A stretch of DNA of 35,371 bases from an uncultured Candidatus Saccharibacteria bacterium (GTDB taxonomy: Bacteria; Patescibacteriota; Minisyncoccia; Portnoybacterales; UBA2143), in NCBI GenBank assembly GCA_964589195.1, contig CAZPQT010000002.1:1-35371 (forward strand), in the 5' to 3' direction. How positions within the stretch are numbered: position 1 is the first letter of the stretch; the number at the start of each line of letters is the position of its first letter. Of this stretch, positions 1-35,371 are shown one piece after another. Position numbers and translations under genes: made by a program. The notes under the pieces were generated by a model. The model was not told where the DNA came from. It saw only the letters and a list, made by a program, of their open reading frames with translations, and did not search any database.

Positions 1-2
1 TT

Positions 3-425
3 ATCGCTGCTGGCATTATTTTTTTAGGAGTTCTTTTTTCTAATATGATTATTTCTTTAGAGAAACAAAAGAAATTAGTTTATGTTTACGGCGCTGGGGC
101 AGCGATTAATTTAATGGCTAATTTTATCTTTATTCCTAAGTATTCCTATTACGGCGCCGCGGGCACAACTCTTTTCACTGAATTAATTGTTACTGCCTTA
201 ATGCTCGTTGTTCTTTATCAGTCCTTGAAGACCCTTCCTTGTTTCAGTTATATATTTAAATATATTTTAGCTGGCTTAGTTATGGCTGGCCTGCTTTATT
301 TCTTAGCTGGCGGGAATTTGTTTATCTTAATTGTTTTGGCTATTTTAGTTTATTTCGGCTTCTTGTGGGTAATCGGCGGTTTTTCAACGCGAGATATATT
401 AGCTTTAATTAGAAAAGATGTCTAG
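3..425 (+). CDS. C-terminal fragment of a polysaccharide/oligosaccharide flippase (MOP/Wzx-like); 5' end lies outside the window
   Basis: The frame is open from nt 3, with no stop before the listed Met at 45. The product is entirely hydrophobic helices (AAINLMANFIFIPKYSYYGAAGTTLFTELIV...), like the C-terminal domain of Wzx-type flippases. It sits in an envelope-glycan gene neighbourhood. Confidence 0.55.
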   Translation: MAAGIIFLGVLFSNMIISLEKQKKLVYVYGAGAAINLMANFIFIPKYSYYGAAGTTLFTELIVTALMLVVLYQSLKTLPCFSYIFKYILAGLVMAGLLYFLAGGNLFILIVLAILVYFGFLWVIGGFSTRDILALIRKDV

Positions 426-442
426 ATTGTGGATAAAAAATT

Positions 443-472
443 TTGGATTATTTTTTTAAAAAAAGGTATAAT
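443..472 (+). promoter_or_regulatory. Candidate sigma70-type promoter for the 497-8063 gene string
   Basis: TTGGAT (443-448), an 18-nt spacer, then TATAAT (467-472). AGGAG at 483-487 lies 9 nt before the ATG at 497. A perfect DnaA-box 9-mer, TGTGGATAA, sits at 428-436 just upstream. Confidence 0.35.
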
Positions 473-496
473 TGGAATGAATAGGAGATAAAATAT

Positions 497-2929
497 ATGA
501 ATCAAGAACTACAAAATTACATTAAACAGGCAAAAGAAGCAGGAATGAATAACGAACAGATTAAACAAGAATTATTAAAGACTGGTTGGGACGAAGAAGT
601 AGTTAATAAATCATTGTCTGAACAAAAAATTCCAGACCAGACCAGTCAAAAATCCTCCCAGGGAATCGGACCTAAGTGGCTATTAATAGTTTTAGGTATT
701 CTAATTATTATTAGTGGAGGTTATTATACTTACTGGAAAATCATTAAACCAAACTCTAATCCTCCAATTGTGATACCGCCAATTATTACACCGCCAGAGG
801 TCTTAGCCCAAAGATTTGCCGCTTATGAGGAAGTGCCGGTTAATATTACTCCTCAAGTGCCAGCTTATACCGTAGCTCCAGATTTAAGTAATATTATCAA
901 CAAAGATGATTTTGAATTTTCTGAAAAAGCCAAAGAGCTTTTAGTCAAGAACGCCTTTGTGGTTGTCCCATCAGGAGCTCAAGAATTTTTTAGTATATAT
1001 AAAGATATAACTATTTATGAAGAAAACCGTTATCATCATACTCCCAGTTTTATTACTACTGATTCAATGCTTCACAATTACCATTTAGCTTTCGACTATT
1101 TATTAAGGGTCTTAGAAAAGGAAAAATTATATCCAGAGCTAATAAATTTAAGTTACGAAATGCTCCAGGCCTCCCAAGCTCAATACGAACAATTAAAAGG
1201 CACCGACTGGGAAAATGCCGCTAAAAGAAATGTTGCTTTCTTTATAGTGGCTGATAAAATTCTCTATCCGGAAGCAGATATTCCTGCTTATGTTAAAGAT
1301 GAAGTAGAACAAGAGTTAGATTTAATTGAAAAGCATGAAAAAATTACTTTTTCACCAGTAATGAATATGGGCGAGGATATTTCTTCTGTGCCAGAACCAC
1401 CTATAGCTACGGAAAAAGGTTTAGAGTTTTTTAAAGAAGATTACTCCCAATATGTTCCTCGAGGTCACTATACTAAAAGCGAAGAATTAAAAAAATATTT
1501 TAAAGCAATGATGTGGTATGGCCGAATGACTTTTCGGCTTAAAAATAAAGATGAAACTCGCTCGGCTGTTTTAGCTACTTTAGCCCTTAAAGAATCAGCT
1601 GACAGATACAATCCTTGGGAGAGAATATATCAACCAACTGTCTTTTTTGTTGGCAAAAGCGATGATATTTCTTTTTACGATTATTATGATCTTCTCAAAG
1701 AAGTTTATAGCACTGAAAACCCTACTTTGTCTTTAATCGCTGATGACAAAGAAAAGCTTAATTCATTTTTAGAAAAAACTAAGGATTTGTCTCCGCCTCA
1801 AATTAATTCTATGCCAATCTTTGCTCCTGGATTTCAGCCGGATAGAGAAAAAGAGATAAAAGGATTCCGTTTTATGGGGCAAAGATTTACTATTGATGCT
1901 TCTGTTTTTCAACGATTAATGTATAGAGAAGTTGGCGATAAAGAGCATACTTGTCAAAGCGATCCAACTGAATGGGCTTTATGCTCGATTTCACGATGCT
2001 TACCTAAGGCATTAGATATCCCAGCGGCTATGGGCTCTGATGAGGCCCTGAATATTTTGGAAAACCAAGGCGAATCCGATTACGCTTGCTATCCAGAGAA
2101 TATGAGCAAAATGAAGGAATATATCAGTTCTTTAGATACGACTATCTGGACACAAAATCTTTATTGGGGCTGGCTTTATTCTCTTTTACCATTAGGTAAA
2201 GAAAAACCAGGCGGGTATCCTACATTTATGAAAAATTTGGCTTGGATTAGAAAAGAATTAAATACCTACTTAGGCAGCTGGACAGAATTAAAGCATGATA
2301 CAATCTTATACACCAAACAACCTTATGCAGAATTCGGCGGCGGTAGTGATCAAGAAGAAGAAGAGGTTGATGACCGCGGCTATGTTGAGCCTAACCCTTA
2401 TATCTACGCCCGTTTAGCCTCCTTATTGAAAATAACCAAAGAAGGACTACAAATAAGAACATTGCTTTCTGAAGCAAATGAAGACTTCCTCAACAAATTA
2501 GAAACTTTGGCGCTGTCTCTAAAAACCATTTCTGAAAAAGAATTAAATAATATCCTGCCTACTGATGAAGAATTTGATTTAATTAGAACTTATGGTGGTT
2601 CTTTAGAGCATATTTGGTTAGAGGCATATAAAGATAGGGGAATTGGTAAAATATATCAATTAGATGAAGAACCAGCCCCGATTGTCGCAGATGTGGCTAC
2701 TGATCCTAATGGCGTTTGCCTTGAGGAGGCAACTGGCAATATTTTTGAAATTTATGCAGTTGTTCCAGTAGAAGGAATATTAAGAATTGCCAAAGGCGGT
2801 GTTTATTCTCATTATGAGTTTAAACAACCTATAGACAATCGTTTAACTGACGAGGCCTGGCGAGAAATGTTAAAGAAGGGCGAAGCCCCGGATTTAGCTG
2901 AATGGACTAATATATTTATTGCTCAATAA
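497..2929 (+). CDS. Membrane-anchored DUF3160-like protein
   Basis: 810-aa ORF with an AGGAG RBS. It has an N-terminal soluble helical module (MNQELQNYIKQAKEAGMNNEQIKQELLKTGWDEEVV), one TM helix (WLLIVLGILIIISGGYYTYW) and a Pro-rich linker. A large domain follows with YVPRGHYT and WTELKHDTILY motifs, which I associate from memory with DUF3160. This needs HMM confirmation. Confidence 0.6.
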   Translation: MNQELQNYIKQAKEAGMNNEQIKQELLKTGWDEEVVNKSLSEQKIPDQTSQKSSQGIGPKWLLIVLGILIIISGGYYTYWKIIKPNSNPPIVIPPIITPPEVLAQRFAAYEEVPVNITPQVPAYTVAPDLSNIINKDDFEFSEKAKELLVKNAFVVVPSGAQEFFSIYKDITIYEENRYHHTPSFITTDSMLHNYHLAFDYLLRVLEKEKLYPELINLSYEMLQASQAQYEQLKGTDWENAAKRNVAFFIVADKILYPEADIPAYVKDEVEQELDLIEKHEKITFSPVMNMGEDISSVPEPPIATEKGLEFFKEDYSQYVPRGHYTKSEELKKYFKAMMWYGRMTFRLKNKDETRSAVLATLALKESADRYNPWERIYQPTVFFVGKSDDISFYDYYDLLKEVYSTENPTLSLIADDKEKLNSFLEKTKDLSPPQINSMPIFAPGFQPDREKEIKGFRFMGQRFTIDASVFQRLMYREVGDKEHTCQSDPTEWALCSISRCLPKALDIPAAMGSDEALNILENQGESDYACYPENMSKMKEYISSLDTTIWTQNLYWGWLYSLLPLGKEKPGGYPTFMKNLAWIRKELNTYLGSWTELKHDTILYTKQPYAEFGGGSDQEEEEVDDRGYVEPNPYIYARLASLLKITKEGLQIRTLLSEANEDFLNKLETLALSLKTISEKELNNILPTDEEFDLIRTYGGSLEHIWLEAYKDRGIGKIYQLDEEPAPIVADVATDPNGVCLEEATGNIFEIYAVVPVEGILRIAKGGVYSHYEFKQPIDNRLTDEAWREMLKKGEAPDLAEWTNIFIAQ

Positions 2930-2935
2930 GGATGA

Positions 2936-4678
2936 ATGAACAAAAGTTTAGTTATAAGATTATCTATTTCTCTGGGTGCTGTCTTAGTAATTGTTGTTTT
3001 GTGCATCCTCTTCCAAGCTGGTAAAAGTTTAGTTATTGAATCATCATTAAAGAAACCAGAGGTAGAAAACTCTATTCCCCTGACCTCTGGTTTTTTTATT
3101 GAAGAGGAAAAAGAAGAATCGTTTATAACCTTAATTGCTGTTGGAGATATTATGCTTTCGCGGACAGTAGATCAAAAAATGAAAGAATATCAGGATTATA
3201 AATATCCATTTCTTAAAACTGCTGGATTAATTCAAAAAGCCGATATAGCTTTTGGTAATTTGGAGTGCCCGATTACTCTAGGAAGAATTATTGATATTTT
3301 TGAAATGGTTTTTCGAGCTAATCCAGAAACTGTTGAGGGTCTAAAATATGCTGGTTTTGATATTTTATCTTTAGCTAATAATCATAGCTTTAATTTTGGT
3401 GTCCAGGGGTTAAAAGATACTTTTCGATACTTAAATGAAGCAGGCATTATCTATATAGGAGCTGGCCAAGACAAGCAAGAAGCTCACCGTCCTAAAATAT
3501 TAGGAGTCAAGGGAATTAAAATAGCTTTTTTAGCTTATACGGATAGCATCTTTACGCCAATTTCTTACCAAGCTGGAGAGAATCAAGCAGGAGTGGCTTT
3601 TATGGAAGTTTCTGAAATGGAAAAAGATATTGCCTTAGCTAAATCTCAAGCCGATTTAGTTATAGTTTCCATGCATTCAGGGACTGAATATGCTTCTCAA
3701 CCCGATGATAAACAAGTTTGTTTTGCTCATTCGGCTATTGACGCTGGGGCAGATTTGATTATTGGCCATCATCCTCACGTAATTCAAAAGATAGAAGAAT
3801 ATAAAGGCAAATACATATTCTATAGTTTAGGAAATTTTGTCTTTGACCAAATGTGGTCAGAGGAAACCAGAGAGGGATTAATAGCCAAAATAGTTTTAGA
3901 TAAAGAAAAAATAAAAGAAATTAGCTTTACACCTGTTTTAATAGAAAATTACGCTCAACCTAAAATTTTAGACAGTCAAGAAGCCGAGAATATTTTTCAA
4001 AAATTAGCTATTCCTTGTCAAGTTAAATCTGTTTTTCATTGGGATGGTCAAGATTATCAAGAAAAAACCCAAAAAGGCATTTACTCATTTACTAAGAAAG
4101 CTGGATTTATTCAGCAAGAAGTAGATTTAAATAATGATGGTCAGCTTGAAAAAGTAATTTTAGATCAAGGAAAAGTTCAGGTGATAAAGAATAATGAAAT
4201 AATCTGGCAAAGTGATTCGGCTTGGCAAGTGAAAAATATACTCTTGGCTGATTTAAATCAAGATAGCCAAATTGAAATTAATATGTCGCTTTGGAAAAAG
4301 GGAACCTACGGAAAGGACTTACCTTTCTGGCTTAAAGAAAATACCAAAGAATGGGGAAACCATTTATTTATTTACGGCTGGAGGGATGAGAAGATAAGAC
4401 CAATTTGGTGTTCCTCAACTTTAGACGCGCCAATCAAAGAGATGGCCGTTGGAGATACTAACAATGACAGTGAATTAGATTTAATAGTTTTAGAAGGTAA
4501 TTATGAGAACCCTGAAAATAACTGGGCAGATTATCTAACTATTTGGTCCTGGAATAGTTGGGGATTTTTTAATGACTACCGAAGCAATAAAGGAAAGTAT
4601 TATAATTTAGTTATTAAGGATACAAATAATGATAATGTTTTTGATATCGTCTTGATAAATTCTTATAATGAAAAATAA
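2936..4678 (+). CDS. CapA-family (PGA_cap metallophosphatase-like) protein fused to FG-GAP/VCBS-like repeats
   Basis: CapA-type motifs: IAVGDIMLSR, GNLECPIT, LANNHSFNFG, VSMHSGTEY, GHHPHVIQ. There is an N-terminal TM helix. The C-terminal ~200 aa carry DLNNDGQLEKV, DLNQDSQIEI, GDTNNDSELDLIV and DTNNDNVFDIV loops. Confidence 0.8.
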   Translation: MNKSLVIRLSISLGAVLVIVVLCILFQAGKSLVIESSLKKPEVENSIPLTSGFFIEEEKEESFITLIAVGDIMLSRTVDQKMKEYQDYKYPFLKTAGLIQKADIAFGNLECPITLGRIIDIFEMVFRANPETVEGLKYAGFDILSLANNHSFNFGVQGLKDTFRYLNEAGIIYIGAGQDKQEAHRPKILGVKGIKIAFLAYTDSIFTPISYQAGENQAGVAFMEVSEMEKDIALAKSQADLVIVSMHSGTEYASQPDDKQVCFAHSAIDAGADLIIGHHPHVIQKIEEYKGKYIFYSLGNFVFDQMWSEETREGLIAKIVLDKEKIKEISFTPVLIENYAQPKILDSQEAENIFQKLAIPCQVKSVFHWDGQDYQEKTQKGIYSFTKKAGFIQQEVDLNNDGQLEKVILDQGKVQVIKNNEIIWQSDSAWQVKNILLADLNQDSQIEINMSLWKKGTYGKDLPFWLKENTKEWGNHLFIYGWRDEKIRPIWCSSTLDAPIKEMAVGDTNNDSELDLIVLEGNYENPENNWADYLTIWSWNSWGFFNDYRSNKGKYYNLVIKDTNNDNVFDIVLINSYNEK

Positions 4679-5507
4679 GCTATTTTTGTTTTTAATATTT
4701 ATAGAACTAGGGATTATTGTGGGTGGGCTTTTGATTTATCCTTTGGTCTTTAAGGTGGAGGCGCGGTTGGAATTTAGAACAAGCCCTGAAGTGGGGCGGG
4801 AAATTGTTGTCTTTTTTAATCAGCCAATAATTCAGAGTTCTTTTGAGAAGCGGTTTCGTTTTGAGCCCCGGATCAAAGGTAAGTTTGTTTGGTTGGACTC
4901 TAATCAAGAAGTTCATTTTATTCCTGAAGAAGAATTGCTGAATGATACTACTTATCAACTTAGTTTAACAGGGGTTCGCAGTTTTGCCTTTACTCGCTTG
5001 AGGGAAAAGCCATTTTCTTTTTATAATCCGCCAGACAAGTCCGTTTTAGCGGTGGCTAATCTTAAGCCCCAAAGACTGCCTTTAAGCCAGAAAGCTCTTT
5101 TTAAAAAATCTAACGGAGAATTAGTGGAAATCAATCAGCCGCAAATTTTACAAGGAAAATATATTGATATCGATTTATCTAAAATGATTTTGACTACCTT
5201 TGACAATAGTCAATCAATAGCCACTTATGAAGTAGCCGCAGCTGGTAGTCCTTGGGGCTGGGCTACTCCAATGGGTAATTTTAAGGTTCTTCATAAAGAA
5301 AAGAATCATTTTTCTCGGAAGACCTATGTTTGGATGCCTTGGAGTATCCATTTTTATGGCGATTATTATATTCATGAAATCCCCTATTGGCCTAATGGTC
5401 AAAGATTAACTTCAAAATATTCTGGAGGTTGTATTCGTCTGCCTATTGACTCAGCTGAATTGGTTTACAATTGGGCTGATATAGGTACACTTATATTTAT
5501 TCACTGA
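4668..5507 (+). CDS. L,D-transpeptidase (YkuD domain)
   Basis: C-terminal catalytic signature HEIPYWPNGQRLTSKYSGGCIRLPIDSAELVYNW (His...Ser-x-Gly-Cys-Ile-Arg). N-terminal TM helix. 11-nt overlap with the upstream gene. Confidence 0.85.
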   Translation: MKNKLFLFLIFIELGIIVGGLLIYPLVFKVEARLEFRTSPEVGREIVVFFNQPIIQSSFEKRFRFEPRIKGKFVWLDSNQEVHFIPEEELLNDTTYQLSLTGVRSFAFTRLREKPFSFYNPPDKSVLAVANLKPQRLPLSQKALFKKSNGELVEINQPQILQGKYIDIDLSKMILTTFDNSQSIATYEVAAAGSPWGWATPMGNFKVLHKEKNHFSRKTYVWMPWSIHFYGDYYIHEIPYWPNGQRLTSKYSGGCIRLPIDSAELVYNWADIGTLIFIH

Positions 5508-5511
5508 TAAA

Positions 5512-6840
5512 ATGTTTAAGTGGCTTCTCCTTTTAATCGCTTATCTTCCCTTTCAGATCGCTTTAAATCCACGGCCAGCTTTTGATTTAGCTTCGCTGCG
5601 GGTTTTTATTGTTTTATTGTTTGTTATCTGGTTGGGGAAGGCCCTTACAACGAAAAAATTGATTGGCTGGACTTGTTTTAAAAATCTTCAGAGTATTGGT
5701 TTATTTCTTTTTTTTATTTTGGCTGGTTTTTCTTTAATTGGCGCTGAAAACATTATTTGGGGATTAAGAAAGCTCATTTTTTTCCTGTCAGTTTTCCCTC
5801 TTTATTTTTTAGTTACGGCCTTGATTGATAACTGGCTAAAGATTAAAAAGATTATTTTTGCCTTGACGGGCGGGGCTGGTTTAATTGCTTTGATTGGCTT
5901 GGGGCAATTTATTGCCCCATTTATTTTTGGTCTGGATAAAATCTGTCAGTTTTGGGCCTGGCAGATTGTGCCTGTTTTTTCTGGTTTTAATTTTGGCGCT
6001 TTGATTCTAGCTTATTCCAGCTGGCTGGTTAATGTTGATGGTTATACTATTTTAAGAGCTTTTTCTCTTTTTTCCGACCCTCACATGTTTTCTTTCTATT
6101 TAGGTCTGATTTTGCCTTTAATAGTTGTTTTAATATATGTTTCTGATGCGGTTCGGTCTCGGCAAGTGCCAGACTCTAAAACTGGTTTCCTTTTTATTAT
6201 TTATTGTCTATTGTTTACCGTATTATTATTAACCTTTACTCGCGGCGCTTATTTTGCCATTATTGTTACTTTTTTGGTTTTAGCCGGACTTTTTTGGCGA
6301 TATTTAAAAGCAAAAAAAATAGCCCTGCTTCTTGGTTTATCTCTTTTGGTTTTTATTATCCCAATTACCCCTATTGCCGATAGGTTTTATTCTTCTTTTG
6401 ATATGAGCGACGGTTCCAATGTTGGCCGCTTGGAGATGTGGCAGCAAGCTGGTCTGGCCGGTTTGGAGCGCCCTTGGCAGGGAGTTGGTTTAGGCAACTA
6501 TTCTTTATTAGTTGATGCAAATTTTGGCTATCGTAACCCGATTACGGCTCATAATCTTTATTTAGATATTTTTTCAGAGATAGGTATTTTTGCTTTAATA
6601 GTTTGGTTAGTTTTAATTTTAGGGACGATGGGACAACTGTTTTGGCAGATTAGAATTACCCCGGAGGTTGACCTTAATAAGGGGCAGACCATAATAAGAA
6701 TTGGCTTGATTGGCTCTTTGGTTTATTTTTCAGTCCATAGTTTTTTTGAAACTTCTATTTATCATCCATCCATTTTAGCTCTCTTGATGATTATTCTTGG
6801 TTTGTCGTCTATTGTGGTTAATTTCAAGGACTGTCCTTGA
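5512..6840 (+). CDS. O-antigen ligase-like (Wzy_C) polytopic membrane protein
   Basis: About 10 hydrophobic helices plus a Wzy_C-type region (TFTRGAYFAI ... AHNLYLDIFSEIGIFAL). The last codons and the TGA stop lie inside the 17-nt palindrome at 6824-6840. Confidence 0.8.
   Translation: MFKWLLLLIAYLPFQIALNPRPAFDLASLRVFIVLLFVIWLGKALTTKKLIGWTCFKNLQSIGLFLFFILAGFSLIGAENIIWGLRKLIFFLSVFPLYFLVTALIDNWLKIKKIIFALTGGAGLIALIGLGQFIAPFIFGLDKICQFWAWQIVPVFSGFNFGALILAYSSWLVNVDGYTILRAFSLFSDPHMFSFYLGLILPLIVVLIYVSDAVRSRQVPDSKTGFLFIIYCLLFTVLLLTFTRGAYFAIIVTFLVLAGLFWRYLKAKKIALLLGLSLLVFIIPITPIADRFYSSFDMSDGSNVGRLEMWQQAGLAGLERPWQGVGLGNYSLLVDANFGYRNPITAHNLYLDIFSEIGIFALIVWLVLILGTMGQLFWQIRITPEVDLNKGQTIIRIGLIGSLVYFSVHSFFETSIYHPSILALLMIILGLSSIVVNFKDCP
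6824..6840. repeat. Core palindrome TCAAGGAC-T-GTCCTTGA (GGAC-N-GTCC family)
   Basis: 17-nt palindrome read directly from the sequence. It encodes the final ..KDCP-stop of the upstream ligase-like gene. Its last A is the A of the downstream ATG. Confidence 0.85.
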
Positions 6841-8063
6841 TGTCTATGCTTCAAAAAATTATTCATTTCACTATTTGTTTAATAGTTTTATCTTTGCCTC
6901 TTTATTTGATTCGTTTGAAGATTGGCTGGATGCCGACTAATCTTTTGGAATTGATGGTTGGCGTATTGTTTATTGTTTGGCTGTTGCAAATAACGCGAGG
7001 ACTGTCCTCAAACAGCAGTCCTAAGGACTGCTGTTTGAGGACAGTCCTCGCTCCCGTGTTTTTGATTTTTCTCGGCATTACTATTTCTACCCTCTTTTCA
7101 GTTGATGTGATAACTAGTGCTGGTATTTGGAAGGGCTGGTTTATTATTCCTCTGATTTTCTTTATTGTCATTATCAGTCATCTAAAGAGCAAAGAGCAGG
7201 TCAGAGACATTCTTTTCGCTTTATTTTTATCAGGAACCGGCGTGGCTTTAGTCGCCTTTTTTTATTGGTTGAATGATAATTTAACTTACGATGGTCGCTT
7301 ACGGGCTTTTTATCTTTCGCCTAATCACTTGGCCATGTATTTATCGCCTGTTCTAATTTTGTCTTTTTATTTATATCCTTCTTTTAAAAAAAATATTTCC
7401 AGAATTTTACTGTTTACAGCCGATTGTCTATTATTTACTGTCATTTACTTAACTTACTCTTACGGCGCCTGGTTAGGAATAGGAGGCGCTTTAATTTTTA
7501 TTTTAATCATTTTTTTTAGGAGTCGGACTCCTGAAAACAAAAGGCATTTTTTTTACCTGATGAGTTTTTTTCTTTTGTTGGTTGTTCTCTCCTTCGTCTG
7601 GCAAATCCCCAGTCAAAAATTTCAGGGCTTCCTTGATTTTTCTTATCCTTCCTGGCAATCCCGGCTAATTATCTGGCAAAGCGCCGGGGAAATAATAAAA
7701 GACCACTCCTTAATTGGGATTGGTCCGGGTATGTTTCAAAAATATTATTTGGCTTACCAGGCTAAATCTCCGACTTATTTAGAATGGGCTGTCCCTCAAC
7801 CTCATAACCTTTTTTTGGCTTTCTGGCTGCAAACCGGCCTGCTCGGCTTAATGGGTTTTATCTGGTTGTTGTCTATTTTTTTTAGAAGCGAGGATTCTAA
7901 AAGAAGCCTCGCTTCTAAATTGTTATCGAATATTCTAATGGCCACTATGCTCTATATCCTCATCCACGGCTTAGTTGATACCACCTACTGGAAAAACGAT
8001 TTATCAATTATCTTCTGGCTGCTCATAGCTCTAAACTATACAAATGACCGTCTCTCTTATTAA
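6840..8063 (+). CDS. Second O-antigen ligase-like polytopic membrane protein
   Basis: YSYGAWLGIGGAL ... QPHNLFLAFWLQTGLLGLMGF. The ATG at 6840 overlaps the upstream TGA (ATGA). The ORF track starts at an in-frame TTG at 6837. The gene carries a 57-nt palindromic in-frame insert at 6995-7051. Confidence 0.75.
   Translation: MSMLQKIIHFTICLIVLSLPLYLIRLKIGWMPTNLLELMVGVLFIVWLLQITRGLSSNSSPKDCCLRTVLAPVFLIFLGITISTLFSVDVITSAGIWKGWFIIPLIFFIVIISHLKSKEQVRDILFALFLSGTGVALVAFFYWLNDNLTYDGRLRAFYLSPNHLAMYLSPVLILSFYLYPSFKKNISRILLFTADCLLFTVIYLTYSYGAWLGIGGALIFILIIFFRSRTPENKRHFFYLMSFFLLLVVLSFVWQIPSQKFQGFLDFSYPSWQSRLIIWQSAGEIIKDHSLIGIGPGMFQKYYLAYQAKSPTYLEWAVPQPHNLFLAFWLQTGLLGLMGFIWLLSIFFRSEDSKRSLASKLLSNILMATMLYILIHGLVDTTYWKNDLSIIFWLLIALNYTNDRLSY
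6995..7051. repeat. 57-nt perfect palindrome (28-nt arms, 1-nt centre), GGAC-N-GTCC family, inside a CDS
   Basis: GCGAGGACTGTCCTCAAACAGCAGTCCT-A-AGGACTGCTGTTTGAGGACAGTCCTCGC. The length is 19 codons. It translates as RGLSSNSSPKDCCLRTVLA within the ligase-like protein. Confidence 0.9.
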
Positions 8064-9138
8064 CAAAAAGAAGATAATCCTCTGAGGGAGATAAGAGCAA
8101 TTGTTGAACGTCGTAGGACATTTCTTCTTCGTCAATGGGAATATAAATTTGATTTTTTTCCCCAATATCCAGGTTAATTGCCCAAAAGTCATCAGCCAAG
8201 GAGACGAGACGCTTATAATAATCGTCTGGCAAAGTGGCTAAATTAGAAATAGTTTTAGGAACAGCGCAGAAAATAGTTCGGTTGTCTTGAGACCAAACAC
8301 ATTTTTCCGGCAGAGTGACAAAATCTAATTCTTGAACAGTTGACTTAGCCAGGTCAGCTATTTTTAATTTAAGATTCTTGCCTTGGTTATCTGTTTCGGA
8401 AAAGAGCAACTTGTTTCCCAGCGGCGACCAAAGAACAGTTAAGCCGTATGTTTCACTAATGATTTTTTGGAAATCACCGGTCGCTAAATCAATTGTATAA
8501 ACGACACTTTGGGCTAAACCGCTTGGTTTAGTTCTAATAGATATTTGACTTGAACTAGGCCATTCCACAATTAAGTTTTTCATTCGGGTGGTAAAAATAT
8601 TTGTCCATTGAGAACCATCGGGATTGGCCAGACTGATGTTATTGTCTTCGGTTTGCGAGTTATGGTATTGATAAGCGATTTTGTCTTCGTTTGGTGACCA
8701 GGCAATATACTGGATATGCTGATTTAGTAAAGTTGATTTGCCAGTTTGGTAATCGTAGAGATATTTTTTTACTTCTCCCTTATCATCAAAAATAGCAATA
8801 ACCTTATCTTTATTTGACGACCAGAAAACTCTCAAGAGATTAGATAGAATATTAGGAGATAGGCGAGTTCGCTCTAAACCATCAAAAGTTGACTCAAAAA
8901 CATAGCCATTATTTTTTAAATAGTATTTAACTTTCTGGCCATCAATAATCGGGTCTAAGACCGGCTCTTGAGAAATAGCTTTAATGGGGCCGGTTAGCGA
9001 TGTTGTCGGAGTGGTTGTGGCTGATGGAGTAACCGATGGAGTTATTTCTTCTTTAAGGAAAAAATTATAGACGACCAAAAAACCCACTACAAGGATGAGT
9101 AGGATGATTGAAATGACGAGAATTTTTTTAAGAGACAT
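8023..9138 (-). CDS. Membrane-anchored TolB-like beta-propeller (PD40 repeat) protein; last gene of the T4SS-like string
   Basis: N-terminal TM helix (ILVISIILLILVVGFLVVY) and a Thr/Pro linker. Repeated W-S-P-x-x-[DN]-K motifs follow: VFWSSNKDKVIAIF, IAWSPNEDKIAYQY, VLWSPLGNKLLFSE, CVWSQDNRTIFCA, LLLSPSEDYLLFV. Confidence 0.6.
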   Translation of the reverse strand: MSLKKILVISIILLILVVGFLVVYNFFLKEEITPSVTPSATTTPTTSLTGPIKAISQEPVLDPIIDGQKVKYYLKNNGYVFESTFDGLERTRLSPNILSNLLRVFWSSNKDKVIAIFDDKGEVKKYLYDYQTGKSTLLNQHIQYIAWSPNEDKIAYQYHNSQTEDNNISLANPDGSQWTNIFTTRMKNLIVEWPSSSQISIRTKPSGLAQSVVYTIDLATGDFQKIISETYGLTVLWSPLGNKLLFSETDNQGKNLKLKIADLAKSTVQELDFVTLPEKCVWSQDNRTIFCAVPKTISNLATLPDDYYKRLVSLADDFWAINLDIGEKNQIYIPIDEEEMSYDVQQLLLSPSEDYLLFVNKRDGHLYSLEL

Positions 9139-9163
9139 AGAGTTTTTTATTTATTGATTAAAT

Positions 9164-9544
9164 TTACTCTGGTAATGTCAATGACCAGGTGACTAAATCT
9201 GGGTTGATGGTATTTAAAATCAAATAAGCGGCTAAAGCTAAAACCAAACCGGAAATAGCTCCCCAAATGTACTTTTTAGCTTCATCCTTTGAAGTGATTG
9301 TTCCCGAAAGCATATACATAAAACCGCCGTAAACCAGGGCGCCTAAAGCAGCGATGCCGACCAGGGATAAGCCAAAAAGATAGATATAGCGGATATAACC
9401 AGTTAATTCATTGGTTGGTGTTACTCCGCCAATAGTTGGATAATCTACTTCAAGTGTATATTCTGCTTGAGCATCAAAAACAATAAATAATAAACAATTA
9501 GCAATAAGCAGTAGAATAGTAATGGCAAGTATTTTAAATTTCAT
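9164..9544 (-). CDS. VirB2/TrbC-like T4SS pilin candidate
   Basis: 126 aa. A signal peptide (MKFKILAITILLLIANCLLFIVFDAQA) is followed by two hydrophobic helices joined by a short polar loop (LFGLSLVGIAALGALVYGGFMYMLSG-TITSKDEAKKY-IWGAISGLVLALAAYLIL). This is the VirB2-type topology. It resembles the T4SS_pilin family as I recall it. Confidence 0.6.
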   Translation of the reverse strand: MKFKILAITILLLIANCLLFIVFDAQAEYTLEVDYPTIGGVTPTNELTGYIRYIYLFGLSLVGIAALGALVYGGFMYMLSGTITSKDEAKKYIWGAISGLVLALAAYLILNTINPDLVTWSLTLPE

Positions 9545-9583
9545 AAATTTTGGGAGCCTTGCTTCCTTTAGGCCTTCTTTATA

Positions 9584-10333
9584 TTATGGAATAAAAGTTA
9601 TTTCAGCCGTCGTTCGAGCTCTTTGGAGGGGATTATTTTTATTTTCCACCCCAATTTTCAAATTTTGTTTGATAGATTGGATTAATTGGCCGATTTTCAA
9701 AATAAAAACATGAGGATTATCACTACTAATTTGAGAAGCTTCTCGGCCGCCTAAATTCCAATTAAAATTTAACTCATTTATACTACTAATATTAAAGAAA
9801 TATGGTTGAGCAATAAAGCTTGTTTCTTGTTCAGCGCTGATTTGGTATTCCTTAATAATTGAAGAAACAGAGGATTCCAGGGGAAGAGTTCCTTTGTTAG
9901 TTATCGGCTGGATAACGACTTGCGGCTGAACAATTCCTATGTCCAAATAAGCTGAACCCAAAAGATTTTCTTCTTTATCCCTGATTTCTACTCTAATAGA
10001 TTGTTCATTTTCGGATGTCCATTTAACTGGAAACCCAAGGACTGATTTTGCTTGGCCGGATTGTTCTGTCTGGAGATGTTTATTAAGAAACCAACGATAA
10101 TTTAATTCTTGAGGATTGACTTCTTGGGAATCAATATTAGCTGCTACCTCAATAACACTTCCTTTAACTGGCAGGGCTTTGCCTGGATAATCAAGAGGGA
10201 TATAAGTATTAGTTGACCAGGTCAAGGTGATGTTGATTTCCGAAGTTTGGCTTTGGACTGGCAAAAACCATAGAAAACAGAAAACAAAAACCAAGAACAA
10301 CAGGCAACTAATTAAACTTTGTTTTTTGCTCAT
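9584..10333 (-). CDS. Secreted hypothetical protein (T4SS-like string)
   Basis: 249-aa ORF with an N-terminal signal or anchor sequence (LISCLLFLVFVFCFLWFLPVQSQ). No motif recognised. 4-nt gap to the upstream gene. Confidence 0.7.
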   Translation of the reverse strand: MSKKQSLISCLLFLVFVFCFLWFLPVQSQTSEINITLTWSTNTYIPLDYPGKALPVKGSVIEVAANIDSQEVNPQELNYRWFLNKHLQTEQSGQAKSVLGFPVKWTSENEQSIRVEIRDKEENLLGSAYLDIGIVQPQVVIQPITNKGTLPLESSVSSIIKEYQISAEQETSFIAQPYFFNISSINELNFNWNLGGREASQISSDNPHVFILKIGQLIQSIKQNLKIGVENKNNPLQRARTTAEITFIP

Positions 10334-10337
10334 AATT

Positions 10338-10808
10338 TTATCTAAATTCTGCTACAGCTCTTCTATCGATAACGCCTCCTTGTAGCTTTCTTAATCCCTC
10401 TTCAGCTATTTGTCCCTTTTTCTGCGTTATATACCATCCCCAGGCAATAGAAATTATCCAAGTCGGAATAGGATCTACAAAAGGGATTAGTTCAAAAAGC
10501 CCGGCTAAAGAAATAATTATCCATATTTTCAATCTTATATGTCCACCGAGGCTCATCGTAAAACCGAAAAGAATCGCCCAGACAATAAGATCAATAACAT
10601 CTCCAATAATTGGAATTGAGCCAATGATGCCAATGTCAGCTAAATCATTATAAGCAGCTAACATAAAAGCAAAGGGCCAGACCCAAATTTGTTTATCTTC
10701 TACTGCTTTTGTCATTCTCTGGACTACTTTATTTGATATTCTCGCAGCCAATTTTGCTTTTATGCCTTTGGCTTTATCTTGATTAAATTGGGCGCTATAA
10801 TCAGGCAT
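10338..10808 (-). CDS. Small polytopic membrane protein, hypothetical (T4SS-like string)
   Basis: 156 aa with 3-4 hydrophobic helices (IWVWPFAFMLAAY, IIGSIPIIGDVIDLIVWAILFGF, IWIIISLAGLFELIPFV, IPTWIISIAWGWYI). No family recognised. Confidence 0.65.
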   Translation of the reverse strand: MPDYSAQFNQDKAKGIKAKLAARISNKVVQRMTKAVEDKQIWVWPFAFMLAAYNDLADIGIIGSIPIIGDVIDLIVWAILFGFTMSLGGHIRLKIWIIISLAGLFELIPFVDPIPTWIISIAWGWYITQKKGQIAEEGLRKLQGGVIDRRAVAEFR

Positions 10809-10871
10809 TGTTTTTTGGAGCCCTGCCTTTAGACAGGGATTAGTCCTTGACTAAAGTCGGGACCCCGATAG

Positions 10872-12902
10872 TTAGTAAGCAGTATCTTTTTCTCCTTTTT
10901 CTTCGGCAGCTGGCTTGGGAATGGCTTCGGGTGCGGGTTCAGAAGCGGGTTGAGGGGCAGGTTCAACATCAGGTTTAGCAACGGGTTCAGGGGCAGATTT
11001 TAAAACGGATTCAGAAGCGGGTTCAGTTGTCAGTTCGGGAACGGCTTCGGGCGTAGGTTTGGGAATAGCCGGCGCGGCCGTGGGGTGAGGAATGGATTCG
11101 CTTTCGGATGTTGTTTCTTCTTCAGCCAATTCTTCTTTAGCTTTTTGTATTTCCATTAACTGAGCTGGGTCAGAAGTAATAATTTGGTCTTCGGTATAGG
11201 AGGCGATTATCTTGATAGCCACATGTTTTAGGCCGGCGAAAAAGAGACCCTCGCCGACCGGACATTCCAAAAGCATATATTTCTCCTGGTCAGTCAAATT
11301 AAAAGTTTCTTTGATTACTTCAATCGTGGCCGGCGACTGCTTTAAGAGAAGCTGTAAAGAAGAGTTAGTCACAATCGGCTTGCCGTATTTGGATTTCATA
11401 AAATCAGCCACATCCTGGGTAATAGTAGTTAAGCCAAGGTAATATTTGCGGCATCTCTTGGCAATACCATAAAGGAAGGAACCAGCGTCATCGTGCTGCA
11501 TCATCCACCAGGCCTCGTCAACCACCATCATTCTCTTTTTTTTCTCAGCGCGAATAACGTTCCAGATATAGCGTAAGACAACATACATAGCCAGTGGCCT
11601 TAATTCATCTTCCATATCCCGAATACTAAAGACAATTAATTTATTCTTTAATTGAACGTTGGTTGGTTGGTTAAAAAAGCCCGCGTAACTGCCGCTAACA
11701 TATTTTTCTAAGCGGGTCGCCAAGCTTTCTCCGCCAGTCATCCCTTTTAAAATAGCATAAAGGTCTGACATTAAAGGCGGGCTGATTTTACTAAAATCAG
11801 ATTCCGGCGTAATATCGCGAGCGGCGTAAGTTTGAGTTAAGGCCTTATCCATAACGGCATCCTCTTCAGGAGTCAGGCCGCCCAGCATCATTCTTAAAAG
11901 ACCGACTAAATTAATGATATTACTTCTCAATAGGTTGGCTGGCTTATCGTCTGGTCCGGGGATAGGCAGGTCAAATGGGTTAAGGTTATTGGGCGAAGTT
12001 AAGGAAATATCAATAAACGAACCGCCAACTGTCTCCGCTAAATACTTGTATTCTTTTTCCGGGTCAATGACAATCACTTCAGTATCCTGCATTAAGGAAC
12101 GGAGAATTTCTAATTTAATTGCGTATGATTTTCCTGAACCTGACTTGGCAAATACGCACATATTGGCGTTTTCCAAACCAAAGCGGTCAAATAGAATTAA
12201 AGAGTTGTTGTGTCGGTTAATACCATATAGAATCCCCTTATTATCAGTCAAATCAGAAGAGATAAAGGGAAAATTAGAGGAAAGAGAGGCAGTATTTAAA
12301 CTGTTGTGAATAAGGAGCTTATCTTCTTCTAAGGGGAGAGTGGAGATAAAGCCCTGTTCCTGCTGAAAGACAGCTGGTTTAGCATAAATACTCTGGTTTT
12401 CCAAGAGGGCCCTGATTTTATTTTCAATTTCATCTAATTGTTTAGCGGAATCAGCAAAAAAAGTGAGATAAAGGCCGAATTTGAAAAGCCGTTCTGCCCC
12501 TTGCTGGAGTTTATCGCGCAGCTCTTCAATATTTTTGAGAGCTGTTTCCAAAACCGGGCTGCGGACTTTGCCTTTTTCTTGCTGGAGAGACATTTGGGAC
12601 TGGATTTGGGCTGTTTTTTTGGTTAAGTTTTTCAAAATAACACCTGTTTCAAAAGGATGAATAAACAGAGCAATATTCATTTCCTGGTCCAGAGTGATTA
12701 AAGGCGAAAGCCAGCCAGTATTCAAAACAGCTGGATAAGTAAAGACAAAAATAGTTCGGCCGTATTTTTCGCCAATTTGAAAATAATTAGAATCAATTTT
12801 CAAGCCAGCCGGGGCAATCATATCAACCAAGCTGGTTGGTTGGCTTATTTCGGGAAATTCTTCTCCGCCTATGGCAGATTCATTTTTTTTAAATAGGGGC
12901 AT
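10872..12902 (-). CDS. virB4: VirB4/TrbE-family T4SS ATPase with a C-terminal Pro/Glu/Ala-rich tail
   Basis: Walker A CVFAKSGSGKSYAIK (about nt 12121-12160). Walker B MMVVDEAWWMM (about nt 11499-11531). VirB4-type N-domain (IAPAGLKIDSNYFQIGEKYGRTIFVFTYPAVLNTGWLSPL). The last ~85 aa are low complexity (PKPTPEAVPELTTEPASE...PAPQPASEPAPEAIPKPAAEE). Confidence 0.9.
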   Translation of the reverse strand: MPLFKKNESAIGGEEFPEISQPTSLVDMIAPAGLKIDSNYFQIGEKYGRTIFVFTYPAVLNTGWLSPLITLDQEMNIALFIHPFETGVILKNLTKKTAQIQSQMSLQQEKGKVRSPVLETALKNIEELRDKLQQGAERLFKFGLYLTFFADSAKQLDEIENKIRALLENQSIYAKPAVFQQEQGFISTLPLEEDKLLIHNSLNTASLSSNFPFISSDLTDNKGILYGINRHNNSLILFDRFGLENANMCVFAKSGSGKSYAIKLEILRSLMQDTEVIVIDPEKEYKYLAETVGGSFIDISLTSPNNLNPFDLPIPGPDDKPANLLRSNIINLVGLLRMMLGGLTPEEDAVMDKALTQTYAARDITPESDFSKISPPLMSDLYAILKGMTGGESLATRLEKYVSGSYAGFFNQPTNVQLKNKLIVFSIRDMEDELRPLAMYVVLRYIWNVIRAEKKKRMMVVDEAWWMMQHDDAGSFLYGIAKRCRKYYLGLTTITQDVADFMKSKYGKPIVTNSSLQLLLKQSPATIEVIKETFNLTDQEKYMLLECPVGEGLFFAGLKHVAIKIIASYTEDQIITSDPAQLMEIQKAKEELAEEETTSESESIPHPTAAPAIPKPTPEAVPELTTEPASESVLKSAPEPVAKPDVEPAPQPASEPAPEAIPKPAAEEKGEKDTAY

Positions 12903-12906
12903 ATTT

Positions 12907-13578
12907 TTATTGGATTCTCATTTCTTTGGCTTTTTGGAGCTCTGGTTCTTCTTTGGCGCTGGGGTTATATAATTTATAGAAAAGCTCAACTATTTCTTCG
13001 GTTTTTAAGGGGATGGCCTTAAGGCCGATTCCTTGCAGGCCAGAAATGACAAACTCCATTCTTTGCCAAAGATTATTTTTAATTTCTTGAAATTTTTCTT
13101 CCTGGACCGCTGGTTGTTTTTTTCCGCCTCCAAAAAACTTACTGAAGAATCCTGCCTTTTTGACAATAGAGGGACTGTAAGGAATTACCAGATAAAAGGA
13201 TTCAGTCATAACATTAGTCATTTCAGTTAATTCTTTGATAAAATCAATATATTCCGAGGTCTGGATTTTTAAGAGTTCGTTTTCTTGTTGATTTTGTTTT
13301 TGTTCTAGCATTTCAATGTAGGGGGTGATGTCAAATTTTCGAGAGGCGGCCACAATTTGGATGGGAAAGTCAAGGGAATTGAGGAGATTTTGATAACGAT
13401 AGATGGTGGCATCTTGTTCTTCAGTTGATTTAAGGGCAAAGTTTAAGCTGCTGGTCATTAAAATAGCCCGCCAGCCGCCGCTTTTAAGAATAATGACATC
13501 GTCTCTAATCTCTTTAATTGATAAATGCTGTTGAATGGAAGCTGATTTTTTTTGTTGAGGCATTATTTTTTTCTCCAA
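12907..13578 (-). CDS. Hypothetical protein, possibly a detached N-terminal module of VirB4
   Basis: 223 aa with no TM helix. IKEIRDDVIILKSGGWRAILMTSSLNFALKSTEEQDATIYRYQNLLNSLDFPIQIVAAS resembles the extreme N-terminus of long Gram-positive VirB4 proteins, as I recall them. There is a 4-nt gap to virB4 and a 16-nt overlap with the PrgI-like gene. Confidence 0.45.
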   Translation of the reverse strand: MEKKIMPQQKKSASIQQHLSIKEIRDDVIILKSGGWRAILMTSSLNFALKSTEEQDATIYRYQNLLNSLDFPIQIVAASRKFDITPYIEMLEQKQNQQENELLKIQTSEYIDFIKELTEMTNVMTESFYLVIPYSPSIVKKAGFFSKFFGGGKKQPAVQEEKFQEIKNNLWQRMEFVISGLQGIGLKAIPLKTEEIVELFYKLYNPSAKEEPELQKAKEMRIQ

Positions 13579-13841
13579 AGATATAATCTCGGTTTTCTTA
13601 GATACTTAATTAAGGAACCTAGGAAAGAAATAAAGGGTCGGCCATTGACTTTGTAAAAAGCTAAAGCGCCGCAAAGAAGACCAACCGGAATAGCTACCGC
13701 AATAAAAAGACCTAATTTAAGAAAAAACCAAAGCAGAAAAAGCGAACCTGCCCCGGCGCCGATATAGAGAAACTGTTTTAGGGTCAATGGCCCGATTATC
13801 TTGTCCTCTACTTCAATAAATTGGGGAACATCGAATTTCAT
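13563..13841 (-). CDS. PrgI-family (VirB3-like) small membrane protein
   Basis: 92 aa. MKFDVPQFIEVEDKIIGPLTLKQFLYIGAG is followed by two TM helices (SLFLLWFFLKLGLFIAVAIPVGLLCGALAFY). Size, topology and position immediately upstream of VirB4 are typical for VirB3/PrgI. Confidence 0.6.
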   Translation of the reverse strand: MKFDVPQFIEVEDKIIGPLTLKQFLYIGAGAGSLFLLWFFLKLGLFIAVAIPVGLLCGALAFYKVNGRPFISFLGSLIKYLRKPRLYLWRKK

Positions 13842-13843
13842 AT

Positions 13844-14713
13844 TTATTTATTTTTTAAATCAACCACATTTCCTTCTATTTTTGGTTCAACTTGACCAGG
13901 TCTAGGCGGCTCTTCAACAGGTTCCCGATAGATATCGCGGCGGCTCGGCTCTGGTTCAGTCGGTTGAGGAGAAGAAGGCGAGAGCGGTCGGGCAGGGCTT
14001 GGCTGGGCAGGCAAAGGAACCGGTTGACCAGGAAATGGGCTGGGAGTTATGGGAGTTACCGGAGGGCTTGGCCCGGAAGGAGCCGCCTTTTCTCTTAAAG
14101 CAAGCCCGTCAGCGTAAAGTTTGAAGGTATTATAGAAAGTCAGAATTTTACCCAATGTTTCCCTGTCGCTTTCTGATAATTTTTTAGCATTCTGGTTATT
14201 AAATAAATAATCAGCTTCTTCTATTTGGCTGGGATTTTTTGCTTTGACGCTTCCAATAAAGTCAAGCAGCCAATTTTTAACCCAAGATTTAACCGGGGCT
14301 GATTCCCCTTTTACGTCAATTGGCTGACTGCCTAAGTTTTGTTTATTTTTCCTTAAAGCCGAGAGGATTTCATTGATGGTTTCTCTAAGATTAACCCCAA
14401 ACTGAAGTTCTAATTTAGCCGTGACCAAATCAATTAAACTAACATCCAAGGCCAAACCTTCTAAAAAATGTTTCTCAACCAATTCTGAAAATTCTTGGTC
14501 GTTTCTAATCAAAGGACAAGCTACCCACTTTAATTGAGCAATTAGTTTTTGATACTGGGCAAAGAGAGCTCGGTCAGTCATTTCCAAATCAGCCACCGGT
14601 CGTTCTAATTGGCGGGACCATTCCAGGGCCTTTTTTCTTTGTAAATGTTCAAAAATTGGCTGGGCTTTCTCCAGGATAATTTTTAATTGTTCAGCAGTAA
14701 GTTGAATAGCCAT
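13844..14713 (-). CDS. Hypothetical soluble protein with a Pro-rich C-terminus (T4SS-like string)
   Basis: 289-aa ORF with no TM helix. The C-terminal ~80 aa are Pro-rich (APSGPSPPVTPITPSPFPGQPVPLPAQPSPARPLSPSSPQPTEPEP). 2-nt gap to the PrgI-like gene. Confidence 0.7.
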   Translation of the reverse strand: MAIQLTAEQLKIILEKAQPIFEHLQRKKALEWSRQLERPVADLEMTDRALFAQYQKLIAQLKWVACPLIRNDQEFSELVEKHFLEGLALDVSLIDLVTAKLELQFGVNLRETINEILSALRKNKQNLGSQPIDVKGESAPVKSWVKNWLLDFIGSVKAKNPSQIEEADYLFNNQNAKKLSESDRETLGKILTFYNTFKLYADGLALREKAAPSGPSPPVTPITPSPFPGQPVPLPAQPSPARPLSPSSPQPTEPEPSRRDIYREPVEEPPRPGQVEPKIEGNVVDLKNK

Positions 14714-14736
14714 TTTTTTTATTTGATATTTATTAT

Positions 14737-17088
14737 TTAACCAAAAGCGCCTGGCGGGGATTTAGCCCGGGCCTCTCTAAATGCTTTTTCAGTTGGTGGA
14801 ACAGTGCTGGATTGGCTTTCTCCACGTTTCCAAGAGCTAAGTTCCGAGGCCATTTTTGCTTCTTCAGCTCCGACCATTCTTTTCATCTCCTCTATTTGTT
14901 CATCTGTTCTTTCTGTTAGCCTTTTACTTAATGCCTTATAAAGTTCCGGATTTATCTTTTCTGTTTCTTTAGCGTGTTTAAGCATAAGCGTACCGATAAC
15001 CTCGTCGGGTATTCTGTTAGCGTGTTCTGCCGGGAGACCGCTAATCCACATTTCATGACCTTTGATACCCATGTCTTTAGGTGGCACATCCTTAGATTCA
15101 GAAATAATACTTAAGCGGTGAGTAAATCTGGCTCGTTCTTGAGGTTCCATTCTTGACCAGGCCTTATTGGCTTCCATTAAGGCCTCTTTACTTCCATTTT
15201 CTACTCCTAATTCTTTAACAAGATTCTTATAAGTGGTCTTGCCTGTCTTTTCGTCATATTCTGATTTAAAGACCCGACCCTGCCATTGACCGACCTTTTC
15301 CGATGACTTATTAAGGTCATGGCCCAAGCGATAAGCGTCCTGTTCTCCTAAAAGTGGCTTTAATTGTTCTTCGGTAAATTTAGATATGCCCTCGGCATCG
15401 AAATTATAACCAGGACCAACTTTTCCTATCAAGTCATTGAGGTCGCCTTGGGCAGCTGCTTTCATGGCATAGGCAGCTGCTTTTGATCCAAGACCAGCTT
15501 CCTGGGCTTTTTTAAAGCCACCAGTTAATTCTTCGGAGTTAGTCGTCACTATTTTATTTTCCTCTTCTATCCGTTCGGCTCTTTTAGCCCGTTCCAAATA
15601 ATCGCTTTTTTCTTTACCTAAGGAGAAAGCGCCGGTGAGCTTATCTTGCAGGGCCGGGGCTGATAATCGATAGGCCCCGCGTTCGGCTTCTTCTCGGCGA
15701 GCCGCCCAGCCCCTTTTCCAGACGCCAGGGGAAACGTAAGGGACAATTTTCCTCTTAGCTCGACCTAAAGCTTGTATACCGGTAACTTTGCTTATTCTTT
15801 CTACTCCTTTGGCTGCTTTTTCTAATTTAAGTCTTCTCAAACCGGAGGCCAAGCTTGGGAATTTACCTCCGCTGGCTAACCAGCGGTTCACTCCGCTAGC
15901 CGCTCCTTTGCCAAACCATTTAGCCACGCCCATGGCGCCATTGGCGCCGGCAATGCCCATTTTTTGAGCAACAACCAGAGAACCGAGGAGCATACCGCAG
16001 ACGAGAAGAAACTGAACAAAATTTGTCGGTTCCATTATTTGGGGGACCAGCCGCGAGCCGAGCATCTCATCACTAACTATTTGCTTGACACCTTCAACTG
16101 CGCTACTTCCTGAAGGGGAAATAAACTGCGACCAGGATTTAACGCTTAGCCAAATAAAAAAGAAAGCCGCCGGAGCAAAAAAGACCCATTTAATGAAAGT
16201 GTTCCACCATTGGCTAAAAAGGTGCCGGGTGGCTGGTAAAACCCAAAAAAGCCAGGCAATGGGAGCTAAAATAAGCAGGAACCAAATAATCATGATCCTG
16301 GCTAATAAAAGAAAGGCTAAGGCGCCAAAAACAAAAGCGGCCACCACAGTAAAGATAATGGAAAAAAATAAAGAAATAATTACGGCCCAGTAACTATCAC
16401 TAAGTCCTTTCCAGTCATTTTCTGTTTGTATCTTAGCCTCGGTTGGCATTGGTTCACAGGTTCCTTGGCAGGAATTGCATTGAAACGCTGTCAATCCTTC
16501 GACTGATGTTTCTGCCATTATACACCGGAAGCTTTCACCTTTTTTTTCAGCCGTGGTAGTCATAATTTTAGGTAATTTCATAGCACTAGCAATATCTTTA
16601 AAAAATACTTGGCCATCGCCAACAAAAAAGTTGGTCAAGACACCGGAAAAATCAATGACCACTCCGGCAAAGACCAAACTAAAGTTAATCAAAAGAGCGG
16701 CGATAATCAGTTTTGGCAAAAGAGATTTCATGCCATAGGTTTCTATTCGTAAAATCGTGGCAAAGGCAATGGCCAAAAGAATTAAAACAAAGAACATATT
16801 AGCTAAATCACGAGCCACTTTCCAGCCCTCTTGAACTAATTTGGCTTTTTGCGGATCAGTAAAGTTAAGAATGCCCAGGCCTAAGGCAGCTAACCATGTG
16901 ACTATAGTGCCAATCATTCCCTGAATAGACAAAAGAATATCGCCGATGATACTTTTTAGACCATCAACGATACCTAAATCTACTGCCTTGGCATCTTTAG
17001 CTCCCAAAACAAAAATTCCTAAAGAAGTAATCAGGAAGATTAAACTAAAAATAATTAGCTGTTTTTTTGTTTTTAGCCAGCTTGGCAT
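14737..17088 (-). CDS. VirB6/TrbL-like polytopic membrane protein with a long hydrophilic C-terminal domain
   Basis: 783 aa. It has an N-terminal signal or anchor and at least 6 hydrophobic helices (FFVLILLAIAFATIL, IIAALLINFSLVFAGVVIDF, YWAVIISLFFSIIFTVVAAFVFGALAFLLLARIMIIWFLLILAPIAWLFWV, FFAPAAFFFIWL, FLLVCGMLLGSLVVA). A Cys-rich loop (CIMAETSVEGLTAFQCNSCQGTCEP) is present. A charged, coiled-coil-like C-terminus of about 380 aa follows. The assignment rests on topology and context only. Confidence 0.5.
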   Translation of the reverse strand: MPSWLKTKKQLIIFSLIFLITSLGIFVLGAKDAKAVDLGIVDGLKSIIGDILLSIQGMIGTIVTWLAALGLGILNFTDPQKAKLVQEGWKVARDLANMFFVLILLAIAFATILRIETYGMKSLLPKLIIAALLINFSLVFAGVVIDFSGVLTNFFVGDGQVFFKDIASAMKLPKIMTTTAEKKGESFRCIMAETSVEGLTAFQCNSCQGTCEPMPTEAKIQTENDWKGLSDSYWAVIISLFFSIIFTVVAAFVFGALAFLLLARIMIIWFLLILAPIAWLFWVLPATRHLFSQWWNTFIKWVFFAPAAFFFIWLSVKSWSQFISPSGSSAVEGVKQIVSDEMLGSRLVPQIMEPTNFVQFLLVCGMLLGSLVVAQKMGIAGANGAMGVAKWFGKGAASGVNRWLASGGKFPSLASGLRRLKLEKAAKGVERISKVTGIQALGRAKRKIVPYVSPGVWKRGWAARREEAERGAYRLSAPALQDKLTGAFSLGKEKSDYLERAKRAERIEEENKIVTTNSEELTGGFKKAQEAGLGSKAAAYAMKAAAQGDLNDLIGKVGPGYNFDAEGISKFTEEQLKPLLGEQDAYRLGHDLNKSSEKVGQWQGRVFKSEYDEKTGKTTYKNLVKELGVENGSKEALMEANKAWSRMEPQERARFTHRLSIISESKDVPPKDMGIKGHEMWISGLPAEHANRIPDEVIGTLMLKHAKETEKINPELYKALSKRLTERTDEQIEEMKRMVGAEEAKMASELSSWKRGESQSSTVPPTEKAFREARAKSPPGAFG

Positions 17089-17123
17089 TTTAACTAAACT
17101 CTAATTAGATTCTTATTCCTCGT

Positions 17124-19169
17124 TTATTGTGTGCCTTCTTTTTCTTCATTTCCTGGCGTTGTACAGATTGAATAAATATTTTGTGCTTCAGAAAGACTGA
17201 CTTGCAAAGATTGTTTTTGAACATAGAGAGTGCCTGCTTCGGGGTATTCTTCACTGAAGCCGCGGGCTTGCAGAAGATTGTCCACTGTTTGGTTAACAGT
17301 CATATTAGCCTCTTGAGTATCATTGCTAAGCCCAGACATATCTTCAGATGAAGATTGGGCGGCTGCTTGCCCATCACTAATAAGCAATTCTAAAGCTATT
17401 TGGACAGCGTCTCTTTCGGTATCTAAGGCAGCTTGCTCTTCGTCGGTTGGCGGCTGCAAGGTTTCGTCAAAGAGGGTAACATATTCATCTACTTTCTCAA
17501 TAAAGTCGTTGGTTGAGGCGATGGCCGTGGCGGTATCAGTAATCCGTTGGTTGGTTGAACTAATGTTTTCTCCCAAGCCGGTTATCTGGCTGGTTATCTG
17601 GGGACTGATTTCCAGAATTTCATGAAGATGGTAAGTAACATATCCAGGAGTACAATAACCTTCGTGTTCATAAGCGCAACTACTCCATTTTTGCCAACTC
17701 GATTTTTTAATTGAAATACTGCCTATATTGGAAGCAGTAATTTGAAATATTTCTATGGTTCGCTCACTTTCATCAATGGCCTGGGCCGGTTCTGTATATG
17801 TGCTGGTCATTTGAGAATTAGCCCAGAGAGGTAAAGAACAGTCAACTGCGAAAATAGTTTCTAAAGTAGTTAGAATATTGCTTTGTATAGTTTCTATGCT
17901 TGTCATAACGCTCAAATTAGATTGTTGTTGAGGCAGTAGTTGGGTTTCTAAATTTTCTTTGAGAAATTCTTGTTGATCAACTAAGAAAGCGGCCATATCT
18001 GCCGCAATCATAGCCTCAGCCGGGCTTTCTATGTCAGCAATGGGACTGCCGGCTGGCAAAGGTTCGTCCGGATTCTCTACGGTTGGTCCGGTTATTTGAA
18101 TTTTTTCTAATCCTTCCTGAATTAGTCGGTTAATTAAGGCATTGCCGATAGCCACAACATAGGGGGCGAAAGTACCAAGGTTAGCGGTCATGGTCGCTAC
18201 TTCTTGACCTAGGATATCCATTTCCCGGTCCATGGCTCGGCTGGTTACGTCAGATAAAACTGAAGCCGGTGTTTGGACTTTTTCTTCTTCACAAATAAAA
18301 GAATAATCCATATCGCCTTCAACTGATTCTTTGGCGCTCTTACAACTTCCAATATCATTACAGACACTATTAACTTCCTGGGTATAATTATCTACAACTT
18401 TTCCTCTGATACAAACCTTGACTGACAAAAAGCCGCTGCCAGCCATTCCTTCCTGCCCAGCTGCTTCTTTAGCTTTCTCTTCTTGAATTTTTTTCTCGGT
18501 TTGAGCAACGAGATAACCGCCGTAAAAATTACCTTGCGGTTTAGTTAGTTCAATCCAACCCATCCAGCCTGCTTCCTTAAAATCATCATAAAACATTTTA
18601 ATATTAATACCCATATCTTCCAGAGTACATTTGACTCTTTCATCAAAAGTAGACACGCCTAACAAAGGGATTTTAATGGCTATATCAAATGGTTCACAAA
18701 GCCAGCCGGCACCTAAATATTTATCCACAAATAAGCCGCCGGCTTTGTTGCCTGCGTCTCCAAGAAAACCTTCCCAATCACTAATAAATTTTGGTTCGCC
18801 GCCGCCTTGAATCCATAAAATAATCTCATTAGTCAGCATATTCATAAGCGTATGAATAGCTATTGTCGCAGCCACCCGGGTGACCCGAGCCAGCAAAGTA
18901 TCGCTCTTTTGCCAAAGGGCAATAGCTGTTTTTATGTTATCGGCGGCATAAGCATAGGCCGCTTGAACTCTTTCCCAAGCCCATTTGGCCGCGTCTTTAA
19001 CGGCATTATAAGCTCGTTGGGCGTAAGCTACTAAATCTACAAAGGTAAGGGCTTCGACTGGTTTAGGATAAAATAAAACCCAGGCGCCTGCCAAAAAAAT
19101 CATGGTGATGATTAAAACAGCGGCTAAATTTCCTTGCAAAAGAGAATTTTTATAAAATAGATTAAACAT
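17124..19169 (-). CDS. Large membrane-anchored extracytoplasmic hypothetical protein (T4SS-like string)
   Basis: 681-aa ORF with one N-terminal TM helix (LAAVLIITMIFLAGAWVLFY). The remainder is predicted to be extracellular, with several Cys residues (CEPF, KCTLED, VCIRG, VCNDIGSCKS, FICEEE, SSCAYEHEGYCTPG). No family recognised. Confidence 0.7.
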   Translation of the reverse strand: MFNLFYKNSLLQGNLAAVLIITMIFLAGAWVLFYPKPVEALTFVDLVAYAQRAYNAVKDAAKWAWERVQAAYAYAADNIKTAIALWQKSDTLLARVTRVAATIAIHTLMNMLTNEIILWIQGGGEPKFISDWEGFLGDAGNKAGGLFVDKYLGAGWLCEPFDIAIKIPLLGVSTFDERVKCTLEDMGINIKMFYDDFKEAGWMGWIELTKPQGNFYGGYLVAQTEKKIQEEKAKEAAGQEGMAGSGFLSVKVCIRGKVVDNYTQEVNSVCNDIGSCKSAKESVEGDMDYSFICEEEKVQTPASVLSDVTSRAMDREMDILGQEVATMTANLGTFAPYVVAIGNALINRLIQEGLEKIQITGPTVENPDEPLPAGSPIADIESPAEAMIAADMAAFLVDQQEFLKENLETQLLPQQQSNLSVMTSIETIQSNILTTLETIFAVDCSLPLWANSQMTSTYTEPAQAIDESERTIEIFQITASNIGSISIKKSSWQKWSSCAYEHEGYCTPGYVTYHLHEILEISPQITSQITGLGENISSTNQRITDTATAIASTNDFIEKVDEYVTLFDETLQPPTDEEQAALDTERDAVQIALELLISDGQAAAQSSSEDMSGLSNDTQEANMTVNQTVDNLLQARGFSEEYPEAGTLYVQKQSLQVSLSEAQNIYSICTTPGNEEKEGTQ

Positions 19170-19171
19170 TT

Positions 19172-20167
19172 TTAATATTGGTCAAGTTTATCAGCTAATT
19201 TTAGAAACATTTGTTTAAGCAAATCTTTAGTAACTTTATACTGTTCCAAAGCTAAATTTGTTTTGAGCGGGTCCTGGTCTATCTGTTTAATTGCTTTGAA
19301 AATATTGGCGGTTACCTGAAAAATACCGATTTGTTCTTTGTGAATATCTTTTAAGCCAGCCGGCACTGGGATTTGCTTGAGTTCTTCAGCGGCTCCTTGA
19401 TAGAATTTGATGTATTTATCAATTTCAGTAAAATCTCTATCTTGAATAGCATAATAAAAAAGCTCGCTTTCTGATTCAAATGAATTTCCCTGGTCAATAG
19501 AACTTTTAGATTCCCATTGCTCAATAGCTTCAACCATTTTTCCAGCATAGAATTGAATGGCCGCTTGACTGTTATCAGCCGAGATAACTATTTCTTCATC
19601 GGGAATATGAGGCAAGGAAAATTCCTCCATGGCTTGACTGATTACTTGCTGAATAGCGGTGTTGACAATACGATTAGACGTACTGATTGAAGACGGGTCT
19701 AAGACATCTGATATTGATTCCATCCCCTGGTTAGTTATTTTTTCTCTTAAACTCCCGGCCAAAGCTATAGTCAGGTTGTGGGGTATGGAACGGGGCTTAG
19801 TTGGGTCTCTATCGGGCAATTCATCATTAGGCGCCGGGATAGTAGGATTATATCCGGAGGCAACTTCTTCGCCGTCAAGATAACCATCTCCGTCAGTATC
19901 GGGCTTACAGGCATCCGTTTGCCAGGTTATTTCCTGCCAATCCATTAGTCCGTCATTATCGCTGTCTTTGTTTTTATCATCAGGATTTGGTTGGCAACTA
20001 GCCATGGTTTTTTTACTTTGTTCAAGGATTTGAGAGAGTTGTTCGCTGATTGAAGCGGTGCCGATTTTACTTTTCAAAACCAAATATCCGCCAATAGTTA
20101 TGCCTATCAGTAATAGAAAAACAACCGCAAAGATATTTATTTTTTTGAATGATTTTAGCGGCTTCAT
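19172..20167 (-). CDS. Membrane-anchored protein with thrombospondin-type-3-like acidic Ca-binding repeats; first gene of the T4SS-like string
   Basis: 331 aa. N-terminal TM helix (INIFAVVFLLLIGITIGGYLVL), then DKNKDSDNDGLMDWQEITWQTDACKPDTDGDGYLDGEEVASGYNP (D-x-D-x-D-G repeats). 2-nt gap to the next gene. Confidence 0.65.
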   Translation of the reverse strand: MKPLKSFKKINIFAVVFLLLIGITIGGYLVLKSKIGTASISEQLSQILEQSKKTMASCQPNPDDKNKDSDNDGLMDWQEITWQTDACKPDTDGDGYLDGEEVASGYNPTIPAPNDELPDRDPTKPRSIPHNLTIALAGSLREKITNQGMESISDVLDPSSISTSNRIVNTAIQQVISQAMEEFSLPHIPDEEIVISADNSQAAIQFYAGKMVEAIEQWESKSSIDQGNSFESESELFYYAIQDRDFTEIDKYIKFYQGAAEELKQIPVPAGLKDIHKEQIGIFQVTANIFKAIKQIDQDPLKTNLALEQYKVTKDLLKQMFLKLADKLDQY

Positions 20168-20175
20168 TTTATGTT

Positions 20176-20204
20176 ATTATACAATATTTTAATGAATAAC
20201 CCAA
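20176..20204 (-). promoter_or_regulatory. Candidate promoter of the T4SS-like operon (very short leader)
   Basis: On the minus strand: TTGGGT (20204-20199), a 17-nt spacer, then TATAAT (20181-20176). Only 8 nt separate the -10 element from the ATG at 20167, and there is no Shine-Dalgarno sequence. Confidence 0.35.
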
Positions 20205-20307
20205 ACTGTCTTTTTTGTAGTTATCCACAGATATTTGGCAGTGGCACTCTCAAGAGGGGCATTGCTTTTCCTTAAGGATATTCCCGGCTTATCATCAACC
20301 AAAGCCA

Positions 20308-20336
20308 TTGACTTTTTTGGGTAAATGATGTATTAT
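20308..20336 (+). promoter_or_regulatory. Candidate sigma70-type promoter of the lipoprotein pair
   Basis: TTGACT (20308-20313), a 17-nt spacer, then TATTAT (20331-20336). AGGAG lies about 8 nt before the ATG at 20396. Confidence 0.45.
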
Positions 20337-20395
20337 TGAGGTATCGGTTTTTTAAAAACTACATAAAAATTTGACTTTAAATAGGAGAAAAAGAA

Positions 20396-20941
20396 ATGAG
20401 AAAGCGAAGGATGATTTGGTTGCCTTTACTGGTATTGGTATTTTCAGTAATGGTGAGTTGTGCGACCATGCCGCCACCGGTGCCTGGCACGGTTAATTTG
20501 GTTAATAAAAACGAAGGGGCTTATGGTTACGGCTCTTTGTCTCGAGGAAATTATTGGTCAAAGGACGACTTATTTACTATTGATCCGGCAACCAACGGTC
20601 TGATGTGGGCTATTTCGCCAGTGTTAAAGTTTAGAATTGAATCAGCCTATACCCGTGAGATTTGGAATATGTTGCGCTTGGATTTAACCCCGAATACCAA
20701 GTATACCCTTTACATCTTCTGGACACGTTTTTACGGCCGGGAATTAGGGGAAAGCGTGGTTCATTTCAGAACCTATATTGACCCCCGGCGACGCTGTCAT
20801 GTTGACAAATTAGGTATTAGAACTTGTGCCAGCGAGATTGTTTATCTGCCACAGGTAAATACTAGCGTGGCTGGTCGGTTTAGGATTCATAAAACCTTTT
20901 ATACGGCTCAGGCAATTAAGGATTTGTTCGGTATGCCTTAG
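20396..20941 (+). CDS. Lipoprotein, hypothetical
   Basis: 181 aa. Signal peptide with lipobox (LLVLVFSVMVSC|ATM). Good RBS. No family recognised. Confidence 0.75.
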   Translation: MRKRRMIWLPLLVLVFSVMVSCATMPPPVPGTVNLVNKNEGAYGYGSLSRGNYWSKDDLFTIDPATNGLMWAISPVLKFRIESAYTREIWNMLRLDLTPNTKYTLYIFWTRFYGRELGESVVHFRTYIDPRRRCHVDKLGIRTCASEIVYLPQVNTSVAGRFRIHKTFYTAQAIKDLFGMP

Positions 20942-20957
20942 GGAGGAGGCGAAGGAA

Positions 20958-21452
20958 ATGAAAGGAATTTGCTTGTTTTGTGTCTTGGGAATATTCTTGA
21001 CTGCTTGCGCTTTTCAAGTTAAGGATTATCCGGTGATTAAAGACCCTAATTATCCTCGGGTAGTGGTTAAGGAAAAAGAGGGAAACGTAGTTAAAGGAAA
21101 GAAGCCCCAGGAAGAAAGAATCCAGGTAGGAACTTTTTATCCGGATCCTACTCGAGGTTATATTGAAAACCAGACCTATAATGTTTTCATTATGATTTGG
21201 CTGGATCCGGTTTTTGAAAAAGGAAAAGCCAAGGGTCCGCCCGATTTTGACCTGCCGCCCAAAGCAGTTGTTGAAGCAGTGATGCCCTTGGGCGGGCATA
21301 ATATTTATGCCCAAGGCAGAATGAAAACAGAGCAGTATGGCTGGCAGTCATTGGGGGAAGCTAACAAGAGATTCTCAATTGATTCCCGGGTCTATTATGA
21401 CGAAAATTACGGCTGGTACATCATTTTTCATCAAGGCGATTTTGAACGATGA
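20958..21452 (+). CDS. Lipoprotein, hypothetical
   Basis: 164 aa. Signal peptide with lipobox (VLGIFLTAC|AFQ). GGAGG lies upstream of the ATG. The 3' end overlaps the convergent rsmA by 22 nt. Confidence 0.75.
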   Translation: MKGICLFCVLGIFLTACAFQVKDYPVIKDPNYPRVVVKEKEGNVVKGKKPQEERIQVGTFYPDPTRGYIENQTYNVFIMIWLDPVFEKGKAKGPPDFDLPPKAVVEAVMPLGGHNIYAQGRMKTEQYGWQSLGEANKRFSIDSRVYYDENYGWYIIFHQGDFER

Positions 21453-22276
21453 AAACGATGGAATAATTTCAGCCAGTCCTCAACGGACAGGTTTTCTGCC
21501 CTGACTTGAATGTCTAAACGACATTGAGTCAGGGCTTTTTTTATTTTTCCCCGGTCTAAGTTGAGTTTTTGAAAAAGGTTATTGATTAATTGTTTTCTGG
21601 GACTGGCAAAGCCAGCTTTGACGATTCGGAAAAACTTTTCTGGGTTGATGTTTTTCGGTTTTTTAATCTGGCTGATTTTAATGATGGCGGAATCTACTTT
21701 GGGTCGAGGCCAGAAAGATTTTTTGGAGACGTAAGAAATGATTTTTGGCTGGCTGTAAAATTGGACGGCTACGGCTAACAAACTCATTTTCGGTGGCTTG
21801 GCGCAAATTCTTTGAGCCACTTCTTTTTGAATCAGGAGAATCATTTCTTGAGGCGGCCGGGCTGATTCTAAAAATAAACGAATCAGCGGCGAAGTTAAAT
21901 AGTAAGGAATATTAGCTACTACCTTATATTTCTTTAGGGACAGTCCCTCTGATACAGTCCTTGATTCAAGGACTGTATCAGAGGGACTGTCCCTGAGAAT
22001 CTTGAGAATATCGTTGTGGATAATTTCAACATTCTGGTGATCTTTCAAGGTTTCTTGTAGTCTGGTAACCATTCGTTTATCTTTTTCCACGGCTATAACT
22101 TTTTTGGCTCTTTGGGCTAATTCTTGAGTAAGAATGCCTAAGCCGGGGCCGATTTCCAAAACAATATCTTTTTTAGAAATTTCAGCAGTCTGGATAATTT
22201 TTTGGAGCGCTTTTTGACTAATTAAAAAATGCTGGCCTAATCGTTTACTGGGCTGGAGATGACATTTTTTAAACAT
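21431..22276 (-). CDS. rsmA: 16S rRNA (adenine1518/1519-N6)-dimethyltransferase RsmA/KsgA, carrying a palindromic-element insert
   Basis: LGQHFL near the N-terminus. SAM-binding VLEIGPGLGILT. VVANIPYYLTSP motif. Typical C-terminal helical domain. The segment RDSPSDTVLESRTVSEGLS is encoded by the repeat at 21936-21994. Confidence 0.9.
   Translation of the reverse strand: MFKKCHLQPSKRLGQHFLISQKALQKIIQTAEISKKDIVLEIGPGLGILTQELAQRAKKVIAVEKDKRMVTRLQETLKDHQNVEIIHNDILKILRDSPSDTVLESRTVSEGLSLKKYKVVANIPYYLTSPLIRLFLESARPPQEMILLIQKEVAQRICAKPPKMSLLAVAVQFYSQPKIISYVSKKSFWPRPKVDSAIIKISQIKKPKNINPEKFFRIVKAGFASPRKQLINNLFQKLNLDRGKIKKALTQCRLDIQVRAENLSVEDWLKLFHRFHRSKSP
21936..21994. repeat. 59-nt perfect palindrome (29-nt arms), GGAC-N-GTCC family, inside rsmA
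   Basis: AGGGACAGTCCCTCTGATACAGTCCTTGA-T-TCAAGGACTGTATCAGAGGGACTGTCCCT, read directly from the sequence. Confidence 0.9.
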
Positions 22277-22282
22277 AGATGA

Positions 22283-22341
22283 TGAGGGACTGTCCCTAAG
22301 ATACAGTCCTTCAAGGACTGTATCTTAGGGACAGTCCCTCA
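22283..22341. repeat. 59-nt perfect palindrome, GGAC-N-GTCC family, at the helicase/rsmA junction
   Basis: TGAGGGACTGTCCCTAAGATACAGTCCTT-C-AAGGACTGTATCTTAGGGACAGTCCCTCA. It encodes the helicase C-terminus EGLSLRYSP and its TGA stop. Confidence 0.9.
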
Positions 22342-24221
22342 GGAATATCGGAAAGGAATCTAGAAGGTGGATTAACCATGGTTTGGCCATAGAGGCGCCG
22401 TTGTTGGGTAAATGTAAGATAGACCCGTTGTTTGGCTCGGGTTATCCCCACATAGCAAAGCCGTCTTTCTTCTTCCATTTGTCCAAGGTCAAAAGAGCTT
22501 CTTGAATGGGGAAAAATTCCCTCTTCACAGCCAATAATAAAAACCACCGGAAATTCTAATCCTTTGGCGCAATGCAAGGTCATTAAATTGATTAAGTTCT
22601 TTTTTGTCTCCACTTCATCAAGACTACTTAATAAAGAGACTTCTTCTAAAAATTTTTCCAAGCCCAAACCGGGTTTCAGTTGATTATATTTATTAGCCAC
22701 GGTCAAAAGTTCTTGGACATTTTCCCAGCGCCTCTCCCCTTCTTCTTGACCATCACGAATATATTTTTCGTAATTAATTTTTTGGATGATTGTTTTGATT
22801 AAATTAGTTAAAGGCATTTTTTGGCTGGTTTGGCGGAAATTGTCAATTAGTTGATAGAAGTTTTTAAGTGGTTCAGGGACAGTCCCTAATCTCCAGTCCT
22901 TTTCCGAAGGACTGGAGATTAGGGACTGTCCCTGATACTTGGCTAAACGTCGGGGAGGAACATTAATGATTCTTTGGCAACTAACCAAATCATTAGGATT
23001 AACAATCAGTTTAAGATAAGCCAGCATATCTTTAATTTCTTTTCGTTCATAGAACCTGACCGTGCCAATAATTTTGTAAGGGAAATTTGCTTTTAAAAAG
23101 GCCTCTTCCACAGCTCGCGACTGGGCATTGGTCCGGTAAAGAACAGTGAAATCCTGAAACTTGAAGCCTGAAACTTGAGATAAATTAGTTATCTCATCGA
23201 CAATAAAATTTCCCTCTTTTTCTTCATCGGCTAATTCAACAAGATTAATTAAATCTCCTGGGGGATTTTTAGTCCAAAGGTTCTTTTCTTTGCGTTGAGT
23301 ATTTTTGCTGATAATATGGTGGCTGGCCTCTAAGATATTGGGAGTGGAGCGGTAATTCTCTTCTAAAAGAATCACTTTGGCCTGAGGATAGTCCTTTTCA
23401 AAATTTAAGATGTTCCTGAAGTCAGCTCCTCGCCAGCTGTATATTGACTGGTCTGGATCGGCAATAAGCCAGAGATTTTTATACTTTTCAGCCAATAAAT
23501 TTATTAAAGTATATTGGCTGAGATTTGTGTCATGGGCCTCGTCAACTAAAATATACTGCCATTTTTCCTGGCATTTTTTCAAGATAGCCGGATTTTTCTG
23601 GAAGAGTTGGACAGTCAGCATAATTAAATCATCAAAATCAAGGGCATCGGCCTTTTTTAAAGCAGTTTGATAAGCCAGGTAAATTTTAGCTATGGTCTGG
23701 GGAAAATATTCTTGGGCTTGGGCTTGATAGGTCTGACAGTCAATTAATTCGTCTTTAGCTCGGGAAATCATTTCGCCAGCTGATTTTGGCTTGAATTGTT
23801 CTGGATTAATTTGCAGGTCTTTGATTATTTTTTTAATTAAAGAGAGCTGGTCAGTTTGGTCATAGATAATGAAATTTTTTTGATATCCCTTTAGTCCGTC
23901 CTCTGGCGGAAATTTATCTATTTCCCGACGGAGAATTTGTAAACAAATAGCATGAAAAGTGCCAATGGTTGGCGCAGACTGAGAAGGGCCGCTTCTCAAG
24001 AGAAGTTTTTTAACCCTTTCTTTCATTTCTCCAGCGGCTTTATTGGTAAAAGTAACGGCCAGGATATTGGCTGCAGGAATATCTTGCCGAATAAGATAGG
24101 CAATGCGGTGAGTTAAACAACGAGTTTTCCCCGAGCCCGGTCCGGAAATAACTAAAACCGGTCCCCTTAAAATGGTGACCGCTTGTTTTTGTTTTGGATT
24201 AAGTGAAGAAAGTATGTCCAT
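22311..24221 (-). CDS. pcrA: UvrD/PcrA/Rep-family ATP-dependent DNA helicase, carrying palindromic-element sequence
   Basis: SF1 helicase motifs: ISGPGSGKTRCL (I), TFTNKAAGEM (Ia), ILVDEAHDTN (II), IADPDQSIYSWRGA (III), ENYRSTPNIL (IV), LYRTNAQSR, LMTLHCAKGLEFPVVF (V), EEERRLCYVGITRAKQ (VI). Confidence 0.9.
   Translation of the reverse strand: MDILSSLNPKQKQAVTILRGPVLVISGPGSGKTRCLTHRIAYLIRQDIPAANILAVTFTNKAAGEMKERVKKLLLRSGPSQSAPTIGTFHAICLQILRREIDKFPPEDGLKGYQKNFIIYDQTDQLSLIKKIIKDLQINPEQFKPKSAGEMISRAKDELIDCQTYQAQAQEYFPQTIAKIYLAYQTALKKADALDFDDLIMLTVQLFQKNPAILKKCQEKWQYILVDEAHDTNLSQYTLINLLAEKYKNLWLIADPDQSIYSWRGADFRNILNFEKDYPQAKVILLEENYRSTPNILEASHHIISKNTQRKEKNLWTKNPPGDLINLVELADEEKEGNFIVDEITNLSQVSGFKFQDFTVLYRTNAQSRAVEEAFLKANFPYKIIGTVRFYERKEIKDMLAYLKLIVNPNDLVSCQRIINVPPRRLAKYQGQSLISSPSEKDWRLGTVPEPLKNFYQLIDNFRQTSQKMPLTNLIKTIIQKINYEKYIRDGQEEGERRWENVQELLTVANKYNQLKPGLGLEKFLEEVSLLSSLDEVETKKNLINLMTLHCAKGLEFPVVFIIGCEEGIFPHSRSSFDLGQMEEERRLCYVGITRAKQRVYLTFTQQRRLYGQTMVNPPSRFLSDIPEGLSLRYSP
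22873..22935. repeat. 63-nt palindrome (29-nt arms, 5-nt loop), GGAC-N-GTCC family, inside the helicase gene
   Basis: TCAGGGACAGTCCCTAATCTCCAGTCCTT-TTCCG-AAGGACTGGAGATTAGGGACTGTCCCTGA. The length is 21 codons. It translates on the minus strand as QGQSLISSPSEKDWRLGTVPE. Confidence 0.9.
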
Positions 24222-24242
24222 TTAATTATTTATACTTTTCCC

Positions 24243-25691
24243 TTATTCTGTCTCCTCCCACATATCGGTCTGGTAATTTTCTTCAGTAGGGAAATAAGGC
24301 GGTGGGTTGTAAAGCAGATTATTGTCGTAGTTCAATTCAACATTGGCAAAGCCGGCGGCCCAGCACCAGGCCCAAAAACAATATTGGCCGCCAAATTCCC
24401 CTAAATAATTTGCCGCAATCGAGCCATTAATGATTAAGGTGCCTAATTGGTCGCCAAGGTCCTCCCGGCCAACTTGCCCCTCTTTAGCTACTAAAGCGGC
24501 ATTGATTTCTAAATCAGGCTGACCAGCATCTTTGTCAATCATGATATTATCTTGGGCAATTAAGCCGACTACGGCTTCCTCATCAGTATGTAATATGTCG
24601 TCTTGGATAATAATATCAGCTAAATTGTTAGCTCCCGGCAAATCAACGCCTGATAAATTAGCTGCTCCAATAGTAATCTGATTAGGACCGACTTCTCCTT
24701 TAACCCAGACAGTTGCTTCAGTAAAAATCAACCGGCTGGCCGGCCAAGGATAATTGCCCAAAAGTTCCGAGCCGCTAAAAGCGGGCAGAAACCATCCCCA
24801 AAAACTCCAACCGCTGGTCTGGTAAATGTCAATAGTAGAATTATCCTTCAATTCAATAATATAGCCAGATGGGTCCCAAAGTTCAATCAGACAGAACCAA
24901 TCAAATGGCCAGCAGTGTTTCTCCGGCGGCGGCAAATAGTAGTTTGTTCCCCAAGTCAAATCTTTCATTGTGTCCATTTTGCCAAGCAGAGCATTAAAAT
25001 CAATAATAGGCACGCCATCCTCGCGGCCGCCTAAGAAAACTTCAGCTGGTTCTTTAGTTGTCCAGACGCCTGGCTCAACTTCTTCTTCAGTGATAGGGTC
25101 AGGATGGGTCGTTTCAGAGGCCGTAGCTAAATTATAGATAACTCCATCAACTCTTAAATCTTCATTGGAATGGGCTCTGCCTTTAACAGTCATCCCTTCG
25201 GGCAAATAAGCCCGATGATTAATTAAAATGACGTATTCTCCCCAAGAAGGTTTTCTTCTTCTGACCCGGATAGTTCTTTTCATTTGAGGATAATCATTAG
25301 TCCAGCCAGTGGATTTAATCAGGACCGCATTGCTGCCAGGCAAGGGCAGAGTAATTTCTATTTGATAATGACCAATAACTGTGCCATATTGGTCTTTAAA
25401 GTCGCCTTGATAAGGGTCGGGAAAGCCAATGGTTTGGCCTTCAGCCCAGAATTGGGCTTGCTCTAATTCACTCAGACCTTCTAAGGCATGGGCTAAATAC
25501 CACTGATAATATTCAATGCCTGATTCAGCGATATGAAAAGATTGCTCTTTAGCGACCATTCGCTGACTGTTTCTGTATTGAATTAAAATATAGCCTACCA
25601 GACCAGATAAAATTAACAAAAAAACAGAGCTAAAAACCAAAACCAAGGTTAAGATAGTTCCTTTTTCGTTGAGTTGATTGAATGAGGGCAT
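24243..25691 (-). CDS. PilX-like / pilus-associated membrane-anchored protein, hypothetical
   Basis: 482 aa. The N-terminus NEKGTILTLVLVFSSVFLLILSGLVGYIL resembles the PilX N-terminal anchor. It lies directly downstream of two prepilin-like genes. The rest is unrecognised. Confidence 0.5.
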   Translation of the reverse strand: MPSFNQLNEKGTILTLVLVFSSVFLLILSGLVGYILIQYRNSQRMVAKEQSFHIAESGIEYYQWYLAHALEGLSELEQAQFWAEGQTIGFPDPYQGDFKDQYGTVIGHYQIEITLPLPGSNAVLIKSTGWTNDYPQMKRTIRVRRRKPSWGEYVILINHRAYLPEGMTVKGRAHSNEDLRVDGVIYNLATASETTHPDPITEEEVEPGVWTTKEPAEVFLGGREDGVPIIDFNALLGKMDTMKDLTWGTNYYLPPPEKHCWPFDWFCLIELWDPSGYIIELKDNSTIDIYQTSGWSFWGWFLPAFSGSELLGNYPWPASRLIFTEATVWVKGEVGPNQITIGAANLSGVDLPGANNLADIIIQDDILHTDEEAVVGLIAQDNIMIDKDAGQPDLEINAALVAKEGQVGREDLGDQLGTLIINGSIAANYLGEFGGQYCFWAWCWAAGFANVELNYDNNLLYNPPPYFPTEENYQTDMWEETE

Positions 25692-25719
25692 AATTTCGCC
25701 GGGAGTGATTATCGTTTGT

Positions 25720-26355
25720 TTAATAATTCTGTTTAGTATTTCTTAATTGGACTTTTGATTCAATTTCTAAAACCCCAGGGGCTCGTTCAGGATTAACATC
25801 TACGGCCATTTTAATACCAATTAAAGTGATTTCATCTAAAATATCACCTGGCACCGGAGTAGCTAAGGGCAGGTCAGTTTCTTTTCCGGCATGGGTTTGG
25901 TCATAAAAATAGAAGAGAGGGGTTGAGCTGGTATTTTTTACATAATCAGAAATAATTTTAATCTCTTCTGGGCCAGAATAATCAACGGGGTTTCCAGATG
26001 GTTTAATCATCCCCTTTTTTAGTTTTTCCTCTTCTAAAAAATAACGGACTCTTTTCACTTGGTCATCTTTGTCAATATCGCTATAGAAAATAATTTCAAA
26101 ATCATCACCGCTGGCCAAAAGATAAGTGCCGCTGTCCGACTGAATAGCTTCTCTTAATTCTTTGGTTAATTTGTTGACGCCGTTGCGGGCGCTGTCAATA
26201 GCCAGGGCTTGGGCCAGGGAAAAACCCTTGGCCCGATAAGCATAAATCATAAAACCGTTCACCGCTGTCAGGGCAAAAATAAATATACCCAAAACGACTA
26301 ATGTCTCAATAAGGGTAAATCCCCTTTGCTTTTTTTTGAATAATAATTTCATCAT
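25720..26355 (-). CDS. Prepilin-type N-terminal cleavage/methylation domain protein (minor pilin/pseudopilin-like)
   Basis: KKQRG|FTLIETLVVLGIFIFALTAV is a canonical class III signal with Glu at +5. ATGA overlap with the upstream gene. Confidence 0.8.
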   Translation of the reverse strand: MMKLLFKKKQRGFTLIETLVVLGIFIFALTAVNGFMIYAYRAKGFSLAQALAIDSARNGVNKLTKELREAIQSDSGTYLLASGDDFEIIFYSDIDKDDQVKRVRYFLEEEKLKKGMIKPSGNPVDYSGPEEIKIISDYVKNTSSTPLFYFYDQTHAGKETDLPLATPVPGDILDEITLIGIKMAVDVNPERAPGVLEIESKVQLRNTKQNY

Positions 26356-27677
26356 TCCAAAGGAATTAGTTCAATAATTGCTTCAGTAAAATCATTAATT
26401 GTTTGGGGACCGGAATAATCTTGGTAGCCGGTTTTAGAAACCGATAAAGTATAATTGCCATCAATTAAATCCTCTTCATCAAAAGGGAAAATAGCAAGGC
26501 CGTCTTCATTGCTTTGAGAAGTTTTATCGTAGGCCAGATTAGATAATCTGACTATTGCCCCCGAAAGACCATTGCCAGTGGAAGCATCTTTAACTAAGAG
26601 GCGCAAGTAGGACTGGTCAACAGGCGCCAGGGTAATAGTAATTGATTGCTGAATGTCCGATTCAACAATAAGTGGTCTTTCTAAATTGGGCGTTAAAACA
26701 GCGTAATCAGAACTGATTACTTCGAGATAATATTCGCCGCTGCTCATATTATTAAGCTGTTTTTCTCCACTAGCATCGGTAACTAAATAGTCGTTTTCAT
26801 AAGAATAGACCTTTGAATCATCAATGGGATTTATACCGATGGCCCGGCCTCCTTTTAGGGTGAAGGGAATTTGGGCTAAGGGCTGATTCTGGTCGTCAAC
26901 TGTTTGAACATTGATAGCGCTCACTTTGGCAATAAGGAAATATCTGGTTGTTTTATCTCCTTCAATAAGCTGGGCCTGAGAATATTCTGGTTCCGGGTCA
27001 AGTGATGCCGAGACCGAATAAGTCCGGTGTTCGTCATAACCGGTTTGACTGACATGGATTTCATAGTCATTTGAAGGAGGCAGACCGGGTCGAGAAAGCC
27101 AGCCATTATCGTCAGTGGTTGTAAAAATATAGACCGCTGGTTCAACTTGGTCATTAATTATCTCTGTTTGGGCATTAACGATCGGCTGACCGGATTGGCT
27201 GTCATTAACATAAAGCGAAAGAGTGCCGCCGCTAACTTCTGATTCTAAATTAGGCGGGCTAAGATTAGCTATTTCCACGACCGACTTAATCAATTCATGT
27301 TCTGACCAGGTTATGGCTACTCTGGCTTTTTTGTAATCAGCCGCCAGTTCGTCATCAGGAGATATTCCATCAAAGGGGTCATCAATATAGATAATATCGG
27401 TGGTGATAGTGTAGAGCCGATTATCTTTTTCTTTGGTTCTGATTTGAGGAATTTCGCCAGGCGGCACACCGTCTTGAGTGCCAATATCTTGATAGGGCAA
27501 GTTTCTAATGATTTCTATTTGCTCATTAGCCAGAGCCAAGGCAACAGTCCGACCTTGTGACTGAGCTAAGACCCTAAAAAGTAATTGGAATCCGGTAAAA
27601 ATACCGAGCATTACAATAACCAGCAGAGCGGTTCCGACCAAAACATCTATAAAAGTAAAACCATTTTTATGTCTCAT
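26352..27677 (-). CDS. Large prepilin-like protein (minor pilin-like) with beta-sandwich repeats
   Basis: MRHKNG|FTFIDVLVGTALLVIVMLGIF is a prepilin-like N-terminus, but with Asp at +5. The 441-aa body contains repeated segments resembling carboxypeptidase-regulatory-like or Ig-like domains (LSLYVNDSQSGQPIVNAQTEI.., LRLLVKDASTGNGLSGAIVRL..). Confidence 0.65.
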   Translation of the reverse strand: MRHKNGFTFIDVLVGTALLVIVMLGIFTGFQLLFRVLAQSQGRTVALALANEQIEIIRNLPYQDIGTQDGVPPGEIPQIRTKEKDNRLYTITTDIIYIDDPFDGISPDDELAADYKKARVAITWSEHELIKSVVEIANLSPPNLESEVSGGTLSLYVNDSQSGQPIVNAQTEIINDQVEPAVYIFTTTDDNGWLSRPGLPPSNDYEIHVSQTGYDEHRTYSVSASLDPEPEYSQAQLIEGDKTTRYFLIAKVSAINVQTVDDQNQPLAQIPFTLKGGRAIGINPIDDSKVYSYENDYLVTDASGEKQLNNMSSGEYYLEVISSDYAVLTPNLERPLIVESDIQQSITITLAPVDQSYLRLLVKDASTGNGLSGAIVRLSNLAYDKTSQSNEDGLAIFPFDEEDLIDGNYTLSVSKTGYQDYSGPQTINDFTEAIIELIPLE

Positions 27678-27693
27678 CTTAAGATTATATCAC

Positions 27694-27720
27694 AAAAAAC
27701 AGCCCTTGCCATTAGGACTG
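27694..27720 (-). terminator. Rho-independent terminator candidate downstream of pilC
   Basis: On the minus strand: CAGTCCT-AATGGCA-AGGGCTG (7-bp stem including one G.U pair) followed by TTTTTT. The stem arms resemble the inner arms of the GGAC-N-GTCC repeat family. Confidence 0.5.
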
Positions 27721-27745
27721 CTTGATTAATTTAAAACCGAAATTT

Positions 27746-28972
27746 TTAAAGCCCGCCCATCATTGAATACATTGGTTGAATCATAGAAATAGCAAAGAAA
27801 CCAACGGCGGCCCCAATAACAACCATAATCACCGGCTCAATGATAGAAGATAAATTTTTGGTTGTATTATCAATTTCTTCTTCGTAAAAATCAGCCAAGT
27901 TTTTTAAAATATCAGACAAGCTGCCAGTTTGTTCGCCGACTTGAATCATCTGGACGACCATGGGCGGGTAAAGATTCTTATAGTTGATTAAAGCCTGACT
28001 TAATTCTTTGCCTCTTTGGACTTGTTCGGCTGAATTAATTAGGGCTTCTTTGAAATGGACATTACCCAAGGTGCCGGCGACGATTTGCAAGGCCTTAACA
28101 ATGGCCAGGCCGCTTTCCATCAAAGAACTTAGCGACCGGGCAAAACGAGCTGAATTAGTTTTTTGGACTAAATTACCCAAGATAGGCAAATGAAGATAGA
28201 TTTTATCAAGAACCCTTTTGAATTTCTTGTTTCTTAGACCAAATCGGAGAAGAATAATCGAGCCGATGAAGCTCATTAAACCTAGGAATAAATGATTTTT
28301 TAAGAAATTACTCAAACCAATGACTATCTGAGTGCTTAAGGGTAGTTCCATATTAAATTCAGTAAAAACTTCAGTCAATTTTGGAACAACCATAATCATC
28401 ATTAAAATACCAATGCCAATCATAGCCGTAATAATTACCGCTGGATACATCATGGCTCCTCTGACTCGGCTGATTAATTCGTGGTCTTTCCTCATTTGTT
28501 CAGCTAGAATTTTTAAAACTTTATCTAAATTGCCACTGGTTTCACCAATCCGAACCATACTAATATAGAGCTCATTAAAGACCTTGGGCTCTTTGGCTAA
28601 GCAATCACTCAGAGGCTGACCGCGGCGGAGATCTTCTTCTACCCGGCCAATAATCTTTTTAAATTTCGGATTTTTAGTTTGTTCAGCCAGGACGCGCAGA
28701 GCTTGATTGAGAGAAAGGCCAGCTTTAATCATAATTGACAAATGCCGGCTAAAAATCATTTTTTCAACCAAAGAAATCCGTCCTATTCTTTGAAGAAAAT
28801 CTTTTAAGTCAAAATGACCAGCTTTTTCTTTTTGAGCAGTTGTTTCAGCGGAAATTAAAACTAGGTCCTGTTCTCGGAGAATAGCCGCTAACTCGTGCTT
28901 GTTGATTGCTTCTAATGTTCCCGCCTTGTTCTCTCCTTTTTTAGTTTTGGCTATGTAGAGATAAGTAGGCAT
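27746..28972 (-). CDS. pilC: Type IV pilus / T2SS platform protein PilC (GspF family)
   Basis: 408 aa with two GspF-type repeats (FSRHLSIMIKAGLSLNQALRVLAEQ and FARSLSSLMESGLAIVKALQIVAG) and three TM helices. It lies adjacent to pilB. Confidence 0.9.
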   Translation of the reverse strand: MPTYLYIAKTKKGENKAGTLEAINKHELAAILREQDLVLISAETTAQKEKAGHFDLKDFLQRIGRISLVEKMIFSRHLSIMIKAGLSLNQALRVLAEQTKNPKFKKIIGRVEEDLRRGQPLSDCLAKEPKVFNELYISMVRIGETSGNLDKVLKILAEQMRKDHELISRVRGAMMYPAVIITAMIGIGILMMIMVVPKLTEVFTEFNMELPLSTQIVIGLSNFLKNHLFLGLMSFIGSIILLRFGLRNKKFKRVLDKIYLHLPILGNLVQKTNSARFARSLSSLMESGLAIVKALQIVAGTLGNVHFKEALINSAEQVQRGKELSQALINYKNLYPPMVVQMIQVGEQTGSLSDILKNLADFYEEEIDNTTKNLSSIIEPVIMVVIGAAVGFFAISMIQPMYSMMGGL

Positions 28973-29000
28973 GAATTTAAATTTCTAATATCTAAATCCT

Positions 29001-29067
29001 GTCAAGGACTGTATCTTAGGGACAGTCCCTATGTTACAGTCCTTGGTATGACGAGGACAGTCCTTGA
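29001..29067. repeat. Composite/rearranged copy of the GGAC-N-GTCC palindromic element between pilB and pilC
   Basis: 29004-29030 (AAGGACTGTATCTTAGGGACAGTCCCT) is identical to the right arm of the copy at 22313-22339. TCAAGGACTGT (29002-29012) pairs with ACAGTCCTTGA (29057-29067). Confidence 0.8.
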
Positions 29068-29100
29068 ATTGATAGAAATTAGGATTTTGGATTTAGGAAT
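29053..29100 (+). repeat. Inverted-repeat arm abutting the pilB stop codon (partner at 30850-30898)
   Basis: GAGGACAGTCCTTGAATTGATAGAAATTAGGATTTTGGATTTAGGAATT matches the reverse complement of 30850-30898 at 44 of 49 positions by hand alignment. Confidence 0.8.
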
Positions 29101-30849
29101 TTAATCTTGACTGACCCTCAAAACCTCTTCAATGCTAGTTTGTCCCTGGGCGGCCTTAATAAAACCATCTTCAAGCATAGTCAGCAAACCTTCTTTTTTA
29201 GCTTGTTCCTCAATTTGGCCAGAGGTAGCTTCTTTAATGATTAGGTCCTTGATTGTCTCACTGAGTTCAAGAACCTCATAGATACCAACCCGGCCTTTGT
29301 ATCCGTCAGGACAATTTTCTGATTTGCCTGGTCGATAAAATTCAAGAGATGACCAATCGGCTTTTGAAGGAAGAATTTTTTCTTCTTTAAGGATTTTAAG
29401 AATTCTTTCTAAATCGAATTGGTTTTGAAGACTCTTGAGCTCAGCTGGATCGAGTTTGTATTTTTGTTTTGTCTCCGGACAAAGTCGGCGAACTAATCGT
29501 TGAGCTATAATAACATTGGTCGTTGAGGCAATAAGGAAGGGTTCGGCTTTCATATCAATCAGCCGGGGAAAAGTCCCGGCCGCGTTATTGGTGTGTAAAG
29601 TAGAAAGGACCAGATGGCCGGTTAGAGCAGCGTTGATAACCAAACTAGCTGTTTCATTATCCCTAATCTCACCAACCATAATGATGTCCGGGTCTTGACG
29701 AACTAAGGCGCGTAAGCCGTTGGCAAAGGTCAGGCCGATTTTTGGTTTGACTTGGGTTTGATTAATTCGAGGCATGCGGTATTCAATCGGGTCTTCAACG
29801 GTTGAAATATTGACGCCTGGTTCATTAAGAATATCCATAATTGTATAAAGAGTGGTTGTTTTGCCGCAGCCAGTTGGCCCGGTGACTAAAATCATCCCAT
29901 TTGGCTTTTTGATGTTTTGATGAATTCTTTCCAGGGCTTTACTTCTTAGACCTAATTTTTCTAAAGTTAAGCCCTTAGCATCTTCCGGGAGAAGTCGGCA
30001 GACAATTTTTTCTCCATCATAAACCGGCAGAATGGAAACTCGGAAAGAAATTTTGTATGCTTCGGTTTCAATTTTAAAACGGCCGTCTTGGGGCAAACGA
30101 TGTTCATCTAATTTTAGATTAGATAGGACCTTAATCCGAGCGACCACGCCTGAACGAATCTTTCTGGGCAGGGTCATGGCATCATGTAAAATGCCATCAA
30201 GGCGATAGCGAACAATAACTTCTTTTTCCAGAGGTTCAATATGAATATCCGAGGCCTGCTGTAAAATTGCGTGCTTAAGCAGCGTATCTACAATCTTAAT
30301 AATGGGCATTTGTTCGGCTGCTTTTTCTAACTCTTCCTTACTTTCTTCTCCTTCTTTTTCTGGCAGAGTGACTATTTTGGATTCTTCTTTAATTAATTCG
30401 CCGAATTCGGCTTCTAAACTTTTTTGATATTGCTTGAGGGCATTTTTAATACTGACTGAATTAGTTAACCGAGGCAGGATTTTTAAGTCGGATTTCTTTT
30501 TAATAAATTCAATTGTCTGCAGGTCATCTGGATTAAGCATAGCCACTTCTAATTCTTTGCCTTTCTTGCGGAAAGCAATAATATTGTGTCGCCGAGCAAT
30601 TGGTTCGGGAATAATTTGCAGAATTTCTTCAGGGATAGTTTCTTTCTCTAAATTGACAAAAGGAATGCCGAGGATATAGGCCTCTAGCTTGATTAGTTGT
30701 TCTGGGCTAATTATTTTATCTTTAACTAAAACTTGAGCCAATTCCTCATTGGTTTCTTTTGCCTTTTCTTCAGCCCGGTCTAATTTTTCTTGAGTGGTCA
30801 GCCCAGTGTCAAGAATAAAGGCCTTGATTTGTGAATCTTCAACCTGCAT
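29101..30849 (-). CDS. pilB: Type IV pilus assembly ATPase PilB (GspE family)
   Basis: N-terminal T2SSE_N-like domain. Walker A GPTGCGKTTT. Walker B/Asp box DIIMVGEIRD. His box TGHLVLSTLHTN. Cys pairs CPETKQ...CPDGYKGR. I prefer the ATG at 30849 (MQVEDSQ..) over the upstream in-frame TTG at 30882 used by the ORF track. Confidence 0.9.
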   Translation of the reverse strand: MQVEDSQIKAFILDTGLTTQEKLDRAEEKAKETNEELAQVLVKDKIISPEQLIKLEAYILGIPFVNLEKETIPEEILQIIPEPIARRHNIIAFRKKGKELEVAMLNPDDLQTIEFIKKKSDLKILPRLTNSVSIKNALKQYQKSLEAEFGELIKEESKIVTLPEKEGEESKEELEKAAEQMPIIKIVDTLLKHAILQQASDIHIEPLEKEVIVRYRLDGILHDAMTLPRKIRSGVVARIKVLSNLKLDEHRLPQDGRFKIETEAYKISFRVSILPVYDGEKIVCRLLPEDAKGLTLEKLGLRSKALERIHQNIKKPNGMILVTGPTGCGKTTTLYTIMDILNEPGVNISTVEDPIEYRMPRINQTQVKPKIGLTFANGLRALVRQDPDIIMVGEIRDNETASLVINAALTGHLVLSTLHTNNAAGTFPRLIDMKAEPFLIASTTNVIIAQRLVRRLCPETKQKYKLDPAELKSLQNQFDLERILKILKEEKILPSKADWSSLEFYRPGKSENCPDGYKGRVGIYEVLELSETIKDLIIKEATSGQIEEQAKKEGLLTMLEDGFIKAAQGQTSIEEVLRVSQD

Positions 30850-30898
30850 AATTTGTAAATCCAAAACCCTAATTTCTATCAATCCAAGGACTGTCCTT
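30850..30898 (-). repeat. Inverted-repeat arm abutting the pilB start codon (partner at 29053-29100)
   Basis: The minus strand reads AAGGACAGTCCTTGGATTGATAGAAATTAGGGTTTTGGATTTACAAATT, immediately followed by the ATG. It includes the core palindrome CCAAGGAC-T-GTCCTTGG (30884-30900). Confidence 0.8.
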
Positions 30899-30922
30899 GG
30901 CAGAATTCAGATATCAAAAATT

Positions 30923-31288
30923 TTACCGGAGGATTCCTTTTATCTTTTTAGCCACTTCTTCTAATTCATAATTAGCTTTGACTAAATAAGTGGTTGCTCC
31001 CAAGGAGAGAGCTTTTTCTACGTCGGTGCCTCCTTCTAAATTAGTCAGAATAATCACCGGGATATTCTTGGTTGCGGCGTCTTGTTTAAGTTCCTTAAGA
31101 ACCTCAAAGCCGTCTTTCTTAGGCAGAATTAAATCCAAAAGAATTAAATCCGGCTTGAATTTTTTAGCCAGAGCCAAGCCGATTTCGCCGTCTAAGGCGC
31201 TTTTTGTCTGATAACCTTCGTTTTCTAAAAATTGACCGACTGCCTTTTGAAAGGCAGGTTCATCTTCGATAAAAAGAATTGTTTTCAT
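30923..31288 (-). CDS. Stand-alone CheY-like response regulator receiver protein
   Basis: MKTILFIEDE..., DLILLDLILPKKDG (phospho-acceptor Asp), ILTN, YLVKA. There is no output domain. The ORF track extends to a GTG at 31360, but receiver domains normally start a few residues before the acidic pair. Confidence 0.8.
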   Translation of the reverse strand: MKTILFIEDEPAFQKAVGQFLENEGYQTKSALDGEIGLALAKKFKPDLILLDLILPKKDGFEVLKELKQDAATKNIPVIILTNLEGGTDVEKALSLGATTYLVKANYELEEVAKKIKGILR

Positions 31289-31366
31289 AATTTTAGCAAA
31301 CAGCGAACAATGAATAGTAATTAAATTTTGAATTAACCTTGAATTAGTATTCTTGTTCACCGCCCA

Positions 31367-32308
31367 TTATTTTATTGGAATTTCAAACCAAAAAATTGAC
31401 CCTTTGTCTTCTTGACTTTTAAAGCCAATTTTACCACCCGAGGCCTCAATAGTTGATTTACTAATAAAGAGACCTAAGCCAGTTCCTTCGGTTTGGTATT
31501 TCATAATATTTCGACTGCGAAAGAATTTTTGGAAAATTTTCCCCTGGTCTTTCAGAGGAATGCCCACCCCGTTATCCTGGACCTGACATCTAATCATATT
31601 TTTTTTTCTTTTTAAGCTGATTTTAACCCGGCCTTGGTTTTTGATATATCTAATCGCATTATCAATTAAATTCTGAATAACTACCTTTATTCCTTGGGGG
31701 TCAATGGAAATAAGGGGAATATTTTGAGCTATTTCCAAGGACAAACTAATATTACCTGCCTTGGCTAAGGGGAGATAATCTTTGATTAAATTTTGGATTA
31801 CTTCTTTTAAAGCAATCTTTTCTGGCCGCAGACCTAATTTTCCTTGCTCAATCCGAGAAACATTAAGCAAATCATTAACCAAATCAGTCATGCGTTGATT
31901 GCTTTCTTTGATTGTTTTCAGTTTTTCTAATTGTCTCTCGGTCAATCCCCCTATTTTCATCATTAAGCTGATTGTCCATTTAATACTGGTTAAGGGAGTG
32001 CGCAACTGATGAGAAACAATATTAACGAATTCTGATTTAAGTTGGTTAGCTTCAGCCAATTTTTCAAATCCTTGAATAACAAAATAGCTGATAATGGTTA
32101 ATATGGTCGTTACCCCAATAACAATTAAAGCAACAATTTCTGGTTGGTTGGTATATTTAGTAGCCACCAGATAAGTGCCCAGCATAGCTGAAATGGTAAT
32201 CAGACCGATTAAGATAATTAGAAAACTGGGACATTGCCAGAGGGAAAGATGGTATTTACGGCATTGTTTAATAAAATTTAATTGCTGGAGAATTTTTTTA
32301 AAAGACAT
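31367..32308 (-). CDS. Sensor histidine kinase
   Basis: Two N-terminal TM helices. H-box FVNIVSHQLRTPLTSI. N-box QNLIDNAIRY. G1 DNGVGIP. G2 GTGLGLFISK. Confidence 0.9.
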   Translation of the reverse strand: MSFKKILQQLNFIKQCRKYHLSLWQCPSFLIILIGLITISAMLGTYLVATKYTNQPEIVALIVIGVTTILTIISYFVIQGFEKLAEANQLKSEFVNIVSHQLRTPLTSIKWTISLMMKIGGLTERQLEKLKTIKESNQRMTDLVNDLLNVSRIEQGKLGLRPEKIALKEVIQNLIKDYLPLAKAGNISLSLEIAQNIPLISIDPQGIKVVIQNLIDNAIRYIKNQGRVKISLKRKKNMIRCQVQDNGVGIPLKDQGKIFQKFFRSRNIMKYQTEGTGLGLFISKSTIEASGGKIGFKSQEDKGSIFWFEIPIK

Positions 32309-32320
32309 GAATTTGCCATT

Positions 32321-32349
32321 ATTATACCATAGTTAAAAAATTAGACCAA
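32321..32349 (-). promoter_or_regulatory. Candidate promoter of the kinase-regulator-pil operon (short leader)
   Basis: On the minus strand: TTGGTC (32349-32344), a 17-nt spacer, then TGgTATAAT (-10 hexamer at 32326-32321). 12 nt separate the -10 element from the ATG at 32308, and there is no Shine-Dalgarno sequence. Confidence 0.4.
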
Positions 32350-32351
32350 CT

Positions 32352-32515
32352 AAAACCCTCTTGTCTAATAACCTTTCTACTGCAATTTCCAGATTTGGGC
32401 TACGGCTTTGTAAAAATTTCTCAACGTATACTCTGTATACGCTTCAAAATTTTTACTTTGCCTCGCCTCAAATCTGAAAATTTCGTTACGAAAATTATTA
32501 AACAAGAGGGCTTTT
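32352..32515. other. Roughly 160-nt imperfect long hairpin / palindromic element (candidate structured RNA or MITE-like element)
   Basis: Nested complementary segments: CCCTCTTGT (32356-32364) with ACAAGAGGG (32502-32510); TAATAA (32366-32371) with TTATTA (32495-32500); CAGATTT (32390-32396) with AAATCTG (32470-32476); GTAAAAATTT (32410-32419) with AAATTTTTAC (32447-32456). The apex is CGTATAC-TCT-GTATACG (32425-32441). Confidence 0.6.
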
Positions 32516-32520
32516 GATTA

Positions 32521-32549
32521 TTGACCTTGGCTGTATTGTGTTATAAAAT
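32521..32549 (+). promoter_or_regulatory. Candidate promoter of the tRNA pair
   Basis: TTGACC (32521-32526), a 17-nt spacer, then TAAAAT (32544-32549). Alternatively, an extended -10 TGTTATAAA at 32539-32547. The tRNA 5' end lies at 32559. Confidence 0.5.
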
Positions 32550-32558
32550 ATGATTTGA

Positions 32559-32635
32559 CGGGGCGTAGCCTAGTGGCTTAAGGCGCAGCGTTTGGGACGC
32601 TGAGATCGCAGGTTCAAATCCTGTCGCCCCGACCA
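32559..32635 (+). tRNA. tRNA-Pro: tRNA-Pro (anticodon TGG), CCA encoded
   Basis: Hand-folded cloverleaf. Acceptor CGGGGCG/CGCCCCG (C1:G72, as in bacterial tRNA-Pro). D stem GCCT/AGGC. Anticodon stem CAGCG/CGCTG with loop TTTGGGA. T stem GCAGG/CCTGT with loop TTCAAAT. Discriminator A plus CCA. Confidence 0.9.
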
Positions 32636-32637
32636 AG

Positions 32638-32709
32638 GCGGGTATGGTATAATGGCTATTACGCAACTTTTCCAAAGTTGCAATACGGGTTCGATCCCCG
32701 TTACCCGCT
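32638..32709 (+). tRNA. tRNA-Gly: tRNA-Gly (anticodon TCC), CCA not encoded
   Basis: Acceptor GCGGGTA/TACCCGC. Anticodon stem CAACT/AGTTG with loop TTTCCAA. T stem ACGGG/CCCGT with loop TTCGATC. It starts 2 nt after the CCA of tRNA-Pro. Confidence 0.85.
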
Positions 32710-32713
32710 CCCT

Positions 32714-32750
32714 AATAATAAAATCCCGAATAATTCGGGATTTTATTATT
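32714..32750. terminator. Bidirectional rho-independent terminator between the tRNA pair and the convergent cohesin gene
   Basis: Perfect 17-bp inverted repeat AATAATAAAATCCCGAA-TAA-TTCGGGATTTTATTATT. The GC core is flanked by T-runs in both orientations. Confidence 0.7.
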
Positions 32751-32769
32751 AATGTAAACAAATTATCAA

Positions 32770-34506
32770 CTATTCTAATTTCTCTATTTCTTTTTTGAGA
32801 TATCCTTCCATTTTCTTGATATTTTCCTGCAGTCTTTTCATCATAAATTCGTCGTCCGCCTCGGTCGGAGTCCCAATGGCTTGTTGTAATTTTTCTATAT
32901 CATCCTGAATAAGTTTAAAGACCTTGGCCATATCGGTTTTAACAACTAAAAGTCGCAGCGTTAGTTTCTCCTGCTGTTTTTTATAAAACCAAACTCCTCC
33001 GCCAAATCCTCCGGCTATTATTATAAAAAGAAATATCAAGGCGCCTCCCATGCCAAGCTGAATAAACCCAATTTGAATAATTGGCTTGCTTTTGACTCGT
33101 ACCTCTGAAGAGTCCACCACCAGACTCAAGGCGCCTCGCTCATCTTGACTCTGGGCAGTTAAAATATATCGTCCATTTCTAAAAGGCTGGTCAAAAGTAA
33201 ATTCCCAGTTGCCCCTTTCATCCGCCTGAGTTGTGCTGTTGGCAAAAAGTATGCCTTCCCGAAGAACAGCCAGCAACACATTGACGCCCGGCAAAGCCGC
33301 CCCTTTTATAGTTAATCCTTTTTCTTCATTGGAAAATAATTCTTTAGTAACAAAAGTGATGGTCGGTGATGCAATAGGAATGATTTCCAGCACCACGTCA
33401 TCTTCAATGCCATTATCGGCCTGATCAACCGCTTTTACGGTAATCCGTCGCTTACCCGGCGATTGCAATGGCAACTTAAAGCTTCCATTAAACTCTGCGG
33501 CGGGAATTTTTATTAAATCGCCGTCGCCAATTCTTACCTGATATTCCTTAAGACCAGAGAGGGCGTCGCTGGTCTCGAATCGAAACGTAGGAGTTGGATT
33601 ATCAGTCGCCTCGCCTTCAACAACAGCAAGCTCAAACCCAAGCGGAGGATAAGTATCAATGGCCAAACGATAATGCGCCGCCGGGCCCCAGCCAAGATTA
33701 TTTTGAAAACGCATATGAAGATACCAAATGCCGTCTTGCAAGGCACCAAAAGTTTTATTATCAAAAAGTCCCTCGGATCGTCCGGGCGGGATAGAATTTG
33801 GATATTTGTTGAGCGCCGTACTCACGCCAGAAATATCAAGCGGTAAATCCCAACTTACCGTAAACTGCGCCACCAGGTTATACCAACGGTTTTCTTCAGG
33901 ATAGAGTGGAATTTTAAGAATAGGCACTGAAGGCAATTTCTCTGAAGGCACGACTTCCCGAATAATTTGTTCGGGCTCTGGAATTTTTTGCTGGGGTTCT
34001 GGAACTTTTGGAATAATTCTTTGAGGGACTACCGTAATCACCGCATCATTTATCTTCGATAATACATTGGTTCCGCTTCCATCAGCCGCCGCGATCGCGG
34101 CTTCTGTAAGTGAAAGTGCGCCGCTGCCGGTTCCTCTTGCCAGAAATTCTATTTTTAGGATTCCGACAGCGCCCCCGGAAACTCCGGACGGCGTGCCGCC
34201 GATAAACGAGATAACACCTTCAGTGTTAGAAAATTGAGGTTCTTCAAGCCAAAAGCTGAATACAGATTCTGCTTTGTCTAATGCAGTTACCTCGAGCGTA
34301 TCTTTAGGGAAACGAATTACTGCCTGGGCCGCGTTAAAACTTTCCCCTTCGCTATCAATCCTAATCTCAATCGTCATTTTTTCTCCGATTCCAATCTCGG
34401 AACTAGTAGGTGTTAAAGAAAGTGTAGCGGCCTGCGCCGAAGAAAAAATACCCCAAGCAATGACCCCAGCCAATATGGCTATAATTGTTTTAAATTGATA
34501 TTTCAT
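32770..34506 (-). CDS. Cohesin-domain surface protein with a C-terminal TM anchor and coiled-coil tail
   Basis: Signal peptide (IIAILAGVIAWGIFSSAQA). Cohesin-like module ATLSLTPTSSEIGIGEKMTIEIRIDSEGESFNAAQAVIRFPKDTLEV...GVISFIGGTPSGVSGGAVGILKIEF. Ig-like middle region. TM helix GGALIFLFIIIAGGFGGGVWFY. Charged helical C-terminus. Confidence 0.7.
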   Translation of the reverse strand: MKYQFKTIIAILAGVIAWGIFSSAQAATLSLTPTSSEIGIGEKMTIEIRIDSEGESFNAAQAVIRFPKDTLEVTALDKAESVFSFWLEEPQFSNTEGVISFIGGTPSGVSGGAVGILKIEFLARGTGSGALSLTEAAIAAADGSGTNVLSKINDAVITVVPQRIIPKVPEPQQKIPEPEQIIREVVPSEKLPSVPILKIPLYPEENRWYNLVAQFTVSWDLPLDISGVSTALNKYPNSIPPGRSEGLFDNKTFGALQDGIWYLHMRFQNNLGWGPAAHYRLAIDTYPPLGFELAVVEGEATDNPTPTFRFETSDALSGLKEYQVRIGDGDLIKIPAAEFNGSFKLPLQSPGKRRITVKAVDQADNGIEDDVVLEIIPIASPTITFVTKELFSNEEKGLTIKGAALPGVNVLLAVLREGILFANSTTQADERGNWEFTFDQPFRNGRYILTAQSQDERGALSLVVDSSEVRVKSKPIIQIGFIQLGMGGALIFLFIIIAGGFGGGVWFYKKQQEKLTLRLLVVKTDMAKVFKLIQDDIEKLQQAIGTPTEADDEFMMKRLQENIKKMEGYLKKEIEKLE

Positions 34507-34515
34507 TTTTTCATT

Positions 34516-35371
34516 TTATTTTTTAATAGCACGAATAAATATACTAAAATCTGAAATATTTATTTCCCCGTCATCGTTGAAATCGATTATTTTTTTCTGC
34601 GTTTCTTCTTCTGACCCCCATTTTGAAAGAAACATGCTCCAATCTTTGATATTAACTACTCCGTCACCGCTTAAATCGGTTTTGGGTAACATCAAACGGG
34701 ATACCACAAAAGCATTGGTAGGCGAATAATCGCTTTCTCGCTTTTGACTGGTGTCAACCTGCTTTACCCGTACGCGATGAGTACCGAATTCCAATATACC
34801 GGTATCTACGGCCGCTTTATACGACCCGTCTTTTTCTGCTTTTGCCTCTTCTTTTATTATATTATCTATTTCAATGCTGACATCATTGTTTGGCGAGGCA
34901 AAGCCGGTGATGATAGCGTTGCGTCCCCTTGTCACCAACCTTTCGGGAAGACCGACTGTCGGCGGAACAAAAATATCTTTTACTACGAAATCATTGGCCA
35001 GCGTATTAATGTTAAAAAATTTGGTCTGGGTAGGCCGACCTTCTTCGTCTTTGATGACCAGTCCGAAACTGTGCTGACTTTGGAGAATGCCGATAAAATC
35101 GACTTGAAACGCCCCATCCTCATTTGTGACAATATTCTGGCTTATTACTCTCTCAAACTTTATATCTTTATCAACAACGAGTATTGTAGCATTCGGGAAA
35201 GCTCTTCCAGAAAACGTTACTGTAGTGGGTTTTACTGCGCCGCCGCCAGACGGAGTCAGCTCTGGCTCTGGCTCCGGTTCTGGCTCTGGCTCCGGTTCTG
35301 GTTGCGTGGTCAAAGTCGGACAGACATCATAGTTGTCAAAGGCGGCACCATCATTACTAACTCTAAAACTG
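34516..35371 (-). CDS. Dockerin-bearing secreted protein; 5' end lies outside the window
   Basis: C-terminal paired dockerin-type Ca-binding loops DLSGDGVVNIKDWSMFLSKWG ... DFNDDGEINISDFSIFIRAI. The frame stays open upstream of the listed TTG (35313) to the window edge. It contains an (EP)8 linker. Confidence 0.7.
   Translation of the reverse strand, partial: SFRVSNDGAAFDNYDVCPTLTTQPEPEPEPEPEPEPELTPSGGGAVKPTTVTFSGRAFPNATILVVDKDIKFERVISQNIVTNEDGAFQVDFIGILQSQHSFGLVIKDEEGRPTQTKFFNINTLANDFVVKDIFVPPTVGLPERLVTRGRNAIITGFASPNNDVSIEIDNIIKEEAKAEKDGSYKAAVDTGILEFGTHRVRVKQVDTSQKRESDYSPTNAFVVSRLMLPKTDLSGDGVVNIKDWSMFLSKWGSEEETQKKIIDFNDDGEINISDFSIFIRAIKK
35258..35305. repeat. Hexanucleotide/18-mer tandem repeat encoding (Glu-Pro)n
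   Basis: GGCTCTGGCTCCGGTTCT occurs twice in tandem (35264-35281 and 35282-35299), with related hexamers on both sides. The minus strand encodes PEPEPEPEPEPEPEPE. Confidence 0.85.

Follow-up and report, generated by a model that had tools for sequence, protein, structure and literature searches.

We identified the nested palindromes of the window, the whole 35,371-nt stretch of DNA analyzed here, as very probably belonging to a REPIN-RAYT system found in a small clade of Portnoybacteria-like Patescibacteria, spread by a RAYT and with arms kept complementary. The elements are inverted REP doublets, made up of a near-palindromic core, GGACWGTCC, and the half-word ACAGTCC, approximately 14 nt apart. 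We observed the family structure, its distribution, its association with RAYT genes, covariation between arms, and compensated changes at orthologous sites.

Palindrome copies in the window and across genomes

An inverted-repeat search of the window identified 4 perfect palindromes of 57–63 nt, 1 composite copy, and 2 17-nt cores, in agreement with the coordinates and nested architecture described in the initial annotation and with the arm segments it quoted (TCTGATACAG, TAAGATACAG, TAATCTCCAG, and CAAACAGCAG). The GGACWGTCC core, which is open in all 3 reading frames, was found 12 times in the window (0.03 expected), and AAGGACTG was found 14 times (0.88 expected). Folded as single-stranded DNA, the full copies reached −34 to −36 kcal/mol, with z = −12 to −14.

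Three full copies lie in frame within ORFs, encoding a Wzy_C membrane protein, KsgA, and UvrD/PcrA, and the fourth spans the UvrD stop codon; the in-frame placement had been overlooked previously. The copy at 6995–7051 (28-nt arms 6995–7022 and 7024–7051, 1-nt loop, spacer TCAAACAG) is translated as ..RGLSSNSSPKDCCLRTVLA.. in the Wzy_C/O-antigen-ligase–like ORF 6837–8063 (+) and is missing from orthologues at 79–83% identity, which have 54 nt of unrelated native sequence versus 69 nt. Upstream, the solo core (REP singlet) TCAAGGACTGTCCTTGA at 6824–6840, conserved in relative L125, supplies the first Wzy_C gene (5512–6840) with its C-terminal ..KDCP codons and its TGA stop and also overlaps the start of the second. 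The copy at 21936–21994 (29-nt arms 21936–21964 and 21966–21994, 1-nt loop, spacer TCTGATA/TATCAGA) is read as ..RDSPSDTVLESRTVSEGLSL.. in the KsgA/RsmA ORF 21431–22276 (−); at this site, relative L001 has a copy with compensated differences, L004 only half a copy, and L002 none. In copy C, at 22283–22341 (29-nt arms 22283–22311 and 22313–22341, 1-nt loop, spacer TAAGATA/TATCTTA), the right arm codes for the UvrD C-terminus (..EGLSLRYSP), the center provides the UvrD TGA stop (22311–22313), and the left arm lies within the 34-nt spacer ahead of the KsgA start. The L001 orthologue of copy C is a perfect palindrome with 2 compensated changes. The copy at 22873–22935 (29-nt arms 22873–22901 and 22907–22935, 5-nt loop, spacer TAATCTC/GAGATTA) is translated as ..QGQSLISSPSEKDWRLGTVPE.. 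in the 2B-domain region of the UvrD/PcrA ORF 22311–24221 (−); its orthologues are imperfect, with 2 mismatches in L001 and decay in L004, and L002 has none.

The composite copy at 29003–29065, AAGGACTG-TATCTTA-GGGACAGTCCC-TATGTTA-CAGTCCTT with a third core at 29055–29063, occupies the spacer between pilB (T2SSE) and pilC (T2SSF) and includes an inverted repeat at 29003–29045 (21-nt arms, 90%). It is specific to the window lineage, being missing from L001, L002, and L004, with pilB-pilC spacers of 60, 4, and 4 nt, respectively, and the insertion is bordered by a 7-bp direct repeat, TAAATTC. Positions 29002–29030 are identical to 22311–22339. The second solo core, CCAAGGACTGTCCTTGG at 30884–30900, lies in the spacer between a response-regulator gene and pilB; it has decayed in L001 and is not present in L002. 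Further, a 53-nt inverted repeat (29049–29101, with an 89% partner at 30850–30902 upstream of pilB) brackets pilB, with a GGACWGTCC core at the end of each arm.

The initial annotation had raised the concern of an assembly or chimera artefact. Fold-back chimeras can yield perfect palindromes, and several contigs do terminate within elements. We assign this reading a negligible probability and regard the concern as ruled out, given that the same palindromes were present in 8 independent assemblies of the window's population, that elements occupy orthologous sites of other species in ENA, JGI, and NCBI assemblies, and that ORFs run through the palindromes. In these 8 JGI/Logan assemblies (99.8–99.95% identical), all covered palindromes had unchanged sequence, bar one 2-nt variant; their contigs cover window positions 21936–30902 in stretches, with the copies at 6824 and 6995 lying outside them.

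A genome scan identified the full architecture in 5 of 185,579 species genomes, all of them related Patescibacteria MAGs, with no chance matches elsewhere. The family occurs in a narrow, small Portnoybacteria-like clade of ultra-small Patescibacteria, with copies placed at gene boundaries and, in frame, within housekeeping genes. The repeated master sequence differs from species to species, indicating copy-and-paste within lineages. The core occurs at 0.3–1 per kb in both orientations, in coding and noncoding DNA, and in clade-specific dialects. This dense distribution, along with the type IV pilus genes in the window, would suit a DUS-like or protein-binding motif amplified by molecular drive (cf. 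DUS/USS and HIP1), with the palindromes being inverted pairs of it. However, ACAGTCC is not enriched outside composite elements (2 observed, 1.4 expected), the copies share spacers and architecture beyond the core alone, and they are associated with RAYT genes, making such a motif a highly improbable explanation.

Arm complementarity and its exceptions

Across 23 copies, 95.6% of cells were paired and 14 of 30 pairs changed on both sides, a covariation reached by 0 of 500 shuffles, with wobble pairs almost absent. In the 3 orthologous copies compared between the window and L001, compensated changes had accumulated at about the neutral rate: approximately 7 of 30 free pair positions had changed on both arms, where independent arms would give about 1%, and divergence at fourfold sites was 0.17. 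The initial annotation had claimed that every arm difference is mirrored in the partner arm; this held across copies and at orthologous sites but is not absolute. The exceptions comprise an uncompensated AG>GA variant at 22299–22300 within the window's population, the decayed L001 and L004 orthologues, and the asymmetric masters of 2 sister species, CAYFWT and CAZKWY, whose abundant copies retain a 3–5-nt internal mismatch block, which argues against fast universal homogenization. Together, the covariation and the compensated orthologous changes favor conversion of one arm by the other, selection for the hairpin, or a combination of the two.

Selection could act on a host function of the hairpins, as terminators, mRNA stabilizers, translational pauses, or protein-binding or cruciform sites, with the RAYT neighborhood being incidental. 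Orthologous copies have indeed persisted at the same sites in 3 species with compensated changes, many copies are placed exactly at gene ends, and the folds are very stable. However, about one-third of element clusters are intragenic, in all 3 frames and in unrelated proteins, where the hairpins cannot serve as terminators; in some lineages (L004 and L026), copies are free to decay; and relative L002 has no copy across 22 kb of syntenic DNA. In addition, Rfam gave no matches for the palindromes, and the near absence of G-U intermediates together with compensated transversions suggests DNA-level complementarity. We consider a host function unlikely to be the explanation, although it and REPIN identity are not mutually exclusive.

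RAYT-type genes and the proposed route of spread

The initial annotation had proposed REP/BIME elements mobilized by RAYT transposases as an analogue and suggested a search for the enzyme. No RAYT gene is located within the 35-kb window, and RAYT-type Y1 genes were found in 5 related lineages (L013, L021, L122, L123, and L134–136), in each case bordered on both sides by GGACWGTCC elements, with the stop codon inside an element. At a motif density of 0.3–1 per kb, chance cannot explain 5 independent genes bordered in this way. The flanking elements match the type found elsewhere in the same genome's loci (the commonest type in L013 and L021), and synteny around the gene is conserved (RAYT/NTP_transferase/sigma-70). 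The ORFs L013:2211–2813 and L021:1878–2474 match Pfam Y1_Tnp (E = 3e-12 and 2e-13), encode an HUH motif (NHVHLL) and the tyrosine motif YIHLNP, and score 70–72 bits with NCBIfam REP_Tyr_transpos, below its curated cut-off of 80. The best match of the RAYT family profile was 4ER8, E. coli TnpA-REP, to which the RAYT is approximately 15% identical, and the AlphaFold model (pLDDT 90) had the same structure as its top Foldseek match (E = 2e-7), ahead of IS200/IS608/ISDra2 TnpA.

We identified 1 closely related RAYT copy per sampled lineage; in the ~75 kb examined, the closest sampled relative, CAYOWE, had no Y1 gene other than a second, divergent one accompanied by a different REP. The L136 RAYT, P0122, comes from JGI sample 3300031257, which also contains the window's genome (L127), and the REPIN downstream of it has arms identical to those of copy C, supporting the proposed analogy. 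Based on the shared sample and identical repeat arms, rather than physical linkage, P0122 probably belongs to the window's genome.

In the REPIN-RAYT reading, a RAYT-type HUH/Y1 tyrosine transposase, itself flanked by elements and expected to be single copy and mainly vertically inherited, would recognize and cut the hairpin in single-stranded DNA and thereby spread copies; E. coli TnpA-REP and IS200/IS605 are the analogues that suggest catalysis by the RAYT. Arms would stay complementary partly because hairpin-forming copies are the sole substrates. In addition, one arm may occasionally be re-copied in situ from the other by intrastrand template switching, as in quasipalindrome correction, and such arm-to-arm conversion would reset a copy to a perfect palindrome, passing all one-arm changes to the partner arm. 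With intergenic space all but lacking in these genomes, copies would persist at gene boundaries, where they provide C-terminal tails and stop codons, and within tolerant protein loops, where they are read in frame. The elements are probably mobile, as the confinement of the composite copy at 29003 to the window lineage suggests; no excision or insertion event was directly seen.

Several points count against the REPIN-RAYT reading. Neither the 7-bp direct repeat nor the intragenic copies, which look like substitutes for native sequence of similar length and not clean insertions, are expected from Y1 transposition, and there is no GTAG/CGTC tag, no RAYT in the window, and only a sub-cut-off NCBIfam score. 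The direct repeat and the replaced native sequence would favor selfish palindromic repeats that spread without a RAYT, as a DDE-transposase MITE, as RPE-like elements, or by recombination or template switching alone, and the in-frame placement recalls Rickettsia RPEs (PMC3733652). However, we found no IS element whose ends match, the sole rve integrase seen is in element-free L002, no target duplications were seen at copies other than the composite insertion, and the 5 independent RAYT genes have elements on both sides. We judge a RAYT-free route very unlikely.

Comparison with known systems

As proposed here, quasipalindrome correction (intramolecular template switching; Ripley; Lovett and co-workers), a mutational process of general nature rather than a family of elements, would explain the joint arm-to-arm changes, the strict Watson-Crick pairing, and the near-neutral concerted rate. 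Cyanobacterial small dispersed repeats and HIP1 (Elhai and co-workers), which are modular, very short, and in many cases nested palindromes present in coding and noncoding DNA, may be comparable to the present elements. Their sequences differ, and no RAYT link is known to be established for them as a class. With IS200/IS605, the system shares the Y1/HUH fold of the enzyme and, presumably, a single-stranded DNA hairpin as substrate. However, the transposase lies outside the repeat, in 1 closely related copy per sampled lineage, and matches TnpA-REP best by structure and profile, not IS200/IS608 TnpA.

The Rickettsia palindromic element analogy of the initial annotation is also apt because copies sit in frame. 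As in these elements (Ogata et al. 2002 and Claverie & Ogata 2003, cited in PMC3733652) and the intragenic REP dimers reported in Opitutus terrae and Thioalkalivibrio (Di Nocera et al. 2013, PMC3733652), in-frame read-through gives functional proteins, DNA-repair proteins among them, ~20 additional residues, any of the 3 frames is used, and termini or loops serve as sites. In contrast, the sequences are unrelated and the present elements seem to take the place of native segments similar in length; RPEs, in the accounts cited there, are CGTC-tagged or longer (RPE-1) and lack a dedicated transposase, whereas the present elements are RAYT-associated.

The elements are of a known kind, for which we found no earlier description in this host group; both REP dimers within genes and REPIN hairpins with compensated changes have been published. 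REPIN-RAYT systems are described from Pseudomonas fluorescens and E. coli (Bertels & Rainey 2011, PMC3116915; Bertels et al. 2017, PMC5581495), with compensatory changes reported in the hairpins (Bertels & Rainey 2011). Shared features include a long hairpin formed by a spacer and 2 short palindromic units in inverted orientation, conserved ends with variable, compensated spacers, a genome-specific master sequence alongside singlets and higher-order clusters, and a Y1/HUH transposase gene between repeats at a conserved syntenic position. The present system differs in its REP unit of only 9–11 nt repeating at a 14-nt period, the absence of the GTAG/CGTC tag conserved in classical REPs (2 of 393 cores), a RAYT just under the NCBIfam equivalog cut-off and distant from 4ER8, its large intragenic share, and its Patescibacteria (CPR) host with tiny, gene-dense genomes.

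Palindromes in the window and their gene context

We counted 12 copies of GGACWGTCC in the window, compared with 0.03 expected from shuffles, and 14 copies of AAGGACTG, compared with 0.88 expected. The coordinates and architecture given in the initial annotation were all borne out, with perfect arms of 28-29 nt in 4 full copies (6995-7051, 21936-21994, 22283-22341 [copy C], and 22873-22935), a composite copy at 29003-29065, and 17-nt cores at 6824-6840 and 30884-30900. Folded as ssDNA, the full copies reached -34 to -36 kcal/mol (z about -13). The palindromes are not an assembly artefact, as those in the stretch 21936-30902 recur in 8 assemblies of this population, made independently by JGI and Logan and 99.8-99.95% identical to the window, and orthologous positions in related species also hold palindromes. 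The host DNA belongs to Patescibacteria (CPR), with about 39% G+C, and its best named relatives are Candidatus Portnoybacteria.

The placement of the copies in genes had not been noticed before. Three full copies lie in frame, within a Wzy_C membrane protein (6995-7051), KsgA/RsmA (21936-21994), and UvrD/PcrA (22873-22935), whereas copy C encodes the last residues of UvrD, the palindrome centre being the UvrD TGA stop, and the core at 6824-6840 codes for the end (..KDCP-stop) of another Wzy_C gene. The 3 in-frame peptides read the core in all three frames (G-L/Q-S, D-C/S-P, and T-V-P/L); therefore, no particular peptide is under selection. The position of elements relative to ORFs, a tabulation that the initial annotation had proposed, was counted for 79 clusters from the window and related genomes, leaving out clusters at contig ends. 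Twenty-six were located inside ORFs of at least 120 aa, 45 touched a stop or start, and 8 were otherwise intergenic, with ORFs making up 87% of the DNA; relative to that coverage, elements are over-represented outside ORFs. Gene boundaries are enriched for elements and in-frame copies are tolerated, and with 26 of the 79 clusters intragenic, the family does not share the extragenic location of classical REPs. Pfam-confirmed hosts included RNA polymerase beta-prime (rpoC), GT4 glycosyltransferases (one gene with 3 elements), FemAB, and Wzy_C, and a LepA-like GTPase gene also hosts an element, as do KsgA and UvrD. In a CAYFWT contig (L017, 192-2511), a lepA-like gene with an in-frame palindrome in its N-terminal part is split in two (ORFs 192-1373 and 1837-2511); the roughly 460 nt between the parts contain a small opposite-strand ORF and may represent a disruption or an intervening sequence.

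Several other features of the window were recorded. The tRNA-Gly gene is directly followed by a perfect, terminator-like hairpin with 19-nt arms (TAATAATAAAATCCCGAAT / ATTCGGGATTTTATTATTA, 32713-32751). Between a histidine-kinase gene and tRNA-Pro, there is a 163-nt imperfect palindrome (32352-32514; 80-nt arms, 73% complementary) that bears no relation to the GGACWGTCC family and is without a second copy in any fetched locus. Conjugation/type IV secretion-like genes (VirB4/TraC-like ATPase, TrbL-like, and PrgI-like) at 10872-19169 adjoin type IV pilus genes, and the VirB4-like ORF has a repeat of 36-nt period (10934-11026) in its Pro/Glu-rich C-terminus.

A modular repeat family and its candidate transposase

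We searched one genome per species, covering 185,579 species, for the full architecture (GGACWGTCC-N8-CAGTCCT-N0-8-AGGACTG) and identified 35 loci, all in 5 related Patescibacteria MAGs, including CAYOWE, which is about 93% identical to the window. Given this range, membership of the Rickettsia palindromic element sequence family was rejected. A catalogue of 82 motif clusters described a modular family in which the word ACAGTCC (reverse complement GGACTGT), in one orientation or the other, repeats at a spacing of about 14 nt. Extended to a near-palindrome, this word becomes GGACWGTCC, and the full copy, composite copy, and solo core are different cuts of one alternating pattern. The spacer set and the repeated master sequence differ species by species.

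REP doublets forming a hairpin, as in REPINs, were present in the window copies and in 80-odd clusters of related genomes. The copies also behave as REPIN populations, with conserved ends, variable and compensated spacers (13 different compensated spacers within the window/CAYOWE/CAZYSH clade), and near-identical, genome-specific copies, including repeated master copies in CAYFWT and CAZKWY. The context before GGAC is conserved as T-N-A-R. The tetranucleotide that is conserved at one stem-loop end of the GTAG/CGTC REP superfamilies (Di Nocera et al. 2013, PMC3733652) was found within 8 nt of only 2 of 393 cores. An Rfam search of the DNA returned no known RNA family, apart from two tRNAs.

Other origins were weighed for repeats of this kind. 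A DNA-uptake-sequence or HIP-like motif would be scattered, and the word showed no enrichment outside the composite elements of the window (2 occurrences versus 1.4 expected), which rules out a scattered uptake signal. Derivation as a MITE from a DDE insertion sequence was rejected, with no insertion sequence carrying these ends in 340 kb of loci and no target duplication at the full copies. TIGR or CRISPR-like arrays were dismissed because the copies are dispersed and within genes, without an array or a Cas/Tas neighbour.

The initial annotation had also suggested looking for a RAYT, and RAYT-type genes flanked by the elements were found in 5 related lineages. The lead came from E. coli RayT and IS200 sequences used purely as probes against six-frame ORFs of the fetched loci; the identity of the enzyme was established afterwards with Pfam, NCBIfam, PDB, and Foldseek. 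The probe picked 2 ORFs, both in the 2 loci of highest motif density. These candidates matched Pfam Y1_Tnp (PF01797) with E values of 2e-13 and 3e-12, and their sole NCBIfam match was REP_Tyr_transpos (NF047646), at 70-72 bits against a curated cut-off of 80. The HUH motif NHVHLL and the motif YIHLNP, as expected of Y1/HUH enzymes, were kept across 36 homologues. A phmmer search of the CPR RAYT against PDB sequences gave no match, and structural relatives emerged only with a family profile and with a fold search. For the profile of the 36 homologues, the best PDB match was 4ER8 (E. coli TnpA-REP), aligned in the RF..H / YI..NP region. The AlphaFold model (pLDDT 90.3) retrieved only Y1 transposases with Foldseek, led by 4ER8 (E 2e-7, 155 aligned columns) and followed by IS200/IS608/ISDra2 transposases at about 105-130 columns. 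By profile and predicted fold, the candidate transposase is closer to TnpA-REP than to the TnpA of IS200/IS605.

RAYT homologues are common in Patescibacteria, and many have the C-terminus KDCP, RDCP, or KDSP, which shows that the repeat overlaps their stop codon. GGACWGTCC elements flank the RAYT on both sides in L013 (CAYFWT), L021 (CAZKWY), L122, L123, and L134-136, and these flanking elements match the type found elsewhere in the loci of the same genome, being the commonest type in L013 and L021. The gene order RAYT, NTP_transferase, sigma-70, and DUF5667 is conserved across lineages of 64-94% identity, which would fit vertical descent. In L124, a 72% identical relative, the repeat has diverged, the pattern that enzyme-repeat co-evolution would be expected to give.

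The 35-kb window itself contains no RAYT gene. A RAYT (P0122, locus L136) and the window's genome (contig L127, 99.93% identical) co-occur in JGI sample 3300031257, and a REPIN lies downstream of P0122 whose 27-nt arms match copy C exactly, at window positions 22285-22311 and 22313-22339. On the basis of the shared sample and identical arms, rather than physical linkage, P0122 is probably the cognate enzyme of the window's repeats.

When metagenome contigs were scanned using the RAYT alignment, all relatives recovered were distant, with at most 48% identity, and lacked the GGACWGTCC repeat except for 2 cores in L050, and one of these relatives, L046, carried classical GTAG REPINs. The cores in L050 (325-395; contig with 40% G+C), possible members of the family, are direct copies of GGGACTGTCCC, 47 nt apart and 370 nt upstream of a RAYT homologue (45% identical). 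CAYOWE encodes a second, divergent Y1_Tnp-like gene of 232 aa between rpoB and rpoC (L007, CAYOWE010000029.1, 2136-2940), which is 36% identical to the CPR RAYT and flanked by its own palindromic repeat, GGAGTGCCACTCC, with one copy inside its ORF. All other fetched DNA lacked this repeat. We rejected this gene as the cognate enzyme because its REP differs and is absent from the window.

Orthologous sites and arm complementarity

Comparison with relatives, as the initial annotation had recommended, revealed lineage-specific, decayed, and absent sites. The composite copy at 29003 occurs in the window lineage only, and the corresponding pilB-pilC spacer is 4 nt long in Candidatus Portnoybacteria GCA_016782465.1 (L002) and in the syntenic relative L004, with a different hairpin in the syntenic relative L001. 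Across 22 kb, L002, which is 85-90% identical in this region, lacked the element altogether. A clean empty site with target duplication was sought at the Wzy_C, KsgA, and UvrD sites, and none was found. At the Wzy_C site, L125 has 54 nt of native, unrelated sequence where the window has 69 nt, and at the KsgA site, the half copy of L004 is exactly as long as the native segment of L002. At these 3 sites, the element looks as if it stands in for native sequence of similar length, unlike a clean insertion. Movement of the elements, putatively through RAYT binding and cleaving the REP hairpin, is suggested indirectly, by one lineage-specific copy and by species-specific bursts.

The pilB/T2SSE gene is bracketed by a 53-nt inverted repeat (29049-29101 and 30850-30902, 89% complementary), with a GGACWGTCC core at the end of each arm; the upstream arm (30850-30902) is decayed in L001, and both arms are missing from L002 and L004. 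Downstream of pilB, a 7-bp direct repeat (TAAATTC) flanks a window-specific insertion of about 113 nt and was seen at the composite insertion only. In L002, KsgA has native TCAAGG at the element's boundary, and the UvrD-KsgA spacer (11850-11950) holds an unrelated palindrome of about 90 nt (GAAAACAAATTTTTCAAATCG...CGATTTGAAAAATTTTGTTTTC), near which lies an rve-type integrase gene (13963-15036).

Several UvrD orthologues (P0004, P0040, P0042, P0066, and P0075; 990-1077 aa) have intein/Hint domains (PF14890, PF01079, and PF14528), and the window's UvrD is without them. More distant UvrD orthologues, P0010 in L137 (7290-7340) among them, encode ..LLKDCPEPL.. where the window has its palindrome. 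The idea that LLKDCPE of distant UvrD orthologues is a conserved solo core was dropped, as the DNA of L137 reads AAAGATTGTCCTGAA, which differs from the core at two positions; the 13.9-kb L137 locus contains no GGACWGTCC. In L137, AAAGATTGTCCTGAA represents either a singlet that has decayed or native sequence resembling the element end.

Arm covariation was measured in an alignment of 23 copies, chosen from the symmetric type, in which standard pairs filled 95.6% of cells and wobble pairs were almost absent. Change on both sides affected 14 of 30 pairs (79 cells), a level reached by 0 of 500 shuffles, and the paired share fell to 26-48% in slid controls. Orthologous copies are a cleaner test than this chosen set. 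The KsgA copy reads GTCCC-TCTGATA in the window and GTCCT-TCAGATA in L001, with both differences mirrored in the partner arm, and the UvrD-end copy reads TAAGATA versus TAAAACA in L001, again with mirrored differences. The UvrD-internal copy is perfect in the window, with 3 mirrored changes (TAATCTC), has 2 mismatches in L001, and is decayed in L004.

The initial annotation had claimed that every arm difference is mirrored, and this held across copies and orthologous sites but not always. In copy C, a population polymorphism, AG>GA at 22299-22300 (TAAGATA>TAGAATA), lies in the non-coding arm with the partner arm unchanged and is carried by 6 of 8 contigs (L126, L127, L129, and L131-L133). The UvrD-internal copy of L001 shows a similar one-position shift of G (TAAAGTA). 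Decayed copies are present in L001, L004, and L026, and in CAYFWT and CAZKWY the master copies, although abundant, retain a mismatch block of 3-5 nt in their interior (TAAAATA versus TAAGGGA; TTTTTTG versus TAAAATT).

Both arms have changed at about 7 of 30 free pair positions, where independent arms would give about 1%, and the divergence at fourfold sites between the window and L001 genomes is 0.17. Near-neutral concerted change, strict Watson-Crick pairing, and compensated transversions would fit a process in which one arm is now and then copied anew from its partner, judging from these few sites. Selection for compensatory changes pair by pair would fit the same few sites less well. Coding constraint is visible in the KsgA frame, where the consensus spacer would place a stop codon in each arm, TAA in one and TAG in the second. 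Both stops are abolished in the observed variants by exactly complementary changes; thus, ORF selection and hairpin maintenance act together.

Relation to known REPIN-RAYT systems

REPIN-RAYT systems are discussed as long-lived, vertically inherited intragenomic replicators and, to our knowledge, have been studied almost only in Proteobacteria. The elements described here extend their host range to ultra-small, gene-dense Patescibacteria, where almost no intergenic space is available, and repeats therefore persist inside housekeeping genes (KsgA, UvrD, rpoC, and lepA-like) and supply stop codons. As a natural system, its metagenomic populations allow one to measure what REPINs cost in coding sequence and what becomes of them there, how RPE-like protein-coding palindromes are linked to a dedicated transposase, and how REPIN arm complementarity is kept. 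For CPR annotation, peptides such as GLSL/RDSP/KDCP/GTVP and many odd C-termini are repeat-encoded.

A further joint reading, which we consider rather unlikely, is a distinct tag-less, Patescibacteria-specific REPIN-RAYT class, with patch replacement into genes and whole-arm hairpin-templated conversion. If so, a minimal REP of 9-11 nt (GGACWGTCC) with a 14-nt period would be recognised unlike GTAG REPs, and copies would reach coding loops of essential genes, or overwrite them, through patch replacement and not by simple insertion. Hairpin-templated conversion of whole arms, at close to the neutral rate, would then keep the arms perfectly complementary, and DNA-level concerted evolution would remodel protein loops in streamlined genomes.

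The interpretation of the palindromes as a REP/RAYT analogue was supported, as their anatomy and gene association match REPIN-RAYT systems, and the window elements are best described as such a system with putative mobility. Compensatory changes in the REPIN hairpin have been described by Bertels and Rainey (PMC3116915), and repeats flanking the gene are a defining feature of RAYTs (PMC5581495). In-frame REP dimers, some in uvrA and uvrB, and Rickettsia RPEs have been reported by Di Nocera et al. (PMC3733652); the likeness to Rickettsia palindromic elements is one of behaviour (in-frame location) and not of sequence. In the literature, we found no description of GGACWGTCC elements or of RAYTs in CPR, the single match being an archaeal locus. 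The system differs from known REPIN-RAYT systems in its host phylum, Patescibacteria, in its very short and tag-less unit, in its 14-nt modularity, and in its high intragenic share. It is not surprising in principle and provides a clean example from a streamlined genome, sampled at the population level.

Follow-up and report, generated by a model that had tools for sequence, protein, structure and literature searches.

The locus described here lies in a window of 35,371 nt (the whole stretch of DNA that was analyzed) and consists of eleven co-directional ORFs, g01 to g11, which run on the minus strand from 20167 to 8023 with spacings between a 16-nt overlap and a 63-nt gap. The eleven ORFs had been called in an earlier reading of this DNA (the original prediction), and both their coordinates and their spacings (-16 to +63 nt) were reproduced exactly. 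The features are:

20176-20204, minus strand: candidate promoter (-10 TATAAT at 20176-20181, -35 TTGGGT at 20199-20204, spacer 17 nt)
19172-20167, minus strand: g01, 331 aa, Ca-repeat anchor protein
17124-19169, minus strand: g02, 681 aa, Cys-containing exoprotein (predicted)
14737-17088, minus strand: g03, 783 aa, VirB6/TrbL-like (family-level assignment)
13844-14713, minus strand: g04, 289 aa, Pro-tailed soluble protein
13563-13841, minus strand: g05, 92 aa, PrgI/VirB3-like
12907-13578, minus strand: g06, 223 aa, TrsD-like
10872-12902, minus strand: g07, 676 aa, VirB4 ATPase core
10338-10808, minus strand: g08, 156 aa, membrane protein
9584-10333, minus strand: g09, 249 aa, probably exported or anchored
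9164-9544, minus strand: g10, 126 aa, pilin (family-level assignment)
8023-9138, minus strand: g11, 371 aa, TolB-like propeller, last of the string

Comparison with orthologues gave pN/pS values below 1 for 11 of the 11 ORFs (range 0.12-0.65; g01 0.26, g02 0.40, g06 0.19, g07 0.12, g11 0.27). Since purifying selection acts on all of them, these are real genes and not chance ORFs. The 3' end of g11 overlaps a convergent Wzy-like gene (6837-8063, plus strand) by 41 nt. The promoter proposed for the string is present as sequence, with a perfect TATAAT; however, its -35 element is weak, matching the consensus at only three of six positions when read from the sequence, which is why a consensus scan passed it over, and the promoter-like sites in the region (36 found, 27 +/- 5 expected) are not clearly above chance. 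The -10 element ends 8 nt ahead of the first ATG, so that a transcript starting there would be nearly leaderless. The layout and the promoter sequence match suggest a candidate single operon.

The VirB4 ATPase expected in this string is recognizable in g07 by Pfam (P-loop_TraG, 1.5e-24; CagE_TrbE_VirB, 1.8e-8), by NCBIfam (CD1110-family VirB4, 1.8e-113, with 380 bits where the cutoff is 325), and by comparison with PDB 4ag5, the VirB4 C-terminal domain (5e-46); the Walker A (AKSGSGKS, residue 252) and Walker B (MMVVDE, residue 458) motifs agree. Identity to the VirB4 proteins of 80 Patescibacteria genomes is 47-91%, with alignments that end near residue 596, and a Pro/Glu/Ala-rich C-terminal tail of ~80 aa is missing in most relatives. 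By these matches g07 is classified as a VirB4 ATPase core with affinity to MPF_FATA (CD1110/CTn2). The neighboring g06 had been called unassignable, a view that has to be revised. Its N-terminal ~130 residues match positions 2-122 of 752 in the CD1110 VirB4 model, and this stretch also matches positions 92-233 of 894 in the mycoplasma VirB4 model (2.7e-12) and TrsD (NF041427, 1.5e-5; all NCBIfam), while g07 spans 186-733 of the first VirB4 model and 292-893 of the second. When compared by hhalign, g06 showed no similarity to the VirB4 family encoded next to it (probability 0.05), and the two are therefore complementary, not duplicated. Because g06 covers an N-terminal segment absent from the 600-aa VirB4 core, g06 and g07 together form a split VirB4, in which g06 is a TrsD-like, detached N-terminal segment as judged from profile matches. 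The gene shares 16 nt with g05, and 4 nt separate its end from g07. The TrsD-like family was found in 55 of the 80 Patescibacteria VirB4 loci compared.

Three other core parts had been named, and the assignments hold, two of them at the family level. The g05 product scores above the gathering score of PrgI (PF12666; 1e-11, 45.7 bits versus 27), and in 52/80 loci a member of its family immediately precedes the TrsD-like gene; it is a PrgI/VirB3-like small membrane protein, the membrane tether of VirB4. The g03 protein of the window by itself falls under the gathering score of TrbL (PF04610; 8.3e-5, 22.9 bits versus 25.9), and 13 of 31 members of its family match TrbL (best 1.6e-7). TM segments lie within residues 1-380, together with a Cys-containing external loop and a hydrophilic C-terminal domain of ~400 aa, and the family occurs upstream of PrgI in 39/80 loci. 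At the family level, g03 is classed as an "extended" VirB6/TrbL-like polytopic protein and predicted membrane channel. Likewise, g10 alone is just under the gathering score of PF18895 (2.7e-5, 24.6 bits versus 26.6) and matches the Mbov_0395 pilin-like conjugal transfer protein (NF045849, NCBIfam, 1.2e-4); among the 23 members of its family, PF18895 is matched by 20 (best 3.4e-17) and TrbC/VirB2 by five. The protein has a signal peptide (...DAQA|E), and a charged loop lies between its two hydrophobic helices. By family-level matches, then, g10 is a VirB2/TrbC-like pilin of a T4SS, bears a Sec signal, and is encoded by a single gene and not by an array.

For g01, g02, g04, g08, g09, and g11, we infer roles from topology, co-conservation, and gene position alone. 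As had been described, g04 is a Pro-tailed protein (10.4% Pro) with no TM segment. An all-alpha helical-repeat body (residues 7-210; AF2 pLDDT >90 over residues 10-210) leads into a Pro-rich, disordered linker, and the protein ends in a near-invariant peptide, ...YxEP...EP[KR]IEGN[VI][VI]DLK, which is kept in 33/33 homologues; in five loci (L002, L003, L008, L033, and L081) the short ORFs that occupy this place end in it as well. The sequence had no match in Pfam, NCBIfam, or PDB, and a Foldseek search of the model against PDB returned none (best E=0.59). On the three grounds just named, g04 is predicted to be a cytoplasmic adaptor or docking factor. The g08 protein has about three TM segments and a Lys-rich linker and is always encoded immediately downstream of VirB4 (21 loci in an iterated profile search). 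In an alignment of 17 positional orthologues an N-terminal MPDYxxQLNQ(D/E)R motif and D55, D58, P115, and W117 are conserved; no significant match to g08 was found in Pfam, NCBIfam, or PDB.

The other four partners each have a single N-terminal TM or signal segment. In g01 the thrombospondin type 3, Ca-binding repeats (PF18884 TSP3_bac, 1.2e-7), with invariant D68, D70, D72, and E79, bear out its description as a Ca-repeat anchor protein. One TM segment (residues 4-35) and a mostly helical C-terminal domain were identified, and the matches of its profile to PDB are confined to the Ca-binding stretch. The family is found in 22/80 loci, first in the string every time, and is predicted to face outward. 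Ten Cys, several of them conserved, and one N-terminal TM anchor were confirmed for g02. Its conserved Cys-rich core (residues 119-360) holds six Cys, and a C-terminal helical stalk bears a variable hydrophilic beta insertion (450-523). The AF2 model is confident at residues 380-670 (pLDDT >90) and poor in the N-terminal half; Foldseek found nothing with TM >0.2 in PDB and viral libraries, and no match was obtained in Pfam or NCBIfam. Judging from an exhaustive profile search (5,304 representatives at E<=1e-3, 1,908 at E<=1e-30), g02 belongs to a very large uncharacterized family. A PT-HINT (pretoxin-HINT) domain, a type characteristic of secreted proteins that carry polymorphic toxins, is present at the C-terminus of one positional orthologue, P0185, whose gene neighborhood is the same. 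From its topology, co-conservation, and gene position, g02 is predicted to be a surface-exposed structural or host-contact component. For g09, a hydrophobic segment at residues 2-30 and weak PKD-family matches in 5/39 family members (best 8.6e-6) were detected, and the profile had no match in PDB; it is probably an exported or anchored beta-rich protein with two Ig/PKD-like sandwich domains. Its homologues form 95 clusters, the named ones being from Portnoybacteria. The propeller fold claimed for g11 was recovered with the family profile (PDB TolB, 2.3e-9), and there are further matches to TIGR02800 TolB (2.1e-6) and, in Pfam, to DPPIV_N (2.4e-5). Here the propeller follows an N-terminal TM anchor and a Thr/Pro linker, and the family occurs in 24/80 loci, including Taylorbacteria and Doudnabacteria. 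Thus, of the seven products previously left without a role, profile searches and fold comparison placed just g06 among known T4SS subunits.

The gene order g01-g02-VirB6-(g04)-PrgI-TrsD-VirB4-g08-g09-pilin-propeller is conserved in related genomes (L002, L005-L008, L011, and L013-L015), and the flanks are conserved with it, KsgA and UvrD upstream and Wzy downstream, in about ten related species. The same order was found in a Taylorbacteria locus (L020) at 26-59% identity and, by profile searches, in L024, L027, L034, L038, and L049, so a recognizable version of the string appears to extend across Paceibacteria. Stable order and housekeeping flanks in many species argue for vertical chromosomal inheritance and against a mobile element. 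Pfam scans of all flanking ORFs in the 35 kb bore out the reported lack of a VirD4/TraG coupling protein, relaxase, VirB11, VirB1-type hydrolase/lytic transglycosylase, and integrase. The sole T2SSE-family ATPase on the contig, a PilB that carries an MshEN domain, is encoded in a type IV pilus cluster 5 kb from the T4SS locus. Neither direct repeats or att sites bracketing the module nor a compositional break at the locus were found, and the only tRNAs are 12 kb away; the hallmarks of an ordinary ICE (relaxase, VirD4, integrase, and att) are thus missing from the contig. For the coupling protein, this negative applies to the 35-kb contig only, which the window appears to cover in full, and a gene may lie elsewhere in the genome: in many Patescibacteria, VirD4-like genes are far from virB4 (PMC12102498). 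VirB8-like and VirB1-like proteins were not recognizable by sequence among the eleven products.

In the patescibacterium Southlakia epibionticum, a T4SS that lacks recognizable coupling and relaxase proteins has been described, and epibiotic growth depends on it as an essential system (Wang et al., 2023; PMC10633639), and a phylum-wide survey whose genome list includes Portnoybacteria has followed (Quinonero-Coronel et al., 2025; PMC12102498). These studies report an MPF_FATA-related VirB4, TrsD, PrgI, VirB6, and a VirB2-like pilin, encoded on the chromosome close to ksgA/dnaA and with neither a relaxase nor a T4CP in the vicinity (PMC10633639, PMC12102498). The reading of the present locus as a chromosomal non-conjugative T4SS is supported but not new, the same system having been published in 2023-2025. 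Shared with Southlakia (SEML1_0006-0019) and the survey are the MPF_FATA-related VirB4 with a TrsD-like gene directly upstream, PrgI/VirB3, the extended VirB6, the chromosomal site near ksgA with no relaxase or T4CP nearby, and the VirB2-like PF18895 pilin, which is unusual in a monoderm. An exported Ig-like protein is encoded in both clusters (SEML1_0005 and g09). However, Southlakia has a six-gene pilin array and two VirB6-like genes where this locus has one of each, a 300-aa PrgI compared with 92 aa for g05, and triple lysozyme-like and NTF2/VirB8-like proteins, whereas no hydrolase or NTF2 protein is recognizable here. The locus instead carries a Paceibacteria-type accessory set (g01, g02, g04, g08, and g11); these types are not named as T4SS components in the accessible parts of the text and supplements of PMC10633639 and PMC12102498. 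Five or six conserved partner proteins still match nothing characterized.

Monoderm MPF_FATA systems share with this locus a VirB4 above the CD1110-family (CTn2) threshold, TrsD (pGO1 type) and PrgI (pCF10 type) homologues, and the lack of an outer-membrane core. They differ in having a relaxase, a T4CP (PcfC/TcpA), a VirB1-like PrgK/TrsG hydrolase, a VirB8-like PrgL/TraM, and a PrgB-type adhesin, in being on mobile elements, and in lacking a VirB2-like pilin. Mycoplasma ICEs resemble it in the pilin (the NF045849 match), in the Mbov_0397 VirB4 model, which is covered by g06 and g07 together, and in a small pilin-like protein beside VirB4 in a wall-poor or monoderm cell; all scores are far under the equivalog cutoffs, and these elements are mobile, with their own DNA-processing genes and a single 894-aa VirB4 in contrast to the split one here. 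The ComB system of Helicobacter pylori is likewise chromosomal and without coupling protein, relaxase, or VirB11, but it belongs to the diderm, VirB-type (MPF_T) systems and has the core proteins VirB7-10, and kinship in sequence was seen only at the level of the VirB4 superfamily.

We judge it likely that the locus encodes a chromosomal, vertically inherited T4SS of the kind typical of Patescibacteria (CPR), carried by an ultrasmall, Portnoybacteria-like bacterium of the class Paceibacteria, derived from monoderm MPF_FATA conjugation machinery and uncoupled from DNA processing. The non-conjugative device originally proposed stands on three counts: relaxase, VirD4, integrase, and att were not found on the contig, the string and its housekeeping flanks are conserved, and just one of the partners, g06, proved to be a known subunit. 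A functional conjugative system, with relaxase, oriT, and coupling protein encoded elsewhere, seems improbable. Its closest characterized VirB4 relatives (CD1110/CTn2, mycoplasma ICE) are conjugative, the pilin matches a mycoplasma ICE model, our view of this genome spans 35 kb, and 5,713 VirD4-like proteins were counted across Patescibacteria in the survey, most of them encoded at a distance from virB4; relaxases, however, occur in only 103 genomes of that survey, rarely near virB4, and in Southlakia the T4SS genes are essential but the distant t4cp homologue is not (PMC12102498). The stability of gene order and flanks, and the absence of integrase, att, and compositional break on the contig, also speak against conjugation. 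An integrated conjugative element stripped of its mobility genes, decaying and no longer functional, would account for the missing VirB1-like hydrolase, VirB8-like protein, T4CP, and relaxase and for a VirB4 divided over two genes. That reading is effectively refuted by conservation and purifying selection: all eleven ORFs are intact, the split arrangement is kept in 55/80 loci, different orders of Paceibacteria have the string in collinear form, and the homologous Southlakia system is essential (PMC10633639).

A more serious alternative, to which we give perhaps one chance in four, is a DNA or nucleotide uptake machine, similar to ComB or to Ced of Sulfolobales, that would feed an organism unable to make nucleotides. 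Such a machine needs neither relaxase nor coupling protein, and T4CP, relaxase, and VirB11 are missing at the locus as in ComB; the locus also adjoins uvrD and lies near the type IV pilus cluster. The hypothesis was raised in a PNAS 2024 perspective from the finding that comEC of Southlakia is dispensable while the T4SS is essential (PMC11665869; also PMC12857230). The weak VirB4 match to the archaeal DNA importer CedB (9.9e-13), however, scores 47.6 bits where the cutoff is 700 and reflects the shared VirB4/HerA ATPase fold only, the best VirB4 matches being conjugative MPF_FATA proteins. The uvrD/ksgA adjacency is conserved housekeeping context and no evidence of function, no DNA-binding or nuclease domain was detected in the eleven products (Pfam, NCBIfam), and the pretoxin-HINT module on the g02 orthologue points to outward delivery.

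For the uncoupled chromosomal T4SS, contact-dependent transfer between epibiont and host cell, rather than conjugation, is most likely the function. There is about an even chance that the machine exports proteins or effectors or else displays a contact structure; uptake of DNA or nucleotides from the host in the manner of ComB is about half as probable, and the rest falls to other roles. In the proposed mechanism, g06 and g07 would form a hexameric motor docked on g05 and g03 at the membrane, with g04 and g08 as accessory factors of the inner complex, g04 probably docking via its C-terminal peptide. The membrane channel would be formed by g03, and polymerized g10 would give a short pilus or conduit. 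Together, g01, g02, g09, and g11 would span the wall and make contact with the host, in place of VirB8-like and VirB1-like proteins.

Eleven ORFs on the minus strand (g01 to g11 in transcription order, from 20167 to 8023) make up the module, and on re-calling their coordinates were exactly those of the original prediction. The proposed T4SS core parts were recovered by independent family models. The VirB4 protein g07 (676 aa; 10872-12902) matched Pfam P-loop_TraG (1.5e-24) and CagE_TrbE_VirB (1.8e-8), and its Walker A and B motifs lie at residues 252 and 458. Matches were also found to the VirB4 C-terminal domain 4ag5 (5e-46) and to TrwK (1.7e-9) in the PDB, and to the NCBIfam CD1110-family VirB4 model (1.8e-113; 380 bits, the curated cutoff being 325). 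By sequence, the relatives of g07 would thus be the VirB4 proteins of the MPF_FATA class and of other Patescibacteria. A C-terminal tail of about 80 aa in this protein (residues ~597-676; window 10872-11114) is rich in Pro, Glu and Ala and is coded in part by imperfect repeats spaced 36 nt (10934-11026); it is absent from most relatives, whose alignments end near residue 596. The 92-aa product g05 was confirmed as PrgI/VirB3 (PF12666, 45.7 bits vs a gathering score of 27).

The VirB6/TrbL-like protein g03 (783 aa) and the pilin g10 (126 aa) fell just short of their Pfam thresholds in the window (TrbL, 22.9 vs 25.9 bits; PF18895, T4SS_pilin, 24.6 vs 26.6 bits). Both assignments are nevertheless firm, because orthologues from related loci match the Pfam families: TrbL was matched by 13 of 31 g03 orthologues (best 1.6e-7), and PF18895 by 20 of 23 g10 orthologues (best 3.4e-17), with TrbC/VirB2 matched in five. 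The TM segments of g03 lie inside residues 1-380 and are followed by a hydrophilic C-terminal domain of about 400 residues, a polytopic architecture that fits the 'extended VirB6' of PMC12857230. The pilin has a signal peptide and then two hydrophobic helices, and is VirB2-like as predicted. In a close relative the VirB6-like gene is spread over three successive ORFs (189, 480 and 235 aa; L005:5905-8590); the gene could really be split there, or a frameshift or assembly error could be the cause.

Seven products had been left without a role. For six of them no match to a known subunit was found, in agreement with that reading; the seventh, g06 (223 aa), which lies directly 5′ of virB4, is assignable as TrsD-like. 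Its N-terminal ~130 residues match TrsD NF041427 (1.5e-5; NCBIfam) and two VirB4 models, CD1110 (752 positions, of which 2-122 are matched) and mycoplasma (894 positions, of which 92-233 are matched; 2.7e-12). In these two VirB4 models g07 covers positions 186-733 and 292-893, respectively. The possibility that g06 duplicates the N-terminal domain of the adjacent VirB4 was rejected by family-to-family alignment with hhalign (probability 0.05). The complementary model coverage and the lack of mutual similarity indicate that the two proteins are complementary, not paralogous. On this model coverage, g06 and g07 jointly amount to a single VirB4 of monoderm type and full length, its gene being split in two. 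Furthermore, g05, g06 and g07 match consecutive stretches of the SCO6880 family model, consistent with collinearity to VirB3-VirB4 fusions. TrsD homologues have been reported as the most abundant T4SS component beside virB4 in Patescibacteria (PMC12102498), and what is new here is the evidence from complementary matches for reading TrsD and VirB4 as the two parts of a split VirB4.

A phylum-wide survey has assigned most Patescibacteria VirB4 to a clade related to MPF_FATA, with TrsD, PrgI/VirB3, VirB6 and PF18895-type VirB2 pilins encoded near virB4, ksgA, dnaA and dnaN as common neighbors, relaxases rare and T4CP homologues mostly far from virB4 (PMC12102498). The window locus shares with these systems an MPF_FATA-related VirB4, a TrsD-like gene, PrgI, a VirB6-like protein, a PF18895-type pilin, the lack of a relaxase or coupling protein beside virB4 (within 35 kb) and a chromosomal ksgA context. 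It differs from the minimal monoderm core (VirB1, VirB3, VirB4, VirB6, VirB8, VirD4) in that a VirB1-like hydrolase and VirD4 were not found among the window ORFs. Likeness to archaeal Ced DNA import is at superfamily level only (CedB 47.6 bits, cutoff 700; CedD 21.4 bits, cutoff 600). The survey takes in Portnoybacteria genomes, including the one behind L006, one of the VirB4-bearing loci compared below, and places Portnoybacteria in Paceibacteria, its best-represented class (PMC12102498). The locus therefore belongs to a T4SS class that has already been described (Wang 2023; Quinonero-Coronel 2025), in a lineage within the published survey. It represents a compact Paceibacteria form of the machine, with one pilin and eleven genes, and no new category.

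Relatives of the VirB4 were recovered from 80 species-representative genomes, all Patescibacteria, at 47-91% identity; the closest named ones are from Ca. Portnoybacteria (72-78%) and the best overall reached 91%. Conservation of the gene neighborhood was borne out in nine of these loci (L002, L005-L008, L011, L013-L015), which keep the full order g01-g02-VirB6-(g04)-PrgI-TrsD-VirB4-g08-g09-pilin-propeller together with KsgA and UvrD upstream and a convergent Wzy-like gene downstream. The same order was found in Taylorbacteria (L020; 26-59% identity) and, with iterated profiles, in L024, L027, L034, L038 and L049. Doudnabacteria retain VirB6, g04, PrgI, TrsD, VirB4 and the propeller. Saccharibacteria loci have pilin arrays instead, as in published work, and in Gracilibacteria loci VirB4 alone was detected, where an alternative genetic code possibly hampers ORF calling. 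Pairwise tblastn under-detected g04 (9 loci) and g08 (1 locus), and positional ORF inspection and iterated profiles were used. All eleven genes showed pN/pS below 1, from 0.12 (VirB4) to 0.65 (g08), ratios that are rough, as synonymous sites are near saturation. New here are the collinearity of the accessory genes, the constraint on them and their wide distribution in Paceibacteria. By tblastn, locus L010 (MHNE01000024.1, Ca. Portnoybacteria RIFCSPLOWO2_01_FULL_43_11) has a VirB4 75% identical over residues 18-596 and also PrgI, TrsD, pilin and propeller genes. In the part of the supplementary genome table of PMC12102498 that covers this assembly, its row ends in 'No' and the neighboring rows in 'Yes'; if that last column records VirB4 detection, the L010 genome was missed there.

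Intergenic spacings from g01 to g11 are +2, +35, +23, +2, -16, +4, +63, +4, +39 and +25 nt. No recognizable Shine-Dalgarno sequence was found ahead of any of the eleven genes, and the upstream regions are A-rich throughout (window 8023-20204). The region upstream of g01 (228 nt) contains a perfect TATAAT at 20176-20181 and, across a 17-nt spacer, a weak -35 TTGGGT at 20199-20204. The candidate -10 ends 8 nt short of the g01 ATG, so that the first cistron would be nearly leaderless. The promoter predicted at 20176-20204 is thus present as sequence, but the consensus scan was silent on the site and promoter-like sites were not enriched in the region (36 observed vs 27 ± 5 expected); a g01 promoter and a single operon are thus no more than plausible. 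An Rfam scan of the window returned two tRNAs only and no known RNA element 5′ of the operon.

Among the accessory products, g02 (681 aa) has the largest family. A word-indexed search returned 37 relatives; an exhaustive profile search returned 5,304 representatives (50%-identity) at E<=1e-3 and 1,908 at E<=1e-30. An N-terminal TM segment is present in g02 and in 130 of 143 family members among the representatives listed. The most conserved stretch, residues 119-360, contains six Cys and was poorly modeled by AF2. Residues 380-670 were modeled with pLDDT >90 as long helices bearing a four-strand beta insertion. This insertion is hydrophilic, and no other part of g02 is so poorly conserved. Foldseek against the PDB and viral models gave no meaningful match. 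Several known functions were considered for this protein. A hidden VirB1-like hydrolase or a VirB8-like protein was dropped for lack of support: Pfam and NCBIfam gave no such match for g02, six divergent long orthologues or the ten longest representatives, and the AF2 model is without a lysozyme or NTF2 fold. A ClyA/NheA-type pore former was suggested by the helical tail and beta tongue of the C-terminal domain. NheA ranked 38th in Foldseek (E=0.4), and this reading was rejected, also in view of the hydrophilic, poorly conserved insertion. A phage receptor-binding or tail-like protein was rejected as well, no BFVD entry being matched with TM >0.2. g02 is a member of a very large, uncharacterized family (at least 1,908 representatives, 50%-identity, E<=1e-30), without a PDB fold match.

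One member of the family, P0185 (L081:659-3142), is the positional orthologue of g02 in a g01-g02-VirB6-g04 context and has a C-terminal pretoxin-HINT domain (PF07591, 1.1e-10). The protein ends 14 residues later and has no toxin domain after the HINT domain; the rest of the ten longest family members have no Pfam domains. This single fusion fits an outward-facing, cargo-presenting role and is no proof of it. The size of the g02 family, its lack of a detected fold relative and its one pretoxin-HINT fusion are new here.

The product of g04 (289 aa) is soluble, and its AF2 model is all-alpha (pLDDT >90 over residues 10-210). Known adaptor, chaperone and TPR families were rejected (best Foldseek E=0.59, to designed helical repeats), and a PDB sequence profile search gave noise only. 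The C-terminus consists of a disordered Pro-rich linker and the near-invariant peptide ...YxEP...EP[KR]IEGN[VI][VI]DLK (window 13844-13900, minus strand). The peptide also terminates short ORFs of 136-187 aa in four related loci and a 369-aa orthologue in a fifth:
L002:6930-7385, g04-slot protein with the shared C-terminal peptide
L003:1938-2381, g04-slot protein with the shared C-terminal peptide
L008:8669-9079, g04-slot protein with the shared C-terminal peptide
L033:5263-5826, g04-slot protein with the shared C-terminal peptide
L081:5450-6559, g04-slot protein with the shared C-terminal peptide
The slot between VirB6 and PrgI is thus occupied by proteins of 136 to 369 aa with divergent bodies and the common ending EP[KR][IL]xGN[VI][VI][DN]L[KR]. 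Since the same peptide is carried on differing bodies, conservation at this slot resides in the peptide, not in the body. The peptide is likely a short linear docking motif. A conserved C-terminal peptide at the g04 position is also new here.

Features of the remaining partners could be recognized in part. In g01 (331 aa) a TM segment at the N-terminus is accompanied by TSP3 repeats of the Ca-binding kind (PF18884, 1.2e-7) with invariant repeat aspartates, and the profile match to the PDB is confined to the TSP3 stretch. The 371-aa g11 has an N-terminal anchor and a beta-propeller of TolB type (2.3e-9 for its profile against TolB in the PDB; TIGR02800, 2.1e-6). The 156-aa g08, found directly 3′ of virB4 in 21 loci, has about three TM segments and a conserved N-terminus, MPDYxxQLNQ(D/E)R, with no relatives in Pfam, NCBIfam or the PDB. 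The exported, beta-rich g09 (249 aa) has 95 homologue clusters, the named ones from Portnoybacteria, with weak PKD-type matches in 5 of 39 members and no match among PDB sequences; it looks like a PKD/Ig-type rather than an NTF2 protein. No lysozyme, SLT, CHAP or M23 domain of a VirB1-like hydrolase was found in g01-g11 or their long orthologues. No sequence match to a VirB8-like (NTF2-fold) protein was found among g01-g11, and neither the g02 model nor that of g04 resembles NTF2. The 'apparent T4SS' of Southlakia epibionticum (SEML1_0006-0019), most like Gram-positive conjugative systems, has an essential pilin array, no recognizable coupling or relaxase proteins, and an accessory set with, among others, lysozyme-like, NTF2-like and exported Ig/PEGA proteins (PMC10633639). 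g09 may be the counterpart of its exported Ig/PEGA protein SEML1_0005.

Patescibacteria account for a large share of bacterial diversity, and their cultivated members are obligate epibionts. The Southlakia system has been shown to be essential for epibiotic growth, by Tn-seq evidence in that organism only (PMC10633639). Patescibacteria systems have been described as a distinct newcomer to the T4SS superfamily (2025 FEMS review, PMC12857230) and as the first T4SS shown to be essential to its own carrier, with a role that is 'completely unknown' and with effector delivery and ComB-like uptake named as hypotheses (2024 perspective, PMC11665869).

Domain scans of the ORFs confirmed that VirD4, relaxase, VirB11, a VirB1-like hydrolase and an integrase are absent from the 35 kb. 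No relaxase domain was found in any window ORF (oriT-like features were looked for as repeats only), and no separate T4CP (VirD4/TcpA) was found in the contig; a marginal T4SS-DNA_transf match (0.032) lies within VirB4 itself. An ICE was rejected: there is no integrase, no direct repeats bracket the module and no tRNA adjoins it, the tRNA-Pro and tRNA-Gly genes being 12 kb distant. The window has no compositional break, and the flanks of the module are syntenic across species. The chromosomal, non-conjugative T4SS of the original prediction is supported by these syntenic flanks and by the lack of relaxase, T4CP, integrase and att on the contig. In such a device g06 and g07 would form the VirB4 motor, tethered via PrgI (g05) and VirB6 (g03), with g04 and g08 as accessories of the inner complex; g10 would build a VirB2-like pilus or conduit, and g01, g02, g09 and g11 would be an outward-facing set that spans the wall and touches the host. 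Export or host-directed delivery is the favored direction of transport, at roughly even chances of being right, over ComB-like import, which we consider improbable. More speculatively, and on balance doubtfully, g01, g02, g04, g08, g09 and g11 could make up a sub-assembly specific to Paceibacteria and standing in for the VirB8/VirB1 layer of monoderm T4SSs. In it, host contact would fall to g02, as a pilus-associated or wall-spanning protein whose variable head sets host specificity and which carries a pretoxin-HINT cargo module in some lineages, and the g04 peptide would dock a cytoplasmic adaptor to the VirB4/VirB6 motor, replacing the VirD4 coupling protein. If true, this sub-assembly would connect polymorphic-toxin-style delivery into host bacteria with the essential T4SS of Patescibacteria. 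The accessory set offers concrete targets for structural and genetic work on host exploitation by epibionts.

The embedding of the module among housekeeping and envelope genes was upheld. The flanks comprise envelope genes (DUF3160, PGA_cap, YkuD and two of Wzy type), KsgA, UvrD, a cluster for a type IV pilus (pseudopilins, PilC, PilB) and a two-component system; KsgA lies 1.3 kb upstream of the module, an arrangement conserved in relatives. The pilus cluster (24243-30882, same strand as the T4SS) encodes a 482-aa protein without a Pfam match, two N-methyl-motif pseudopilins, one with CarboxypepD_reg/SpaA-like domains, PilC (T2SSF) and PilB (T2SSE+MshEN), after which come a response regulator and a histidine kinase. 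Between the T4SS and this cluster lie KsgA and UvrD, along with a pair of small ORFs of low conservation (20396-21452). A family of near-perfect palindromes of about 64 nt (TTTAGGGACAGTCCCT...AGGGACTGTCCCTGA) was observed at 21933-21996, 22278-22341, 22872-22935 and 29002-29044. Two copies are within the KsgA and UvrD coding sequences with the frame intact, and of the remaining two, one is found where KsgA and UvrD join and one between the PilC and PilB genes. The KsgA copy corresponds to residues 94-115 and to a 16-17-aa insertion relative to the L007 and L008 orthologues. These palindromes recall Rickettsia palindromic elements, which insert in-frame into genes.

Follow-up and report, generated by a model that had tools for sequence, protein, structure and literature searches.

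The perfect 59-nt palindrome inside the rsmA reading frame, at positions 21936 to 21994 of the window (the whole 35,371-nt stretch of DNA that was analysed), is real, REPIN-like and in frame, and is most probably translated, as part of a loop that varies in length among RsmA proteins; the host is an ultra-small, Portnoybacteria-like bacterium. We consider it likely that the element is a copy of a lineage-specific dispersed repeat that is translated as a tolerated, disordered RsmA loop, was most likely spread by a RAYT-like transposase and is probably kept perfect by correction of its arms.

On the plus strand, the element was read as AGGGACAGTCCCTCTGATACAGTCCTTGA-T-TCAAGGACTGTATCAGAGGGACTGTCCCT, i.e., two 29-nt arms (21936 to 21964 and 21966 to 21994), 100% complementary, around a single unpaired base (21965), i.e., 29 + 1 + 29, in agreement with the perfect 59-nt palindrome claimed by the first-pass annotation. 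The left arm holds the core GGGACAGTCCC at 21937 to 21947 and the right arm the core GGGACTGTCCC at 21983 to 21993. The host gene, rsmA/ksgA (21431 to 22276, minus strand), encodes 281 amino acids and was identified from its open reading frame, Pfam match, similarity to KsgA and AlphaFold model. The product matched Pfam RrnaAD (PF00398) over residues 11 to 275 (2.9e-62) and KsgA of Bacillus subtilis (1.3e-54). It is a full-length RsmA/KsgA, with both SAM-binding motif I (VLEIGPGLG) and motif IV (VVANIPYY), and retained all 33 of the columns that are invariant in the family (77 homologues). The gene had also been called essential, which is too strong a word, since KsgA/RsmA is near-universal, yet dispensable in E. 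coli.

The element supplies 20 in-frame codons (21935 to 21994, minus strand; residues 96 to 115) between motif III (IIHNDILK) and motif IV. The frame runs ...IIHNDILK-IL-RDSPSDTVLESRTVSEGLSL-KKYK-VVANIPYY, the downstream stretch being KKYKVVANIPYY, and this codon-level read-out was identical to the peptide that had been proposed between DILK and VVANIPYY. The consensus unit of the repeat has TAA, and its mirror TAG, in the frame of rsmA; in the copy within the gene, CT/AG stands in their place, so that both stops are removed and the arms are still complementary. The TGA that had been pointed out at 22311 to 22313 lies in a sister copy of the element, and rsmA reads the matching letters as GTC CTT GAA TCA, in which the TGA is out of frame. 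From the frame and the logic of the stop codons, it is most likely that the element is read as 20 extra residues in a floppy loop of RsmA. As RNA, the element region (sense strand = minus strand) had a folding energy of -58.2 kcal/mol vs. -22.2 ± 3.3 kcal/mol for shuffled sequences (z = -10.8), and an equally stable fold was reached by 0 of 200 shuffles.

The variable loop of RsmA

The stretch between D-I-L-K and (V)VANIPYY was surveyed in 120 homologues and in 86 rsmA loci of the Candidate Phyla Radiation (CPR) for which DNA was available. This loop has 27 amino acids in the RsmA of the window vs. 9 to 13 in most CPR lineages, as in IKNYKIKNYK (locus L008), IQNSKFKIQNYK (L007) and IQGLPLGGYK (L003), and the 20 surplus codons are the repeat itself. 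KsgA of B. subtilis and E. coli has 15 to 18 unrelated residues at the corresponding loop, which makes the segment variable rather than always short. Alignment to orthologues, the first check suggested for an insertion, showed that loops without the repeat were much shorter and that the surplus was the element. No homologous segment of equal length was seen in the repeat-free CPR orthologues, so the interpretation as an insertion stands. The rsmA copy occupies a naturally variable connection between motifs III and IV of the Rossmann domain, to which it adds exactly 20 codons.

The closest RsmA homologues by name were those of Candidatus Portnoybacteria/Parcubacteria. The element is common to orthologues with 85 to 91% identity (P0002 to P0008; loci L001, L002, L009 to L011, and L015). 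In L005 (78% identity), the element of rsmA is of the form 27 + 9 + 27, with the second arm in a different reading frame (KDCIRGTV). Single arms were also found, the right arm only in L004 and the left arm only in L006. The rsmA loops of L003, L007, and L008 were without the element, and in L007 and L008 the loop is a hypervariable site with simple tandem repeats.

That hypervariability, together with the ability of template switching to make palindromes de novo (10.1101/2023.04.19.537475), could be taken to indicate that no mobile insertion occurred and that the native loop was duplicated in place in inverted orientation, or that the palindrome arose in assembly. We regard such an origin as extremely unlikely. 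The 26-nt unit of the element was found at 48 places in the genome and also in two other genomes, and this copy number already largely refutes an in-place origin; in addition, the element is present in diverged orthologues. The identical 281-aa RsmA was encoded on 15 contigs, and rsmA from five independent JGI samples showed 0 nucleotide differences, element included; an assembly artefact is excluded by this identity across five independent assemblies.

An AlphaFold2 model of RsmA (77 homologues) had a mean pLDDT of 87.2 and a pTM of 0.85, and Foldseek gave a TM of 0.86 to KsgA of B. subtilis (6ift), the two-domain fold of KsgA being retained. Residues 98 to 112, within the insert, had pLDDT <50, and confident strands were predicted on both sides at 83 to 87 (motif III) and 117 to 122 (motif IV). 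A loop insertion, as proposed, was supported by this model, in which the KsgA fold was intact and the insert was a low-confidence loop between two confident strands. Because the modelled fold is intact and the insert falls below a pLDDT of 50, the insert is predicted to be a disordered loop that leaves the enzyme intact. In the explanation that we favor, the element would be transcribed and translated through into a hydrophilic disordered loop that spares the methyltransferase fold and the catalytic motifs, and would represent tolerated selfish or neutral DNA rather than a functional module.

Copies, hosts, and other palindromes at the same loops

The genome to which the window belongs (hereafter G000) comprises 558 kb in 41 contigs with a G+C content of 38%. 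The half unit of the repeat family is GGGACWGTCCCTNNGATACAGTCCTT (26 nt), which has a nested 11-nt core palindrome; two such units in inverted orientation form the hairpin in REPIN fashion. The 11-mer core GGGACWGTCCC occurred 7 times in the window vs. 0.00 expected, and 56 times in G000. A total of 99 matches to the 26-nt unit were found in G000, in 48 clusters. Units were joined tail to tail (57 to 67 nt, the rsmA type, with loops of 0 to 10 nt), head to head with the core at the center (41 nt), or as arrays that reach 93 nt, and these modes of joining together describe a lattice with two alternating mirror centers.

In addition to the rsmA element, the window contained two sister copies near the gene. 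One (22283 to 22341; 29 + 1 + 29; hereafter the junction copy) is located between the helicase gene and rsmA, 7 nt before the ATG of rsmA. It encodes the C-terminus of the helicase (EGLSLRYSP), and its center CCTTGAAGG provides the TGA stop at 22311 to 22313. The other (22873 to 22935, minus strand; 29 + 5 + 29) is in frame in the UvrD/PcrA helicase gene as QGQSLISSPSEKDWRLGTVPE; this copy was absent in L003 and L008 and had an inner deletion in L007. A head-to-head form centered on GGGACAGTCCC was found in an intergenic region (29002 to 29045), and a variant palindrome of the GAGGACTGTCCTC type (6995 to 7051, plus strand; 28 + 1 + 28) is in frame and open in an ORF of 413 codons. Inverted repeats of 53 nt at 29049 to 29101 and 30850 to 30902 were considered as ends of an autonomous transposon and rejected, as they bracket pilB and not a transposase.

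About 15 of the 48 clusters, i.e., about one third, were within long ORFs and open in the frame of the host. Eleven of the hosts had Pfam support: RsmA, UvrD/PcrA, a tRNA-methyltransferase-like/NFACT-R protein, a MiaB-like radical-SAM enzyme, two GT4 glycosyltransferases, LepA, an S11 D-Ala-D-Ala carboxypeptidase, TsaD, FemAB, and ArgRS. Further hosts, recognized by eye, we take to be RpoC, MiaA, and a YraN-like protein. All three frames were used by in-gene copies, giving hydrophilic peptides such as RDSPSDTVL, GQSLRYSP, and KDCILGTVP. No clear bias in the codon phase of the palindromes (wobble position paired with wobble position) was found, the counts per phase being 4, 5, and 1. The behavior like that of Rickettsia palindromic elements (RPEs), which the first-pass annotation had suggested from the rsmA copy, was found at the scale of the genome, the family being read through in about 15 genes of G000.

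No in-gene copy breaks the frame of its host or carries a stop codon. This argues against the idea that the element goes untranslated, being cut out of the mRNA or bypassed during translation, which we consider very unlikely. A hairpin as stable as that of rsmA (-58 kcal/mol) is the type of structure used in bypassing, with precedents in the palindromic "byp" elements of Magnusiomyces mitochondria and in T4 gene 60 (PMC6649704). However, the paired change in the rsmA copy is exactly the one that removes the consensus TAA/TAG, the differences among rsmA orthologues are synonymous, and half elements without a hairpin are also in frame. Moreover, the element has neither a stop after a take-off codon nor a matched pair of take-off and landing sites.

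The family comprised 65 units in G000, 56 in G001 (another species of the same genus), and 73 in G017 (another genus of the same family), and was not found in 57 other relatives. When 185,579 species genomes were scanned for the exact pattern, matches were found only in the record of G001 and in one further MAG.

Palindromes unrelated to this family were found in the same RsmA loop in other CPR lineages, with folding energies of -63.9 (L014), -51.5 (L082), -48.3 (L084), -46.5 (L012), -45.3 (L013), -37.2 (L037), -34.3 (L061), and -25.6 kcal/mol (L086). Perfect palindromes of rsmA with arms of at least 12 nt were concentrated in the loop between motifs III and IV, with fewer at a second position, +86 to +98. 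In a tree of RsmA from which the loop was masked, long and short loops were interspersed, and P0009, a member of the clade of the window itself, had a different family at the loop. L014, whose RsmA is 61% identical, had a family of its own (TTGGAGCAGCTCCATTGGAGCAGTTCT...) both in the RsmA loop and in the helicase, where the insert is within one codon of the insertion site in the helicase of the window. Further, the TsaD loop that holds an element of the window family had different hairpins elsewhere (L126, -45 kcal/mol; L127, -47 kcal/mol). The rsmA case is an ordinary member of a striking pattern that extends over the genome and apparently over the phylum.

The loops of RsmA, UvrD, and TsaD may be either a few permissive loops or old slots that have been re-occupied. 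Examples of such sites are the segment between motifs III and IV in RsmA, the segment after INVPPRRLAKY in UvrD, and that after LYxVK in TsaD. It is possible, and in our view rather unlikely, that housekeeping proteins of CPR/Parcubacteria carry long-lived "palindrome slots," in which unrelated hairpin families succeed and overwrite one another. If so, a lineage-wide re-templating, by template switching or driven by RAYT, would keep the hairpins perfect, CPR proteins would owe their insertions mainly to hairpins, beyond chance tolerance, and the hairpins may serve, e.g., as RNase III or ribosome-pausing sites.

Arm pairing, turnover, and proposed mobilization

Covariation of the arms was assessed over 43 copies from three genomes as well as relatives, and extended to the flank and NN columns, on which collection of the copies had placed no constraint. 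Paired cells accounted for 96.4% of the total. Both-sided changes were found in 16 of 29 pairs (101 cells), a result that was reached by 0 of 500 shuffles. The rsmA genes of the window and L001 share 87% nucleotide identity; within the element they differ at 4 nt, which form two compensated pairs, all synonymous. By our own arithmetic, the chance of two compensated pairs from 4 differing nucleotides is about 1/3654. Two more compensated pairs were found between orthologues of the junction copy, and three, which are non-synonymous, in the helicase copy. The arms have been held perfectly complementary over evolutionary time.

Strains differed in the unpaired center base, which was flipped to the complementary one (A/T in rsmA, G/C at the junction). 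In rsmA, GAATC is replaced by GATTC in L001 and L010/L011, giving E or D in the protein. The flip in the junction copy, which is polymorphic between samples, converts the helicase stop to TCA and extends the protein to 641 amino acids. Complementary copying from arm to arm and inversion of the loop are signatures of quasipalindrome template switching (PMC7202029), and template switching has been put forward to explain why the coding palindromes in hairworm mitochondria are perfect (PMC6649704). Correction templated by the hairpin at replication, i.e., quasipalindrome template switching or conversion between arms, probably keeps the arms paired; it would copy changes from one arm to the other and flip the center base. 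Combined with deletion between the internal cores, the same process would allow elements to grow, shrink, and be replaced in place.

Turnover was seen when sites were compared between G000 and G001 at 87 to 93% nucleotide identity. At some sites, a full copy in G001 corresponded to a solo core in G000 (AGGGACAGTCCC or ACAGGGACTGT), as results from deletion between two direct copies of the core. The number of units differed at other sites, and at one site the two genomes held different palindrome families, family 1 in G001 and a second one in G000. Neither a virgin empty site nor a target duplication was found in these comparisons; the short sites keep a solo core. Among the close relatives, in which the first-pass annotation had suggested looking for an empty site, L003, L007, and L008 lacked the element in rsmA.

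The same compensated changes could be read as conservation of a functional hairpin, whose stem in mRNA or DNA would regulate rsmA and the other hosts, the peptide being a by-product. The stem has been considered as a site of cleavage by RNase III, as a pause for the ribosome between the Rossmann halves, and as a protein-binding site. RNase III is present, the core GGGACWGTCCC resembles the binding site of a dimeric protein, and the unrelated hairpins in the RsmA, UvrD, and TsaD loops of other CPR lineages are in line with such a function. We consider it improbable nonetheless, as close relatives do well with half elements unable to fold (L004, L006) or with none (L003, L007, L008), copies have been gained, lost, and resized between genomes of about 90% identity, and in other samples the junction copy has imperfections. 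Further, the host genes have no function in common, and neutral correction by template switching suffices to account for perfect arms (PMC6649704, PMC7202029).

RNase III bears on the translated loop as well. Loss of this enzyme was considered as a reason why stems in mRNA are tolerated, and was rejected since it is encoded in G000, as in 58 of 61 relatives. With RNase III encoded, a perfect 29-bp stem in the mRNA should be a target of cleavage, which counts against the explanation that the element is a translated loop. More than 10 housekeeping mRNAs with perfect stems of 27 to 31 bp coexist with RNase III in G000.

Under the preferred reading of the element as a dispersed, translated repeat, its spread was most likely mediated by a RAYT-like Y1 (HUH) transposase. 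RAYT-like Y1 genes were found in 35 of 61 relative genomes. In G017, a Y1_Tnp gene (C15:18214-18864; E = 4.5e-13; HUH motif NHVHLL) has arrays of the repeat of the window on both sides, in a REPtron-like layout, and the neighboring spacers of this contig are likewise filled with the repeat. G001 has a single RAYT-like gene, in the rpoB-rpoC spacer, and the hairpin that flanks it is a different one (GAGGAGTGSCACTCCTC), so that the link to a transposase comes from a single genome, G017. The rpoB-rpoC spacer of G000 is without this gene. A transposase resident in G000 was rejected, as searches for Y1_Tnp (PF01797), rve, DDE_Tnp_1, and TnpB gave no hit in G000 and tblastn with the RAYT-like proteins of G001 and G017 gave no match; this absence is not proof, because the assembly has a completeness of 96.6% and is broken at repeats. 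The copies in G000 may be stranded without a RAYT of their own. Judged from sequence, a REPIN/RAYT reading of the family, with a putative cognate pairing, is plausible and about evenly balanced.

Relation to known palindromic elements

RPEs were reportedly described by Ogata et al. in Science in 2000 and in Genome Res in 2002, and have been reviewed since (PMC10969869). The present family resembles them as a dispersed palindromic family in a small-genome bacterium, with many in-frame copies in unrelated housekeeping genes. In both, the reading frame is kept. RPE copies lie at places compatible with the fold, and the rsmA copy is predicted to form a loop of pLDDT <50 between two confident strands. 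Unlike RPEs, which are about 100 to 150 bp and belong to Rickettsia, the family has elements of 57 to 67 nt in CPR/Portnoybacteria-like hosts, and length, host, and pattern matches set the two apart. It is also built on a nested 11-nt core palindrome and keeps its arms perfect by compensated changes, whereas the identity of RPE arms decays with time (PMC6649704).

With REP/REPIN sequences, the family shares a short palindromic unit whose inverted doublets give a larger hairpin, a copy number in the tens per genome, and a mostly intergenic location. As in REP/REPIN systems with a RAYT, a Y1/HUH RAYT-like gene is bracketed by the repeat, although this holds only for the relative G017, and no RAYT was found in the genome of the window. 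Moreover, REPs are classically extragenic, whereas one third of the clusters described here are inside genes and read through.

The coding palindromes of Nematomorpha mitochondria (PMC6649704) are likewise perfect inverted repeats in functional genes with both arms coding. They are "perfect or gone," which suggests active correction of the arms, and show gains and losses between species. They differ in that they form no single dispersed family, overlap conserved regions, reach 284 bp, and reside in an animal organelle. In-frame MITEs (QMITE1 of Coxiella, PMC5896051; ERIC/RU, PMC2759123) are also small non-autonomous repeats that are sometimes fused to host ORFs. However, the body of a MITE is not palindromic and lies between terminal inverted repeats, and MITEs come with target-site duplications and a parent IS, whereas the present element is a hairpin throughout, with no duplication seen and no DDE transposase detected. 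RPEs, in-frame MITEs, and hairworm coding palindromes are thus already known, and the CPR family adds a variant of the RPE or coding-REPIN kind. No earlier description of such elements in Patescibacteria/Parcubacteria was found in the searchable literature.

CPR proteins are known for unexplained insertions. If the reading proposed here is true, translated selfish palindromes in core proteins would not be peculiar to Rickettsia and would be common in the CPR too. Repeats of this kind break MAG assemblies, inflate protein lengths, and yield lineage-specific "domains" that annotation pipelines cannot name. Coding constraint and a perfect hairpin are naturally combined in this family, whose co-evolving arms open three subjects to test: hairpin-templated mutation, the biology of REPINs and RAYTs, and how far enzymes tolerate insertions in loops.

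RNase III, a RAYT-like gene and contig ends in repeat copies

The genome carrying the window (G000) encodes an RNase III (contig C33, 2249-2644), although many of its mRNAs would contain perfect stems of 27-31 bp. In the genome of another species of the same genus (G001), which also carries family 1, the dispersed hairpin repeat, the rpoB-rpoC spacer harbored a RAYT-like Y1 gene (positions 2163-2888 of locus L131, on contig C29) located between GAGGAGTGSCACTCCTC hairpins. The corresponding spacer of G000 (C13:4747-4813, 65 nt) was without this gene and contained a degenerate GGACAGTCC core instead. Several G000 contigs terminated within repeat copies (C4:25-89, C11:82-139, C26:1-44, C13:17247-17272, and C26:5798-5838), indicating that the assembly was fragmented by the repeats; therefore, repeat-adjacent genes, such as a transposase gene, could be absent from the G000 assembly.

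Second palindrome family and repeats flanking pilB

A second palindrome family, CCAAGGACTGTCCTCATATTTGCTTTTT followed by AAAAAGCAAATATGAGGACAGTCCTTGG, was identified in G000, and its core, GGACTGTCC, was common to both families. Sites of this family were found at C6:8630, C7:3035, C10:23472, C11:8685, C13:16262, C20:4942, and C26:1, and a variant was present in the window (6995-7051). At about position 19560 of contig C5, a second-family palindrome was found in place of the family-1 unit present at the same site in G001.

Inverted repeats of 53 nt (89% complementary), adjoining the stop and start of pilB, were located at 29049-29101 and 30850-30902 of the window. In both, a core of the GGACAGTCC type came first and TTGATAGAAATTAGG.TTTTGGATTTA next. 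These repeats could serve as a substrate for recombination or form a mobile promoter/terminator cassette.

Palindromes in the helicase gene and variation of the rsmA loop

A 63-nt family-1 copy in the UvrD/PcrA helicase gene (22873-22935) was read in frame downstream of INVPPRRLAKY. This copy was missing from the relatives' loci L003 and L008 and had an inner deletion in L007, and the L014 gene carried a palindrome of an unrelated family at most one codon from the same site. The helicase of another relative (L005, 1-2939) contained an intein, with Hint and Intein_splicing matches and a product of more than 997 aa.

Another family-1 copy, at the helicase/rsmA junction (22283-22341), encoded the helicase C-terminus EGLSLRYSP and the TGA stop. 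In other samples, C at the centre base converted the stop to TCA, giving a helicase of 641 aa, and a CT/TC swap was also present in the right arm.

The rsmA loop, between motifs III and IV of RsmA, consisted of AT-rich tandem repeats in L007 and L008, both palindrome-free at this site: a 7-nt unit, AAAATTC (approximately 4.7 copies), and a 15-nt unit (two copies, KIKNY KIKNY). Hence, slippage also makes this loop hypervariable.

Follow-up and report, generated by a model that had tools for sequence, protein, structure and literature searches.

REP and REPIN sequences are extragenic by name and have been studied mostly in Proteobacteria. RAYTs are Y1 HUH transposases related to IS200, and target-site duplication is not expected in such transposition. 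'Selfish' palindromes inserted in frame have mainly been described in Rickettsia, without an identified transposase. For comparison with the locus described here, we refer to the REP/REPIN-RAYT ('REPtron') systems of Pseudomonas fluorescens SBW25 and E. coli (PMC3337134, PMC3733652), and to the Rickettsia palindromic elements (RPEs; Ogata et al. 2000), i.e. in-frame palindromic repeats in protein genes, as summarised in PMC10969869. We found no published description of such elements in Patescibacteria.

The DNA analysed (hereafter the window) is a stretch of 35,371 nt from contig CAZPQT010000002.1 of an uncultured Candidatus Saccharibacteria bacterium (assembly GCA_964589195.1; genome G000 below). 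It contains an element that is REPIN-like and, in its effect, RPE-like. We consider it probable that this 63-nt palindrome is a REPIN that landed in a permissive linker of a helicase, where it is tolerated and read through as a 21-residue loop. The features concerned are the following:

6995..7051, unstranded: 57-nt variant palindrome with a GAGGAC-W-GTCCTC core, a related subtype.
21936..21994, minus strand: third doublet of 59 nt, perfect, lying in frame within rsmA (ORF 21431-22276), read as RDSPSDTVLESRTVSEGLSL, with TAA changed to TCT in both arms.
22283..22341, unstranded: second doublet, 59 nt, perfect, giving the last helicase codons (..EGLSLRYSP) and the TGA stop, and ending 7 nt before the rsmA ATG.
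22311..24221, minus strand: host gene, PcrA/UvrD-type SF1A helicase of 636 aa (P0001), assigned by Pfam and structure match, GIG of domain 2B replaced by RRL.
22873..22935, minus strand: 63-nt inverted doublet of REPIN type with perfect 29-nt arms and a 5-nt loop, in frame in the helicase as residues 430-450, QGQSLISSPSEKDWRLGTVPE.
22876..22886, unstranded: central palindrome of the left REP unit, GGGAC-A-GTCCC.
22922..22932, unstranded: central palindrome of the right REP unit, GGGAC-T-GTCCC.
29003..29045, unstranded: intergenic 43-nt copy with flank-core-flank structure, of the long palindromic REP singlet type.

The palindrome reported at 22873-22935 in a preliminary description was borne out: it lies wholly within the helicase ORF (22311-24221, minus strand) and reads TCAGGGACAGTCCCTAATCTCCAGTCCTT-TTCCG-AAGGACTGGAGATTAGGGACTGTCCCTGA, i.e. 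29+5+29 nt with arms that are 100 % complementary, and its 24-nt arm core had 0 matches in 100 dinucleotide-preserving shuffles of the window. On the coding strand, the palindrome begins with base 3 of the Y429 codon and ends with base 2 of the E450 codon, a codon-by-codon placement that confirms the 21 codons given before. Within its own genome the variant TAATCTCC/GGAGATTA is unique to the helicase copy, and the TAATCTCC arm had no exact match in the metagenome and genome collections, from which own-genome records were left out. Folded as RNA, the hairpin has a dG of -57.9 kcal/mol. The Rfam matches were to eukaryotic microRNA precursor models only and remained sub-threshold (27-41 bits vs gathering scores of 51-200), as any perfect hairpin would yield. 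Predicted tryptic junction peptides are YQGQSLISSPSEK and LGTVPEPLK for the helicase and DSPSDTVLESR for RsmA.

Pfam places UvrD-helicase at residues 7-279 and UvrD_C at 284-606 of the host protein (E-values 1.6e-88 and 6.3e-78), Walker A (GPGSGKT) and the DE box (VDEAHD) are present, and the top match among solved structures is PcrA 1PJR (E 4e-174). The AlphaFold model has the four-subdomain fold, with a TM of 0.91 to PcrA 3PJR and UvrD 2IS1 and a mean pLDDT of 85.6, against which the 21-residue insert reaches only ~50-63. In the translated helicase, IINVPPRRLAKY immediately precedes QGQSLISSPSEKDWRLGTVPE, and IINVPPR aligns with PcrA IINVPKR-GIG, in agreement with the earlier placement of the element right after the counterpart of the IN-x-P-x-R-G-I-G region of domain 2B. 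The GIG position of 2B is duplex-binding (PMC3797037); this motif is absent here (PPR-RRL-AK vs PKR-GIG-AS in PcrA), RRLAK being found in most of the helicase clade and RGIGK being kept by scattered members.

The insertion site, just after RRL (the former GIG), is a hypervariable linker of domain 2B, and no conserved helicase sequence aligned with the insert. At this linker, orthologues without the element have about 9-16 residues of unrelated sequence, and the net gain from the element is therefore ~6 residues; in contigs L002 and L007 the linker at the element site is likewise unrelated, and orthologues P0080 and P0083 are without the entire segment. Judging from these alignments, the helicase element is not a clean addition to conserved sequence. 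No clean empty site was found for it, the element-free orthologues having ~15 other codons there, which prevents a reconstruction of the insertion event. The widespread native linker (..NIQELYLLKDCPEPL) may itself be an older half-unit relic: when it was compared with the half unit QGLYLRDCP, the score for L050 was equalled by 10 of 2000 shuffles and the best-scoring place in the gene was the linker, which is suggestive, while the same shuffle test was not supportive for L051.

Among orthologues, full, decayed, 45-nt and 33-nt forms occupy one nucleotide position, the five forms measuring 63, 63, 63, 45 and 33 nt, each a multiple of three. L004 retains one decayed arm, L005 the 45-nt form and L006 the 33-nt form, and the encoded insert peptide is not conserved among them. 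The other two doublets of the operon vary as well. At the junction doublet (22283..22341), the helicases of L002, L005, L006 and L007 instead end in native sequence, such as ..NLIDFREY, and the intergenic DNA differs as well. For the rsmA copy no clean empty site was found, element-free orthologues having other sequence; L007 has a different palindrome at this site, and just one half unit, in another reading frame, is present in L004 and L005.

The repeat family is built on a 27-nt unit, GGGAC-W-GTCCC followed by TAAGATAC and AGTCCTTG, arranged as inverted doublets, of which the genome has 23. There are 92 half-unit matches, corresponding to about 45 loci in 558 kb, and GGGACWGTCCC occurs 56 times; its centre base is only ever A (29) or T (27) and marks the orientation of the unit, and the inner part varies among copies and always pairs. 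Pattern matches numbered 66 in G000, 53 in G001 and 76 in G017, with 0 in the controls. The unit was absent from 57 of the 61 genomes searched; a single palindromic site was seen in G005, and the unit is abundant in the own genome, G001 and G017. It also turned up, together with its non-palindromic 16-nt flank, in 89 metagenome contigs.

About a third of the copies (~15 of 45 loci) lie deep inside long ORFs, in frame and with all three frames used, their hosts being intact housekeeping genes: rsmA, TsaD, LepA, a MiaB-like protein, Peptidase_S11, FemAB, two GT4 glycosyltransferases and an RpoC-like protein. That the helicase and rsmA copies are read in different frames was confirmed (GGA-CAG-TCC vs GAC-AGT-CCC phasing, the latter in RDSPSDTVLESRTVSEGLSL). 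The element is also stop-free in more than one frame, as had been stated, although in the consensus unit one frame per arm does contain TAA or TAG. In copies read in the stop-bearing frame, e.g. that of rsmA, TAA has become TCN or TTA, mirrored in the other arm. The excess of non-TAA spacers in in-ORF units is a trend only (19/28 vs 25/56, p = 0.06). A comparison of G000 with G001 showed copies present in one and missing from the other as well as modular differences; within ORFs, the two differ in length by 12, 21 and 36 nt.

A candidate mobilising enzyme is encoded in relatives. A 197-aa ORF (L079:3003-3596), scoring 50 bits against Pfam Y1_Tnp (PF01797), has the unit on both sides: one element copy lies 7 nt before the ATG of this RAYT gene and a doublet gives its last codons and stop. 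It is present in six metagenome contigs (L079 and five more with the same layout), and an orthologous copy, again in this layout, is found in a sister-genus genome (G017:C15). The RAYT of G021, 57 % identical, has the same flanking layout but a different palindrome, GGGGGC-T-GCCCCC, which indicates cognate RAYT specificity.

A profile search of the window's own genome found no Y1_Tnp or RAYT, and the only RAYT of G001 is 35 % identical. In the own genome the family may therefore persist as an immobile relic; alternatively, the RAYT gene may be unassembled, the smallest contig measuring 2.4 kb and contigs breaking at elements. The RAYT neighbourhoods of L079 and G017 are not conserved in synteny with the own genome and are therefore silent on RAYT loss versus an assembly gap, and present-day mobility or immobility in this genome is something that we infer. 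The own genome has no rve-type transposase, and its small element-rich contigs hold only housekeeping genes, with no mobilising enzyme. A 228-aa ORF on contig C25 (HTH_23, with a LAGLIDADG-like motif seen by eye and undetected by Pfam) was considered as a mobiliser and rejected as not element-associated, because its family is widespread (33 of 61 relatives) yet missing from the element-rich G017.

A central palindrome with flanks, forming inverted doublets that fold into near-perfect hairpins, matches the description in PMC3337134, and features shared with REP/REPIN systems further include a centre base serving as orientation mark, an inner part that is variable and always pairing, long palindromic singlets and symmetric central excision products. 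In both cases a Y1 transposase gene lies between copies of its own repeat, with an own palindrome per RAYT paralogue (here in relatives), and no target duplication is seen. In contrast to the known systems, the doublets are more compact (57-63 nt vs about 89 nt) with arms usually 100 % complementary; the unit GGGACWGTCCCTAAGATACAGTCCTTG and its complement lack the GTAG or CGTC tag of classical REPs (PMC3733652); around one-third of the loci lie in frame within genes and are apparently translated, whereas classical REPs are extragenic; and the host is a 0.56-Mb Patescibacteria genome in which no RAYT was found.

With RPEs, as far as the summary in PMC10969869 describes them, the family shares the in-frame position in unrelated housekeeping genes of a reduced genome, with what would be an extra peptide at fold-compatible positions. 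RPEs are characterised there as about 100-150 bp long, with a family-specific conserved peptide, belonging to the Rickettsia lineage and having no identified transposase. The patescibacterial elements, in contrast, measure 57-63 nt and are based on a 27-nt unit, their peptide is frame-dependent (three frames), drifting and different between orthologues, and a cognate RAYT exists in relatives. A MITE, i.e. a derivative of a DDE insertion sequence, was rejected: there are no direct repeats at the ends inspected and no rve-type transposase, and the associated enzyme is of the Y1 type.

Thirteen of the 23 doublets have perfect 26-nt arms, and 10 of these 13 differ from the consensus. Between the window and L001, the rsmA and junction copies differ at two positions each, all mirrored in the other arm; orthologues also differ in the 1-nt centre of the core palindrome (A flipped to T) and in the single-base loop of the junction copy (G vs C). 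Both arms have thus changed jointly between orthologous copies, and palindromy is therefore kept at the DNA level. Template-switch (quasipalindrome) mutagenesis is known to create and maintain perfect hairpins and to homogenise inverted-repeat arms in coding DNA (PMC8794818, PMC8604942, PMC7202029), and the present copies resemble its products in their multi-nucleotide changes mirrored in both arms, their centre or loop base flips and their perfect stems without G-U intermediates. The cited studies concern ordinary inverted repeats, whereas this is a transposase-linked family in which we infer the mechanism; the arms are probably homogenised by template switching.

We therefore propose the following scenario. 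The REPIN consists of two inverted copies of the 27-nt REP-like unit with its flank TAAGATAC-AGTCCTTG, and such units would be moved as single-stranded hairpins by the cognate RAYT. One copy may have landed in, or taken over, the hypervariable 2B linker in the common ancestor of a small clade. Because its length is a multiple of three and its frame is stop-free, the ribosome would read through it, and the helicase copy is most likely translated as a floppy, mostly disordered 21-residue surface loop in a helicase that would still function. Hairpin-templated correction by template switching would then keep the arms complementary, and with arms homogenised at the DNA level the encoded peptide would drift two codons at once, and the hairpin would also decay via symmetric central deletions in multiples of three. 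With RNase III encoded in the genome, a perfect 29-bp RNA hairpin of -57.9 kcal/mol would be expected to carry a cost, which the scenario does not explain.

The perfect arms could also reflect selection for hairpin function. In that case the element would have been domesticated, either in the RNA, where it could tune the helicase-rsmA operon through RNase III or through the rate of translation, or in the protein, where the autoinhibitory 2B domain could have gained a regulatory loop, with selection keeping the palindrome. We regard this as unlikely. It would fit the three doublets within 1 kb of this one operon, the peptide changing while the arms remain perfect, the RNase III encoded in the genome, and the site adjoining the duplex-binding GIG position (PMC3797037) that the helicase clade has lost. 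However, orthologues tolerate a decayed arm (L004), 45-nt (L005) and 33-nt (L006) forms or an unrelated linker (L002, L007), two are without the whole segment, the insert peptide is not conserved, no intermediates of the G-U type, the usual trace of RNA-level selection, were seen, and template switching alone is able to keep hairpins perfect (PMC8794818).

It is still less probable that the elements are not transposable at all and arose by local template-switch growth on a GGGAC-W-GTCCC seed, or as selected binding or uptake-signal sites, their association with RAYT being incidental. A 27-nt unit with a 16-nt non-palindromic flank at ~45 unrelated loci and in 89 metagenome contigs is beyond local growth, and the unit flanks RAYT genes in the classical layout, a paralogous RAYT having its own palindrome. 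These points outweigh, in our opinion, what speaks for local growth, namely that at one site nothing beyond the 11-nt core is present in G001, with G000 being 76 nt longer, that many differences between G000 and G001 are half-unit gains or losses at already occupied sites, and that no target-site duplication was seen in the alignments inspected, where the flanks are often palindromic themselves.

We give very little weight to the idea that the segment escapes translation, by ribosome bypass (as in T4 gene 60) or by removal from the mRNA, leaving a protein without the 21 residues. Neither lengths in multiples of three nor freedom from stops would then be needed, yet every copy and every indel within an ORF has a length divisible by three, and copies read in the stop-bearing frame have lost the stop. 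The hairpin is very stable (-57.9 kcal/mol), and deletion of the segment fits the fold, as P0080 and P0083 lack the region; against this, no take-off/landing codon pair is evident, and we know of no bacterial mRNA splicing of such hairpins. Finally, although fold-back chimeras can make perfect palindromes and own-genome contigs break at elements, an assembly or amplification artefact is hardly credible, because the same nucleotide position is occupied, within a continuous ORF and with lineage-specific substitutions, in contigs of other metagenome assemblies (G001/L001, L004, L005, L006), and the helicase palindrome is therefore a real element.

Read as a tolerated and translated REPIN, this locus joins the two phenomena considered at the outset, i.e. 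a compact REPIN family with a cognate RAYT and in-frame copies in essential genes, in a genome of 0.56 Mb. There is a small chance that REPIN hairpins in essential genes are kept perfect for cis roles, such as RNase III, ribosome-pausing or replication/recombination signals, or that they generate new protein loops. If the former were true, RAYT-driven repeats would also serve as a layer of post-transcriptional control across the genome; if the latter, the regulatory 2B domain of the sole PcrA/UvrD-type helicase would have been reshaped by the element once GIG had been lost. On the reading preferred here, the orthologue series traces how a new protein loop arises, drifts by two codons per step and shrinks. 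The locus offers a tractable case for the tolerance of mobile DNA in tiny gene-dense genomes, for the reshaping of coding sequence by hairpin-templated mutation, and for the repeat-derived share of the unexplained 'extra loops' in Patescibacteria proteins. For annotation, it is a warning that odd low-complexity inserts and altered C-termini in such genomes can be repeat-derived.

The palindrome at 22873-22935 reads TCAGGGACAGTCCCTAATCTCCAGTCCTT-TTCCG-AAGGACTGGAGATTAGGGACTGTCCCTGA, i.e. two 29-nt arms of 100 % complementarity that enclose a 5-nt loop, and its 24-nt arm core found no match in any shuffle of the window. It lies wholly within the minus-strand ORF 22311-24221 (P0001, 636 aa), which contains the Pfam domains UvrD-helicase (residues 7-279) and UvrD_C (284-606) and has PcrA as its nearest solved structure by sequence (E 4e-174); the nearest named helicase homologues come from Candidatus Portnoybacteria and 'Patescibacteria group' MAGs. 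On the coding strand, the palindrome begins with the third base of codon Y429 and ends with the second of codon E450, its 63 nt being read as QGQSLISSPSEKDWRLGTVPE (residues 430-450) after IINVPPRRLAKY, which bears out the 21-codon element proposed in the preliminary description. Its placement there, right after INVPPRRL, is likewise correct, as IINVPPR of P0001 aligns with IINVPKR of PcrA, where GIG comes next.

An AlphaFold model of P0001 built from a 77-sequence alignment (mean pLDDT 85.6, pTM 0.83) superposes with a TM of 0.91 on closed, DNA-bound PcrA (3PJR) and UvrD (2IS1). Residues 421-450 (block pLDDT 57, 50 and 63), which we take to belong to domain 2B from the domain limits of PcrA/UvrD, form coil (421-439) and a short helix (440-445), with the next confident helix starting at 450. 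Directly upstream of the insert-bearing segment is the place of the GIG motif, a contact point with duplex DNA (PMC3797037). In the clade of P0001, RRL mostly takes the place of GIG (alignment A2 and tree), most members having RRLAK (window residues 424-428), and the stretch from RRL to the conserved helix PLKNFYQLI is hypervariable, i.e. in element-free relatives the conserved anchors are about 9-16 residues apart, none of these residues being conserved over the full set, and two relatives are without the whole linker segment. Therefore, the insert does not align to conserved helicase sequence. Its net gain is about six residues compared with typical relatives, and the same linker in PcrA is roughly 13 residues longer than in P0001. 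Several close orthologues of the helicase (P0005, P0041, P0043, P0067, P0076, P0085 and P0091) reach about 990-1080 aa, and these long forms carry the intein/Hint Pfam domains PF14890, PF01079 and PF14528; the same helicase therefore hosts inteins in related lineages.

Comparing syntenic contigs at the DNA level revealed full, decayed, shortened and element-free states of the helicase site.

States of the helicase site in the window and its relatives
Window: perfect 63 nt, inner arm TAATCTCC / GGAGATTA
Congener G001 and contig L001 (94 % aa identity): 63 nt, identical position, left arm consensus-like (TAAGATAC), right arm with two mismatches
Contig L004: 63 nt, right arm decayed
Contig L005: 45 nt
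Contig L006: 33 nt, perfect short palindrome of both cores
Contig L002 (tree sister of the window and G001 pair): short GIG-type linker, present too in scattered distant lineages
Contig L007 and sister-genus genome G017: unrelated 15-codon linkers
P0027 (distant clade): another perfect palindrome of the family, 57 nt, beginning two codons farther down the linker

In the tree, a well-supported clade (SH-aLRT 95) has six members, five of which share the nucleotide position of the element; this indicates a single ancestral insertion and subsequent decay. All element lengths in this series are multiples of three, and the 33-nt form of L006 is what a symmetric central excision would leave. The P0027 palindrome is an independent event. 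A near-identical short GIG-type linker (PPRGIGK[IV]TFQKQSG..) recurs in a number of unrelated branches, the sister of the window's lineage among them, and this scatter over distant lineages suggests that the 2B segment has been exchanged by recombination, the L002 linker being a replacement.

Around 45 loci in the window's genome (558 kb, 41 contigs with the window as contig 2, 38 % G+C, estimated completeness 96.6 %) are built from a 27-nt unit (GGGAC-W-GTCCC / TAAGATAC / AGTCCTTG) in four arrangements, i.e. inverted doublets with the cores outside (57-63 nt, the type of the helicase copy), 43-nt forms with a single central core, single units and chains. Besides the helicase copy, the window contains four.

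Further family copies in the window
6995-7051, variant copy
21936-21994, doublet in rsmA
22283-22341, doublet on the helicase stop codon
29003-45, 43-nt form

Among 61 genomes searched, the unit was abundant only in that of the window, in G001 and in G017 (another genus of the same family), G005 had a single palindromic site and 57 genomes had none; a reversed-pattern control gave zero matches in every genome. The exact consensus unit was found in only two records of a scan covering one genome per prokaryote species, and in 89 contigs of a limited set of metagenomes. Perfect palindromes of about 56 nt make up a second family (..GGACTGTCCTCATATTTGCTTTTT / AAAAAGCAAATATGAGGACAGTCC..; C6:8630-8685, C7:3035-3090, C10:23472-23527, C11:8685-8762, C13:16262-16315, C20:4942-4987 and C26:1-44), which has the GGAC-W-GTCC core in common and, given its A/T-rich centre, may be terminator-like. 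Another long perfect family, with core GGTCAGACC and 36-nt arms, is found at L006:3914-3985 and in the helicase-rsmA spacer of L006, a lineage that has GGTCAGACC palindromes plus a 33-nt remnant of the GGGAC family.

About one-third of the family loci are intragenic, and about 15 are found well within long ORFs. Their hosts, all of them intact housekeeping genes, encode RsmA, the helicase, TsaD, LepA, a MiaB-like radical-SAM enzyme, a D-Ala-D-Ala carboxypeptidase, FemAB, two GT4 glycosyltransferases, a 1312-aa RpoC-like protein and an NFACT-R_2-containing protein that weakly matches a tRNA-methyltransferase domain. The claim that the element is free of stops in more than one frame stands in so far as all three frames are in use in ORFs (QG[QL]SLRYSP..KDCILGTVP, RDSPSDTVLESRTVSEGLSL and GTVPRIQSL), but the consensus unit has a stop in one frame per arm (RDSP-stop-DTVL, RTVS-stop-GLSL). 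Copies read in that frame, the rsmA copy included, have TCT, TCA, TCG or TTA instead of TAA, mirrored in the opposite arm. One of the GT4 glycosyltransferase genes has at least three element pieces in frame (C17:11173-11265 and 11436-11462, reading ..QGQSFGYSPSREQGQSLGYSPCSKDCIRGTVP.. and QGLSLRDSP), one 36-nt unit of which is missing in G001. Two ORFs of the genome, at C1:26920-27040 and in the 3' part of the rpoC-like ORF on C13, are interrupted by runs of N, which are masked or withheld stretches. The RsmA loop between DILK and YKVVANIPYY varies in content by lineage, and is a recurrent landing or retention site.

Contents of the RsmA loop
Window (21936-21994) and L001: full doublet
L004/L005, codons ~95-103: single half unit in a different frame (KDCIRGTVP)
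L006: AAATTCA-type repeats
L007: unrelated palindrome LRSKAPKKFLRSLAPK

Most likely, the element is translated and forms a disordered loop within a 2B linker that tolerates it. All in-ORF copies keep the frame and none has a stop, the stop-bearing frame being repaired wherever it is used, in host genes that are otherwise intact and conserved. Length changes among the helicase orthologues are 18 and 30 nt, and in-ORF differences between the window's genome and G001 are 12, 21 and 36 nt, whereas intergenic ones include non-multiples of three (e.g. 14 nt). Were the segment removed or bypassed instead, neither frame keeping, stop repair nor triplet-length changes would be needed; we therefore infer translation in the host ORFs. 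What the translated loop leaves unexplained is the cost of a perfect 29-bp RNA hairpin (-57.9 kcal/mol) in a genome encoding RNase III.

Perfectly complementary 26-nt arms are found in 13 of the 23 doublets of the genome, ten of which depart from the family consensus at one to three positions. The rsmA copies of the window and L001 are distinguished by two positions, as are the junction copies, all mirrored in the opposite arm. The helicase copy has three to four departures from the consensus per arm, all mirrored, and its variant was found nowhere else in the genome; it therefore originated in place and not by re-insertion of an existing variant. Both core palindromes have their centre base flipped (A to T) between the window/L001 pair and L004-L006, with overall symmetry kept. 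Such mirroring probably reflects a process at the DNA level: template switching, known to make and keep perfect stems and to homogenize inverted-repeat arms in coding DNA (PMC8794818, PMC8604942, PMC7202029), would keep the arms complementary by hairpin-templated correction. Selection for hairpin function could likewise keep arms perfect, but orthologous copies that are decayed or shortened, and the lack of G-U type intermediates, argue against it as a general force. Peptide selection is ruled out because each mirrored change alters two codons, and independent substitutions would not result in this pattern.

Six of the 89 unit-bearing metagenome contigs encode a 197-aa ORF matching Pfam Y1_Tnp (IS200-like, 50 bits), in which we read NHIHLLL as a putative HUH-type motif. 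A 43-nt element copy ends 7 nt before its ATG, and its last codons and stop (..NIRDCP-TAA) come from a full doublet. G017 has an orthologous RAYT gene with the same layout, all genes of that stretch being separated by element copies, and a 57 % identical paralogue in the related genome G021 is likewise flanked by another palindrome (GGGGGC-T-GCCCCC..GGGGGC-A-GCCCCC).

RAYT genes of this bacterial family
L079:3003-3596
G017:C15 (L157:2215-2865)
L156:1282-1866

In these genes the own repeat supplies the last codons and stop and a second copy lies a few bases before the start codon, a layout seen for two different RAYT-palindrome pairs. No Y1 transposase was found in the window's own genome by Pfam search or by tblastn with the cognate protein, and the sole one of G001 is 35 % identical to the cognate RAYT. 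The repeat family may thus be orphaned in the window's genus. Another possibility is that assembly dropped the gene, which is 0.6 kb long and flanked by repeats: no contig is shorter than 2.4 kb, and elements are places where contigs end. A 228-aa ORF at C25:284-967 (minus strand), with an N-terminal HTH_23 domain and a stretch, IAGIVMYFAEGDK, that we read as LAGLIDADG-like and that Pfam does not detect, belongs to a patchy, multi-copy family, sometimes with internal stops, in 33 of 61 relatives. It looks like a mobile homing-endonuclease family, and is not linked to the palindromes.

REP/REPIN elements consist of a central palindrome with flanks, inverted doublets forming hairpins, a centre base that marks orientation and an inner part that varies yet always pairs, and long palindromic singlets and symmetric central excisions also occur (PMC3337134). 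The element matches this anatomy on all these points and is closest to REPIN/RAYT systems in mechanism and anatomy. Together with RAYT genes flanked by their own REPs, a link that was established from sequence for this family, this leads us to file it as a compact REPIN-type repeat, although the GTAG/CGTC tag of classical REPs (PMC3733652) is missing and classical REPs are extragenic. Rickettsia palindromic elements (PMC10969869) are closest in effect on proteins, and are ruled out by size, peptide and lineage. A DDE-type MITE is rejected: target duplications were not seen, rve transposases are missing from the genome, and the enzyme linked to the element belongs to the Y1 type.

The element is explained by known mechanisms, the helicase copy being one of many. 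Full-text searches found, in the literature covered, no account of this kind of element from Patescibacteria or the Candidate Phyla Radiation. A REPIN-type repeat that is probably translated as a loop is a biologically attractive phenomenon, and apparently one new to the literature for this phylum.
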